A stretch of DNA of 64,000 nucleotides, taken from NCBI GenBank assembly GCA_002104945.1, contig MCFH01000096.1, positions 35,032 to 99,031 of the forward strand. Reading direction: 5' to 3'. Below, piece by piece: positions 1 to 64,000 of the stretch (position 1 is the stretch's first letter; the number at the start of each line of letters is the position of its first letter). This DNA is from Piromyces finnis finn (Eukaryota > Fungi > Neocallimastigomycota). The translations under genes were made by a program, and so were the position numbers. The notes below the pieces were generated by a model that was given only the letters and a program-made list of their open reading frames with translations, was not told the DNA's origin and made no database searches.

Positions 1-595
1 TTAAGTAGCCTTCAATTGTACAGTACCATATATCAAAGTTGGAACTGCCTTGTAATTTATCCCTTTCGCTTAATATGAATTCAGGCATTTTATTTATATT
101 TTATAATATTTCTTTGTGAGCCAGTTGAGACTTTTAATCTGTTAGAATTTTAGGTTTTTTAATATTTACTTTATTATGGTAATTTATTAATATTTCATTA
201 CAAAGATTTAATGAACAATTACAAGTTTGTATTTATACTAAAATTTATGGCTTATGCTCTAATACATACATTATCAATACATTACATTATATTAAATACA
301 TTTTATTAATGAATAAGGTTTATAATAAAGTTTGAGATTTTCTAACAAATTTAGCTCTTTTCAATGTATAAGAAAAAACGCGTTCCTATATACTTGTATT
401 ATGATAATAATAAATATTAATAAATAAATAGTTAAAATAAATATAAAACAATAAAAATTAATTATACAAATATTTTTTTTATATTGTTTGTGTTATATAT
501 AATATCATAACTATTAATATAAAAATAATATAAAATATAATCTTTCAAATAATTATTAGTTAAATTAACATTAACAAAACATTAAGTAAAATTAT

Positions 596-667
596 AGGGG
601 CGTTCCGGATTTGAACCGAAGACCTATTGATCTGCAGTCAATTGCTCTACCGCTGAGCTAACACCCC
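596..667 (-). tRNA. tRNA-Cys(GCA), copy 1
   Basis: Reverse complement GGGGTGTTAGCTCAGCGGTAGAGCAATTGACTGCAGATCAATAGGTCTTCGGTTCAAATCCGGAACGCCCCT. 72 nt, 7-bp acceptor stem, GCA anticodon, TTC T-loop. Confidence 0.97.
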
Positions 668-678
668 ATTCTTATTGT

Positions 679-733
679 TGTCAAAAAGCGATTTTTTTAT
701 TAAAGAAAAGTGTGGTAAGCACACTAGTTATAT
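679..733 (-). repeat. Family A LTR, U5-end 55 bp (left part of a solo LTR split by element B)
   Basis: Reverse complement of the end of the A LTRs at 33547-34169 and 39623-40245. The sequence resumes at 7420 after the TATAT duplication. Confidence 0.93.
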
Positions 734-1376
734 TGTCAAAATCACAATTCATGAAATTTGACATTTCATGAAATTTCATAATTTTGAATTAATAGTTAAA
801 TTAATTAAAATATTAATTTAATAATATTTTACTAATAATAGTTTATTTAATATAAATATTAATTGGAAAGCTATTTATTATCCGGAGATAAATAGAGTGT
901 AACAATTAATTAATATTAAACAAACCAATTAGTAAAATAAGATTCATTTAAATAATTATTAATATTATTTTTAACAACTTATTAATATCGATATTTAAAG
1001 AAAATTATATTATTATTACTATTATATTTTATTAATATTTATATTTATATTATTATACATGTATAACTTAAATTATATTATTATTATACTTTATTAATAT
1101 CAACATTATATTAAAAATGAAGTATAAATAAGTTGAACAAAGAACAACTTTAAGAAGTTCTTTGTGAGATTATTATACTCATTTTTATATAGTAAATTCA
1201 ATATTTAAAATTAATAATTATCATTTACTTATATTATAAAAATTAAATAAAATATTTCTTAAAAAACTATATTTATTACTCTTTTACTTATAAAAATTTA
1301 TTATTTACTATATAATTAAGCCTATCCTAACCTAGTAGACTTAATTATAATTCTAAATCCACTCTAACTCTTGACA
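734..1376 (+). repeat. Family B 5' LTR
   Basis: Direct repeat of 6777-7419. Confidence 0.96.
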
Positions 1377-1386
1377 ATAATCTCAC
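1377..1386 (+). promoter_or_regulatory. Self-priming PBS of element B
   Basis: ATAATCTCAC is complementary to GTGAGATTAT at 1164-1173 inside the LTR. There is no TGG-type tRNA PBS. Confidence 0.8.
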
Positions 1387-1410
1387 CTTAACTTTGGTTA
1401 CTACCTTAGG

Positions 1411-2511
1411 ATGGCAGAACAAAACTTTGCTAGCTCTTGGCAAACTATGGATGAAGTTAATCAACTCCGCGAAGATGCTAAAACTACTGCTGTAGACATT
1501 ATGAACAGCGTTCAAGAAAACTTTGCTACTATTAGTCAAGTTAAAGACTTTGAAAAACATATTGAATCTCAGTTTCAAGAAATTAAAAGAAATACTGCTA
1601 ATTTCGCACAAGTTTTGGAATCGGTCTCTAACAATATCAACACCATTCAAGAGTATTTAAATAAGAATGGAAAACCAAGTGGTGGTCAGCCAGACCTAAC
1701 CCCTTCAGTTGCCCCATCTACATCTACAAAATATGATTTGGATTTTGATGTAATAATGAGATCAAAATATTCCACTCCAATAAATCAAGTTCCAGACCCA
1801 GGTCTTTTTTCTGGTGATCCTCATGAAACTGAACTATTCTGTCAAATTTGTGAAGATACTTTTAGCACCTATCCTAATAAACATATGATGGAAGAAGCCA
1901 AAATTAATTTTGTTAAAACAAGATTAAGAGGAATTGCTAGAACTTGGTATTTAACAAGATACAGTGGAAATACCCATCCCTCTACTATGTTCGAATTATT
2001 AGGAGAATTAAAAAACGCTTTTCCAAATGTTTCAAGCCGTAAATTAGCTAAGATCAAGCTAAGTAAATTGAAACAAACATATGGAAAAATTAATGAATAT
2101 ATGGAAGAATTTAGATCATATATTCAATATTTTAACTGGGATCAAGAGGCTGTTACTCTTATGTTTTATACTGGTCTTCATCCTAAGTATCAAGAAGATA
2201 TTGAAAGATTAGATGACTTTCCTACTACTCTCGAAGCTATTTTCACAAGATGTATTTTATTTGAACAAAACAATGTTTCAAATAAAAAGTTAAACCAAAT
2301 TAATAATAAAAGCCATGGAAGAAAAAATTCATTTTATAATAACAATAACAATAATTATAATAATAATAGAAACAATTATCAAAAATATCACAATAATAAT
2401 AATAACAATAATAATTTAAAATCTAATTATTCAACTAATAATAATGGTGGTAATAATAATAATAATTATTCCACTACAAAAACCCAAAAAATTTCTTCAA
2501 AAAATTTTTAA
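1411..2511 (+). CDS. gag: Gag (retrotransposon capsid) with Asn-rich C-terminus, family B
   Basis: ORF directly after the PBS. Retrotrans_gag-like segment (FVKTRLRGIARTWY...LKQ...INEYMEEF). Homologous to the 18522-19553 Gag. Confidence 0.85.
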   Translation: MAEQNFASSWQTMDEVNQLREDAKTTAVDIMNSVQENFATISQVKDFEKHIESQFQEIKRNTANFAQVLESVSNNINTIQEYLNKNGKPSGGQPDLTPSVAPSTSTKYDLDFDVIMRSKYSTPINQVPDPGLFSGDPHETELFCQICEDTFSTYPNKHMMEEAKINFVKTRLRGIARTWYLTRYSGNTHPSTMFELLGELKNAFPNVSSRKLAKIKLSKLKQTYGKINEYMEEFRSYIQYFNWDQEAVTLMFYTGLHPKYQEDIERLDDFPTTLEAIFTRCILFEQNNVSNKKLNQINNKSHGRKNSFYNNNNNNYNNNRNNYQKYHNNNNNNNNLKSNYSTNNNGGNNNNNYSTTKTQKISSKNF

Positions 2512-2544
2512 ACAATGAACACCATAAGACGTCAATGGATGTTC
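2502..2544 (+). promoter_or_regulatory. Putative -1 ribosomal frameshift signal (A AAT TTT plus hairpin)
   Basis: In-phase heptamer at the gag stop. The pol frame is -1 and open through to the ATG at 2535. Hairpin GAACACCAT/ATGGATGTTC at 2517-2544. Confidence 0.7.
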
Positions 2545-4868
2545 ATAATACACCAAAAATTATTTATTATAATTTCCCATCTCTAGAGAACAAAGAAAAT
2601 CCCAATTTAAATTCATTTCTAACCTTTAATTCATATATTCCTAAAGAATTTCTAAATAACAACTCTAATTTTATTACCAATTCTCCAATAACCTGTAATT
2701 CAATACTTGATTCAGGTTCCTCATGTAACTTTATTTCTACCATATTTGTAGAAAAATATAATTTAATTAAAAGAAAATTAAAAAACAAATTGATTATAAA
2801 AGGTATTAGTGGGTTTACTACTGATATCAATAATTATGTTTATTTAAAATTTCAATTAAAAATTTTTATCAAAAATAAATTTTATTTTATATCTTTTAAA
2901 GAAAAATTCTTAGTTTCAGAACATATTCCTATGGATTTATTATTTGGAAATAAATTCATGAAGAAATTTAAGATTCATTTTAATTATAAAAATAATCATT
3001 TATATTGTAATAATTTTAAACACTTCAATAATAAGAATTTAAAAATTTTTTCAAAAAATTTAAAAATTTCTCATTCTAAAAAAGATTTTAATAATTCATT
3101 TTCCGATAATACTAATAATAATTCTACTAATTTCTCTCATAAATCTAATCGTCAAGTTAAAGATAATAATTCTACGTCTTTTAATAAGAGTGATATCAAT
3201 TATTTTATCCATTCATTTTTATCTGAAAATGTCGAAAATTTTGAAGATGATGAAGAAAATGACCTAACCCTTATCATGGATGATATCCCTAATGAATATA
3301 AAGATCTTGCTGTTGTTTTCAGCAAATCAAAAGCTGATAAGTTACCTCCACACCGTTTAACTGATTGTAAAATAGTCCTAGAAAATGACGCCACTTTACA
3401 TTATGGACCTATCTATCCTTTATCAAGACAAGAGGAAGAAGCCTTACAAGAATATATTAATGAAAATCTTAAAAAAGGTTTTATTAGGCCCTCTGAATCT
3501 CCTGCAGGTTACCCTGTTGTTTTCCAGAAGAAAAAAGATGGCTCATTAAGGGTCTGTATTGATTACAAAAAGTTGAACGCTGTAACAGTAAGAAATTCGT
3601 ACCCTTTACCTTTAATTTCAGATATCATTGAAAGGGTTAGGGGTTCAAAAATTTTCACTAAATTGGACTTGAGATCAGCTTATAATTTGATAAGAATAAA
3701 AGAAGGTGATGAATATAAGACTGCTTTTAGAACAAAGTTTGGTCATTACGAATATTCAGTAATGCCATATGGATTAAAAAATGCTCCAGCAATATTTCAA
3801 TCATTCATAAATTCAATATTACGCGAATATTTGGATAAATTTGTTATTTTATACATGGATGATATTTTAATTTTCTCAGAAAATCTCAACGATCATATCA
3901 ACCATGTAAGATCTGTTTTAGATAAATTAATACAAAACAACTTATATGCAAAATTTGAAAAATGTGAATTTCATAAAAATGAAGTTGAATTCTTAGGTTT
4001 CACTATTTCAGGTAATGGTATCTCTACTGATCCAAAGAAGATCGAAGCTATTAAAGAATGGCCTAGACCAAAATGTGTTAAAGATGTTCAACGCTTTCTT
4101 GGTCTTTGTAATTATTATAGAAGGTTTGTTAATAATTTTGCCAAAATCGCCAAACCTTTACATAATTTAACTAGGAAAAATGTTAAGTTTCATTGGAATA
4201 AGATATGTGATGATGCTTTCGTAAATTTACAAAATAAATTAATTACCTCTCCCGTTTTAGTTTTTCCTGACACTAATAGGCCGTTTATAGTAGAATGTGA
4301 TGCCAGCAATTTCGCAATAGGTTCCGTTTTATCTCAATATGATGATGATAAAAAACTACATCCTGTTGCTTATTTTTCCAGAAGTTTAAATGATACAGAA
4401 AGGAACTATTCTATTACAGATAAAGAACTTCTTTCTATTAAATCTGCTTTTTCGGCTTGGCGACATCTACTTTTAGGTGCTAAATTTAAAGTAAAGGTTT
4501 ATACAGACCACCGCAATTTACTTTATACTTTAGGTGGAAAAATTCAAAATCAACGTCAACATCGTTGGCATCTCTTCTTTCAAGAATATGATTTTGAATT
4601 AATTTATCGCCAAGGAAGAAAAAATGGTAAGCCAGATAGTCTCTCTAGAAGACCTGATTATAATTCTGGTAATGAACAAATAAAACCTGAGCATATTTTA
4701 GATATAAAAAATGTTAAAAACATTCCATGTTTTGTGGGAATTCTTAGTGACTTTATTGATAAAGTTATCGAATATACAAAAAAGATAATACTGCAAACGA
4801 TATTAGATTATATTTTGCACCAAATAATGCTAATCAAGGTTATTTTTATAGACCTTTTAGAAAAATGA
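2535..4868 (+). CDS. pol: Pol N-terminal part: protease, reverse transcriptase, RNase H (family B)
   Basis: ILDSGSS protease site, YMDDIL RT motif, ECDASN/TDHRNL RNase H motifs. The frame slips at the A-run 4778-4783. Confidence 0.93.
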   Translation: MDVHNTPKIIYYNFPSLENKENPNLNSFLTFNSYIPKEFLNNNSNFITNSPITCNSILDSGSSCNFISTIFVEKYNLIKRKLKNKLIIKGISGFTTDINNYVYLKFQLKIFIKNKFYFISFKEKFLVSEHIPMDLLFGNKFMKKFKIHFNYKNNHLYCNNFKHFNNKNLKIFSKNLKISHSKKDFNNSFSDNTNNNSTNFSHKSNRQVKDNNSTSFNKSDINYFIHSFLSENVENFEDDEENDLTLIMDDIPNEYKDLAVVFSKSKADKLPPHRLTDCKIVLENDATLHYGPIYPLSRQEEEALQEYINENLKKGFIRPSESPAGYPVVFQKKKDGSLRVCIDYKKLNAVTVRNSYPLPLISDIIERVRGSKIFTKLDLRSAYNLIRIKEGDEYKTAFRTKFGHYEYSVMPYGLKNAPAIFQSFINSILREYLDKFVILYMDDILIFSENLNDHINHVRSVLDKLIQNNLYAKFEKCEFHKNEVEFLGFTISGNGISTDPKKIEAIKEWPRPKCVKDVQRFLGLCNYYRRFVNNFAKIAKPLHNLTRKNVKFHWNKICDDAFVNLQNKLITSPVLVFPDTNRPFIVECDASNFAIGSVLSQYDDDKKLHPVAYFSRSLNDTERNYSITDKELLSIKSAFSAWRHLLLGAKFKVKVYTDHRNLLYTLGGKIQNQRQHRWHLFFQEYDFELIYRQGRKNGKPDSLSRRPDYNSGNEQIKPEHILDIKNVKNIPCFVGILSDFIDKVIEYTKKIILQTILDYILHQIMLIKVIFIDLLEK

Positions 4869-6214
4869 ATAAATTCAAGATTCAAAATAATATGATTCTT
4901 TATAATAATTTAATATATATTCCTGAAGCTTTAAGATTAGAAGTACTTATGCGATACCATGAAAATCCTGCTGCTGGTCATTTGGGTATTAAAAGAACTG
5001 AAGAATTAATTACTAGAAACTATTGGTGGCCAAAAATTCATAAAGATGTAACTGAATTTGTTAATTCTTGTGAAACTTGTACTAGAAACAAATTCAATAA
5101 ACACAAAAAATATGGTCCTTTACAACCTTTAGAAACTCCTGATAGACCATGGCGTTCTGTTGAAATTGACTTTTTATGTGGTTTACCTGATTCTAAAGGA
5201 TATACTGTTCTAATGGTTACTGTAGATAGATTTTCAAAAATGATTCATTTAGTTCCTTTTAAGAAAATACCTGATGCTAAACAAACAGCTACAGCTTTTA
5301 TTAAAAATATATTCAAACTTCATGGATTACCTTCTGATATTTATACTGATCGCGGTTCTCAATTTACTAGTGATCTTTGGAATAGTTTAATGGAAGAACT
5401 TAAAGTTAAAACTAAAATTGCTACCACTGATCATCATGAAACGGTCGGGCAAGTTGAAAGATGTAACTCTTTTATTGAACAATATCTCCGCTGTTATTCA
5501 AAGTCCTATTATCATGATGATTGGGTTGAATGGATTCACTTAGCCGAATTTGTTTATAACAATTCTATTAATGAGTCTACCAAACAAAGTCCTTTCTTTA
5601 TTAACTATGGATTCCACCCTCCTGTTGATGATGTTTTCCTTTATGACAAATCCTATACTAATAATAATTTTATTAGAAATGTTTGTGATAATTTTAATTA
5701 TGTTAAAGAAGTTTTATTTAGAGCCAAGGATTTATATAAAAAACATGCCGATAAGAAAAGGATGTCACCTCCTATATTTAAAGTTGGCGATAAAGTTTGG
5801 ATTCAAGCTCCTCCATCCTTTTCTACGGAAGAAACTCCAAAACTTTCTCCTTGTAAATATGGACCCTATAAAGTTTTATATGTTTTGGAAAATAACAATT
5901 ATAAAATAGATATACACAACTCTCCTTTCCCAAAACATCATCCAATCTTCCATATTTCGGAACTTGAACCTTTTATTCCTACCCCTTCAAGATTTTTATC
6001 AAGATCAAAGGATCCCGAATCAATTAAAGACATCATTGAGATTGCGGGATTTCGAACTAATTATAAACTTAAACGGTATGAATACAAAATTAGATACAAA
6101 TACCGTTCTCAATATAATTGGGTTCCTTCTAGTGAAGTTGAAGATAACCCAAGAAACCAAAATATCTTCTTATTATATTTAAAGAACAATAGGAAGCCTA
6201 TTGATATCGCTTAT

Positions 6215-6220
<6 letters not shown>
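4865..6220 (+). CDS. pol: Pol C-terminal part: integrase with GPY/F motif and chromodomain-like tail (family B)
   Basis: H-H-C-C motif, DDE core (IDF...TDRG...VER), KYGPY, YEYKIRY..YNWVP. It is continuous with the upstream ORF if one A is restored at 4778-4783. Confidence 0.92.
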
Positions 6221-6257
<37 letters not shown>

Positions 6258-6776
6258 AGAGAAAGAGAGAGAGAATGAAAAAAAAAATGAGAAAACTATT
6301 ATAATACAAAATTACTTCAATTTAACCCATCACAGATTTAAAAATTGAAATTTCAAAAATTTTTATATTCACTATTTTTTAATTATAAAATTTATTTTTC
6401 AGCTTATTATTATTAATATTTTTAATATCAAATTTTAAAAATTTCAAAAAACATAAAAAACCCTTTAAAATCAAAATTTAAAATTTCAAAAAATTCAAAA
6501 TTTCAATTATGACAGTTGTACAACATAAAAAATTTCAAAAACACATTTTTTATACAATACATATATGTATTTCATAACAAAATTTCATTTTTACCAATTT
6601 TTGACAACTTTTGAAATTTCGCGAAATGGCCATTTAAAATTCATTCCTCCATCCTCATGTGACCATTTCGAAATTTCAAAAATTTTGAAAATATTAAAAT
6701 TTCAATATTTTAAATTCAATATAAGATATTCTACTATCAAAAAATTGTCTAGTATCCAATTTTAGTGGAAGGGCGT

Positions 6777-7419
6777 TGTCAAAATCACAATTCATGAAAT
6801 TTGACATTTCATGAAATTTCATAATTTTGAATTAATAGTTAAATTAATTAAAATATTAATTTAATAATATTTTACTAATAATAGTTTATTTAATATAAAT
6901 ATTAATTGGAAAGCTATTTATTATCCGGAGATAAATAGAGTGTAACAATTAATTAATATTAAACAAACCAATTAGTAAAATAAGATTCATTTAAATAATT
7001 ATTAATATTATTTTTAACAACTTATTAATATCGATATTTAAAGAAAATTATATTATTATTACTATTATATTTTATTAATATTTATATTTATATTATTATA
7101 CATGTATAATTTAAATTATATTATTATTATACTTTATTAATATCAACATTATATTAAAAATGAAGTATAAATAAGTTGAACAAAGAACAACTTTAAGAAG
7201 TTCTTTGTGAGATTATTATACTCATTTTTATATAGTAAATTCAATATTTAAAATTAATAATTATCATTTACTTATATTATAAAAATTAAATAAAATATTT
7301 CTTAAAAAACTATATTTATTACTCTTTTACTTATAAAAATTTATTATTTACTATATAATTAAGCCTATCCTAACCTAGTAGACTTAATTATAATTCTAAA
7401 TCCACTCTAACTCTTGACA
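6777..7419 (+). repeat. Family B 3' LTR
   Basis: Preceded by the purine tract AGTGGAAGGGCGT and followed by the TSD. Confidence 0.96.
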
Positions 7420-7989
7420 TATATTAATTAATAAATATAATACGCTTTCCTATTGAAGGCGTAAAGCTAATAATATTTATATAAAGAAATTTAAATAATA
7501 TTTTTATTTTAGCAATAACTTAATATCAGCATATATTAAGTTATTAAAAATATTAAAATTTTTAAAGTTTTAGGTTTTATAGGAGTTTATAAATTTTATT
7601 AACTTTAAGTTAAAAAAATTACTAACGCTAAAGCTTCGTAATTTTTGTCAATTTTTGTTCTTTTTATACATGAACAATTTTAATTATTACATTTTTTAAT
7701 TTTAATTAATTATTATCTAATTATAAAATATTTAATTTTTATAAATTAATAATTAATATAATTATTGTAAATAGTTAATAAATTTAAATTAAAATTTTTA
7801 ATAATAAAATTTTAATAATTTTAAAAAATTTAATAATTTCAAATATTAGAAATTTTATACTTTGAAATTTTTTAATAAAATTTTAAAAAATAAATTTTTT
7901 CAAATTTTCAAATTTTCAAATTTTAAAAAAATTTTTAATTTTTTCCATGTGTCCAAATTTTTTAAATTTTTATATATGTTATTGTGACA
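7420..7989 (-). repeat. Family A LTR, remainder of the split solo LTR
   Basis: Reverse complement of 33547-34115. Ends ...GTTATTGTGACA. Confidence 0.93.
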
Positions 7990-7995
7990 TAATTT

Positions 7996-8489
7996 TATAA
8001 AAGGTGTTTTTATAATATTAGTTAATAAGTTATATAAGTTAGTTAATTAAGTTAGTTATTACCTCTCTATACGAGTTAATAACTAAATAAAGTTTTATAA
8101 AAAATAATAAAAGAAAGAAAATAAATATTATAACACGAATAAATACAAGTATATATAAATATTATTATGAAATAAATTTACTTAAATAATTAATTTTAAT
8201 TATATCTTTTATTTATTTAGTATAATTATAATACATTAATTATTATTATAGTTACTAATTTACTTTAATACTAACGCTAAAGTATTTAACGTTAGTTTTA
8301 ACTATACTATTTAACTATATTAGTTTATTTTCTTTACCACTTGATTGGGTGAAGCAAATAAACTTCCTATTTAATTAATAACCATTAATATATGGTTATA
8401 CATATATCTGGCCAATAAATGGTGACCAGAATATATGGTTTCAATTGAAATATTTGTGGGCAAACTTATGGCCACAAATATTTCTTACA
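7996..8489 (-). repeat. Family E solo LTR (diverged)
   Basis: Colinear with 26647-27140, 494 bp. The left terminal TG reads TA. Flanks AATTT and ATTTT. Confidence 0.88.
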
Positions 8490-8494
8490 ATTTT

Positions 8495-8548
8495 TGTCAA
8501 AAAGCGATTTTTTATTAAAGAAAAGTGTGGTAAGCACACTAGTTATAT
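8495..8548 (-). repeat. Family A LTR, U5-end 54 bp, interrupted by a copia LTR
   Basis: Same sequence as 679-733, broken at the same TATAT. Confidence 0.9.
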
Positions 8549-8879
8549 TGTTAATAATAGAAGACGATTAAAAAATAAATTAAATATTCAAATAAACAAT
8601 TTAAAAATCAAATTTATATTTCAAAAATTATAAAACACTTTTTGTCAGGGATAAATTTAATTTACACTTAAATTTATTTATAAAACTATTTGGTTTTTTA
8701 TAATCTTTTATTTTTTTATATTTATTTTATAATATAAATATTGTAACTTTCTTAAATCTTTTTTTAAAAATAACCAAAGAATAAAAAAATGTAGTACAAT
8801 ATTAATTTATAATTTTGTAAAATACAAATACATAAAAAATACATAAAATATTATTTTTGGAATGTATTTTATTTTCACA
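8549..8879 (-). repeat. Ty1/copia 3' LTR
   Basis: On the minus strand it reads TGTGA...TAACA and is preceded by PPT GGGGGAG (8880-8886), just downstream of a copia RNase H stop. Confidence 0.7.
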
Positions 8880-8901
8880 CTCCCCCAAAGTTATAAATTC
8901 A

Positions 8902-9427
8902 TTATTTGTATTTATATAATAAACTGTCTCTAAATATTTTCATCTTATTTTTATTCAAGTATTTAGTAAAACCATCTGCTAAATTTTCTTCTGATTTTAT
9001 ATATTCTAAACTGATTTTATTTTCTTTAATTAATTCTCTTACTTTATGATACTTAATATCAATATGTTCTGATTTTAGATTAATTGTTTCATTATTTACG
9101 TTATAAATAGTTGCTTGATTACCAATATTGATCTTTAAACATTCTTCCTTTATTTTCAATTCACTAAAGATATTTTTATACCACAAAGCTTGCTTTGAGC
9201 ATTCACAAAACCCATAATATTCTGCTTCGGCGGTTGAAGTTGATACACATTTTTGCAGTTTTGAGTACCAGCTTGTTGGTCCATTTCCTAATAAAAATAC
9301 AAATCCAGTGGTAGACTTTCTTGTTTCCTCATCTCCCCCATAATCTGAATCTACAAAAATCTTCAAATTTAAGTTTCTTTCAAAACGGATTCCGTAATAA
9401 GGATTTTCTTTCAGATATTTGAATATC
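8902..9427 (-). pseudogene. Ty1/copia RT-end and RNase H fragment (truncated)
   Basis: IFKYLK, FVDSDYGG, STTGFVF, WYSKLQKCVSTSTAEAEY, KSEHIDIKYH, ENLADGFTK are copia RNase H motifs. Confidence 0.92.
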
Positions 9428-9686
9428 TGTTGTAACGAGGAACTAGTGATAACCACTAGGTTGTTGTAGGAATTAATAATAAATAAAATAAATAAATAAA
9501 AACACAGAATTAAATAAATATTATTATTTGGATTTTATATTATTTTATTTATTATTATTGAATGTTAATAATAGCTCAAAGAGCATAAAATAAAAAATAA
9601 TTCATGGTTTTTATATTCAATATATCTATTCTAAATTACATGATTGGTTATTACATAAAAATATAACAATATTAATTTTATAAAAA

Positions 9687-9759
9687 GGAAACAGTCAGAT
9701 TCGAACCAATGACAAAATCCATATCAGACTACGACCAGTACCATTGAACTATCAAAGCC
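9687..9759 (-). ncRNA. tRNA-like Pol III unit (A box, B box, T5 terminator) with a decayed cloverleaf
   Basis: Minus strand GGCTTTGA-TAGTTCAATGG-...-GGTTCGAATC-TGACTGTTTCC-TTTTT. A-to-B spacing is that of an intronless tRNA, but the stems do not pair well. Confidence 0.6.
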
Positions 9760-9773
9760 GTTATAACGATACT

Positions 9774-10479
9774 TGTTAAGGAACCAACAAATAATGTTAT
9801 TCTTGTCATAATTAATGATTATGACCTAATCCATTATTGTTCCTAAATGTATGAAAACTTTACAATATTCTTATTTGTAAATTAATGTATACACTTAAAT
9901 TATATTTAAAATTATTAATAATTATTTTTATTGAACTTAAATTTTATTTTATTAAACTTAAAAATTAATTTAGTAATAATAATATATTGAAAATTATAGT
10001 TTATTGAACTTTTAGTTTAATTTATCAAGTTAATGAATTTTTATTAATTAAAATTATGAATAATATTTCTGTAAAATAGTAAAATTCTTTAGTTAAATAT
10101 ATTTAAAGTAAACTTTTAATGTATGTTAATCAATTTAATAATATGTATAAATATTTATTATAATAGTAATGTAATTTTATTATTCATTTAAAAGTAATTT
10201 AAATACTAAAATTAATGTAAATAATTAAAGACTAATTCTTTTAATTAACACTACTTAATTTTTTACAAAAAGTATAAAAAGGTGTATATTATAAGAATTA
10301 GAGAATAGACAGATATTTTTATTTTTATTTTTATTTTATTTTATAATTTTATATTAATATCTTAATAAAACAATTTTATTAATAAAACAATTTTTCTTAT
10401 TTCATTTTAATATTATTTTTGAGTATTAATAAATTTATTAATATTTTATAAATAAAAGTAAATTCCTCGAACCGTAACA
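9774..10479 (+). repeat. Solo LTR related to family C (C')
   Basis: Shares the termini TGTTAAGGAA and GAACCGTA(A/G)CA with C LTRs. 4-bp TSD TACT at 9770-9773 and 10480-10483. Confidence 0.85.
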
Positions 10480-11349
10480 TACTTGTTAAGGAATGAACAT
10501 AAATAGTTGAATTAGCTAGAATTTTAGGAATTAACCTTCAACTATTTATATTCCTTACTAGTGTTTAACTCTATTTTTAAAATATAAAAATTATAATATA
10601 TAATTTTTATACATTTTTCTAGTAATTATTAATATTTTTATTATATAGTTATATTATTTGTATATAGTTATTTAAGACCTTTATTATTAGTATTAGTATA
10701 ATTACTTATAATATTTTATACTTATAAATTTTACAAAATTTTATTATTAAAATAGTTATAGGTATTTTATTATTATTTAAGGTTTATTTTATTAATTAAC
10801 TTTATTGTATAATATTTTATAATTTGAAATTATGACATAGAATTTAATTATAATTTTTACTAAAAGAGGCAACTGTTACACACAAAACAGAAGATACCTC
10901 GACAGAAAAATTATTATTTATGTCTAAAAAAGGGCATAATTAATTGAATAATATAATTTTATTATATGTCATAATTAAATATATAATATATGATATGCAA
11001 AAATGTTACACATATCATAAATTAAAATTTTATTAATTATAAATTAAAAATTTTTCTATTCAAATATTAAGAGATTATTCATAATATATATTAAGGATTT
11101 AATTAATATATGTTACAGTGAATGATCCATATATTATGAATGAAATCAATTTAAATCCTTAGCTATCCAAAACCATTAAATTTCAAATAATGGATAGTTG
11201 GAAAAAGTACGAGGATTTTTGAGAAAAATTTTAAAAATTGAAAAATCAAAAATAAATTAAATGAATAAAAATTTAAAATTAAATAAATTTTTATTTTTAT
11301 AACTATTCAAGTGTTTTGTGATATCTTATTTGAACCGTAGCATAATTAA

Positions 11350-11368
11350 TGGTGGAGATATCGGGGAT
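11350..11368 (+). promoter_or_regulatory. PBS complementary to the tRNA-Ala 3' end
   Basis: TGGTGGAGATATCGGGGAT is the complement of ATCCCCGATATCTCCA-CCA (A73 and U70, the G3:U70 Ala identity position). Confidence 0.8.
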
Positions 11369-11746
11369 AATAATAACATATTGATATCACACTACATTTT
11401 TATAGTTACTTTTATATTTATTTTTGTATTATTATTTAATTAAAATAGTTAATAATTCAAAAGAGGGTTATACTAGTATAATAAAAAGTTATATACTTCA
11501 AGGCACAAATTAAAATAGTTAATAGAGAGAAATTAATATTGTTAATTGGTGCAGTTAAGGAAGTATTTTATATTGGTATTACTAGTTTAACTAAAGAGAA
11601 TAATTATTAGTGTTGTTAATTAAATATATTTCAAATATTGTTGTAATTCATTCTTTTAAATTCTTATAAAAGAAAATTATTTTTTTTTAAACTTGTTTCA
11701 TTCTTTAATATTATTGTAAAATTGTATTTTTATCTTTATTTAAAAC

Positions 11747-12667
11747 TTGTATATAAAAATGAGTACGGGAGCTGATAAATCTATTGACTTTGCTAAATTA
11801 ATGAAGAAATTAAAGCATGTCACTGGATTAACCGAAGATAATTTGGACATTAAGACTTGGTATAGTCAATTAAAGTATTGGACTATGCTTCAAGATGTTA
11901 AAAGTCCAAAAATGGTGTTTCTAGCTTGTTTGTTTACTACTACAGGAACACCAAATGAACTTATTCAAGAGTTGAATCCTAATAAGGACTTTGAAAGTGA
12001 TGAAGACAGTGAAGATAGTGATGAAGAAGATGAAGGTAGAGGAAAGAGAAGAGCTCACTACCCTTCCCTTAAAAAGATAGTCACTATGTTAGAAGAATTT
12101 TATGGAGTAAAGGAAGATCAAATAGAACTTCTCAAGGAGCTTAGGGATATGCGAATCAAAAAGAATGAAAAAGTAAAAGACTTCAACATAAGGTACCGTT
12201 CCTTGTATGTCAAACTAGACAAGAAGCGTAGAAGGAAAGTAGATGTTGAAGATTACTTAGATTCCATTGAGCCTAACTATAAAGCCTGGGAAAATGTGCG
12301 TAGGGAAAAAGAAGTTACTTTAGCAGAAGCCTACAAGCTTGCCGAAGATGGGGATAGACTAAATTTAAGAAATCGTCATAAAGCTAACAATTATGATGTA
12401 TCCACCTCTTCTAACTCTGATAAAAGATATAAAAATAAATATGAAAGAAAAGAAGATAGCTATGAAAGGAACAAGAAGCCAACAATAGTGAATTATGGTA
12501 ATGATAAGAAAGATCCTATGAATGAGTTGACGGAGAAAATGAGAAACTTAACTATCAAAACTTGCTACTTTTGCAACGAGAAGGGACACTTTCAATATCA
12601 TTGTCCTAAACTGAGTGCCATAGTAGAAGAAAACAAACAAAAGGCCAGAAAAGGTCATTTAAATTAG
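11747..12667 (+). CDS. gag: Gag with CCHC zinc knuckle, family C
   Basis: CYFCNEKGHFQYHC motif and capsid-like IKKNEKVKDFNIRY. The first Met is at 11759; the ORF track starts at a TTG. Confidence 0.88.
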   Translation: MYIKMSTGADKSIDFAKLMKKLKHVTGLTEDNLDIKTWYSQLKYWTMLQDVKSPKMVFLACLFTTTGTPNELIQELNPNKDFESDEDSEDSDEEDEGRGKRRAHYPSLKKIVTMLEEFYGVKEDQIELLKELRDMRIKKNEKVKDFNIRYRSLYVKLDKKRRRKVDVEDYLDSIEPNYKAWENVRREKEVTLAEAYKLAEDGDRLNLRNRHKANNYDVSTSSNSDKRYKNKYERKEDSYERNKKPTIVNYGNDKKDPMNELTEKMRNLTIKTCYFCNEKGHFQYHCPKLSAIVEENKQKARKGHLN

Positions 12668-13116
12668 ATAGTGGGAGAAGAAGCACTCCCAGTAATCCAA
12701 AAATAGCTTCACTTAATAACAGTTCAGTTGATAATAATGAGTACTCTGAATATTCTGAGTATTCTGACTTATCAGATAATGAAGAAATATCTTCTATTGA
12801 AGATAAAATTATTGCTGCAGCTAAAAGAAAAGCTAATGATGAAGAAGACTCTTCCAAGAAAAGAGTACAAAAATCATTAAAAGAAGACCCAAGACCAATA
12901 GTTACCCCTGCTACTAGGAAGCAACAAGAACGTGAACTCAGTAATGAGAGTTTAGAATCAGGTTCACCATCACAACCCAAGAACCAACTTGACACGTCTG
13001 TTCTGAGTCAACCTAATATTAACAAGGAAAAAGAGAAAAGTAAAAGACTCAGAGAAAAACAAAGAAGTAAACCACCAACCCCCATAAATAAAGACGAAAG
13101 AGAAGAAAACGAAGAT

Positions 13117-15123
13117 ATGGAGGTCAGTATTGATACGGAAGATAAAGTAGAAGTAGAAAAAGCTAAAAAGAAAAATACAGATATTCTACCGACGTTATTG
13201 AAAATGACTAAAGATAAAGAAAAAGATAAAACTAAAGAGGAGAAAGTCACACGTAATATCCAAATGAGAGGTGATACCAGTGATTATGATATTTTTGAAG
13301 ATTTAAACACAGCTAAATGTGATATTACTTATGGACAGTTATTTAATGTATGCCCAAAAATAAGAACACAACTTTCCCAAGGACTAAAGTTAGAGAAAGT
13401 ACTAGGCAAGGTATCAGGTGCATTAAATAACATAGTAGCTACTACAACCTTATTAAATAATATCAACCATGACTATATAAGTAAGAATAATGAAGCTTCA
13501 GAAGAAGATATAGCAATGGTGGATGCGACTGTGGATGGGATACCAGGAAAACTACTGGTGGATACGTGTAGTAACTTAAATGTTATTACATCTTCTTTTT
13601 ACAAAAGACTACCAAAGGAATATGAAGTGGTAGGAATAAGCAAAGGACGTATTCGACTAGCTACTACTGATGAAGAATACTCTGAGGGTACTGTGGTGCG
13701 TATACCAGTTAGAATAGGAGAGGTAGAACTAGTGGTTGACTTCAGAATACTTGAAAAAGAAGAACCGTTCTATGATATGTTAATAAATTATAAAACTCAA
13801 GTAGATAATTTATTATATATAAATCCAGTAACCAAGAGCTTATGTCAAGTGAAAGAAAGAGGTGTAGTAGAAGAAATAGTACCTATCAATAACCAATATT
13901 ATAATGAAGGAAAATTGGTATGTACTATTAAGAAGATACCAGATGGAGATACTAAAAGCTTGAAGTCTATTGAAGGTTTACCACCTCAGGAGTATATACA
14001 CAATGAGATATTCTTGAACACCTTACCAAAAGATAAACGGAAAGAAATACTCCGACTTTTGGAAGAAAACTTAGAGATTATTGCGACGTCTTCTGAGGAA
14101 TTAACGCCTTCTAAATTATCACCACATAAAATAAATCTAAAGGCTGGTGTAAAACCAGTTAAACAAAGAGCTTATAGGTTAACTAAATTTAAATCAGATA
14201 TACTAAAAGAAGAGTTAACTAAGCTAATAGAAAAAAAGTTAATAGAGCCGTCCTATTCAGAATGGTCCTCCCCTGTAGTTCTGGTTCCAAAACATAATGG
14301 TAAGTGGAGAATGTGTGTGGACTATAGGAGAGTGAACGACCTCACGGAAAAGGACTCTTATTCACTCCCCTATATTGATGAAATATTTGATAGTCTGAAC
14401 GGAGCCAAAATATTCACTACTATGGACTTATATTCAGGTTATCATCAAATTTCTATGCATGAGGAAAGCACTGAGGTTACTAGTTTTACTACCAAGTTTG
14501 GTAACTATCAGTTTAAGGTCATGCCGTTTGGGTTAACTAATGCACCAGCAACTTTTCAGAGGGAAATGAATAAGATATTATTTCCTTTAATAGGAAATTG
14601 TGTATATAATTTTATTGATGATGTACTCATATATTCCAAGAGTGTGGAAGAACACATGGAACATATTAAGAGAGTATTTGAAATATTGAAAGAAAATGAA
14701 TTAAAAATAAATCTTGAGAAATGTAGTTTTATGAAGGAAGAAGTAAATGTATTAGGTCACAGGTTATCTACTAAAGGTTTGAGTCCTTTGGAAAGTAAAA
14801 TAGAAGCCATAAGGAAGTGGGAAGCTCCAGGAAATATTCATGAGTTACGTTCGTTTTTGGGTGCAGTAGGATATTATCGAAATTTTATTCCTAATTATTC
14901 TCAAGTAACCGCGCCCTTATGTGAGTTATTAAAGAAAAATGTACGATATAAATGGGAAGAAAAACATGAAAAAGCATTTAAAGTATTAAAAGAAAAACTG
15001 ATAAACGCTCCCATTTTAAAGTTTCCTGAATTTGATAAGCCTTTTATCATACGTACGGACGCGTCGTATGAAGGAGTGGGTGGTGTTTTATTACAAGAAG
15101 ATGAAACTATTTTCAATATTTAA
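13117..15123 (+). pseudogene. pol: Truncated Pol (PR, RT, start of RNase H), family C
   Basis: LVDTCS, FIDDVL, RTDASY. The last codons come from the fused H element. The -1 frame is open from the slippery site at 12658-12664. Confidence 0.9.
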
Positions 15124-18100
15124 AGAAGGTGGGGCTTGAATCCAAACTAGATCATCAATTTTAAAATTTGGAGCTTCTAAACGACTTTTATCCACTCTTC
15201 TTTTATACAATTCTTTGGAGCGTAGTAACACTTCTTTTATGTGGTTGAATGCATCATTAACGTTTTGAACTAGTTTATGATTAATATTACATTGTGGTAA
15301 TAGGGTCATTTCATCCATCGGAGGATGAAAACCATAATTAATGAAGAATGGTGTTTCTTTGGTTGATTCATTAACAGCATTGTTATAAGCGAATTCTGCA
15401 AGTGGAAGCCAGTCAACCCAATCGTCATGATAAAAAGACTTGGAATAACATCTAAGATACTGTTCAATAAAAGAATTTGACCTCTCGACCTGTCCAACAG
15501 TTTCATGATGGTCAGTAGTAGCTATTCTTGGATGAATATATAATAAATCCAAAAATTCGAGCCAAACATCACTTGTGAATTGTGAGCCTCTATCAGTATA
15601 TAGGTCATAAGGGAGACCATGTAGACGATATACATTGTTTAAAAAAGCTTTAGCAGTTTGTGCTGCATTTGGAACTTGTTTAAACGGAACTAGGTGAATC
15701 ATTTTGGAAAAGCGGTCAACCACTACCATAATAACGGTGTATCCTTTAGACTCAGGAAGGCCACAAAGAAAATCAATTTCTATAGATTTCCATGGGCGTT
15801 CTGGAGTATCTAAGGGTTGCAATTTTCCATACTTACGATGTCTAGTTACTTTATTTCTTGCGCATGTTTCACAAGAATTAACAAATTTAGTGACATCATC
15901 TTTAATTTTAGGCCACCAAAAATTTCGAGTTATCAATTCTAAAGTTCTTTTTATACCAAGATGTCCAGCAGAGGGTTGTTCATGATATTTCATAAGAACA
16001 TCTAAACGTAGTTTTTCAGGAATATAAACTAAGTTATTATATAGAATAAGATTATTTTTTAATTCAAACTTGTTCATTTTCCTAAATGGTTTATAAGCCT
16101 TTTGGTCATTATATGGGCTGAAATATAACATAATATCCTTAGCGGTTTCATCATCCTTTAAGTATTGAATAACTTGTTCCAAGAAGTTACTCATAATACC
16201 TATGAAGCTTGGTATGAGTTTTACATTTTTTGAGTCTAAAATAAATTCTGGCTTTACTTCATAAGTCTTATCCATGTAATCAGGTCTGCGAGATAGACTA
16301 TCAGGTTTACCATTCTTACGACCTTGTCTGTATATAAATTCAAAATTGTATTCTTGAAAGAAAAGGTGCCAGCGATGTTGTCTTTGATTACCTACCTTTC
16401 CTCCAAGAGTATAAAGTAAGTTTCTATGATCAGTGTAAACTTTTATTTTGTACTTAGCACCAAGAAGAAGGTGCCTCCAAGTAGAGAAAGAATCCTTAAT
16501 GGCTAATAATTCTTTATCTGTTATAGAATAGTTAACTTCAGAACTACTGAGACTTCTGGAATAGTAAGCAACAGGATGTAAACGATTTTCTGAATCATAT
16601 TGAGATAGTATAGAACCAATAGCAACATTACTTGCATCACATTCTAAAATATATTGTTTTTGAGGATCAGGATGTGATAAAATAGGTGCGGAAGTTAAAC
16701 GAGTTTTTAAAATGTTAAATGAGGATTCACATTCTGTAGACCACTTGAACTTTGCATTCTTTTTTGTTAAGTTGTGGAGGGGTTTAGCCAAGTCTGCAAA
16801 ATTCATTACAAAGCGTCTATAATAGTTACAAAGACCTAAAAATCTTTGTACATCCTTAACTGTGGTAGGAGTAGGCCAATTTTTGATTGATTCTATCTTT
16901 TTTGGGTCGGTAGCAATTCCTGAACCTGAAATAACATACCCTAAGAATTCAACTTGTGGTTTGTCGAATTCACATTTAGGAAGCTTAGCGTATAGATTAT
17001 TTTCTAATAGTTTTGAAAGAACTTCACGTACATGTTGGTGGTGTTCTTCTAAGGTTTTTGAAAATATAAGAATATCATCCAAATAGAGAATAACAGATTT
17101 TTCTAAGAAAGGTCTGAGAACAGAATTTATAAATGCCTGGAAAGTAGCAGGAGCATTACGTAAACCAAATGGCATCACTAAATATTCATAGTAACCAAAT
17201 TTTGTGCGAAAAGCAGTTTTATATTCGTCACCATTTCTTATTCTAACTAAATTATAAGCAGAGCGTAAGTCGAGCTTGGTGAAATAATTTGCACCTTTGA
17301 CACGTTCTATAATGTCGGTAATAAGCGGTATTGGGTAGGAATTACGTATCGTTACAGAATTGAGTTTTTTATAATCAATACAAACTCTAAGAGTACCATC
17401 TTTCTTTTTCTGGAACACCACTGGATATCCTGCGGGTGATTCGGATGGTCTAATAAAGCCTTTTTCTAAATTTTCCTTGATATACTCTTCTAAAACTTTT
17501 GATTCTTCTTCTGATAAAGGATAGATGGGACCATAATGAAGAGTAGCATCTTTTTCTAGTACTATTTTGCAATCTGTAATTCTATGTGGCGGTAGTTTAT
17601 CAGCTTCTTGTTTGCTGAAAACTTTTGCCAAATCTCGATAGGGTTCTGGAATATCCTCAATAGTATGTTCTTCTAAATTGCTTACTTCTTCTGGTTTTTC
17701 GGACAAAAAAGTATGAATTAAATAATTATAATTATATCCATCATAATTATTTTTATTTAATATAACTTTTTTAGAAAATTTGGAACGTTTAAATTTGAAT
17801 TTGTGGAATCGACCATTTTTCTTCTTCTTAAAGGTTTTGGATCTGAAATAAAAATTATGAATTTTATTTTTTAAATTATAAAAAGTAGCGGAATATTTTT
17901 TATCATTATTTGCACCTGTAGAAGTGGTAGGTGTAGTATTCTTATCATTTCTATTATAAGAAATGAATTTTTCTAAATTTAAAAACTTAGTAGCATGCTT
18001 CATATTGAATTTCTTTTTGTTAAAATCATATTTTAAATTTGAATATAAATATTTTTTATTGTAATTATAATGAATTTCATATTTGGACATGAATATATTT

Positions 18101-18507
18101 CCAAATAATAAATCTGCCGGAATATAATCTGCAAGTAAAAATTTTTCTTTGAAATTGATGAAATGAAATTTATTGTTGATAAATAGTTTTAACTGGAAGT
18201 TTAGTTTGATATATTCATCAAGTTCAATTGAAGTACCACTGATACCTTGTACAGTGATAACATTATTCATTTTATGAGGATGTAATTGTAATGTACGTAA
18301 TAGTTTGTACGACATAAAATTACAATAAGATCCACTATCTAATAGTGATGTACATATAGTTTTATTATGTATTTTATTTGTACCTCCATTATTGGATAAT
18401 ATATATGTATTAAAAGTAAAGAATGTTGAAGGTAACGTATTATCTTTATTGATAGTGGGAAAAGTGTAGTTTAATATTTTTATATTCGAGTGGTGATGGG
18501 ACTTCAA
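15091..18507 (-). CDS. pol: Pol (PR-RT-RH-IN), family H, C-terminus truncated
   Basis: LLDSGSY, YLDDIL, ECDASN, HHCC and DDE motifs. It runs into family C sequence below 15110. Confidence 0.92.
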   Translation of the reverse strand: MKSHHHSNIKILNYTFPTINKDNTLPSTFFTFNTYILSNNGGTNKIHNKTICTSLLDSGSYCNFMSYKLLRTLQLHPHKMNNVITVQGISGTSIELDEYIKLNFQLKLFINNKFHFINFKEKFLLADYIPADLLFGNIFMSKYEIHYNYNKKYLYSNLKYDFNKKKFNMKHATKFLNLEKFISYNRNDKNTTPTTSTGANNDKKYSATFYNLKNKIHNFYFRSKTFKKKKNGRFHKFKFKRSKFSKKVILNKNNYDGYNYNYLIHTFLSEKPEEVSNLEEHTIEDIPEPYRDLAKVFSKQEADKLPPHRITDCKIVLEKDATLHYGPIYPLSEEESKVLEEYIKENLEKGFIRPSESPAGYPVVFQKKKDGTLRVCIDYKKLNSVTIRNSYPIPLITDIIERVKGANYFTKLDLRSAYNLVRIRNGDEYKTAFRTKFGYYEYLVMPFGLRNAPATFQAFINSVLRPFLEKSVILYLDDILIFSKTLEEHHQHVREVLSKLLENNLYAKLPKCEFDKPQVEFLGYVISGSGIATDPKKIESIKNWPTPTTVKDVQRFLGLCNYYRRFVMNFADLAKPLHNLTKKNAKFKWSTECESSFNILKTRLTSAPILSHPDPQKQYILECDASNVAIGSILSQYDSENRLHPVAYYSRSLSSSEVNYSITDKELLAIKDSFSTWRHLLLGAKYKIKVYTDHRNLLYTLGGKVGNQRQHRWHLFFQEYNFEFIYRQGRKNGKPDSLSRRPDYMDKTYEVKPEFILDSKNVKLIPSFIGIMSNFLEQVIQYLKDDETAKDIMLYFSPYNDQKAYKPFRKMNKFELKNNLILYNNLVYIPEKLRLDVLMKYHEQPSAGHLGIKRTLELITRNFWWPKIKDDVTKFVNSCETCARNKVTRHRKYGKLQPLDTPERPWKSIEIDFLCGLPESKGYTVIMVVVDRFSKMIHLVPFKQVPNAAQTAKAFLNNVYRLHGLPYDLYTDRGSQFTSDVWLEFLDLLYIHPRIATTDHHETVGQVERSNSFIEQYLRCYSKSFYHDDWVDWLPLAEFAYNNAVNESTKETPFFINYGFHPPMDEMTLLPQCNINHKLVQNVNDAFNHIKEVLLRSKELYKRRVDKSRLEAPNFKIDDLVWIQAPPSLNIENSFIFL

Positions 18508-18531
18508 TGGAAGTCCTTTATTTAGTTTTTT
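18499..18531 (-). promoter_or_regulatory. Putative -1 frameshift signal (A AAA AAC plus 7-bp hairpin)
   Basis: In-phase heptamer at 18531-18525. GGACTTC-CATT-GAAGTCC lies 8 nt downstream. The pol frame is -1. Confidence 0.78.
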
Positions 18532-19553
18532 GAACTAATTTTTTGAGCCTTATAATTGTTGTTATAGTAATTATTATTATGTTTTTGGAAGTTATTGCTA
18601 TTGTTATTGTTATTGTTATTGTTGTTGTATGGTCTGTGGTGGTTGAAATGTGAATTTCTTTTCTTGTTAGATTTGGAACTGGAAGACTGGGTAATCTTAT
18701 TCTTTGTAGAAAGAGAACTTTCAATCAAAATACATCTAGTTATAATGGACTCCATAGTGGTTGGAAATACCTCCATCTTTTCAATTTCTTCCTGATATTT
18801 TGGATGTAACCCATTGTAAAAGATTAAAGATAATGCTTCTTCATTCCATTTAAATTGTTGTGAAAGAGAGCGGAATTCTTCGATATAATCATTTATTTTA
18901 CCATATTGTTGTTTTAAACGAATTATTTTGATTTTAGCTATCTTGTAACTAGCAACATTGGAGAAAGCAATTCTTAATCCATCCAATAATTCTTGCATGG
19001 TAGCTGGATAAATATTATCCTTGTACTTGGCAAGATACCAATTTCTAGCAGCATCACGAAGACGGGATTGTTCAAAATTAATTTTTGTTTCTTCTGGTAA
19101 AGATCGATTTGGTAGAGTTTTAAAAGTATCTTCACATAATTGGCAAAATAGATCGGTCTCACTAGTCTTACCGGAAAACATACCTGGATCTGGGACTTGA
19201 GTAATTGGGGTAGCAAAACGACCTCTCATGATAACATCATGATCTAAGTCAAATCTTGTTGAAGTAGATTCATCATCTCTAAAGGCAGTAGGTCTTGGAG
19301 TAGCTATCCTATCATAGTTGGTATGTAACAATGGATGTTCATCTTCATTCTGAGTAACTTGACTATTATTCATACTGGTTAATACTCCCATGATTTCATT
19401 TAAACGATTGTTCACATCATTGGAAAAATTTTGAAAATCTTCACGGAAAACCAAATTTTCATTGATACCCTCAATGATATCTTTGGCAGTCTGAGTAGCA
19501 TCCTCTCTAAGTTGGTTTACCTCGTCTGGGAAGTTAGGAACTGGAGTGAACAT
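18522..19553 (-). CDS. gag: Gag, family H
   Basis: Homologous to the B Gag (DLDHDVIMR..TPITQVPDPGMFSG). Asn-rich tail. Confidence 0.87.
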   Translation of the reverse strand: MFTPVPNFPDEVNQLREDATQTAKDIIEGINENLVFREDFQNFSNDVNNRLNEIMGVLTSMNNSQVTQNEDEHPLLHTNYDRIATPRPTAFRDDESTSTRFDLDHDVIMRGRFATPITQVPDPGMFSGKTSETDLFCQLCEDTFKTLPNRSLPEETKINFEQSRLRDAARNWYLAKYKDNIYPATMQELLDGLRIAFSNVASYKIAKIKIIRLKQQYGKINDYIEEFRSLSQQFKWNEEALSLIFYNGLHPKYQEEIEKMEVFPTTMESIITRCILIESSLSTKNKITQSSSSKSNKKRNSHFNHHRPYNNNNNNNNNSNNFQKHNNNYYNNNYKAQKISSKN

Positions 19554-19577
19554 TCTAAAGTAGCCACTAAACAGCGG

Positions 19578-19588
19578 GTAAAGATTAT
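19578..19588 (-). promoter_or_regulatory. Self-priming PBS of element H
   Basis: Minus-strand ATAATCTTTAC is complementary to the LTR 11-mer at 19816-19826. Confidence 0.82.
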
Positions 19589-20582
19589 TGTTAAGTTTTT
19601 GGATTTGGTTATGCGGCCAGGTCAGAATGTTAGCAATTATATAGTAAATATGTTTTTAAGAAATTAAATTTAAATATAAAATAACCCTTTAAACTTCCAA
19701 ATGAAAAATTAATATTTATTCTTTAGAATAACTTTTTTTTATAAAATTTTATTTATTTATTAATAATAATATAAATGATAATATATTTAATAACTATATA
19801 ATTAAGATTATAACTATAATCTTTACAAAGAATTAAAATCAAATTCAATTCATTCTATTTTATATTCTTTGTTCAGATTATTAAATTGATAAAAATAAAG
19901 TATTACATGTAATATGTTAATAATATAATAAGATTGTTTGTTTGTTTGTTTGTTTTGTCATGACATAAAATAAAATAAACATATGATTAATCATTTAAAC
20001 ACTTGATCCATTAACCTATTTTATAATAATTAAAATTATTTAATTTATAAATGTTAACTGTTACACCTAAATGGTTTAGTTCTATTTTTAGTAACAGTCA
20101 CTATCATTAATTAAATTAATATAATTAGAATTTCTATTGATATCTTTTTAATTTTCGTCAAGTCATAAGAAATGTCTATGATCCATACTTGATATCATAT
20201 TAATTTTAATTTACTTATTAAAATCTTCAAATGATCATATCTTCCTTAAATGACCAGTTAGAAGGACCGCGATTGTACCAAAATATAGCTTTTTCCTTAA
20301 GCTTTCTAATAAACCCGGTTTCACAACCGTAGCACTTACAGCCGTAGCGATCGTTTTTGGCAAGTTACACCTTGTTTCGTGTTTGTTTATTTTTGGTTAA
20401 GGGTTATAGTGTATTGATATTAAATTTTTTGAAATCATAACCCTTTCACTGAATCAGAATTTAAAAGGTGACTTTTAAAGGTGTTTTAAAATAATTATTG
20501 GGATTATTTAATTCTAATTATTATGTTTAATTAATTATAGATATTATCTGAATTTGTTTTAAATCCAGTTAATATCTTCACA
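19589..20582 (-). repeat. Family H 5' LTR (about 994 bp)
   Basis: TG...CA termini, bounded by the PBS and by family A LTR sequence. Its first 13 bp recur at 55913-55925. Confidence 0.8.
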
Positions 20583-20633
20583 ATTTTTTCCATGTGTCCA
20601 AATTTTTTAAATTTTTATATATGTTATTGTGAC
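20583..20633 (-). repeat. Family A LTR, U3-end 51 bp, interrupted by element H
   Basis: Matches 7939-7988 and the reverse complement of the start of the 33547 LTR. The terminal A is missing. Confidence 0.88.
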
Positions 20634-21208
20634 GAAATGATAACGGATTGGTAGTTATATTACAACTTTTTAACTACTTCTTCTGTTATCTTATATTGTT
20701 TTATCTCGACAGCTATTGTACGAGCTTTAACAATATCTACTAGTTTTATTAATTTATTTTAAGTTATTTTATAATTTTAATAGTTTTATTATTTTAATAA
20801 TATTTATATAGAATAATAACACCAGATTTATTCTATAAAATATTATTTATTATTAACACAATAATTACAAATTAGACAAGTTTAATTTCGTTTTTATATT
20901 TTCTTTTATTTATTGTTCTTACGCTCTTTTTAACAATAATTTTATTATATAAAAACTTATTTTTGTCTTTTAAATATATTATGTATTCACTAATTAATTA
21001 TATTAACTATTATTAAAATTTAACTTATTATTAATAATCTAAGTCTTCTTATTTTCTACTAAAAAATATTATTATTCTTTATAATAAAAATTATTTTTAT
21101 AATTTAACCCAATCAAATATATAAATTTATAAAATATTTGATTTTATGTAAATTATATTTTTATAATAAACTATATAAAATTATTTAATAATTATTTTAT
21201 AATAAAAT

Positions 21209-22052
21209 TGTCACGAATACTAGTGAAAATACAATTTCAAGATCACTTGGAATTGTGAAATCACTTATGAAAATTCAAAATCAACAAATATTTTATTTTC
21301 AAGTAAATTATAAAATTTTATTAAGAAATATTTAAAAATTTAGGAAAGGTTAAAATATGACCTTAACCCTTAATAATTTTTATAATAAATAACTTTAACC
21401 CTTATCGTTAAAATGGAATAAGGAAAAACACGCGTATCTCCTCAACGAATGACGATTTTTGAATAAAAATGTTTTGGTTATAATTACGTTCGTTAGAAAG
21501 CCACGCTCGAGACAAACAACATATCTTAAAATCAGGTCAATATCTCTGCTGGTTCACGAGATATTCCAATTTAAAGATATTTTGTTAGCAATGATTAATT
21601 GTTTATTCAGAGAATGATCACCCCTGATATATCAAACATAAATCATTCACTCAAAGTATAAAAATTATTGTTTAATTAAATTAAAATTATTAACTATAAA
21701 TTATTAACTATAAATTATTAACTATGAATTATTAACTATAAATTATTAACTATAAATTATTAACTATGAATTATTAACTATAGATTATTAACTAGAAATT
21801 ATTAACTATTAATAATAATTAATACTTAATGAGTATTACTACTAAATAATCTTATTATTATATTTTAGCAATATATTATTAAATAAAATAAAAGAAATTA
21901 TTTTAACCATAATATATAATTTAATTATTCATTTATAAATCAATTAAGATTATTTTAATAAAATATTTTTTTTTTCTAACCTAGTTATCTTTTAACCTTT
22001 TATTTAATTTGATATTTTAATATTAAATTATAAGTTTAGTAAAACTTTTACA
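21209..22052 (+). repeat. Family F solo LTR
   Basis: TGTCACG...TTTTACA with TSD AAAAT on both sides. Reverse complement of 55926-56959 apart from an internal replacement. Confidence 0.92.
21685..21810. repeat. 14-bp tandem repeat (AATTATTAACTATA, about 9 copies)
   Basis: Directly visible in the sequence and absent from the other F LTR. Confidence 0.85.
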
Positions 22053-22838
22053 AAAATTTTCTACTAATATCAAATGTATAATATATTTATAATTATTATT
22101 TATCATCTGATAAATAATAATTATAAATATATTATACATTTGATATTAGTAGAAATTTTTATTATAAAATAATTATTAAATAATTTTATATAGTTTATTA
22201 TAAAAATATAATTTACATAAAATCAAATATTTTATAAATTTATATATTTGATTGGGTTAAATTATAAAAATAATTTTTATTATAAAGAATAATAATAATT
22301 TTTAGTAGAAAATGGGAAGACTTAACATATTAATAAGAAGTTGAATTTTTAATAATAGTTAATATAGTTAGTTAAATAATACATAATAATAATTAAAAGA
22401 CAAAAATAAGTTTTTATATAATAAAAATTATTGTTAAAAAAAAGTATAAAAACAATAAATAAAAGAAAATATAAAAACGAAATTAAACTTGTCTAGTTTG
22501 TAATTATTGTGTTAATAATAAATAATATTTTATAGAATAAATCTGGTGTTATTATTCTATATAAATATTATTAAATAATAAAACTATAAATATTATAAAA
22601 TATTATAAAATAAATTAAAATAAATAATAAAACAAGTAGATATTGTTAAAGCTCGTACAATAGCTGTCGAGATAAAACAATATAAGGTAACGAATAAGTA
22701 GTTTAAAAAGTTGTAATATAACTACCAATCCGTTATCAAGTGGTGGAGAACCTCAGTCGTCCCGTGGGAAAGCCGAAAATTTAAATAATTCCTATTAATT
22801 AGTATATTTAGTATAATTATCTTATTTATTTACTAAAT

Positions 22839-23693
22839 ATGACTGAAAATAAAAACAATTTTGAAAGAGCCGCTAGTATGGCTAAAGAAATAAGCCCTCT
22901 TGGCAAGAAAGATACTAAGTTCTTCAGATGGAAAATGGAACTTGAAGATATCTTAGAAGACTTAGCTCTTTCTGAAAAAGAAAAGAAGAGAATTGCTTTG
23001 CTTGCTACTACCGGTAACTCAAAGGATCTTTGTAGTGATATTTATTATGAAGATAGATCCCTATCTTATAATGAATTTATCAATAAAATATCTAACTTAT
23101 TTGAGGATGATAAAACCTCTAATAGAAACCTAAATAAGTTAGAAAAAATAAAAGTAAACAAAAGCTCTGTTAGAGAATTTAACCGTTCTTTTAACGACCT
23201 TTTGAAAGAAATTAAAGAAAGGGACAAGCCTTCTGAAGAAAGACTTGTTTTTCTTTATACAAAAGCTTTTAATAGGAGAACTTCTATATTAAATTCTCTT
23301 ATTAACAAACAACCAAAAACTTTAAAGGATGCTATGGTCATTGCTATTAAAGCAGATGAGCTTCTATCTGCTTATGAAAGTGATGATGAATATGTACCCA
23401 ATAAAAGAACTCAAAACAAAAATAATTATTATAAGAGAAAAATAGAAGTTGAAGATAAAACCTCTTATAATAATAACGAAAATAATAGTAGTACTGATAA
23501 TGAAAAGACTACTAAAGAAGAAGCTAAAGAATCAGATCTGGATGCTTTGACCAAAAGCTTTGCCCAGATGAAAATTCATATCTGCCACCGTTGTAACCAG
23601 AAAGGACATGATGCCCGCTTCTGCCCAAACGAAATGACCGATGTGAACAAAATCATAGCTACCCTCCTCAAAACCCAAAACCATTTAAATTAA
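22839..23693 (+). CDS. gag: Gag with CCHC zinc knuckle, family D
   Basis: CHRCNQKGHDARFC motif. It ends in ...NHLN* like the C Gag (...GHLN*). Confidence 0.87.
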   Translation: MTENKNNFERAASMAKEISPLGKKDTKFFRWKMELEDILEDLALSEKEKKRIALLATTGNSKDLCSDIYYEDRSLSYNEFINKISNLFEDDKTSNRNLNKLEKIKVNKSSVREFNRSFNDLLKEIKERDKPSEERLVFLYTKAFNRRTSILNSLINKQPKTLKDAMVIAIKADELLSAYESDDEYVPNKRTQNKNNYYKRKIEVEDKTSYNNNENNSSTDNEKTTKEEAKESDLDALTKSFAQMKIHICHRCNQKGHDARFCPNEMTDVNKIIATLLKTQNHLN

Positions 23694-23718
23694 ATGGGGG
23701 AAGTTCTCAATCTTCCCC
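23684..23718 (+). promoter_or_regulatory. Putative -1 frameshift signal (T TTA AAT plus GGGGAAG/CTTCCCC hairpin)
   Basis: In-phase heptamer at the gag stop, 7-bp stem 6 nt downstream. The next ORF is in the -1 frame. Confidence 0.78.
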
Positions 23719-23851
23719 TTCTAACTCCAAAATTGATAATAACCAAACCCACAACATCAACAACATTAATGAGCAAATCTATGTTGATGATACACGTGAT
23801 TTCCATAAAACAAAAAAATTTCCAAATTCTAAAGAAAAATTCTCTAACCCT

Positions 23852-25681
23852 TTGGTGGATGATCCAATCAATGATGATGATAAGGATTACGTTACACGTG
23901 ATCACGTGACAAATACAGTCGATGATAAGGACATCGAAAACCTTATTTATGCATTCAAGAGAAAAAGTTCTGAAGAAAGTGATGAAAGTGATGATGAGGA
24001 TCACGTGACTCAGTCGAAGAAAAAGAAACTTCGAGAAAATCCATTACCAATACACACAAAGGCCACTCAGATGAAAGAACAGCAAGAAATTCGTAATGAG
24101 AAAAATTCAAATTTTCATACCACTACTTCCCGCCTAGACATCTTAGACCCCTCGGTAATTGCAGGCAAGAATATTTCCTCTGCTAAGATGAAAAATAAAG
24201 AAACCAGAAATAAAAGAAGAATTGGTCCAGATATACCAAGTAAACAGGACGAATTAGAAGAAGTTATAGATAGCAAAAAGTCTCCCAAAAGCAACTATTA
24301 TGACTTCCTACGTTCTATTGTCATGTTGGGCAAAAATAAAGAATATAATATTTTTGATGCCCTTAATAATACAAATGCTGGTATCTCTTTTGCACAATTG
24401 CTTGCAGTCAGTCCTATCATCAGAAGACTTTGTGCCAAAGGTTTAAAGCTTGATCCAAATGACGTTCGGAAAATAAACGCCATTCAAAATATGGATCTTA
24501 ATGATGATGATATTAATTCATTTATTAATATCATTAATGAAAATTATAATAATAAAAATAATGAAAACAATGATGATGCTGATAATGACAATGATGATGA
24601 TATTATCAATATAGCAGATAACGAAATTAATGTCATTAATAAAATCAACATTGCTTCTGTCATTGGCTCAATTGATAATAACATTGTCCGAGTTTTAGTA
24701 GATACTGGTTCTGATGTTAATGTTATTACTAAATCCTTCTTTAATTTAATATCAGCAAATCATAATATTACACATTTTAAGAGAACTTTCTTTAAATTAG
24801 CTAGCAAACAAGTTATTTCAACAAATCAAGCTGTTAATTTAACTCTTAAATTTGGTGATTTAAAAATCTATGCATTATTCTGGATTCTAGAAGATGAAGA
24901 TTCATGTTATGATATTATATTAGGTCGTCAATCTCAAAAGAATCACCGATTATACATTGATCCTGATGATGACTCTCTCTACATGAAAACTAATTCATCT
25001 CCTATTATGGTTGCTCGTCCCTCAAATTTTAAACAAAATAAAAATAATCTTTCAAATATTTCAATGATTCATTGTTTCAATCCATCAAATATTAATGAAT
25101 CTCAATTTAATTCATTTAATAATAATATCAAAATTCAAAATTTTAATTCGACTTTTAACAATAAAAACAAACTTTTATATTCAATTAAATTTCGACATTT
25201 ATTCAAATTTAAAAATAAATATTTTTATCCAAAATATCACATTTTTCATTCAAATTTCAGCAAATTTCCAAAAAGAATTAAAAACGATTCACTTATTAAA
25301 TTTTCAATTAATAAGTCAAATCTTGTCGGCCGTGATGAAGCAGAAAAAACGCCAATTATTCACGAAAAATGCCACAAAATCAAGATATATAAAAATAAAA
25401 GTAAAATTCTAAAATATAATCATTTGAATATTAATATTAACAGGAAATTAAAATCAAGAAAAAAGCGAAATAAACAAAATGATATAATCAAAAATTCATC
25501 AAATAATTCGTTTAAGAATATATATTTCAGTATAATAAAAAGTGTAAAAGAAAGTATTTCAAATTCAATTATTTTCAATCTAAAAGATTATATCAAATCA
25601 GTAACTTCAATTTTAAAACGACATTATTTCGACATATTAAAATCAAAATTTCATCTATTTTCAAAGTTTAAAGAAAGATAA
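23852..25681 (+). CDS. Spacer plus retropepsin-type aspartic protease plus low-complexity tail, family D
   Basis: VLVDTGSDVN and DIILGR protease motifs. YNIFDALN...ISFAQLLAVSPIIRRLCAKGLKL aligns with the C segment YDIFEDLN...ITYGQLFNVCPKIRTQLSQGLKL. Confidence 0.83.
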   Translation: MVDDPINDDDKDYVTRDHVTNTVDDKDIENLIYAFKRKSSEESDESDDEDHVTQSKKKKLRENPLPIHTKATQMKEQQEIRNEKNSNFHTTTSRLDILDPSVIAGKNISSAKMKNKETRNKRRIGPDIPSKQDELEEVIDSKKSPKSNYYDFLRSIVMLGKNKEYNIFDALNNTNAGISFAQLLAVSPIIRRLCAKGLKLDPNDVRKINAIQNMDLNDDDINSFINIINENYNNKNNENNDDADNDNDDDIINIADNEINVINKINIASVIGSIDNNIVRVLVDTGSDVNVITKSFFNLISANHNITHFKRTFFKLASKQVISTNQAVNLTLKFGDLKIYALFWILEDEDSCYDIILGRQSQKNHRLYIDPDDDSLYMKTNSSPIMVARPSNFKQNKNNLSNISMIHCFNPSNINESQFNSFNNNIKIQNFNSTFNNKNKLLYSIKFRHLFKFKNKYFYPKYHIFHSNFSKFPKRIKNDSLIKFSINKSNLVGRDEAEKTPIIHEKCHKIKIYKNKSKILKYNHLNININRKLKSRKKRNKQNDIIKNSSNNSFKNIYFSIIKSVKESISNSIIFNLKDYIKSVTSILKRHYFDILKSKFHLFSKFKER

Positions 25682-27161
25682 AACCACATTAAACATTTAT
25701 ATACAAATAATACGACAATTACATTACAAAAATATTTACACTACGACATTTAACAAAATTTCACTTCATTTTTTTTATTTCTCTTTGAAAAAAAATTTTA
25801 TTAATAAAAATTTTCAAATTTTTCATCATTTTTTTTATAAACCTTATTTTATATTATTTTTATCATATATATATATATATATATAGAAAAAAAAAAAAAA
25901 TTAAATTTTTAAATCTTTAGTATAAAAATATCAAAAACTTATATATTTATTATTATTTATGAATATTTTTATCAGCTACCACTAAGTCGTATCTTAGGGG
26001 AGGAAATCTTGATAAATAATAATTATAAATATATTATACATTTGATATTAGTAGAAATTTTTATTATAAAATAATTATTAAATAATTTTATATAGTTTAT
26101 TATAAAAATATAATTTACATAAAATCAAATATTTTATAAATTTATATATTTGATTGGGTTAAATTATAAAAATAATTTTTATTATAAAGAATAATAATAA
26201 TTTTTAGTAGAAAATGGGAAGACTTAACATATTAATAAGAAGTTGAATTTTTAATAATAGTTAATATAGTTAGTTAAATAATACATAATAATAATTAAAA
26301 GACAAAAATAAGTTTTTATATAATAAAAATTATTGTTAAAAAAAGTATAAAAACAATAAATAAAAGAAAATATAAAAACGAAATTAAACTTGTCTAGTTT
26401 GTAATTATTGTGTTAATAATAAATAATATTTTATAGAATAAATCTGGTGTTATTATTCTATATAAATATTATTAAATAATAAAACTATAAATATTATAAA
26501 ATATTATAAAATAAATTAAAATAAATAATAAAACAAGTAGATATTGTTAAAGCTCGTACAATAGCTGTCGAGATAAAACAATATAAGGTAACGAATAAGT
26601 AGTTTAAAAAGTTGTAATATAACTACCAATCCGTTATCACAGAAATTGTAAAAGGTTTTTATATATGTTAGTTAATAAGTTAAATATAACAAGTTAATTA
26701 AGTTAGTTATTACCTCTCTATACGAGTTAATAACTAAATAAAGTTTTATAAAAAATAATAAAAGAACTAAAATAAATATTATAACACAAAAATAAATATA
26801 ACACAATAAATATTAATATGAAATATTATTTACTTAAATAATTATTATAATTATTATCTTTTATTTATTAGTTATAATTATATACATTAATTATTATTAT
26901 AGCTATTAATTTACTTTAATACTAACGCTAAAGTATTTAACGTTAGTTTTGACTATACTATTTAACTATATGAGTTTATTTTCTTTACCACTTGATTGGG
27001 TAAAGCAAATAAACTTCCTATTTAATTAATAACCATTAATATATGGTTATGCATATATTTGGCCAATAAATGGTGACCAGAATATATGGTTTCAATTGAA
27101 ATATTTGTGGGCAAACTTATGGCCACAAATATTTCTTACAATGCCCCCCTAAGGAGAAAAC

Positions 27162-30100
27162 CTAGGCAGGGTTTTGGACACTAACCATGAATTCCTGGTA
27201 GCATTTATCTTGAAATTCCTTGAGTAGCTTATCATAGTGGGAGTTCTTGTCAATGATATCGGCATCAACCCACTCTTGTCTAAAGTCACTAAAGGTAGCT
27301 AAGTATTGGTAGTTATCCTTCTTTCTTCTGGCATTCATGATTTTGATAATTTTCTGGTAGCCCACTGGTGCAGGTGTTAGTTCTTCAGGTTTGTTATGGT
27401 AGGGTTCAAGTTCACTGATATGAAACACAGGGTAGACATTGGGGAAAGGTGACTTGCTGATATCTAACCGGTAGTTGAACTTGCTTTCATCAATTCCAAT
27501 AACCTTGAAGGGACCGTACTTTCTTGCTTGTAGCTTGTAGAAGGGAAGAGGGTTGTAATTTTCTGGTTTTCTTAACCACACCAAATCCAGGAGCCTAATT
27601 TTAGGGTAGTTAAGTTCTCTTCTATGGTCCAAATGGTCTAAGAACCGTGTTCTTGATATGTCCAACATGTGCTTTAAGTTACCTAAGTTGTGAGCGAAGC
27701 TATCTAATATAGGAGCTTCACCAAGTGAGTGGACAAGTTCTGAGTCTTGAGGGTTCATATGTACATGGTAGTTATACAAGGCTAGGAATGGGGACTGCTT
27801 AGTAGAACTGTGCACTGCATTATTATAACAGAACTCAGCTAAGTACAAGTACTTCAACCATTCGTCGTCATCAAAGGTCTTCACAAAGCATCTAAGGTAC
27901 ATACTTACGTAGGAGTTGTTACGTTCTACCTGACCAACTGTTTCATGATGGCCAGTAGTAGCAAGGTTTACTTCTACGCCAAAGAACCCCATAATGTCCT
28001 TCCACAACTTACTAGTGAACTGGACACCACGATCCGTAGTAACCGATTTGGGACAACCATGTAACTTGAATACATGTTGTAAGTATGCTAAGGCTGTTTC
28101 TTTAGCAGTAGGCATACTCCTAAATCCCACTAAGTGTATCATCTTGGTTAACTTATCGCTACAAACCATGATACAACCTCTTCTAGTGACTTCTGGGGGT
28201 TCTGAGGGACTACTACCTGGTTTTCTACGTTCCTTAATAGGTAGGTCCGTCAGGAAGTCAATTTCTACTTCTTGCCAAGGTAAGTCTGCAACTTTTACCC
28301 TAGCAGCGCTACCGTACGGCTTGTGTCTGTTGTCCTTTTGGGTACAACATATGGTACAAGCTTTAATATATCCCGCAATGTCATCCTTCATTTTTGGCCA
28401 GTAGTAGTTTCTGGCTATCAGGTCATAAGTTTTATCTTTTCCCAGATGACCTGCTGTTTCACTATCGTGGTTAAGTTTTATGATTGTTTCTCTTAACACC
28501 TTTGGTACATATGTACGTTCTGGTGCATCCTTTCTAACAATCAACCCATTAACCATCAACCACTTCTTTTTGATGAGCTTGTGGCCTCTTTTTGCGTCAA
28601 GACCATCTCTAATTTCCCTAGCAAGCTCATCCGTGTTGTAAGCTTGTTTCAGTTCTCCTACAAAGCTTACTTCTAACACCGCATAGCACTCTTCTTCCAC
28701 GGGTGGAAATTCTTTTACCTGTTCAGGTCGAAGGAGGCTAGCTTTTTCCATCTCCAGTTGTACCTGTTCTGGAGATACCATTCTTGATAGGATATCGGCT
28801 CTACCATTCATTTTCCCTGGCCGATATATTATTTCGAAGTTGTATGCAGCAAACAGCTCTTGCCATCTTGCCTGTCTTGCTGTCAACAACTGTGGTTTTG
28901 TGGCGAACAGGAGATTCCTATGGTCACTATATACTAGGACCTTATGTTTCGCACCCATTAACAGGTGTCGCCACTCGATGAAAGCATTCCTAATAGCCAA
29001 CAACTCCTTTTCCGTGATGGAGTAGTTGATTTCTGCTTTCGTAAGCTTCTTGGAATAGTAATACACAGGGTGTAATTCGTTGTCATCGCCTAGTTGTGAT
29101 AATACACCACCCACTGCGTAGTTACTAGCGTCGCACTCCACTATAAACTGACGGTCATGGTCAGGATATGCTAATACTGGTGGAGACAACAGCATTTCTT
29201 TTAACTTCTCGAACGCCTGGATGCGTTCTTCATTCCACAGGAACTGTACCTTTTTGGACGTCATAGCATATAACGGCCTTGCTATCTTAGAGAAGTCCTT
29301 TATAAACTTCCTATAATAGTTGCAGAATCCAAGGAATGACTGTAGTTCCTTGATGTTGGTTGGTTGTGGCCAACTTGCTACAGCTTTTAACTTTTCTGGG
29401 TCGGTTTTAATACCATATTTTCCAACTACATGACCCAGGAATGCAAGTTCTTCCTTGTGGAACTCACACTTTGCTAACTTAGCTACTAGACGATTATCTA
29501 TTAGCTTTTGTAGGACTCTTTTTACATGCCCTACATGCTCTTCAAATGACTTGGAGTAGATGATGATATCATCCAAGTACACTTGACAGCAGTCGTTGAT
29601 TTCTTCTGCCAGCACCGTATTAATGAACCCTTGGAACGTGGCAGGAGCATTAGTCAACCCAAATGGCATCACTAGATATTCATAATGCCCAAACTTGGTT
29701 GAGAATGCCGTCTTGTATTCATCACCTTCACGAATACGCACGAGGTTGTAGGCAGACTTCAAATCCAACTTGGAGAAGATAGTCGCGCCTTTCATAGCCT
29801 CAAACACTTGACTGATGAGTGGTAAGGGGAAGGAGTTACGCACTGTTACCTTATTAAGGCGCCTATAGTCAGTACATAATCGTCTTTCACCACTCTTTTT
29901 GGGCACGAATAACACAGGATAACCTGCAGGACTCTCTGACTTCCTGATGAAGCCCTTTGCCAGGTTTTCCTCTATATATTCCTTCAATGCTTTTTCCTCT
30001 TCTGGGTTGAAGGGATATATAGGCCCTTTATGGAGACTAGCATCTGGCTCCAGATCGATCTTACAGTCGTAAGGACGGTGTTCTGGTAGCTGGTTAGCTA

Positions 30101-32747
30101 TCTCTTCATTAAATGCTTCTTTGAAATTGTGGTAGTACTTCTCCACGATTTCTTCAGGTGTGGGTTGATTTTCGTTTAAGTTTTCTTCCTGTACCAACCC
30201 TACGTAAATGTGATTTTTCTCTAAGTTCGACTCTTGTACCAACCCTACTGAAACACAAGTTTTCTCTAAGTTGGATTCAAATGTCAACCCTCCGGAATCA
30301 CATTTTTTCTCTAAGTCAACACTCTGTACCAACCCTACTGAAACGGGATTTTTCTCTAAGTCAGAACTTCGTGTCAACCCTCCGGAAACACATTTTTTCT
30401 CTAAGTTAGCACTCTGTATCAACCCTACTGAAACACCAGTTTTCTCTAAGTTGGAACTCGATGCCAACCCTCCGGAACTTCCGTTTCTGGTTTCTCTTGT
30501 AGCCTTGTGGCTACCATTACCCACAATTTCGGCTTCTATATTTTCCGCAGTTACAGTTACCAGAGGCCTTCTTGCTTTTGCATTAGTAACTGTATTTATG
30601 GGACTTAATTGAGTACAGTAGTAGATATCGCCACCATTTACACCATAACTATTGGTGTGTCCTTTATCCTTATCATTATCTACTACGAAGTACCTCACTT
30701 GTGCATCTTTATCATAACCTCTGTAGATAAAGTGCTCATCCATGAAGCCCAGTCCCACAATGATCATCTCCGGCATATTGTCGGATAGGTGACAACTTGT
30801 GTTGAAGCAGTATGGTTTAGCTTCTTGTTCGCCAGATGGAGTTAACCATAACTTCAACTGCAAGTCATCTGAGAACTGCTTTAATTCGATATCACCATTC
30901 ACAGTTCTGAATATGGCTGGTTTGTCCACTACCTTTAACCCGAGCTTCTTTGCTAAATTTGGGTGAATGAGGTTTGTAGTGGAACCAGTATCATACAAGA
31001 CTTCTACCCTTTTTATATCTCGAGGGTTGCTTCTTGCATTTATTTCAGCTACTAATTGGTTCTGACTGTAGTAGCTGTTATTAACCGTCGTTTGACTTGC
31101 CATAGCCTTAGGTAATGGGTTATTTCCCATACTAGAAGGTCCTTGCCTTGGTTGGAAGCTAGAACTTCTTCTAAAGCTTGACTTATTTAATGATTCACGA
31201 CGTTCTTTAATACCGTTATTGTTTTTTGCGTAAGCCTGAGTGTTGGTCTGCTCAACTTTAGGCTTATTATTTGGCTTGTTGTTCTTCTGCTTTAACTCAG
31301 CCCATCTAGATGGTCTACATGGGTCTGTGATGTCCAACAAGGCCATAATAGTGGTCTGGCGATCTCTTTTGTCGTACTTTTCTATGGTTTCATTACGGAA
31401 GACTGCTTGGTGATCATCGCACTTTAACAAGACTTCACTTAATGTTTCCAGCGTACGTTCCTGTTCAGGGATATCATAGAACGCTTCCCTGACAGAAGGC
31501 CTGACCTGTTGTATTAACACCTGTCTCCTAACATTTTCAGGAAGCCCAAGTGTTTCCGTCAATTCATTGAACTCTTCCAAGTAGTCGTAAGCTTTTCCCC
31601 ACTCATGTGTGAGTTTAAGCAACTTTGACTTGCAGAGTTCATGGGGAGACTCTGGTGGAAACTTATCTTGAAGGTGGAGGAATAGTCTTTCAGCATCAGG
31701 ATTCCTACGCTGCAACATCCTCTCTCTAAGTCTATACCATCTCAATACTTTCCCACCTAGATGATCTTCAATGAAGCTAACCTTTGCCTTTTCGTCGTTA
31801 CCATAGTCATATGGATAACGTTTGAAATGACGTAAGCACTTCTCTTGAAAACCCTCTAAGTCTATCCCATTATTATCAAACATAGGCACTTTTTCTTCAT
31901 ACCTATGTACTCGCCAGTCGAACATCTTCACGTCCCCATCCTCGGAGTATTCCGTAGGGTTGGTGCTGCTACTAGTTCCAGCACCATGAGGATTACCCGT
32001 ACTACCGGTTTGATAGGATGTTCTTTCATGAGCTCTGGCTTCAGCTCTTCTGTTCATGGCTTCGACTTTAGCCTCGAACAATTTTTCTCTTTCTTCTAGA
32101 GCGTTTCGTTGCTCCCTCAATCTGGCCATCTCTTCTTCAAGCTCTTTTTTATAAGAGACAAAGGCACTAGATTGACGGTACAACGTTTCTTGGTTGTTTA
32201 GCACTTGCTGGTGGTCTTGTAACCTTTCCTCATGTTCTGCGGTAAAGGCATTTTCCACAGCATGCAGCTCTTCCAAGCTAACTTGGCTAGCTGACTCATT
32301 AGCTTCCAACCTTTGATCCACTTCAACAAATTTTTGCTGAAGAGCATCGTTTATCTCGCTCTTGTAAACCTCAATACCACGAAGTTGTTCTTCCATAGCA
32401 CCCAGACGGTTTCCCATACTAGCAAACTGGCTAGATATTTCCGAAACCCATCTATTAAGAAGAACCTCAATGTGTTGCATTGGGTTTACCTCACTATTAT
32501 TAGTAAAAAAGAAAGAAGGATCAACAGGGGCGGGCATAGAATCCCCCTGTTGAACCTGTAAATTCTGATTAGATTCGACCTCAGTGCTTTCGAGAAGCAC
32601 CGGGGTTCGAACCCGTGACATTCCCTCTACACCATCCATGCCATCCGCGCTCGCCGCGTCAGGACGGGTCCCGTCCCTTACGAATGATGTTTTTGTGTCC
32701 AATTTATGGACACCCCGAGGGTTAGGCGACTTACCTGCGTTTTTCAT
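27162..32747 (-). CDS. gag-pol: Gag-Pol polyprotein (single ORF): coiled-coil Gag, PR, RT, RH, IN, chromo-like tail
   Basis: LYDTGS, YLDDII, ECDASN, HHCC, DDE, KYGPF, YQYLATF..QEWV. Confidence 0.96.
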   Translation of the reverse strand: MKNAGKSPNPRGVHKLDTKTSFVRDGTRPDAASADGMDGVEGMSRVRTPVLLESTEVESNQNLQVQQGDSMPAPVDPSFFFTNNSEVNPMQHIEVLLNRWVSEISSQFASMGNRLGAMEEQLRGIEVYKSEINDALQQKFVEVDQRLEANESASQVSLEELHAVENAFTAEHEERLQDHQQVLNNQETLYRQSSAFVSYKKELEEEMARLREQRNALEEREKLFEAKVEAMNRRAEARAHERTSYQTGSTGNPHGAGTSSSTNPTEYSEDGDVKMFDWRVHRYEEKVPMFDNNGIDLEGFQEKCLRHFKRYPYDYGNDEKAKVSFIEDHLGGKVLRWYRLRERMLQRRNPDAERLFLHLQDKFPPESPHELCKSKLLKLTHEWGKAYDYLEEFNELTETLGLPENVRRQVLIQQVRPSVREAFYDIPEQERTLETLSEVLLKCDDHQAVFRNETIEKYDKRDRQTTIMALLDITDPCRPSRWAELKQKNNKPNNKPKVEQTNTQAYAKNNNGIKERRESLNKSSFRRSSSFQPRQGPSSMGNNPLPKAMASQTTVNNSYYSQNQLVAEINARSNPRDIKRVEVLYDTGSTTNLIHPNLAKKLGLKVVDKPAIFRTVNGDIELKQFSDDLQLKLWLTPSGEQEAKPYCFNTSCHLSDNMPEMIIVGLGFMDEHFIYRGYDKDAQVRYFVVDNDKDKGHTNSYGVNGGDIYYCTQLSPINTVTNAKARRPLVTVTAENIEAEIVGNGSHKATRETRNGSSGGLASSSNLEKTGVSVGLIQSANLEKKCVSGGLTRSSDLEKNPVSVGLVQSVDLEKKCDSGGLTFESNLEKTCVSVGLVQESNLEKNHIYVGLVQEENLNENQPTPEEIVEKYYHNFKEAFNEEIANQLPEHRPYDCKIDLEPDASLHKGPIYPFNPEEEKALKEYIEENLAKGFIRKSESPAGYPVLFVPKKSGERRLCTDYRRLNKVTVRNSFPLPLISQVFEAMKGATIFSKLDLKSAYNLVRIREGDEYKTAFSTKFGHYEYLVMPFGLTNAPATFQGFINTVLAEEINDCCQVYLDDIIIYSKSFEEHVGHVKRVLQKLIDNRLVAKLAKCEFHKEELAFLGHVVGKYGIKTDPEKLKAVASWPQPTNIKELQSFLGFCNYYRKFIKDFSKIARPLYAMTSKKVQFLWNEERIQAFEKLKEMLLSPPVLAYPDHDRQFIVECDASNYAVGGVLSQLGDDNELHPVYYYSKKLTKAEINYSITEKELLAIRNAFIEWRHLLMGAKHKVLVYSDHRNLLFATKPQLLTARQARWQELFAAYNFEIIYRPGKMNGRADILSRMVSPEQVQLEMEKASLLRPEQVKEFPPVEEECYAVLEVSFVGELKQAYNTDELAREIRDGLDAKRGHKLIKKKWLMVNGLIVRKDAPERTYVPKVLRETIIKLNHDSETAGHLGKDKTYDLIARNYYWPKMKDDIAGYIKACTICCTQKDNRHKPYGSAARVKVADLPWQEVEIDFLTDLPIKERRKPGSSPSEPPEVTRRGCIMVCSDKLTKMIHLVGFRSMPTAKETALAYLQHVFKLHGCPKSVTTDRGVQFTSKLWKDIMGFFGVEVNLATTGHHETVGQVERNNSYVSMYLRCFVKTFDDDEWLKYLYLAEFCYNNAVHSSTKQSPFLALYNYHVHMNPQDSELVHSLGEAPILDSFAHNLGNLKHMLDISRTRFLDHLDHRRELNYPKIRLLDLVWLRKPENYNPLPFYKLQARKYGPFKVIGIDESKFNYRLDISKSPFPNVYPVFHISELEPYHNKPEELTPAPVGYQKIIKIMNARRKKDNYQYLATFSDFRQEWVDADIIDKNSHYDKLLKEFQDKCYQEFMVSVQNPA
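30162..30476 (-). repeat. 45-bp (15-aa) coding tandem repeat x7 in the PR-RT spacer
   Basis: SGGLASSSNLEKTGV / SVGLIQSANLEKKCV / SGGLTRSSDLEKNPV / SVGLVQSVDLEKKCD / SGGLTFESNLEKTCV / SVGLVQESNLEKNHI / YVGLVQEENLNENQP. Confidence 0.92.
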
Positions 32748-33037
32748 TTCTAGTTCGAAAATAAATTCTTTTAATAAATTAAAGAATTTATTATATAAAA
32801 TATGGTTATAATGAATTTTAAAATTTAAAAATAATGAATTTTTATTGCTAAACTATTAAAAAATAATTATTTTTAATAATAAATTTACTTCTTTTAAATA
32901 TAATATTTGAATATTATATAAAATATTGTAAATAATTATTATTAAACAATAATTTAAATAAAATAAAATATGTTTTTTAAGAATTTTTAATAACACTAAC
33001 CTAATTAAAACTAAGCTAACGTAAGAACTAACTATAA

Positions 33038-33048
33038 AGCGTTAGTAT
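33038..33048 (-). promoter_or_regulatory. Self-priming PBS of element E
   Basis: Minus-strand ATACTAACGCT is complementary to the LTR 11-mer at 33321-33331. Confidence 0.83.
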
Positions 33049-34169
33049 TGTAAAAGGTTTTTATATATGTTAGTTAATAAGTTAAATATAACAAGTTAAT
33101 TAAGTTAGTTATTACCTCTCTATACGAGTTAATAACTAAATAAAGTTTTATAAAAAATAATAAAAGAACTAAAATAAATATTATAACACAAAAATAAATA
33201 TAACACAATAAATATTAATATGAAATATTATTTACTTAAATAATTATTATAATTATTATCTTTTATTTATTAGTTATAATTATATACATTAATTATTATT
33301 ATAGCTATTAATTTACTTTAATACTAACGCTAAAGTATTTAACGTTAGTTTTGACTATACTATTTAACTATATGAGTTTATTTTCTTTACCACTTTATTG
33401 GGTAAAGCAAATAAACTTCCTATTTAATTAATAACCATTAATATATGGTTATGCATATATTTGGCCAATAAATGGTGACCAGAATATATGGTTTCAATTG
33501 AAATATTTGTGGGCAAACTTATGGCCACAAATATTTCTTACAGAAATGTCACAATAACATATATAAAAATTTAAAAAATTTGGACACATGGAAAAAATTA
33601 AAAATTTTTTTTAAAATTTGAAAATTTGAAAATTTGAAAAAATTTATTTTTTAAATTTTTATTAAAAAATTTCAAAGTATAAAATTTCTAATATTTGAAA
33701 TTATTAAATTTTTTAAAATTATTAAAATTTTATTATTAAAAATTTTATTTTAAATTTATTTATTAACTATTTACAATAATTATATTAATTATTAATTTAT
33801 AAAAATTAAATATTTTATAATTAGATAATAATTAATTAAAATTAAAAAATGTAATAATTAAAATTGTTCATGTATAAAAAGAACAAAAATTGACAAAAAT
33901 TACGAAGCTTTAGCGTTAGTAATTTTTTAACCTAAAGTTAATAAAATTTATAAACTCCTATAAAACCTAAAACTTTAAAAATTTTAATATTTTTAATAAC
34001 TTAATATATGCTGATATTAAGTTATTGCTAAAATAAAAATATTATTTAAATTTCTTTATATAAATATTATTAGCTTTACGCCTTCAATAGGAAAGCGTAT
34101 TATATTTATTAATTAATATAACTAGTGTGCTTACCACACTTTTCTTTAATAAAAAATCGCTTTTTGACA

Positions 34170-34180
34170 TTACTAACGCT
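34170..34180 (+). promoter_or_regulatory. Self-priming PBS of element A
   Basis: TTACTAACGCT is complementary to AGCGTTAGTAA at 33912-33922. Confidence 0.83.
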
Positions 34181-34250
34181 TATTATAAAAGTGCGCTAAG
34201 CACCAATTAGTTAGTAATTATTAATAACTAAATATAATAATTAAAGTTTA

Positions 34251-37200
34251 ATGGAAAAATCTCCACTTACACCTATTAAAGTGGATACAAAAGAATTTTT
34301 TAACCGCCTACAAACTACCAAGAGAGAACGTTCCCCAGGAAATACTCCCGTAAGAAAATCAAAGATGCCTAATCATTCCGGACAAGCTAATGCTTCTACG
34401 AGTAATCCTACTCAGAAGCCAACTACTAATGAGGATCTCAAGGCCCTCATTGAGTCTTTAACTGCTACCTTAACTGGGAATATCAATCAGTTAAAGGTTG
34501 ATATTCAAGCTACCAGAAGGGAAAACGAAAGTCTCAATGATCGTTTGACTGTTTTGGAAAACTCTACTCAAGTTATTATGGGTAAGATGGCTACCTTAGA
34601 AGTCAACGATGCTAGGAAAGACAATCAACTCGCTGATATCAAAGCTCATATCAGCAAGGCTACTCAAAGAGTTGATGAGTTGTCTACTCCCGTTACTCCT
34701 TCTGCTACTACCCCTCACGAACCTGACGGTGACGTCATCATGGGAGATGCTTCGCCTCCAAACGTCGCTGAAAAAATGCTTTCTTACTCAGGAGAAAGTA
34801 TTCAATTACGTAGATTCATCCGTCGATGCGAACATCACTTCCTAAGACACATCAAGTTCTATGGAAACAATGAAGCTATGAAAGTAAACTTCATTGAAGA
34901 TTGTCTTACTGGTGATGCTGCAGATTGGTACGATGTTGAACAAGCAGACTTCCAGGAATCTCATCCGAATAGAAAGGTTCTTTACGAAGCTTTGAGTAAG
35001 AGATTCCTTAACCCGAAGGATATCAACATCACCAAAATCGACCTGATGAAGCTCAGACATAGTTGGGGAAAAGCTTCCGAATACTTAGGAAAATTCTCCC
35101 AATATGTCAAATTAATTGGATGTTCCGAAGACATTCAATTAACCATCATGCTTTTCCAAGTTCGACCTACCGTGAACCACGCCTTTAGTAAATTAACTTC
35201 GGATAGACAGACGTTAGAAGAACTGAAGAATCTTCTAATCAAATATGATGCTTCCAAGGATACTTATTACGATGATACTTTGGAAAGACAAGCCAACTAC
35301 AAGGACAAAGAGCCCTTAATAGCTAATTTATTAGGTATTCATGGCAGTCTTTATTCCAAGAACCCTAACAAGACTAACAATCGTAATAACAACCAAAGGA
35401 ATAACAATAACAACAACCGCCCATCTAACCAAAAAGGAAAAGGCTCCAGTAACTTGGATAGCAAGTCTAGTACCCAAAATCCCAATAAAAGTACTAAACC
35501 TAATAATGGTACTTCATACTCCAGCTATCTCTGTGAAGTAGAAGAGCAAGATATCTTAGAGCTACCAAATCCTGATCCGGAGAAGTATCCCATCGTGAAG
35601 ACTAGTGTAAAAACTTCTAAAGGATCTAGACAGATTATCACTTCGTCTCTCTTAGATTCTGGCTCTACTACCAATGTAATCCATATGGATTTAGTGAAGA
35701 AACTAGGAATTAAGACCATACCAGCTGATACTGTTGTAAAGGTCATGGGAGGTAATGTCCTAATGCATTACATCACAGAAGAGTTCAACATTGTAATGAA
35801 CTTATCTTCTTTAGGAGGAACTCGAGAAGAGGTTCGTCAATACAAACTTCGATGCCACGTAGCTGATCAGCTTCCTTCTTCGATTCTCCTAGGTTCTAAG
35901 TTCATGAAAACCAACTTCTTCTGTATCTTAACACAACCTGACCATTCCTTTACAGTTAAAATTGGTCCTGTTCCTTTCTCCAACCATAATGGATCTGAGA
36001 TTAAATCTCCTAACTTTAGGAATGATTTGAAGAAATCTACACCTCTTCATGAAGTTATGTTTATCACAGAACTCGAAGACTCAAATCTGGATAAATCAAC
36101 TTCCATTCCAACAGAAACAGTCTTCATAGCCGATGATCAGAATCCTGAACTAGTAGAATCTATCAACGGTATACCTTTGGAATATGAAGATTTATATGAA
36201 GCCTTCAATGAAGAACGAGCCGATGAACTTCCTGAACATCGTGTATATGATTGTTCTATCGATTTGAAACCTAATGCTTCATTATTTTATGGGCCAATTT
36301 ATCCAACTACTCCTACTGAACGTCAATTTATTAAGGAGTATATTGAAGAAAACTTGAATAAAGGATTCATTAGAAAATCCCGATCTCCTGCTGGACATCC
36401 AGTTCTACTCCAAGATAAGAAGGATGGTAGTCTCAGATTTTGCGTTGACTATCGCAAGCTCAACGACCAAACTATCAAGAATGCCTATCCGCTACCTTTA
36501 ATCCTATCAGTCTTTGAATCAATGAAAGGTGCTAACTATTTCACTAAGTTAGACCTCAAGTCAGCTTATAATTTAATTAGGATTAAAGAAGGTGACGAAT
36601 ACAAGACTGCATTCAGGACGGCATTTGGTCACTTTGAGTACTTAGTCATGCCTTTTGGACTAACTAATGCTCCTGCAGTTTTCCAAGCTTTCATTAATGA
36701 TATCTTTAGTGATCAAATTAATAAGTACGTTCAAGTGTACTTGGATGATATCATTATCTACTCCAAGACCCTTGAAGAACATGTTCAACATGTTAGAAAT
36801 GTTCTTCAATTAATCATTGAAAACAACTTAGTTGCGAAACTCAAAAAATGTGAGTTTCACAAAGCTGAAATCGAATTTTTGGGTCACGTAATCAGTAAGG
36901 AGGGAATCAAAACTGATCCTCACAAAATTGAAGCAGTTAAGAACTGGCCTATCCCCACTACTGTGAAAGAAGTTCAGTCCTTCTTAGGGTTATGCAATTA
37001 CTACCGTCGCTTTATCTCTAACTTTTCTAAAATTGCAAAACCATTATACAACTTAACTAAGAAAGGCGTCACTTTCATATGGACAGACGAGTGTAATAGA
37101 GCATTTAATCAACTTAAAGAATTTCTTACTTCAGCTCCAGTTTTACTTTGTCCTGATCACGATAAACCATTCATAGTTGAATGTGACGCAAGTGACTTTG

Positions 37201-39134
37201 CTATCGGGGGAGTACTTTCACAAAAAGGTGATGATGGAGACCTGCATCCAGTTTATTACTTTTCTAAAACCCTTCATGATGCAGAACTTAATTACTCTAT
37301 CACCGAAAAGGAACTCTTAGCAATTCGTCAAGCTTTTATCGAATGGCGTCACTTACTTCAAGGTGCAAAATATCCTATTACCGTTTATTCAGACCATCGA
37401 AACTTGCTTTTTGCTACCAAACCGCAACTTCTATCCCAAAGACAAGCTCGTTGGCAAGAATACTTTGCTACCTTTGATTTCAAGATTATCTATCGACCAG
37501 GAAAGAAAAATGGTAAAGCTGATGCTCTCTCTCGTAGATCCGACCATATGCTCACAGTTGGTAAGGATATAAGTGAATCATCCTTACTTAAACCAACTCA
37601 ATTAGAAGGATTCAACGAAGATGAATGCTACTTCTCTATGGAAACTAGCTTCATTGACGACATTAAGCAGTGCTACCTTCAAGATGAAACCGCTTGTCAG
37701 ATTCTTAAGGATCTTGAAGTTCCAAATAGTGATCATCCTTGGATTCTTCAAGATGGCCTTTTAATAAGAACCAAACATCCGGAGCAAGTATATGTTCCAA
37801 GTCAACTAAGACTCTTAGTTATTAAGCTCAACCATGATGCACCCACTGCCGGTCACTTGGGAGTCGATAAGACTTATGACATTCTTAAACGTAATTTCTA
37901 TTGGGTTAATATGCGTCAAGATGTCGAGTCTTATATTCGAAGCTGTAGTGTATGCAAGGCAATGAAAACCGATCACCATGCTCCTTATGGTAATATGATC
38001 CGTGTCCCTCTTCCGGAACTTCCATGGCAACACCTACAAATGGACTTTATCACGGACTTACCATCAAGACCTTGTAACTCTACCTTACCATTCGACTCTA
38101 CCAATCCGAACCACCATCAAGGTACCATAATGGTTACTACTTGCTACTTAACTAAGATGATACACTTAGTTGGGTTCAAACATTTACCCACTGCTAAGGA
38201 AACTGCTACTGCTTTTCTTAACCATATTTTCAAACTTCACGGATTCCCCTTATCTATTGTTACAGACCGTGGTACTCAGTTCGAAAGTCGTCTTTGGTCC
38301 CACTTGATGGAATTCTTTAATATCGATCACCACTCTGCTACTACTGGCCATCACCGCACTGTTGGACAAGTAGAACGTAACAACGACTACGTTGAAACTT
38401 ATCTTCGTTGCTACTTAGCTCAATTTGATGATCTCAGTTGGATGGATCATTTGTACTTAGCTGAATTTTGCTACAACAATTCCATCCATGCTTCCACCAA
38501 ACAACCACCATTTCTCTCTGTTTATAATTATCAAGTTCACGCAAACCCACAAGTTGCAGACCTTGTTTTTTCTTTAGGACTTCATCCCCTCATCGATAGC
38601 TTCTCCCATAACTTAGCTGACCTTAAGCATACTCTCGAAGTCAGTCGTACCCGTTATCTCGATGAAAAGGATAAGCACCTTTATCACAACTTTAAGCGCT
38701 TCAAGGTCCACGATCTTGTTTGGCTTCGCAAACCCGCTAATTATCATCCTCCATTAGCGTTCAAGCTCCAATCCCGCAAGTATGGTCCATACAAGGTCAC
38801 TGGTGTCGATGAATCTAAGCTCAACTACCGCCTTGATTTATCTACCTCACCTTTCCCTCGTGTCTACCCCGTATTCCACATCAGTGAACTCGAACCATAT
38901 CATCCCACTCCTCACCATCTATTGCTCAACCATCCCAACTCCAATGAAATCACCAAGATCCTTAGTTCTCGTAAATCGGGTCATTTTTACGAGTACTTAG
39001 TCACTTTTACTGACTTATCTCAACGTTGGATCAATGCTGACACCATTGATAAGGATGACTACTACAGCACCCTTTTAGCTGATTACCAACGTCGCGCTTA
39101 CCAACAATTCACCAATTCCGTCCCAGATTCTTAA
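34251..39134 (+). CDS. gag-pol: Gag-Pol polyprotein (single ORF), family A
   Basis: LLDSGS, YLDDII, ECDASD, HHCC, DDE, KYGPY, YEYLVTF..QRWI. Homologous to the E polyprotein. Confidence 0.96.
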   Translation: MEKSPLTPIKVDTKEFFNRLQTTKRERSPGNTPVRKSKMPNHSGQANASTSNPTQKPTTNEDLKALIESLTATLTGNINQLKVDIQATRRENESLNDRLTVLENSTQVIMGKMATLEVNDARKDNQLADIKAHISKATQRVDELSTPVTPSATTPHEPDGDVIMGDASPPNVAEKMLSYSGESIQLRRFIRRCEHHFLRHIKFYGNNEAMKVNFIEDCLTGDAADWYDVEQADFQESHPNRKVLYEALSKRFLNPKDINITKIDLMKLRHSWGKASEYLGKFSQYVKLIGCSEDIQLTIMLFQVRPTVNHAFSKLTSDRQTLEELKNLLIKYDASKDTYYDDTLERQANYKDKEPLIANLLGIHGSLYSKNPNKTNNRNNNQRNNNNNNRPSNQKGKGSSNLDSKSSTQNPNKSTKPNNGTSYSSYLCEVEEQDILELPNPDPEKYPIVKTSVKTSKGSRQIITSSLLDSGSTTNVIHMDLVKKLGIKTIPADTVVKVMGGNVLMHYITEEFNIVMNLSSLGGTREEVRQYKLRCHVADQLPSSILLGSKFMKTNFFCILTQPDHSFTVKIGPVPFSNHNGSEIKSPNFRNDLKKSTPLHEVMFITELEDSNLDKSTSIPTETVFIADDQNPELVESINGIPLEYEDLYEAFNEERADELPEHRVYDCSIDLKPNASLFYGPIYPTTPTERQFIKEYIEENLNKGFIRKSRSPAGHPVLLQDKKDGSLRFCVDYRKLNDQTIKNAYPLPLILSVFESMKGANYFTKLDLKSAYNLIRIKEGDEYKTAFRTAFGHFEYLVMPFGLTNAPAVFQAFINDIFSDQINKYVQVYLDDIIIYSKTLEEHVQHVRNVLQLIIENNLVAKLKKCEFHKAEIEFLGHVISKEGIKTDPHKIEAVKNWPIPTTVKEVQSFLGLCNYYRRFISNFSKIAKPLYNLTKKGVTFIWTDECNRAFNQLKEFLTSAPVLLCPDHDKPFIVECDASDFAIGGVLSQKGDDGDLHPVYYFSKTLHDAELNYSITEKELLAIRQAFIEWRHLLQGAKYPITVYSDHRNLLFATKPQLLSQRQARWQEYFATFDFKIIYRPGKKNGKADALSRRSDHMLTVGKDISESSLLKPTQLEGFNEDECYFSMETSFIDDIKQCYLQDETACQILKDLEVPNSDHPWILQDGLLIRTKHPEQVYVPSQLRLLVIKLNHDAPTAGHLGVDKTYDILKRNFYWVNMRQDVESYIRSCSVCKAMKTDHHAPYGNMIRVPLPELPWQHLQMDFITDLPSRPCNSTLPFDSTNPNHHQGTIMVTTCYLTKMIHLVGFKHLPTAKETATAFLNHIFKLHGFPLSIVTDRGTQFESRLWSHLMEFFNIDHHSATTGHHRTVGQVERNNDYVETYLRCYLAQFDDLSWMDHLYLAEFCYNNSIHASTKQPPFLSVYNYQVHANPQVADLVFSLGLHPLIDSFSHNLADLKHTLEVSRTRYLDEKDKHLYHNFKRFKVHDLVWLRKPANYHPPLAFKLQSRKYGPYKVTGVDESKLNYRLDLSTSPFPRVYPVFHISELEPYHPTPHHLLLNHPNSNEITKILSSRKSGHFYEYLVTFTDLSQRWINADTIDKDDYYSTLLADYQRRAYQQFTNSVPDS

Positions 39135-40259
39135 TCTGGACCCCACTTATTAGTATCCCACCTACTAGTGTCTACCACCCTTACTCCTTCACTACCCACC
39201 TATCGCCACTACCCCACCTACTACCCACAACTCCGCTACCCACTAGTCGCCACCACTACAACTACCAACCACTATTCCGCTACCCAACCACCCTCTTTCG
39301 CCTTTGCCCTCAACCCTCAAATTTCGCAACCTTTTCCGCACCCCAAAATCCGCTTCCCCTCGAGTCATATCATTTCCCTAACCTTCACGTGTAGTCTCCA
39401 TTTCTGAAGAATCCACGTGATACCCTCTCAACTTTTCTTGAACACTTTTACACTTCACTTTTTCAACACTTAGATTTTTTCAAAAATTGAGAATTTCCAT
39501 TTTTTTGAAAATTCTCAAAATTTTTCTAAGTGTCGTGGAAGTGTCCATGTCCAAATTATTATGACGTGCCAGTGTCCATAATTTTTTGGGTCGTCCGGCG
39601 AAACGACCCTTAGGACGGGCAGTGTCACAATAACATATATAAAAATTTAAAAAATTTGGACACATGGAAAAAATTAAAAATTTTTTTTAAAATTTGAAAA
39701 TTTGAAAATTTGAAAAAATTTATTTTTTAAATTTTTATTAAAAAATTTCAAAGTATAAAATTTCTAATATTTGAAATTATTAAATTTTTTAAAATTATTA
39801 AAATTTTATTATTAAAAATTTTATTTTAAATTTATTTATTAACTATTTACAATAATTATATTAATTATTAATTTATAAAAATTAAATATTTTATAATTAG
39901 ATAATAATTAATTAAAATTAAAAAATGTAATAATTAAAATTGTTCATGTATAAAAAGAACAAAAATTGACAAAAATTACGAAGCTTTAGCGTTAGTAATT
40001 TTTTAACCTAAAGTTAATAAAATTTATAAACTCCTATAAAACCTAAAACTTTAAAAATTTTAATATTTTTAATAACTTAATATATGCTGATATTAAGTTA
40101 TTGCTAAAATAAAAATATTATTTAAATTTCTTTATATAAATATTATTAGCTTTACGCCTTCAATAGGAAAGCGTATTATATTTATTAATTAATATAACTA
40201 GTGTGCTTACCACACTTTTCTTTAATAAAAAATCGCTTTTTGACAAGAAATTATTATTA

Positions 40260-40341
40260 GTCACTTTGGCGGAGTGGTTAACGCGGTGGCCTGCTAAGCC
40301 ATTTCCCTTTGGGAGCGCAGGTTCGAGTCCTGCAGGTGACG
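40260..40341 (+). tRNA. tRNA-Ser(GCU)
   Basis: 82 nt, GTCACTT/AGGTGAC acceptor stem, GTGGC-CTGCTAA-GCCAT anticodon arm, long variable arm, G discriminator. Confidence 0.96.
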
Positions 40342-40351
40342 TATAGTTATT

Positions 40352-40424
40352 GCGAAGTTGGCGCAGTCGGCAGCGCGTAAGTCTCATAATCTTAAGGTCG
40401 TGAGTTCGAACCTCACAATTCGCA
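40352..40424 (+). tRNA. tRNA-Met(CAU), elongator type
   Basis: 73 nt, TAAGT-CTCATAA-TCTTA anticodon arm, GTTCGAA T-loop (the cytosolic initiator lacks T54). Confidence 0.93.
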
Positions 40425-40429
40425 TTTTT
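40425..40429 (+). terminator. Pol III T5 terminator after the Ser-Met pair
   Basis: TTTTT immediately after the Met discriminator base. There is no T-run in the 10-bp spacer between the two tRNAs. Confidence 0.75.
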
Positions 40430-41348
40430 ATTATTGGGTTTAAATTATATATTAAATATAAATAGTATTAATGAAGAAAATTTTAGAATTATTTTAATTA
40501 CTTTAATATTTTTATTTAATATTCTATTTATTTTATTGGATAATTATAATATGTCTTGACGTTATTAGTTTATAGATAATGATAAATAAATATTGAAATG
40601 ATAATTTTATTTCTAATATATTTTAGATAATAATTAATTAAATATATATTTATTTATGTATAATTGTTTTAAAAGAATACATAACCAAATGTTAATTAAT
40701 AATGAAACATAAATTATAATTAAAAGTATAATTGTATAAATTGTTTATTTATTTAAAATACTGTTATATTATTTTTTTATTATTTATTTATTAATATTCA
40801 ATCAAAAATATATTTATTATTTCTTTTATCTTTATTTTGATATGTAATTTAAATTATATTCATTATATAAAACTATATTAACAGTTAAAATTTATCAACT
40901 AGAAACAGTTTTTATTAAGGAAAGGCATAAAAACTAATAAATTGATAAATTATTATGATTATATTTAAAGTTAATTTCAAATAGTATCTTATTAACTCAA
41001 TTCAAAAATTATTTCAAATGATTAGTGATAAAAAAATTTAAAAAAAATTAATTATTAAAAATTAAAGTCAATTATAATTCTTTAATAAAATAAATAATAT
41101 CCTCCAAAACACACACTACTGTCATTTTCTAAAAGAACTTAAACTATCTTTTCTTGCTCTAGCTTTCAGTTACATACTAATATTTATAAAAGCTATAGTA
41201 ATATAACATTTTGATTATTTAAATTAGTTTTTTAATATTTATATAGAAGATATATATAAGTCTATATTGGATTGATAACTATTCATCTATTTATCACATT
41301 ATTACATTTTTAATTAATATAATAATATTACTATAATAAAATCTCTTA

Positions 41349-41560
41349 GATAATTAGTAATAATGAATTATCAGTTATATATTTATTAATACTTTTATTA
41401 TTTTTTATTATTATAAATTTATATAATAAATGATTAATTATTAAATAATCTATAATTGATAATTAGTAATAATGAATTATCAGTTATATATTTATCAATA
41501 CTTTTATTATTTTTTATTATTATAAATTTATATAATAAATGACTAATTATTAAATAATTT
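41349..41560. repeat. Local tandem duplication, period about 109 bp, 2 copies
   Basis: GATAATTAGTAATAATGAATTATCAGTTATATATTTAT... starts at 41349 and again at 41458. Confidence 0.75.
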
Positions 41561-42561
41561 ATAATTTATAAAGTTATGACTTAAATCGATAATCTATATT
41601 AATTAATGCTAAATTAAATATATATGATCATTTGATTTTTTATTTATTTTTAGACTAAATAATGATTTTAACAAAGTATATAAAAGAAGATAAATTTAAT
41701 TCATTCCTTTTTTTTATTTTTGTAAAAATTATGATTATAACCTTTAGTATATAGTTTTCTCACTAATGTTTTTATATTATTAATATTTTAAGTTTAAAAT
41801 TATAATAAAATGATTTTAAGACTGAGTATTGTATTTACATATTAATTTCATATATTTTAATATTATGTGTTATTAATATTATAAAAGTTCTGTTTATTAT
41901 TTCTTTAAATTAAAAATTAAAAAACATTTTTCTACAATAAAAAATTAATTAATAATAGAATAATATAATATAGAATAAAATTAAAAAGTATTTAAGTTAA
42001 AGTTAAAAAGCTAAAAGCATAGTTGTTTATAAGCAAGAATTAGTTTTTATTAAAAACTATTAACGAATATTCATAATTTAGAAATAATTAAACATTACCA
42101 ATAATAAAATGAATCATTTTAAAAATATTAACTATGATACAATAATATAATATAAATAAAAATAGAAAAATAGAAATATTATTTTAATTTTATTTAATAA
42201 TTTTAGTTAACTCATAATTATAAAAATAATTATAATATAAATATTCATTCATATATCTACATATAGTTACATAAAAAAAATAATATTTTGTTAATAGAAT
42301 GTTAATAAACTATAATAATAATAATAATATTTATTGTTGGAGTGAAACTCATTAATATACATTTTTACTTTTTATATAAATATAATTTAAGTTTTATACA
42401 TTTTTCGATTTAGAATATAATTTCAATTATGACAAAATATATTTTAAATTGTAAAAATTATACTTAAAAGACTCAAACTATGCATTTTCGCACATCTTTA
42501 TATACGATATACTTCAAAGGAATAGAAGTAATTACATATATTTCATTTCATTGTCATAAAT

Positions 42562-42633
42562 AGGGGCGTTCCGGATTTGAACCGAAGACCTATTGATCTG
42601 CAGTCAATTGCTCTACCGCTGAGCTAACACCCC
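42562..42633 (-). tRNA. tRNA-Cys(GCA), copy 2
   Basis: Identical to 596-667, with unrelated flanks. Confidence 0.97.
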
Positions 42634-43910
42634 TTCTTTTATTTTTTGTGTTAAGGAATGAACATAAATAGTTGAATTAGCTAGAATTTTAGGAATTAAC
42701 CTTCAACTATTTATATTCCTTACTAGTGTTTAACTCTATTTTTAAAATATAAAAATTATAATATATAATTTTTATACATTTTTCTAGTAATTATTAATAT
42801 TTTTATTATATAGTTATATTATTTGTATATAGTTATTTAAGACCTTTATTATTAGTATTAGTATAATTACTTATAATATTTTATACTTATAAATTTTACA
42901 AAATTTTACTATTAAAATAGTTATAGGTATTTTATTATTATTTAAGGTTTATTTTATTAATTAACCTTATTGTATAATATTTTATAATTTGAAATTATGA
43001 CATAGAATTTAATTATAATTTTTACTAAAAGAGGCAACTGTTACACACAAAACAGAAGATACCTCGACAGAAAAATTATTATTTATGTCTAAAAAAGGGC
43101 ATAATTAATTGAATAATATAATTTTATTATATGTCATAATTAAATATATAATATATGATATGCAAAAATGTTACACATATCATAAATTAAAATTTTATTA
43201 ATTATAAATTAAAAATTTTTCTATTCAAATATTAAGAGATTATTCATAATATATATTAAGGATTTAATTAATATATGTTACAGTGAATGATCCATATATT
43301 ATGAATGAAATCAATTTAAATCCTTAGCTATCCAAAACCATTAAATTTCAAATAATGGATAGTTGGAAAAAGTACGAGGATTTTTGAGAAAAATTTTAAA
43401 AATTGAAAAATCAAAAATAAATTAAATGAATAAAAATTAAAATTAAATAAATTTTTATTTTTATAACTATTCAAGTGTTTTGTGATATCTTATTTGAACC
43501 GTAGCATAATTAATGGTGGAGATATCGGGGATAATAATAACATATTGATATCACACTACATTTTTATAGTTACTTTTATATTTATTTTTGTATTATTATT
43601 TAATTAAAATAGTTAATAATTCAAAAGAGGGTTATACTAGTATAATAAAAAGTTATATACTTCAAGGCACAATTAAAATAGTTAATAGAGAGAAATTAAT
43701 ATTGTTAATTGGTGCAGTTAAGGAAGTATTTTATATTGGTATTACTAGTTTAACTAAAGAGAATAATTATTAGTGTTGTTAATTAAATATATTTCAAATA
43801 TTGTTGTAATTCATTCTTTTAAATTCTTATAAAAGAAAATTATTTTTTTTTTAAACTTGTTTCATTCTTTAATATTATTGTAAAATTGTATTTTTATCTT
43901 TATTTAAAAC

Positions 43911-44831
43911 TTGTATATAAAAATGAGTACGGGAGCTGATAAATCTATTGACTTTGCTAAATTAATGAAGGAATTAAAGCATGTCACTAGATTAACCGAA
44001 GATAATTTGGACATTAAGACTTGGTATAGTCAATTAAAGTATTGGACTATGCTTCAAGATGTTAAAAGTCCAAAAATGGTGTTTCTAGCTTGTTTGTTTA
44101 CTACTACAGGAACACCAAATGAACTTATTCAAGAGTTGAATCCTAATAAGGACTTCGAAAGTGATGAAGACAGTGAAGATAGTGATGAAGAAGATGAAGG
44201 TAGAGGAAAGAGAAGAGCTCACTACCCTTCCCTTAAAAAGATAGTCACTATGTTAGAAGAATTTTATGGAGTAAAGGAAGATCAAATAGAACTTCTCAAG
44301 GAGCTTAGGGATATGCGAATCAAAAAGAATGAAAAAGTAAAAGACTTCAACATAAGGTACCGTTCCTTGTATGTCAAACTAGACAAGAAGCGTAGAAGGA
44401 AAGTAGATGTTGAAGATTACTTAGATTCCATTGAGCCTAACTATAAAGCCTGGGAAAATGTGCGTAGGGAAAAAGAAGTTACCTTAGCAGAAGCCTACAA
44501 GCTTGCCGAAGATGGGGACAGACTAAATTTAAGAAATCGTCATAAAGCTAACAATTATGATGTATCCACCTCTTCTAACTCTGATAAAAGATATAAAAAT
44601 AAATATGAAAGAAAAGAAGATAGCTATGAAAGGAACAAGAAGCCAACAATAGCGAATTATGGTAATGATAAGAAAGATCCTATGAATGAGTTGACGGAGA
44701 AAATGAGAAACTTAACTATCAAAACTTGCTACTTTTGCAACGAGAAGGGACACTTTCAATATCATTGTCCTAAACTGAGTGCCATAGTAGAAGAAAACAA
44801 ACAAAAGGCCAGAAAAGGTCATTTAAATTAG
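43911..44831 (+). CDS. gag: Gag with CCHC zinc knuckle, family C
   Basis: CYFCNEKGHFQYHC. Confidence 0.9.
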   Translation: MYIKMSTGADKSIDFAKLMKELKHVTRLTEDNLDIKTWYSQLKYWTMLQDVKSPKMVFLACLFTTTGTPNELIQELNPNKDFESDEDSEDSDEEDEGRGKRRAHYPSLKKIVTMLEEFYGVKEDQIELLKELRDMRIKKNEKVKDFNIRYRSLYVKLDKKRRRKVDVEDYLDSIEPNYKAWENVRREKEVTLAEAYKLAEDGDRLNLRNRHKANNYDVSTSSNSDKRYKNKYERKEDSYERNKKPTIANYGNDKKDPMNELTEKMRNLTIKTCYFCNEKGHFQYHCPKLSAIVEENKQKARKGHLN

Positions 44832-44855
44832 ATAGTGGGAGAAGAAGCACTCCCA
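44822..44855 (+). promoter_or_regulatory. Putative -1 frameshift signal (T TTA AAT plus TGGGAG/CTCCCA hairpin)
   Basis: In-phase heptamer. The -1 frame is open from 44822 to the pol stop. Repeated at 12658 and 50997. Confidence 0.8.
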
Positions 44856-45280
44856 GTAATCCAAAAATAGCTTCACTTAATAACAGTTCAGTTGATAATA
44901 ATGAGTACTCTGAATATTCTGAGTATTCTGACTTATCAGATAATGAAGAAATATCTTCTATTGAAGATAAAATTATTGCTGCAGCTAAAAGAAAAGCTAA
45001 TGATGAAGAAGACTCTTCCAAGAAAAGAGTACAAAAATCATTAAAAGAAGACCCAAGACCAATAGTTACCCCTGCTACTAGGAAGCAACAAGAACGTGAA
45101 CTCAGTAATGAGAGTTTAGAATCAGGTTCACCATCACAACCCAAGAACCAACTTGACACGTCTGTTCTGAGTCAACCTAATATTAACAAGGAAAAAGAGA
45201 AAAGTAAAAGACTCAGAGAAAAACAAAGAAGTAAACCACCAACCCCCATAAATAAAGACGAAAGAGAAGAAAACGAAGAT

Positions 45281-48200
45281 ATGGAGGTCAGTATTGATAC
45301 GGAAGATAAAGTAGAAGTAGAAAAAGCTAAAAAGAAAAATACAGATATTCTACCGACGTTATTGAAAATGACTAAAGATAAAGAAAAAGATAAAACTAAA
45401 GAGGAGAAAGTCACACGTAATATCCAAATGAGAGGTGATACCAGTGATTATGATATTTTTGAAGATTTAAACACAGCTAAATGTGATATTACTTATGGAC
45501 AGTTATTTAATGTATGCCCAAAAATAAGAACACAACTTTCCCAAGGACTAAAGTTAGAGAAAGTACTAGGCAAGGTATCAGGTGCATTAAATAACATAGT
45601 AGCTACTACAACCTTATTAAATAATATCAACCATGACTATATAAGTAAGAATAATGAAGCTTCAGAAGAAGATATAGCAATGGTGGATGCGACTGTGGAT
45701 GGGATACCAGGAAAACTACTGGTGGATACGTGTAGTAACTTAAATGTTATTACATCTTCTTTTTACAAAAGACTACCAAAGGAATATGAAGTGGTAGGAA
45801 TAAGCAAAGGACGTATTCGACTAGCTACTACTGATGAAGAATACTCTGAGGGTACTGTGGTGCGTATACCAGTTAGAATAGGAGAGGTAGAACTAGTGGT
45901 TGACTTCAGAATACTTGAAAAAGAAGAACCGTTCTATGATATGTTAATAAATTATAAAACTCAAGTAGATAATTTATTATATATAAATCCAGTAACCAAG
46001 AGCTTATGTCAAGTGAAAGAAAGAGGTGTAGTAGAAGAAATAGTACCTATCAATAACCAATATTATAATGAAGGAAAATTGGTATGTACTATTAAGAAGA
46101 TACCAGATGGAGATACTAAAAGCTTGAAGTCTATTGAAGGTTTACCACCTCAGGAGTATATACACAATGAGATATTCTTGAACACCTTACCAAAAGATAA
46201 ACGGAAAGAAATACTCCGACTTTTGGAAGAAAACTTAGAGATTATTGCGACGTCTTCTGAGGAATTAACGCCTTCTAAATTATCACCACATAAAATAAAT
46301 CTAAAGGCTGGTGTAAAACCAGTTAAACAAAGAGCTTATAGGTTAACTAAATTTAAATCAGATATACTAAAAGAAGAGTTAACTAAGCTAATAGAAAAAA
46401 AGTTAATAGAGCCGTCCTATTCAGAATGGTCCTCCCCTGTAGTTCTGGTTCCAAAACATAATGGTAAGTGGAGAATGTGTGTGGACTATAGGAGAGTGAA
46501 CGACCTCACGGAAAAGGACTCTTATTCACTCCCCTATATTGATGAAATATTTGATAGTCTGAACGGAGCCAAAATATTCACTACTATGGACTTATATTCA
46601 GGTTATCATCAAATTTCTATGCATGAGGAAAGCACTGAGGTTACTAGTTTTACTACCAAGTTTGGTAACTATCAGTTTAAGGTCATGCCGTTTGGGTTAA
46701 CTAATGCACCAGCAACTTTTCAGAGGGAAATGAATAAGATATTATTTCCTTTAATAGGAAATTGTGTATATAATTTTATTGATGATGTACTCATATATTC
46801 CAAGAGTGTGGAAGAACACATGGAACATATTAAGAGAGTATTTGAAATATTGAAAGAAAATGAATTAAAAATAAATCTTGAGAAATGTAGTTTTATGAAG
46901 GAAGAAGTAAATGTATTAGGTCACAGGTTATCTACTAAAGGTTTGAGTCCTTTGGAAAGTAAAATAGAAGCCATAAGGAAGTGGGAAGCTCCAGGAAATA
47001 TTCATGAGTTACGTTCGTTTTTGGGTGCAGTAGGATATTATCGAAATTTTATTCCTAATTATTCTCAAGTAACCGCGCCCTTATGTGAGTTATTAAAGAA
47101 AAATGTACGATATAAATGGGAAGAAAAACATGAAAAAGCATTTAAAGTATTAAAAGAAAAACTGATAAACGCTCCCATTTTAAAGTTTCCTGAATTTGAT
47201 AAGCCTTTTATCATACGTACGGACGCGTCGTATGAAGGAGTGGGTGGTGTTTTATTACAAGAAGATGAAACTAACAAAATAGAACACCCTGTACATTATA
47301 TTAGTCGAAGTCTTAGTAAAGCGGAGAAGAACTATGGAATAACAGAGTTAGAAGGTGCTGCGTTATTCTTTTGCGTGAGTAAGTTAAAACCTTATATTTT
47401 AGGAAACCCGTACACTACTATGGTTTATACGGACCATAAACCACTTTTGGGTTTATTTAAAAATAAGGAACCAAATAGTGCACGTCACAACAGATGGTGT
47501 CTTACAGTAAGTCAGTTGGATATTGATATTCAATATGATAAAGGAAAGAATAATGTTATAGCTGATGCATTATCAAGAATGAAGAATAAAGAGGAGAAAA
47601 AGATACTGGTAACAAAAATTAATAAAACTAATAATGAAGAGTTATTAACCAAAGTTATTAAGGAGTTTATAGCTGAAAAATTTACTACCGTAGATGGGAA
47701 GGACTATTTCGTAGATGGTAATAACTTACGTCAGCTAATATCTACTGTAGAAGAAAAAGTAAAGTTAATATTTCAAGCACATAACGTAGGTCATGAAGGT
47801 TATTATAAGACTTATCAAAGGTTAAAGAAAAATTATTATTGGAATGATATGATAGCGGATATTAAAAGAATTATTAGCAAGTGTGAGAAGTGTCAAGTAA
47901 ATAGACCACAACCTTATCCAGAACCAACTGAGGACAAAGCTACTAAAGTGGAAGGACCATTTGTACATCTAGGTTTGGATATTATTGGGCCATTACCTAA
48001 GACAAGAAATAGTAAACAATATATAATAGTCATAGTTGACTATTTTACTAAATGGGTAGAAGCCGAAGCGGTGGAAACTGTTACTTCTCTGGACGTGATA
48101 AAGTTTTTAATAAATGTGTTTGCAAGACATGGGGTACCACAAGTTATTACTACAGATAATGGAACTCAATTTACCTCAGATATGACAAAGATATTTCTAG

Positions 48201-48799
48201 ACCTATATGACGTATATGTGAAGTTCACAGTTCCCTACCACCCTGAAAGTAATGGATTAACAGAAAACCGAAATAAGGAAATTGGGAAACTTTTAAGACT
48301 TTTAGGGAAAGAAAATAAAGACTGGGATGAAGTTCTACCTTCCGCGCTTTGGGCCTTAAGAACTACAAAGAATACGGCTACGAAACATTCAAGTTTTGAG
48401 CTAGTTTATGGTAGGGAAGACCAACAACCTTTTGATATAGCTGCCCGACCCACTAAAGATCAAAACAAGAGTTCCGATGAAATTCTTTTGGAAAAGTTTA
48501 TAAATCACTACCGATGGACCCTAGAAGCTGCTGAAAATGTAAAGACGGCTAATAAATATTGGTCTATGAGAAGAGAAGAAAAATTAAGTATGAATCAAGC
48601 TAAGAAAATAAAAGTAGGTGACCTAGTTTTGGTAAGAAACTTCAGTAGAACAAAATTGGAACCTTACTTTGTAGGACCTCTCAAAGTGGTCCAGAAACAG
48701 TTCAATACAGTAGTCTTAGCAGACCCAGAAACTGGAGTACTAATGAACAGAAATGTACATTTCAAAAATGTCGTTAAATATAACTCAGCAACGGAGTAG
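45281..48799 (+). CDS. pol: Pol (PR-RT-RH-IN, no chromodomain), family C; probably expressed as Gag-Pol
   Basis: LVDTCS, FIDDVL, RTDASY, HNVGH..CEKC, DDE, YFVGP. The protein ends shortly after the GPY/F motif. Confidence 0.95.
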   Translation: MEVSIDTEDKVEVEKAKKKNTDILPTLLKMTKDKEKDKTKEEKVTRNIQMRGDTSDYDIFEDLNTAKCDITYGQLFNVCPKIRTQLSQGLKLEKVLGKVSGALNNIVATTTLLNNINHDYISKNNEASEEDIAMVDATVDGIPGKLLVDTCSNLNVITSSFYKRLPKEYEVVGISKGRIRLATTDEEYSEGTVVRIPVRIGEVELVVDFRILEKEEPFYDMLINYKTQVDNLLYINPVTKSLCQVKERGVVEEIVPINNQYYNEGKLVCTIKKIPDGDTKSLKSIEGLPPQEYIHNEIFLNTLPKDKRKEILRLLEENLEIIATSSEELTPSKLSPHKINLKAGVKPVKQRAYRLTKFKSDILKEELTKLIEKKLIEPSYSEWSSPVVLVPKHNGKWRMCVDYRRVNDLTEKDSYSLPYIDEIFDSLNGAKIFTTMDLYSGYHQISMHEESTEVTSFTTKFGNYQFKVMPFGLTNAPATFQREMNKILFPLIGNCVYNFIDDVLIYSKSVEEHMEHIKRVFEILKENELKINLEKCSFMKEEVNVLGHRLSTKGLSPLESKIEAIRKWEAPGNIHELRSFLGAVGYYRNFIPNYSQVTAPLCELLKKNVRYKWEEKHEKAFKVLKEKLINAPILKFPEFDKPFIIRTDASYEGVGGVLLQEDETNKIEHPVHYISRSLSKAEKNYGITELEGAALFFCVSKLKPYILGNPYTTMVYTDHKPLLGLFKNKEPNSARHNRWCLTVSQLDIDIQYDKGKNNVIADALSRMKNKEEKKILVTKINKTNNEELLTKVIKEFIAEKFTTVDGKDYFVDGNNLRQLISTVEEKVKLIFQAHNVGHEGYYKTYQRLKKNYYWNDMIADIKRIISKCEKCQVNRPQPYPEPTEDKATKVEGPFVHLGLDIIGPLPKTRNSKQYIIVIVDYFTKWVEAEAVETVTSLDVIKFLINVFARHGVPQVITTDNGTQFTSDMTKIFLDLYDVYVKFTVPYHPESNGLTENRNKEIGKLLRLLGKENKDWDEVLPSALWALRTTKNTATKHSSFELVYGREDQQPFDIAARPTKDQNKSSDEILLEKFINHYRWTLEAAENVKTANKYWSMRREEKLSMNQAKKIKVGDLVLVRNFSRTKLEPYFVGPLKVVQKQFNTVVLADPETGVLMNRNVHFKNVVKYNSATE

Positions 48800-50085
48800 C
48801 TTGAGTTTTAACGAAGGGCATTCTGTTAAGGAATGAACATAAATAGTTGAATTAGCTAGAATTTTAGGAATTAACCTTCAACTATTTATATTCCTTACTA
48901 GTGTTTAACTCTATTTTTAAAATATAAAAATTATAATATATAATTTTTATACATTTTTCTAGTAATTATTAATATTTTTATTATATAGTTATATTATTTG
49001 TATATAGTTATTTAAGACCTTTATTATTAGTATTAGTATAATTACTTATAATATTTTATACTTATAAATTTTACAAAATTTTACTATTAAAATAGTTATA
49101 GGTATTTTATTATTATTTAAGGTTTATTTTATTAATTAACCTTATTGTATAATATTTTATAATTTGAAATTATGACATAGAATTTAATTATAATTTTTAC
49201 TAAAAGAGGCAACTGTTACACACAAAACAGAAGATACCTCGACAGAAAAATTATTATTTATGTCTAAAAAAGGGCATAATTAATTGAATAATATAATTTT
49301 ATTATATGTCATAATTAAATATATAATATATGATATGCAAAAATGTTACACATATCATAAATTAAAATTTTATTAATTATAAATTAAAAATTTTTCTATT
49401 CAAATATTAAGAGATTATTCATAATATATATTAAGGATTTAATTAATATATGTTACAGTGAATGATCCATATATTATGAATGAAATCAATTTAAATCCTT
49501 AGCTATCCAAAACCATTAAATTTCAAATAATGGATAGTTGGAAAAAGTACGAGGATTTTTGAGAAAAATTTTAAAAATTGAAAAATCAAAAATAAATTAA
49601 ATGAATAAAAATTAAAATTAAATAAATTTTTATTTTTATAACTATTCAAGTGTTTTGTGATATCTTATTTGAACCGTAGCATAATTAATGGTGGAGATAT
49701 CGGGGATAATAATAACATATTGATATCACACTACATTTTTATAGTTACTTTTATATTTATTTTTGTATTATTATTTAATTAAAATAGTTAATAATTCAAA
49801 AGAGGGTTATACTAGTATAATAAAAAGTTATATACTTCAAGGCACAATTAAAATAGTTAATAGAGAGAAATTAATATTGTTAATTGGTGCAGTTAAGGAA
49901 GTATTTTATATTGGTATTACTAGTTTAACTAAAGAGAATAATTATTAGTGTTGTTAATTAAATATATTTCAAATATTGTTGTAATTCATTCTTTTAAATT
50001 CTTATAAAAGAAAATTATTTTTTTTTTAAACTTGTTTCATTCTTTAATATTATTGTAAAATTGTATTTTTATCTTTATTTAAAAC

Positions 50086-51006
50086 TTGTATATAAAAATG
50101 AGTACGGGAGCTGATAAATCTATTGACTTTGCTAAATTAATGAAGGAATTAAAGCATGTCACTAGATTAACCGAAGATAATTTGGACATTAAGACTTGGT
50201 ATAGTCAATTAAAGTATTGGACTATGCTTCAAGATGTTAAAAGTCCAAAAATGGTGTTTCTAGCTTGTTTGTTTACTACTACAGGAACACCAAATGAACT
50301 TATTCAAGAGTTGAATCCTAATAAGGACTTCGAAAGTGATGAAGACAGTGAAGATAGTGATGAAGAAGATGAAGGTAGAGGAAAGAGAAGAGCTCACTAC
50401 CCTTCCCTTAAAAAGATAGTCACTATGTTAGAAGAATTTTATGGAGTAAAGGAAGATCAAATAGAACTTCTCAAGGAGCTTAGGGATATGCGAATCAAAA
50501 AGAATGAAAAAGTAAAAGACTTCAACATAAGGTACCGTTCCTTGTATGTCAAACTAGACAAGAAGCGTAGAAGGAAAGTAGATGTTGAAGATTACTTAGA
50601 TTCCATTGAGCCTAACTATAAAGCCTGGGAAAATGTGCGTAGGGAAAAAGAAGTTACCTTAGCAGAAGCCTACAAGCTTGCCGAAGATGGGGACAGACTA
50701 AATTTAAGAAATCGTCATAAAGCTAACAATTATGATGTATCCACCTCTTCTAACTCTGATAAAAGATATAAAAATAAATATGAAAGAAAAGAAGATAGCT
50801 ATGAAAGGAACAAGAAGCCAACAATAGCGAATTATGGTAATGATAAGAAAGATCCTATGAATGAGTTGACGGAGAAAATGAGAAACTTAACTATCAAAAC
50901 TTGCTACTTTTGCAACGAGAAGGGACACTTTCAATATCATTGTCCTAAACTGAGTGCCATAGTAGAAGAAAACAAACAAAAGGCCAGAAAAGGTCATTTA
51001 AATTAG
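50086..51006 (+). CDS. gag: Gag, family C (second tandem unit)
   Basis: Same protein as 43911-44831. Confidence 0.9.
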   Translation: MYIKMSTGADKSIDFAKLMKELKHVTRLTEDNLDIKTWYSQLKYWTMLQDVKSPKMVFLACLFTTTGTPNELIQELNPNKDFESDEDSEDSDEEDEGRGKRRAHYPSLKKIVTMLEEFYGVKEDQIELLKELRDMRIKKNEKVKDFNIRYRSLYVKLDKKRRRKVDVEDYLDSIEPNYKAWENVRREKEVTLAEAYKLAEDGDRLNLRNRHKANNYDVSTSSNSDKRYKNKYERKEDSYERNKKPTIANYGNDKKDPMNELTEKMRNLTIKTCYFCNEKGHFQYHCPKLSAIVEENKQKARKGHLN

Positions 51007-51455
51007 ATAGTGGGAGAAGAAGCACTCCCAGTAATCCAAAAATAGCTTCACTTAATAACAGTTCAGTTGATAATAATGAGTACTCTGAATATTCTGAGTA
51101 TTCTGACTTATCAGATAATGAAGAAATATCTTCTATTGAAGATAAAATTATTGCTGCAGCTAAAAGAAAAGCTAATGATGAAGAAGACTCTTCCAAGAAA
51201 AGAGTACAAAAATCATTAAAAGAAGACCCAAGACCAATAGTTACCCCTGCTACTAGGAAGCAACAAGAACGTGAACTCAGTAATGAGAGTTTAGAATCAG
51301 GTTCACCATCACAACCCAAGAACCAACTTGACACGTCTGTTCTGAGTCAACCTAATATTAACAAGGAAAAAGAGAAAAGTAAAAGACTCAGAGAAAAACA
51401 AAGAAGTAAACCACCAACCCCCATAAATAAAGACGAAAGAGAAGAAAACGAAGAT

Positions 51456-54400
51456 ATGGAGGTCAGTATTGATACGGAAGATAAAGTAGAAGTAGAAAAA
51501 GCTAAAAAGAAAAATACAGATATTCTACCGACGTTATTGAAAATGACTAAAGATAAAGAAAAAGATAAAACTAAAGAGGAGAAAGTCACACGTAATATCC
51601 AAATGAGAGGTGATACCAGTGATTATGATATTTTTGAAGATTTAAACACAGCTAAATGTGATATTACTTATGGACAGTTATTTAATGTATGCCCAAAAAT
51701 AAGAACACAACTTTCCCAAGGACTAAAGTTAGAGAAAGTACTAGGCAAGGTATCAGGTGCATTAAATAACATAGTAGCTACTACAACCTTATTAAATAAT
51801 ATCAACCATGACTATATAAGTAAGAATAATGAAGCTTCAGAAGAAGATATAGCAATGGTGGATGCGACTGTGGATGGGATACCAGGAAAACTACTGGTGG
51901 ATACGTGTAGTAACTTAAATGTTATTACATCTTCTTTTTACAAAAGACTACCAAAGGAATATGAAGTGGTAGGAATAAGCAAAGGACGTATTCGACTAGC
52001 TACTACTGATGAAGAATACTCTGAGGGTACTGTGGTGCGTATACCAGTTAGAATAGGAGAGGTAGAACTAGTGGTTGACTTCAGAATACTTGAAAAAGAA
52101 GAACCGTTCTATGATATGTTAATAAATTATAAAACTCAAGTAGATAATTTATTATATATAAATCCAGTAACCAAGAGCTTATGTCAAGTGAAAGAAAGAG
52201 GTGTAGTAGAAGAAATAGTACCTATCAATAACCAATATTATAATGAAGGAAAATTGGTATGTACTATTAAGAAGATACCAGATGGAGATACTAAAAGCTT
52301 GAAGTCTATTGAAGGTTTACCACCTCAGGAGTATATACACAATGAGATATTCTTGAACACCTTACCAAAAGATAAACGGAAAGAAATACTCCGACTTTTG
52401 GAAGAAAACTTAGAGATTATTGCGACGTCTTCTGAGGAATTAACGCCTTCTAAATTATCACCACATAAAATAAATCTAAAGGCTGGTGTAAAACCAGTTA
52501 AACAAAGAGCTTATAGGTTAACTAAATTTAAATCAGATATACTAAAAGAAGAGTTAACTAAGCTAATAGAAAAAAAGTTAATAGAGCCGTCCTATTCAGA
52601 ATGGTCCTCCCCTGTAGTTCTGGTTCCAAAACATAATGGTAAGTGGAGAATGTGTGTGGACTATAGGAGAGTGAACGACCTCACGGAAAAGGACTCTTAT
52701 TCACTCCCCTATATTGATGAAATATTTGATAGTCTGAACGGAGCCAAAATATTCACTACTATGGACTTATATTCAGGTTATCATCAAATTTCTATGCATG
52801 AGGAAAGCACTGAGGTTACTAGTTTTACTACCAAGTTTGGTAACTATCAGTTTAAGGTCATGCCGTTTGGGTTAACTAATGCACCAGCAACTTTTCAGAG
52901 GGAAATGAATAAGATATTATTTCCTTTAATAGGAAATTGTGTATATAATTTTATTGATGATGTACTCATATATTCCAAGAGTGTGGAAGAACACATGGAA
53001 CATATTAAGAGAGTATTTGAAATATTGAAAGAAAATGAATTAAAAATAAATCTTGAGAAATGTAGTTTTATGAAGGAAGAAGTAAATGTATTAGGTCACA
53101 GGTTATCTACTAAAGGTTTGAGTCCTTTGGAAAGTAAAATAGAAGCCATAAGGAAGTGGGAAGCTCCAGGAAATATTCATGAGTTACGTTCGTTTTTGGG
53201 TGCAGTAGGATATTATCGAAATTTTATTCCTAATTATTCTCAAGTAACCGCGCCCTTATGTGAGTTATTAAAGAAAAATGTACGATATAAATGGGAAGAA
53301 AAACATGAAAAAGCATTTAAAGTATTAAAAGAAAAACTGATAAACGCTCCCATTTTAAAGTTTCCTGAATTTGATAAGCCTTTTATCATACGTACGGACG
53401 CGTCGTATGAAGGAGTGGGTGGTGTTTTATTACAAGAAGATGAAACTAACAAAATAGAACACCCTGTACATTATATTAGTCGAAGTCTTAGTAAAGCGGA
53501 GAAGAACTATGGAATAACAGAGTTAGAAGGTGCTGCGTTATTCTTTTGCGTGAGTAAGTTAAAACCTTATATTTTAGGAAACCCGTACACTACTATGGTT
53601 TATACGGACCATAAACCACTTTTGGGTTTATTTAAAAATAAGGAACCAAATAGTGCACGTCACAACAGATGGTGTCTTACAGTAAGTCAGTTGGATATTG
53701 ATATTCAATATGATAAAGGAAAGAATAATGTTATAGCTGATGCATTATCAAGAATGAAGAATAAAGAGGAGAAAAAGATACTGGTAACAAAAATTAATAA
53801 AACTAATAATGAAGAGTTATTAACCAAAGTTATTAAGGAGTTTATAGCTGAAAAATTTACTACCGTAGATGGGAAGGACTATTTCGTAGATGGTAATAAC
53901 TTACGTCAGCTAATATCTACTGTAGAAGAAAAAGTAAAGTTAATATTTCAAGCACATAACGTAGGTCATGAAGGTTATTATAAGACTTATCAAAGGTTAA
54001 AGAAAAATTATTATTGGAATGATATGATAGCGGATATTAAAAGAATTATTAGCAAGTGTGAGAAGTGTCAAGTAAATAGACCACAACCTTATCCAGAACC
54101 AACTGAGGACAAAGCTACTAAAGTGGAAGGACCATTTGTACATCTAGGTTTGGATATTATTGGGCCATTACCTAAGACAAGAAATAGTAAACAATATATA
54201 ATAGTCATAGTTGACTATTTTACTAAATGGGTAGAAGCCGAAGCGGTGGAAACTGTTACTTCTCTGGACGTGATAAAGTTTTTAATAAATGTGTTTGCAA
54301 GACATGGGGTACCACAAGTTATTACTACAGATAATGGAACTCAATTTACCTCAGATATGACAAAGATATTTCTAGACCTATATGACGTATATGTGAAGTT

Positions 54401-54974
54401 CACAGTTCCCTACCACCCTGAAAGTAATGGATTAACAGAAAACCGAAATAAGGAAATTGGGAAACTTTTAAGACTTTTAGGGAAAGAAAATAAAGACTGG
54501 GATGAAGTTCTACCTTCCGCGCTTTGGGCCTTAAGAACTACAAAGAATACGGCTACGAAACATTCAAGTTTTGAGCTAGTTTATGGTAGGGAAGACCAAC
54601 AACCTTTTGATATAGCTGCCCGACCCACTAAAGATCAAAACAAGAGTTCCGATGAAATTCTTTTGGAAAAGTTTATAAATCACTACCGATGGACCCTAGA
54701 AGCTGCTGAAAATGTAAAGACGGCTAATAAATATTGGTCTATGAGAAGAGAAGAAAAATTAAGTATGAATCAAGCTAAGAAAATAAAAGTAGGTGACCTA
54801 GTTTTGGTAAGAAACTTCAGTAGAACAAAATTGGAACCTTACTTTGTAGGACCTCTCAAAGTGGTCCAGAAACAGTTCAATACAGTAGTCTTAGCAGACC
54901 CAGAAACTGGAGTACTAATGAACAGAAATGTACATTTCAAAAATGTCGTTAAATATAACTCAGCAACGGAGTAG
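51456..54974 (+). CDS. pol: Pol, family C (second tandem unit)
   Basis: Same protein as 45281-48799. Confidence 0.95.
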   Translation: MEVSIDTEDKVEVEKAKKKNTDILPTLLKMTKDKEKDKTKEEKVTRNIQMRGDTSDYDIFEDLNTAKCDITYGQLFNVCPKIRTQLSQGLKLEKVLGKVSGALNNIVATTTLLNNINHDYISKNNEASEEDIAMVDATVDGIPGKLLVDTCSNLNVITSSFYKRLPKEYEVVGISKGRIRLATTDEEYSEGTVVRIPVRIGEVELVVDFRILEKEEPFYDMLINYKTQVDNLLYINPVTKSLCQVKERGVVEEIVPINNQYYNEGKLVCTIKKIPDGDTKSLKSIEGLPPQEYIHNEIFLNTLPKDKRKEILRLLEENLEIIATSSEELTPSKLSPHKINLKAGVKPVKQRAYRLTKFKSDILKEELTKLIEKKLIEPSYSEWSSPVVLVPKHNGKWRMCVDYRRVNDLTEKDSYSLPYIDEIFDSLNGAKIFTTMDLYSGYHQISMHEESTEVTSFTTKFGNYQFKVMPFGLTNAPATFQREMNKILFPLIGNCVYNFIDDVLIYSKSVEEHMEHIKRVFEILKENELKINLEKCSFMKEEVNVLGHRLSTKGLSPLESKIEAIRKWEAPGNIHELRSFLGAVGYYRNFIPNYSQVTAPLCELLKKNVRYKWEEKHEKAFKVLKEKLINAPILKFPEFDKPFIIRTDASYEGVGGVLLQEDETNKIEHPVHYISRSLSKAEKNYGITELEGAALFFCVSKLKPYILGNPYTTMVYTDHKPLLGLFKNKEPNSARHNRWCLTVSQLDIDIQYDKGKNNVIADALSRMKNKEEKKILVTKINKTNNEELLTKVIKEFIAEKFTTVDGKDYFVDGNNLRQLISTVEEKVKLIFQAHNVGHEGYYKTYQRLKKNYYWNDMIADIKRIISKCEKCQVNRPQPYPEPTEDKATKVEGPFVHLGLDIIGPLPKTRNSKQYIIVIVDYFTKWVEAEAVETVTSLDVIKFLINVFARHGVPQVITTDNGTQFTSDMTKIFLDLYDVYVKFTVPYHPESNGLTENRNKEIGKLLRLLGKENKDWDEVLPSALWALRTTKNTATKHSSFELVYGREDQQPFDIAARPTKDQNKSSDEILLEKFINHYRWTLEAAENVKTANKYWSMRREEKLSMNQAKKIKVGDLVLVRNFSRTKLEPYFVGPLKVVQKQFNTVVLADPETGVLMNRNVHFKNVVKYNSATE

Positions 54975-55860
54975 CTTGAGTTTTAACGAAGGGCATTCTG
55001 TTAAGGAATGAACATAAATAGTTGAATTAGCTAGAATTTTAGGAATTAACCTTCAACTATTTATATTCCTTACTAGTGTTTAACTCTATTTTTAAAATAT
55101 AAAAATTATAATATATAATTTTTATACATTTTTCTAGTAATTATTAATATTTTTATTATATAGTTATATTATTTGTATATAGTTATTTAAGACCTTTATT
55201 ATTAGTATTAGTATAATTACTTATAATATTTTATACTTATAAATTTTACAAAATTTTACTATTAAAATAGTTATAGGTATTTTATTATTATTTAAGGTTT
55301 ATTTTATTAATTAACCTTATTGTATAATATTTTATAATTTGAAATTATGACATAGAATTTAATTATAATTTTTACTAAAAGAGGCAACTGTTACACACAA
55401 AACAGAAGATACCTCGACAGAAAAATTATTATTTATGTCTAAAAAAGGGCATAATTAATTGAATAATATAATTTTATTATATGTCATAATTAAATATATA
55501 ATATATGATATGCAAAAATGTTACACATATCATAAATTAAAATTTTATTAATTATAAATTAAAAATTTTTCTATTCAAATATTAAGAGATTATTCATAAT
55601 ATATATTAAGGATTTAATTAATATATGTTACAGTGAATGATCCATATATTATGAATGAAATCAATTTAAATCCTTAGCTATCCAAAACCATTAAATTTCA
55701 AATAATGGATAGTTGGAAAAAGTACGAGGATTTTTGAGAAAATTTTTAAAAAATTGAAAAATCAAAAATAAATTAAATGAATAAAAATTAAAATTAAATA
55801 AATTTTTATTTTTATAACTATTCAAGTGTTTTGTGATATCTTATTTGAACCGTAGCATTG

Positions 55861-55925
55861 TGTCACAATAACATATTGTAAAATATTGTATTAATAGAAT
55901 AATGTATTTAATTGTGAAGATATTA
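55861..55925 (+). repeat. Stack of LTR termini: A-like start (55861-55876, then 36 bp diverged or unknown) and H start (55913-55925)
   Basis: TGTCACAATAACATAT matches the A LTR start and TGTGAAGATATTA matches the H LTR start. The F LTR follows at 55926. Confidence 0.7.
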
Positions 55926-57880
55926 TGTAAAAGTTTTACTAAACTTATAATTTAATATTAAAATATTAAATTAAATAAAAGGTTAAAAGATAACTAGGTT
56001 AGAAAAAAAAATGTTTTATTAAAATAATCTTAATTGATTTATAAATGAATAATTATATTATGTATTATAGTTAAAATAATTCCTTTTTATTTTATTTAAA
56101 GAATATATATAATAATAAGATTATTTAATAGTAATACTTATTAAGTATTAATAAGATAATAATCTTTACAAAGATTTAATTCATAAAACTATTCTAAACT
56201 ATTTATACTATTTGTAATTTTACATTTAATAATAAAATAACTTTTCAATACATGATTATATTCATAATATATTTTATAATACTTAAACTAAACTTAAGAC
56301 TTATTCCTAATTATTAAAAAATAACTATTGTTTATAATATTCATAATATTAATTATTTCTTAATTATAATATAATTCATTGAATATAATATTAATAATTA
56401 TAATCCTCTAGTTCAAAGATTATAAATTATGTTATTGAAATAATTATTATAAAATAAAGTTAATTAGTTCCGGAAAATAATTTTAATTTAATTAAACAAT
56501 AATTTTTTATACTTTGAGTGAATGATTTATGTTTGATATATCAGGGGTGATCATTCTCTGAATAAACAATTAATCATTGCTAACAAAATATCTTTAAATT
56601 GGAATATCTCGTGAACCAGCAGAGATATTGACATGATTTTAAGATATGTTGTTTGTCTCGAGCGTGGCTTTCTAACGAACTTAATTATAACCAAAATATT
56701 TTTATTCAAAAATCGTCATTCGTTGAGGAGATACGCGTGTTTTTTCTTATTCCATTTTAACGATAAGGGTTAAAGTTATTTATTATAAAAATTATTAAGG
56801 GTTAAGGTCATATTTTAACCTTTTCTTAATTTTTAAATATTTCTTAATAAAATTTTATAATTTATTTGAAAATAAAATATTTGTTGATTTTGAATTTTCA
56901 TAAGTGATTTCACAATTCCAAGTGATCTTGAAATTGTAATTTCACTAGTATTCGTGACATCGCTCCGCCAAAAAAAATCGAATACCAGGCGATTGGAATA
57001 ATATAAAATAAAGTTGTATAATAAAGTATAATTGAAATAAATTGAAGTAGTATATATTAAATATAAACCAATATATAGTTGTATGTGTAACATGAAATAA
57101 AATGGTAACTAAATAAAGAATATATTAAATATAATATGTTGAATATATTGCAATATATGAAATAAAATTAAAAAACATTTTCTTGTGTAACATTCAGTCA
57201 AATTCATAAAATTTTTGAAAGAAATGTTGAAATTTAAATTGATCATAGAGTGAAAAAATTGAAATTCGTACGAAAAATTAAAATTTGAATAAGAAATATT
57301 ATTCCTAGGATATTGAAACACTTTTTATTTTTGAAAAATGTTAACATTTGCTAAAATAATTGAAATTTCAAAAATTGATCAAATAAACTTTAATTAATAT
57401 GATTTTGAAAAAAAAAATTTTTGAAATTTTTGAAAAATTTTTAATAATAAAAAATTTTTTCATTAAATACAAAAAAAATTTTGAACTAAACTTTTTGAAA
57501 AAATGTCACTGAAGACTATTGATTTTAATGATCGATCGAGATGGTGACAATATTGAAATTGATACTATTGAATAGAGAATAAAATAAGCATTAACAACAT
57601 ATAAATATTTGTAATTGTACTGCTAAAATAAATTGAAAATTATTCTCTTTAAATATTTAATTTTCATTATAAAAATTTTGTGTTTTAAATTAAATAAATT
57701 GATAAAATTGTTGGATCAAAAATTATTGAATTGAAATTTAACATTCATAGAAAAAAAATTTTTGAAATTTGTGTTGAAATGTATTAGATGAGTAATACAA
57801 ATTATAATAAAACATAATGTTAGTGAAAGATATTAATAAATTTTTAAAAAAATAAAATTGTTGAAATGCAATTTAAAAAA

Positions 57881-59224
57881 TTAGATTTTGTGTTTTCTAA
57901 TACTTTTATTGAATTGAATTAATAATTCTTGATATCTTGGGTCACTTTCTATTACTGTAGCAGGAACCCAGTGCCAACTTAGGCGGTGTTTATAACGAAT
58001 TTTATATTCGTAGCGTTTATCTTTATAATTTGTCCTAAAGTCACCAATTTCTATAATTTCTGCATTAGTTTCTTTATATTTAAATCTATTTTTAAATTTA
58101 TCTGGCGTAGATACATAAGGTTCAAGTTCTGATATGTGAAATACAGGGTGGTGTTTTGGAAAAGGTGATTTTGAAATATCTATTTTATAATTACCATTGT
58201 TTAAAACTTCTAAAACCTTGTAAGGACCATACTTACGAGGCGCTAGTTTGGCATTTTCAGTAGTAGCAAAAGCAGGAGGTGCATGAATCCAAACTTTTTG
58301 TCCTTCATTCAATTCAGGAGCAATAATTCTTTTCTTATCGGCAGCTCTTTTGTATAAATCTTGAGATCTAAGCAAAACATCTTTAACTAAAAGGAAATTT
58401 TTACTAACATCTTTAATGTATTTAAAGTTTGAATCAGAACCTTGAAACAAAAAGACATCATCCATAGGTGGGTGGAATCCATAATTAATGAAAAATGGAG
58501 TTTGTTTTGTCGATTCATGAACTGTATTATTATAAACAAATTCAGCTAGATGTAACCATTCAATCCAGTCATCGTGGAAAAATGTTCTTGAATAGCAACG
58601 TAAATATTGTTCAATGAAAGAGTTACAACGTTCTACTTGACCAACGGTCTCATGGTGATCTGTGGTAGCTATTTTTGGCTTAACACGCAATTTTTCCATA
58701 ATTTCTATCCATAAAGCACTAGTAAATTGTGTTCCTCTGTCCGTATAAATATCTGTAGGTAGTCCATGGAGTTTAAAAATATTTTTTAGGAAAGCTTTGG
58801 CAGTTTCTTCAGCTGTAGGTATTTCTTTGAACGGAATAAGGTGAATCATTTTTGAAAAGCGATCTACAACAACCATTATAACGGAAAACTTTTTTGATTC
58901 AGGGAGACCACAAAGAAAATCGATTTCAATAGATTTCCAAGGGCGATCAGGAATTTCTAAAGGTCTTAAAAGATCATATCTTTTATGTCTATTAACTTTA
59001 TTTCTGGAACATTGTTCGCAAGAATTGACAAAATTTACGATATCTTGATGCATTTTGGGCCACCAAAAATTACGGTTAATTAGTTCTTCAGTTCTTCGAA
59101 TACCTAAATGTCCAGCAGTAGCGTTATCATGGTACCTGGTTAAAATATATACATGAAGTTTTTCTGGTACATAAATTAAATTATTATATAAAATTAAATT
59201 ATTTTTTATTTTAAATTTTTCCAT
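57881..59224 (-). CDS. pol: Integrase with GPY/F motif and chromodomain-like tail, family F
   Basis: Close homologue of 4865-6220: HHCC, DDE, KYGPY, YEYKIRY..WHWVP. Confidence 0.92.
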   Translation of the reverse strand: MEKFKIKNNLILYNNLIYVPEKLHVYILTRYHDNATAGHLGIRRTEELINRNFWWPKMHQDIVNFVNSCEQCSRNKVNRHKRYDLLRPLEIPDRPWKSIEIDFLCGLPESKKFSVIMVVVDRFSKMIHLIPFKEIPTAEETAKAFLKNIFKLHGLPTDIYTDRGTQFTSALWIEIMEKLRVKPKIATTDHHETVGQVERCNSFIEQYLRCYSRTFFHDDWIEWLHLAEFVYNNTVHESTKQTPFFINYGFHPPMDDVFLFQGSDSNFKYIKDVSKNFLLVKDVLLRSQDLYKRAADKKRIIAPELNEGQKVWIHAPPAFATTENAKLAPRKYGPYKVLEVLNNGNYKIDISKSPFPKHHPVFHISELEPYVSTPDKFKNRFKYKETNAEIIEIGDFRTNYKDKRYEYKIRYKHRLSWHWVPATVIESDPRYQELLIQFNKSIRKHKI

Positions 59225-60747
59225 TTTTCTGAAAGGTCTGTAAAAGTAACCTTGATTAGCATTATTAGGACTAAAGTAAAGATAAATATTATTCGCATTT
59301 TCATCATCCTTATAATTTTCTATTATTTGATCAATGAGAGAACCAACAATACCAACAAAACATGGAGTATCGGGAACGTTTTTATAATCTAATATATGTT
59401 CTGGTTTAGGTTCAACATTATTTTTCTCGTAATCAGGTCTTCTTGATAAACTATCAGGTTTACCATTTTTTCTTCCTTGGCGGTATATTAATTGAAAATT
59501 ATATTCTTGGAAAAATAAATGCCAACGATGTTGACGTTGGTTTCCGACTTTACCACCTAAGGTGTATAGAAGGTTTTTATGGTCAGTAAAAACGGTTACT
59601 TGGTATTTAGCACCTAGTAATAAATGTCTCCAGGTAGAAAATGCACATTTTATAGCTAAAAGTTCCTTTTCAGTAATTGAATAATTTAATTCAGCATTGT
59701 TTAAACATCTTGAATAATATGCTACAGGATGTAATTTGTTATCTTCATCCTTTTGAGAAAGTATACAACCAATGGCAAAATTACTAGCATCGCATTCGAC
59801 AATAAATGGTTTGGTTGGATCTGGATGTAATAAAATAGGTGAAGAGATTAGTCTCTTTTTTAATTCTAAAAATGAGTTATTACATTTATCATTCCAATTA
59901 AAACTAGTATTTTTCTTTGTTAAATTGTGAAGCGGTTTAGCAATAGTAGCAAAATCTTTTATAAATCTTCTATAATAGTTGCATAATCCAACAAAGCGTT
60001 GAACATCTTTTACACAATTAGGTGTAGGCCATTCTTGGACAGATTTAATTTTCTTTGGATCAGTAGATATACCATTGCCTGATATAACGTGTCCTAAAAA
60101 TTCAACTTCTGGCTTGTGAAATTCACATTTCTTTAATTTAGCAAATAAATTATTTTTGAGCAGTGTTTGGAGAACAGTACGAACATGTTGTATATGTTCA
60201 TCTAATGTTTCCGAGTAAATCAGAATATCATCTAAATATAAAATAACAAATTTTTTCTAAATAGGGCGTAATACTGAATTAATAAATGATTGAAATGTAG
60301 CAGGGGCATTTCTTAGACCAAAAGGCATTACTAAATATTCATAGTGACCATATTTAGTTCTAAAAGCTGTCTTATATTCGTCTCCTTCACGAATACGCAC
60401 TAAATTGTAAGCAGAACGAAGATCTAATTTTGAAAAAAATTTAGCACCTTTCACTCTTTCGATAATATCAGTAATTAGAGGAAGTGGGTAAGAATTGCGA
60501 ATTGTAACTGCATTTAATTTTTTGTAATCAATACAAAGACGTAACGATCATCCTTCTTTTTCTGAAATAAAACAGGATAACCAGCTGGAGATTCAGATGG
60601 TCTAATGAATCCTTTCTTGAGATTTCATCTATGTATTCTTAAGAACTTGGGATTCATCTTCAGATAGAGGATATATAGGACCATAATGTAAAGAAGCATC
60701 TTTTTGTAAACGATTTTACAATCCGTTAGCCTATGTGTGGTAGTTTA
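59225..60747 (-). pseudogene. pol: RT and RNase H of family F with several 1-bp indels
   Basis: [14 protein letters not shown] and ECDASN are present. The frame breaks near 60250 and in 60550-60745. Confidence 0.85.
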
Positions 60748-63700
60748 TGTAAAGTCGACACAGAAAGAATAGATTAGGATATCTATTCTATTACAATAAC
60801 ACTAAATTTAAATAAAAATAAAAATGTTTTATTAAAAATATCTTTTATTATAATAGAATTTAATAAAACAATTACATCGATAAAATGATGAAAAATATCT
60901 TCTATTTATATTTTTCCTAAATACATTTATATAATATAACTATTATTCTTATATATTATTATTTAAAATCTACACTAAAAATTTAATTATTAATAAATAT
61001 TAAACTATAACTATTTTTAGTAAAATACAATTGGCAATTCAAATTAAGTACTATTTAATTTGAATATGTGCCCATGTATTATTGATATATTAATCATTTA
61101 TTATTTATCTATTTCTAAAAAAAACAATACTAAAACTAGGGATTTAAATTGAGAATATTAATTTACTTGTTAAAACATTAAAAATAAATTATAATTTATT
61201 TTGTTTTAAACTTTAATTATTAATAAATAAATTATGTCTCATTTTCTTTTTCTGAATATAATTTGTGTAACTTAAACAATAATATTGTGGCTTAAGTTAC
61301 ATTAAAGATATCAAACAGAGGCGTTTGATATCTTTACAATCTCTCTCTCTAAGTCGAGCTCCTGCGAGATTAATTTATAAGGAATCTTTTCTCGAAGGAA
61401 TTTCAATTACAAATGGTTGGTATCTGTGCTTGATTAGATTACCAACTTTATTCTTTCTAATTTTCATGGAGGAGTCGTTCGACTTATATTTTGACTTTTT
61501 AGAGTTCTTTCAAACTCTTGTATAATTGTTTATCTGGAATCTGATCTTCAGAAATCCAAGTGGATTTGTCAAATCCTTTCCATGATAATTATAAAATGTT
61601 TCACCATTAACAGATTTCATCTTTTCAATTTTCTCTGGAATTTTTTTCAATTAAATCTGTGTTAAGGTGAATGTTCCTCTTCCTACGATTAGACCTGTCG
61701 TTAAACATGTTTTCAAAGTATGGTTCTAACAATGAAACATGAAAGACTGGATGACATCTCATTGTCTTTGGAAGTTTCAATTTGAAAGCGAGAGAACTAA
61801 CTTTTTCAATTATCTCAAATGGACCAAGCATTTGAGGTGCTAATTTTCTCTTTAGGTTAGTTCCAGGAGAATCTTTCAATAACCATACCTCTTTCCCACT
61901 TCGAACTCCGGGGAATCATTCTCTTCATATCGGCATATTTCTTATATGTTTCTTTTGCTTTTCTAAGTTTTCTTTTAATAATTTAAAGTTTTCATTCATA
62001 TCAATTACTCTTTGTTCAGCTCTACTAGGTCTATCATTAGCTGGAATTTCTAAGCTGAACTTTGGATGAAAACCATAATTAGCAAGGAATGGGGATTGAT
62101 TTATAGATTGTTGTAAAGTATTATTATATGCAAATTCAGCAAATGGGATAAGATCAACCCAGTTATTCTGCTTTTTATTTATAAAACAACGGAAATATTG
62201 TTCTAATATGCCGTTCACCCTCTCCGTTTGACCATCTGTCTGCGGATGGTTGGCAGTTGATAATGAATGATTGATATTAAGAAGGTCACAAAGTCTTGAC
62301 CAAAAGTCCAGAAGTAAATTGCGAGCCTCTATCAGAAATGATGGATCAGGAAGACCATGCAAACGGAAGACATTAGCAATAAAAGCATCAGCAGCAATTG
62401 AAGCAGTAGGAAGACAACGTAAAGGAATGGCGTGAGCAAATTTAGTAAATCTATCGACAACAACCATGAGAGTTGTCATATCTCTGGACTTAGGAAGATC
62501 AACAATAAAATCAATAGAAATATCAGACCAGGGCCTACTGGGAGTGCCCAAGGGGGATAATAATCCATAAGGCTTATGTCTGGGGACTTTGGATTTGCAA
62601 CAAGTCACGCAAGATTTGATAAAAGATTTAACGTCTGAATGAAACCTTGGCCACCAAAAGTTTCTGGAAATCAGTTCAGTGGTTTTCTTAATACCGAAAT
62701 GACCAGCAGCAACAGAATCATGATGAAGTTCCAAAACTCTTGTCCTAAGAGATTTAGGAACATAAATAAGATTATTATATAACAAAAATCCTTCATTATC
62801 AATAATAACTTTATCAATATTTTTAATAGGTGCATTACATGCAGAACCATTCATTTTAAATTGGACAATAGAATTATACAAATCGTCATTTTTAAGTTCT
62901 AATAAAATAGAATCGATTAACGGTTTGTTATCGCTATGATGAAACGAAATAGTAAGACAAGAAACATCAGAATTAATATTATTCTCTAAATGGTCACTTC
63001 TACGAGACAGGATATCAGGCTTACCGGATTTCTTTCCAGCTCTATAAATGAGTTTAAAATCAAATCTGGATAAGAACAAATTCCATCTAATTTGTCTCTG
63101 AGATAACATTTCAGGTTTTCTAGGAAATGTTAAATTCTTGTGATCAGTATAAATTATGAACGGATGGCGTGCACCTTCTAAATAATGACGCCATTCTTCA
63201 AGAGCAACTACAATAGCAAAAAGTTCCTTGTCATATATAGGATAGTTTCTTTGACAACTCGTCAAACTTTTAGAAAGAAATGCAATAGGATGTAATTTGC
63301 CATCAAATTCTTGAGAGAGAATAGCACCGACAGCATAATTACTAGCATCAGTTTCTACAATAAATTGTTTATTACTATCCGCATGTTTCAGAATAGGAGC
63401 TGACGTGAACAGAGATTTTAATAAAATAAAAGCGTCCTGATCTTCTTTCACCCAGTTAAAAGCAACATTCTTTCTAGTGAGTTTGTGAAGAGGGTTTGCA
63501 ATTTTAGCAAAGTCTTTAATAAAAATTCTGTAATAGTTGCATAAACCAATAAAAGACTGAACCTCTTTAACATTCTTGGGAACCGGCCAATCGAGAATTG
63601 CTTTAACTTTATTTTCATCCATTTGCAATCCATCCTTTGAAATGACATAACCAAGAAAAGTGGTTTTCTCAACATCAAACTCACATTTTTCTAATTTAAC

Positions 63701-64000
63701 ATAAAGATTATTTTCAAGTAGTTTCTTAAGTACCTTTTAACATGCACATGATGTTCTTCGATATTATTAGATAAATAAGAATATCATCAATATATGAGAT
63801 AACAAAATCGTCTAAATAGTCACTAAGGACATCGTTAATGAAGTGTTGAAAAGTTGCAGGTGCATTCTTTAATCCAAAAGGCATAACCAGATATTCAAAA
63901 TGTCCATATCTAGTACGAAAAGCCGTTTTGTATTCGTCACCTTCTTTAATACGAACAAGATTATAAGCGGATTTAAGGTCTAATTTAGTAAAAATCTTAG
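60748..64000 (-). mobile_element. Family I Ty3/gypsy chromovirus-like element, 3' portion, nested in the F pol gene
   Basis: 3' LTR 60748-61338 (TGTAAAG...CTTTACA) preceded by PPT AGAGAGAGAGA. The pol continues past the window end. Confidence 0.92.
61560..64000 (-). pseudogene. pol: Pol (RT-RH-IN) of family I with frameshifts; largest piece 61925-63628
   Basis: [55 protein letters not shown]. Confidence 0.88.

Follow-up and report, generated by a model that had tools for sequence, protein, structure and literature searches.

Evidence for a probable second position of LTR element integration, about 66 bp upstream of tRNA genes, in Piromyces finnis

LTR elements of three closely related families, denoted B, F and H, are located at a nearly constant distance from tRNA genes in the genome of the fungus Piromyces finnis. 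Comparison of B, F and H edges with tRNA 5' ends in DNA fetched from across the assembly, the measurement proposed by an earlier, sequence-only reading of a 64-kb stretch of this genome, identified 28 tRNA-adjacent LTR edges at 64-68 bp (mean 66.0, SD 0.9 bp; two at 64, five at 65, 14 at 66, six at 67 and one at 68 bp). All 28 distal edges that lie no more than 70 bp from a tRNA are confined to one 5-bp window, and the only outlier is an H copy 97 bp from the tRNA (locus L113). The genome-wide data exclude chance as the cause of this pattern. It most likely represents (probability of about 0.8) a real second integration register that is anchored on the tRNA gene, next to a proximal register that is occupied by other families.

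Targeting of genes transcribed by RNA polymerase III (Pol III) is the textbook case of safe-haven integration. To our knowledge, only two modes are known for LTR elements, namely the exact start site, as in Ty3 with its relatives and DGLT-A, and the broad nucleosomal window of Ty1. A Ty3/gypsy clade that uses a second ruler, displaced outward by about 51 bp and with an accuracy of 1-2 bp, would represent a third mode and a natural system for the study of how an integrase measures distance from the Pol III machinery. Precise, sequence-independent integration at a set distance from a small, portable promoter would also be of practical interest for fungal integration tools.

Nested LTR insertions in a 64-kb window

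The stretch of DNA that was analysed as a whole (64,000 nucleotides of contig MCFH01000096.1, hereafter the window) contains several tRNA genes with stacks of LTR elements next to them; no 5S rRNA or U6 gene was found within it. The organization of the first stack is as follows (window positions; strand where assigned).

596-667, minus: tRNA-Cys(GCA) 1 (ARAGORN; Rfam RF00005, 67.9 bits), the reference for the window's sole direct distance measurement
668-678: native 11-bp spacer that separates the tRNA 5' end from the A LTR end, read from the sequence
679-733, minus: U5 terminal 55 bp of an A LTR (host LTR 1), including the tRNA-side TATAT at 729-733 (BLAST match to A 569-623, 98%)
734-7419, plus: B, a full-length distal Ty3/gypsy element with the U3 end toward the tRNA
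7420-7989, minus: rest of host A LTR 1 (A positions 574 to 1), beginning with the second TATAT
7996-8489, plus: solo LTR of the proximal family E between two A LTRs, 93% identical to the LTRs of the full-length E (26647-33542)
8495-8548, minus: second A-LTR U5 end, terminal 54 bp, interrupted at the A nucleotide at which B is inserted in host LTR 1
8549-8642, plus: LTR family N (TGTTAATAATAGAAGACG), initial 94 bp; this insertion lies 54 bp into A
8643-9456, minus: truncated copia-like fragment nested in N (3' LTR at 8643-8879 and the end of the pol ORF)

The 11-bp spacer and the 55 bp of the A U5 end together put the B edge 66 bp from tRNA-Cys1. The two LTRs of B (734-1376 and 6777-7419) are 99.8% identical and the element is flanked by TATAT target-site duplications of 5 bp, one at 729-733 and the other at 7420-7424. 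The insertion into the second A U5 end had been assigned to the copia-like element. However, the junction at 8549 is the terminus of family N, and copia, with its own LTR terminus (TGTCAGGGATAAATTTA) at 8643, begins 94 bp deeper than the N start, so that copia was rejected as the element inserted at this site. Family N is represented by at least 97 candidate genomic copies, of which those scored are 96-99% identical and nearly all start from query base 1; a second N copy (L008) lies 51-52 bp into the start of a D2 LTR, at the site used by B in another locus (L069). The sequence common to the genomic copies of copia starts only at TGTCAGATAAATTTA, and neither a tRNA nor a common flank was detected at copia 3' LTRs (0 of 20 flanks).

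The organization of the remaining stacks is as follows.

15110-20582, minus: H, an element of a distal family, truncated on the 3' side; 5' LTR at 19589-20582, with the U3 end abutting an A fragment
20583-20633, minus: A-LTR U3 end, 51 bp (A positions 52 to 2, 100% identity), the host of H, followed by GAAA
20638-22105, minus: D solo LTR, reverse-complemented, split by F at D positions 49-53
21209-22052, plus: F solo LTR, distal (TGTCACGAATAC...CTTTTACA), 53 bp from the D U3 end
22108-40245: three full proximal elements in a stack, D (22108-26639), E (26647-33542, minus) and A (33547-40245)
40260-40424, plus: tRNA-Ser(GCT) and tRNA-Met(CAT), with the A U5 end 14 bp upstream and the duplication AGAAA
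42562-42633, minus: tRNA-Cys(GCA) 2 (Rfam coordinates)
42649-55857, plus: T, a proximal tandem array (LTR-internal-LTR-internal-LTR; LTR of 858 bp) with the U3 end 15 bp from tRNA-Cys2
55861-55876, plus: first 16 bp of an A-type U3 end
55877-55912, plus: first 36 bp of LTR family K, in a position that reconstructs to about -31
55913-55925, plus: first 13 bp of an H LTR, which reconstructs to ~67 bp from the tRNA
55926-60748, minus: F element; 3' LTR (55926-56959) reverse-complemented, then pol (integrase ORF at 57881-59224)

The H terminus TGTGAAGATATT, reverse-complemented, ends at 20582, and the F solo LTR, which belongs to a family with 346 genomic candidates, is bracketed by AAAAT duplications (21204-21208 and 22053-22057). 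The GAAA(T) separators between the D, E and A elements are the mark of serial hits at one site. The offsets originally read from the window are all numerically reproduced: 66 bp from tRNA-Cys1 for B, 54 bp into the A U5 end, 51 and 52 bp for the two H insertions, and 53 bp for F. The presumed A-like start at 55861 indeed consists of 52 bp followed by 13 bp of H and then by F, but it is a composite of 16 bp of A and 36 bp of K. The same 36-bp start of K recurs in four other loci (L009, L012, L028 and L087), and K termini 28, 30 and 31 bp from tRNAs point to a register near -30. The edge of the F copy at 55926 reconstructs to ~80 bp, as had been noted, and is the single exception in the window.

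Distance to the tRNA gene and position within the host LTR

The tRNA genes at the distal edges include those for tRNA-Arg, Cys, Ser (two anticodons), Ala, Gly, Glu, Trp and others. In every case, the gap between the distal edge and the tRNA consists of the terminal 44-55 bp of another LTR and a spacer of 11-22 bp. The host termini are of at least 13 kinds, with both U3 and U5 ends used. Among the distal edges with a known proximal terminus within 90 bp, 35 of the 42 host-LTR offsets are 44-54, and the other seven either have K as the host (36-38, i.e., 30 + 36) or are spurious matches to short patterns. The SD of the offset within the host LTR is 3.0 bp, compared to 0.9 bp for the total distance, and spacer length and offset compensate each other (r = -0.95), which places the origin of the ruler at the tRNA and not in the host LTR. 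For example, the spacer of 22 in host family R is accompanied by an offset of 44, and the offset into an intervening K is 36, the total being 66 each time. These numbers bear out the proposal of the sequence-only reading that distance is more important than the sequence of the target.

The two registers are also apparent in a library-free test, in which the count of ACA ends by distance peaks at 11-16 bp and 64-67 bp only, without a periodic second or third peak out to 125 bp. In a sample of 46 unique tRNA loci that were picked from the Rfam hit list independently of the elements and cover few tRNA species, 12 have an F or H edge at 64-67 bp. About 36 of these loci hold a proximal LTR and all 12 distal insertions are among them, an association that is not significant (p ~0.05); all distal insertions observed are in loci that already carry a proximal LTR, with none at a tRNA locus free of LTRs, and a proximal LTR could conceivably be required. 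Families E, A, D, T, T2, M, P and Q lie 11-18 bp from the tRNA, with no edges at 60-70 bp, and there are no B, F or H edges at less than 60 bp. Thus, the Ty3-type start-site position (~12-16 bp from the mature 5' end) fits E, A, D, T, M, P and Q but not B, F and H. The partition of the niche between families that had been suggested from the window holds in this respect, with no crossover, but does not extend to copia, which had been placed among the distal elements.

Most of the solo distal copies have clean 5-bp duplications. The orientation of H and F is biased, with the U3 ends toward the tRNA, strictly so in the case of H. For a substantial share of the B copies, neither an LTR end nor a tRNA could be recognized in the flanks, e.g., in copies located within the coding sequence of other elements (L075). 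Some positions within the same host LTR were hit more than once (three insertions each at AAAAT in the A U3 end and at offset 51 in M3, as well as repeated use of sites in the A U5 end and the E end), which indicates that the ruler is combined with a local sequence preference of 1-2 bp.

Given that every distal insertion seen sits in the end of another LTR and that identical sites in the ends of A, E and M3 are hit repeatedly, these families could be thought to recognize LTR ends, through their sequence, structure or a factor bound ~50 bp inside, with the distance to the tRNA being a by-product. Such a preference is highly improbable considering that the hosts are unrelated termini, U3 and U5 alike, that the offsets compensate the spacer to a nearly invariant sum, and that this sum is retained when K intervenes. 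Hardly better are the prospects of survivorship, whereby integration is broader and only the copies near -66 are tolerated and retained. Insertions closer to the tRNA could be disfavoured by the requirements of promoter function, and some B copies are indeed located elsewhere, but precision of 1 bp on the far side is beyond the reach of selection because positions at 70-120 bp carry no penalty; furthermore, the B LTR copies are 98-100% identical and hence too young for much purging. The least credible explanation is that the pattern is artefactual and was produced by redundancy in the assembly or by segmental duplication of a small number of loci. Duplicated contigs are present in the assembly (e.g., C228/C214, C185/C42/C37 and C184/C4), but the deduplicated set still includes 27 events, distinguishable by the tRNA, the host LTR, the spacer and the sequence of the duplication.

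Integrases of the distal families and a possible tether

The LTRs of B (TGTCAAAA...CTTGACA, duplication TATAT), F (TGTCAC...TTTACA, duplication AAAAT) and H (TGTGAAG...CTTAACA, 5-bp duplications in most solo copies) have the TG...CA termini and 5-bp target-site duplications of Ty3/gypsy elements (Metaviridae). The order of pol domains in B, H, A, E and T, with RVP/RVT_1/RT_RNaseH followed by Integrase_H2C2/rve/SH3_Tf2-1 (Pfam), is also that of Ty3/gypsy. The integrases of B, F and H are 63-69% identical to each other, compared to 37-41% identity to A and E, the start-site relatives with which they coexist, and 24-27% to T. Although the distal elements had been regarded as different families, B, F and H are, by these identities, close relatives that form one clade, and a single inherited trait accounts for the distal site better than convergence of independent families. 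Such natural matched pairs of integrases could help to identify the residues or linkers that determine how far from TFIIIB integration occurs.

The B integrase is homologous to that of Ty3, residues 3-380 aligning with residues 1075-1454 of the Ty3 integrase (7Q5B; E = 2e-49). An AlphaFold model of the B integrase C-terminus, built from only 4 sequences (pLDDT 72; 82-88 in the last domain), contains an SH3-like barrel followed by three strands and a helix. The best fold match of this model is again 7Q5B (E = 1.5e-4); superposition of chromodomains and chromo-shadow domains on the model yields TM values of 0.7-0.77, albeit with Foldseek E-values of only ~0.07-0.17, and no chromo domain is called by Pfam in the integrase C-terminus. 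The distal integrases are predicted from this model to share with Ty3 a C-terminal module that consists of an SH3-type domain and a chromodomain-like fold. The same module is present in the proximal A and E integrases, so that the module alone cannot account for the difference in register.

The C-terminal module of the Ty3 integrase (the C-terminal domain and a vestigial chromodomain) contacts TBP and Brf1, and TFIIIB occupies the region between -15 and -32 relative to the start site (bioRxiv 10.1101/2021.07.27.453949). By analogy, the distal integrase complex is likely to be tethered to the Pol III pre-initiation complex (TFIIIB/TFIIIC) via its C-terminal module, in a geometry such that the active site would come to lie upstream of TFIIIB. 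The 5-bp staggered cut would then span about -62 to -66 irrespective of the sequence struck, the target being nearly always an older LTR end of the 11-18 bp families. Subsequent proximal insertions would displace the distal copies from the tRNA and leave behind LTR-end stubs of 44-55 bp. The distal register would thus account for the recurrent ~50 bp stubs in the tRNA-linked transposon stacks of this AT-rich genome, an explanation that could aid the dating and ordering of nested insertions.

The position at -66 might instead be set by a nucleosome, the distal clade using a fixed surface of the first well-positioned nucleosome upstream of the Pol III complex, in a Ty1-like manner, and not TFIIIB. 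Yeast tRNA genes have strongly ordered upstream nucleosomes, with two sites per nucleosome used by Ty1 (PMC5911963), the modelled chromodomain-like fold would be compatible with this route, and secondary positions could be represented by the two exceptional copies, F at ~80 bp in the window and H at 97 bp. We nevertheless consider this unlikely: the SD of 0.9 bp is far tighter than the nucleosomal patterns of Ty1, the periodic peaks are missing out to 125 bp, the predicted module is the one used by Ty3 on TBP and Brf1, and the orientation of H is strict. Returning to the Pol III tether, a more general reading, to which we would give even odds, is that several integrase lineages in one genome each have their own ruler on the pre-initiation complex, at ~12 bp for the Ty3/gypsy families E and A, ~15 bp for T, D and M, 66 bp for the B/F/H/N clade, and ~30 bp for K. 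Integration at 66 bp would then follow a mode that has not been described before, namely docking of a Ty3-like C-terminal module to the upstream face of TFIIIB, at a distance of five helical turns from the start-site register and, for H and F, in a fixed orientation.

Comparison with known tRNA-targeting elements

Ty3 of Saccharomyces cerevisiae and the Ty3-like elements Tj1, Tyl3/Ylt1/Tyl6 and Tca8 resemble B, F and H in that all are Ty3/gypsy elements with 5-bp duplications and a fixed position upstream of tRNA genes regardless of the target sequence. However, all Ty3/gypsy tRNA-targeting elements covered by a 2018 review are inserted either at the Pol III start site or no more than ~10 bp away from it, corresponding to 6-33 bp when counted from the mature 5' end (PMC5911963, Table 1), in contrast to the 64-68 bp of B, F and H; the Ty3-like position is held here by A, D, E, T, M and others. 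Ty1 of S. cerevisiae is similar in being inserted further upstream of Pol III genes than Ty3, with both elements present in one genome, but it is a copia-type element that is tethered via the Pol III subunit AC40 and is spread over a ~1 kb window with ~80-bp nucleosomal periodicity, not at one 5-bp site. B, F and H combine a gypsy-type pol with a single sharp distal peak, whereas the copia family found here shows no association with tRNA.

The non-LTR elements TRE5-A of Dictyostelium discoideum and NLTR-B of Polysphondylium pallidum, similarly to B, F and H, are inserted upstream of the TFIIIB region and not at the start site; an interaction with TFIIIB has been reported for TRE5 ORF1 (PMC5911963). 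These elements are of the L1 type and rely on target-primed reverse transcription without an integrase, as opposed to the LTRs and integrase of B, F and H, and their positions, 40-54 or 39-64 bp (PMC5911963), are broader and ~15 bp nearer the tRNA. The arrangement of the stacks is also reminiscent of DGLT-A, a Ty3/gypsy element of dictyostelids with serial insertions at tRNA genes of a compact, AT-rich genome, in which younger copies displace older ones (PMC5006619); DGLT-A, however, is found 13-33 bp upstream (mean 15), at the equivalent of the proximal and not the distal register of Piromyces.

A second integration register upstream of tRNA genes

In addition to the proximal register, in which LTR edges lie some 11-18 bp from the tRNA 5' end, a second, tRNA-anchored register is real and is used by one clade of Ty3/gypsy elements, the distal families B, F and H. 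LTR copies of these families were located across the whole Piromyces finnis assembly (56,455,805 bp, 232 contigs) and their flanks were retrieved, as were the upstream regions of 57 tRNA genes picked from an Rfam search regardless of transposons. Removal of duplicates left 87 distinct tRNA upstream regions; the sampled DNA amounts to about 0.3 Mb of the 56 Mb assembly, and the tRNA sample spans few tRNA species. The genome-wide distance measurement proposed by the sequence-only reading, run here on these sampled flanks, yields a cluster at 64-68 bp. Specifically, the 28 B, F and H edges found no more than 70 bp from a tRNA lie at 64 (2), 65 (5), 66 (14), 67 (6) and 68 (1) bp from the first tRNA nucleotide (mean 65.96 bp, SD 0.92); this set consists of tRNA-adjacent copies, many B copies having flanks that fit no recognised class, and contains two near-identical copies of one event. 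Another H copy (locus L113) is 97 bp away from its tRNA. In the transposon-blind sample, an F or H edge is present at 64-67 bp in 12 of 46 distinct tRNA loci, and a count of ACA ends per distance, which employs no element library, peaks only at 11-16 and 64-67 bp.

Closely spaced tRNA pairs, 8-10 bp apart, are common (loci L101-L108, L120, L125 and L129-L149) and include Glu(TTC) before Arg(TCT) and Gly(TCC) before a tRNA starting with GCCTGTTTGG. For such dicistronic pairs, the distance was taken from the first tRNA, and both registers are measured from it.

All known tRNA-targeting retrotransposons are listed in a 2018 review (PMC5911963). The upstream-integrating Ty3/gypsy elements among them all insert at or near the start site, in contrast to the 64-68 bp of B, F and H, and those known to insert further out are non-LTR elements only, namely TRE5 (40-54 bp) and NLTR-B (39-64 bp), which lie closer to the tRNA and spread more broadly (PMC5911963). 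Thus, the novelty is a Ty3/gypsy clade at 64-68 bp, tRNA targeting by such elements at the start site being already known. A literature search on LTR/tRNA targeting in anaerobic fungi or Piromyces returned nothing relevant.

Distance, host sequence and alternative explanations

Outside its four tRNA genes, the window (G+C 16-43%) consists almost entirely of nested LTR retrotransposons, and all its large ORFs show the Ty3/gypsy domain order. The families, recovered through self-comparison and reading of junctions, and the tRNA genes are as follows.

596-667, minus strand: tRNA-Cys
734-7419: B
15110-20582, minus strand: H
21209-22052: F, solo LTR
22108-26639: D, non-autonomous
26647-33542: E, a start-site (proximal) family
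33547-40245: A, full copy, 623-bp LTR
40260-40341: tRNA-Ser
40352-40424: tRNA-Met
42562-42633, minus strand: tRNA-Cys
42649-55857: T, a start-site family, tandem array
from 55926, minus strand: F, second copy

All offsets previously reported for nested insertions are present in the window sequence. B, flanked by TATAT duplications, interrupts an A LTR in reverse-complement orientation; the break is 55 bp from the U5 end, and that end lies 11 bp from tRNA-Cys1, so that the B edge is 66 bp from this gene. Another A U5 stub, 54 bp long (8495-8548), breaks off at the A nucleotide used by B. The insert at this stub had been taken for copia, but it is the terminus of another LTR family, N (8549-8642, 94 bp), with at least 97 candidate copies in the assembly, the scored ones aligning from the first base of N; copia starts at 8643. 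H adjoins 51 bp of the A U3 end (20583-20633), and F, with AAAAT duplications, is located at positions 49-53 of the D U3 end. The 52 bp that begin at 55861 lead into 13 bp of H, after which F starts; the supposed A-like start at this position is A for 16 bp, whereas the remaining 36 bp belong to LTR family K.

In every case, the gap of 64-68 bp consists of the native spacer next to the tRNA and a terminal piece of another, host LTR. At least 13 host termini are involved (A U3 and U5, D U3 and U5, both E ends, T2, M and its variants, P, Q, R, S, and K within D). Where the terminus could be identified (21 cases), the spacer measures 11-22 bp and the insertion point lies 44-55 bp into the host LTR, each with an SD of 3.0; spacer and offset are inversely correlated (r = -0.95), and their sum is constant within about 1 bp. 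The clearest case of compensation is family R, located 22 bp from tRNA-Arg, with H inserted 44 bp inside R; likewise, a K edge at 30 bp goes with F and H insertions 36 bp inside K. The distance is thus measured from the tRNA gene rather than from the host LTR, which bears out the earlier proposal that distance outweighs sequence, and recognition of the host LTR by the distal families is contradicted by the same compensation. A known proximal terminus lies no more than 90 bp from the distal edge in 42 flanks, and the offset is 44-54 bp in 35 of these. Superimposed on the tRNA ruler is a finer site preference of 1-2 bp: insertions of B, N and, in two cases, F share one A U5 nucleotide, and B has entered AAAAT in the A U3 end three times.

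It is possible that a positioned nucleosome sets the distal site, but this fits poorly with the 1-bp precision, and periodic peaks are lacking. Survivorship of insertions could also leave a peak near -66; it cannot, however, sharpen the far side of the peak, and the B copies are 98-100% identical. Assembly redundancy, as a source of a repeated register, does exist: near-identical stretches are duplicated on small contigs (C228/C214, C185/C42/C37, C184/C4 and C181/C141), being either redundant haplotigs or recent segmental duplications, and copy counts are inflated as a consequence, but duplicates were removed before the tally.

Distal copies also stack on each other at the register (e.g., E positions 1-53/54, then F, then H), a pile-up that mirrors the proximal stacking upstream of tRNA-Ser, where elements are separated only by GAAA(T). 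No empty, LTR-free tRNA locus with a distal insertion was found among the sampled loci. The sole candidate for such a target (L052, L057, L109 and L128) was rejected, its 66-bp gap comprising 44 bp of the R start and the 22-bp spacer; at these loci, R (TGATATAATTTTATAATAATC) lies beyond the usual proximal range of 11-18 bp.

The distal clade and its integrase

The distal users had been regarded as separate families. Their integrases, however, are 63-69% identical to each other, compared to 37-41% identity with those of A and E (54.5% identical between themselves) and 24-27% with that of T, and a similar ATAATCT motif is present just inside the 5' LTR in all three; judging by these sequences, B, F and H are one clade. 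Accordingly, the common register is most simply explained by a single inheritance rather than by convergence of independent families. N is placed with this group on two nested cases only. The U3 end of H faces the tRNA in 8 of 8 cases of the host-terminus set, in 8 of 8 direct cases and in both window copies, and that of F in 15 of 17 direct cases and in 11 host-terminus cases against 4 of opposite orientation; the orientation of B is unbiased.

The homology between the B and Ty3 integrases (7Q5B, E = 2e-49) extends into the C-terminal SH3-type domain. In a structure model of the last 162 residues of the B integrase, an SH3-type barrel is followed by three strands and a helix (pLDDT 82-88), and the structure that this model resembles most is the Ty3 integrase chain in the intasome bound to TFIIIB. 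The model can also be superposed on isolated chromodomains and chromo-shadow domains (TM 0.7-0.77, with weak Foldseek E-values); no Pfam chromodomain was found in the integrase tails. The integrases of A and E carry the same module (30-33% identical) with a shorter linker, so the presence of the module alone does not explain the register. The Ty3 version of this module makes contact with TBP and Brf1, TFIIIB itself occupying -15 to -32 relative to the start site (bioRxiv 10.1101/2021.07.27.453949). The yeast Pol III start site is located about 12 bp upstream of the mature tRNA 5' end; with this spacing, a cut at -62 to -66 would fall some 50-54 bp upstream of the start and beyond the upstream side of TFIIIB. 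The distal register is 51-52 bp, or about five helical turns, from the proximal one. By analogy with Ty3, the distal clade is proposed to use the same docking partner, the Pol III pre-initiation complex, but to bind it in another geometry.

Relatives are present in metagenomes: nine contigs (L176-L184; JAEEGJ, JAEEGK and JAEEGL accessions) encode integrases 66-72% identical to that of B. All nine end within LTRs and carry neither flanks nor tRNAs; several end in identical 127-bp overlaps, which indicates that they are collapsed assemblies of related elements from other gut fungi. B-LTR sequence was found in an animal gut metagenome run, and the stretch that was tested occurs in runs labelled animal gut and faeces metagenomes; the metagenome reads gave only short, collapsed repeat contigs that speak neither for nor against the junctions.

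Niche partition, other registers and nested arrays

Distances of LTR edges from the tRNA, by family
E: 11-13 bp (one at 16)
A: 11-14 bp
D: 13-15 bp
T and T2: 14-16 bp
M: 14-18 bp
P: 15-16 bp
Q: 14-17 bp
R: 22 bp
K: 28-31 bp

Among the sampled loci, termini of these families are absent from 60-70 bp, and B, F and H edges from all distances below 60 bp. The partition envisaged by the sequence-only reading thus holds, without crossover, with A, D, E, T, T2, M, P and Q as proximal and B, F and H as distal families, but not for copia as a distal member: copia-like genomic copies share sequence only from TGTCAG(A/G)ATAAATTTA, that is, from the true terminus at window position 8643, and 20 of their 3'-LTR flanks are mutually unrelated and contain no tRNA (0/20). 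K (TGTAAAATATTGTATTAATAGAATAATGTATTTAAT; 55877-55912 and loci L028, L119 and L150), with its edge 28-31 bp upstream of tRNAs, is inserted into D or A ends at a depth of 15-16 bp and, in one case, into the 3' part of a tRNA gene, the upstream member of a dicistronic pair; K may represent a third register near -30, which would fall within the expected TFIIIB footprint.

The stack upstream of tRNA-Ser (20634-40259) reads A fragment, GAAA, D solo LTR, D full copy, cAGAAAT, E, GAAA, A, AGAAATTATTATTA and the tRNA, the GAAA(T) separators marking repeated hits at a single site 14 bp from the gene. A, which has identical LTRs and is nearest the tRNA, is the youngest element in this stack. The two D elements are arranged head to head (U3-U3), 2 bp apart (22105-22108), with no matching duplication at their junction; D (4.5 kb) contains gag- and protease-like ORFs and lacks reverse transcriptase and integrase, hence its non-autonomous status. 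The T array (42649-55857) has an LTR-internal-LTR-internal-LTR organization with a period of 6175 bp and 99.96% identity, and TTG is present at both flanks and at the internal junction. At 15109/15110, a T copy (10485-15109, plus strand) is joined to H (minus strand), both truncated within the pol/integrase regions; taken with the stubs of A at 8495 (U5) and 20633 (U3), this junction points to rearrangement or deletion inside one old A LTR.

Finally, a tRNA-like stretch on the minus strand (9690-9775) contains A-box-like (TAGTTCAATGG) and B-box-like (GGTTCGAATC) motifs and a non-pairing acceptor stem; neither ARAGORN nor Rfam, even at E = 1, calls a tRNA at 9690-9765. As at real tRNAs, a solo LTR lies upstream: that of T2 (9775-10480) ends some 13 bp from this stretch, which may be a pseudo-tRNA that still attracts integration.
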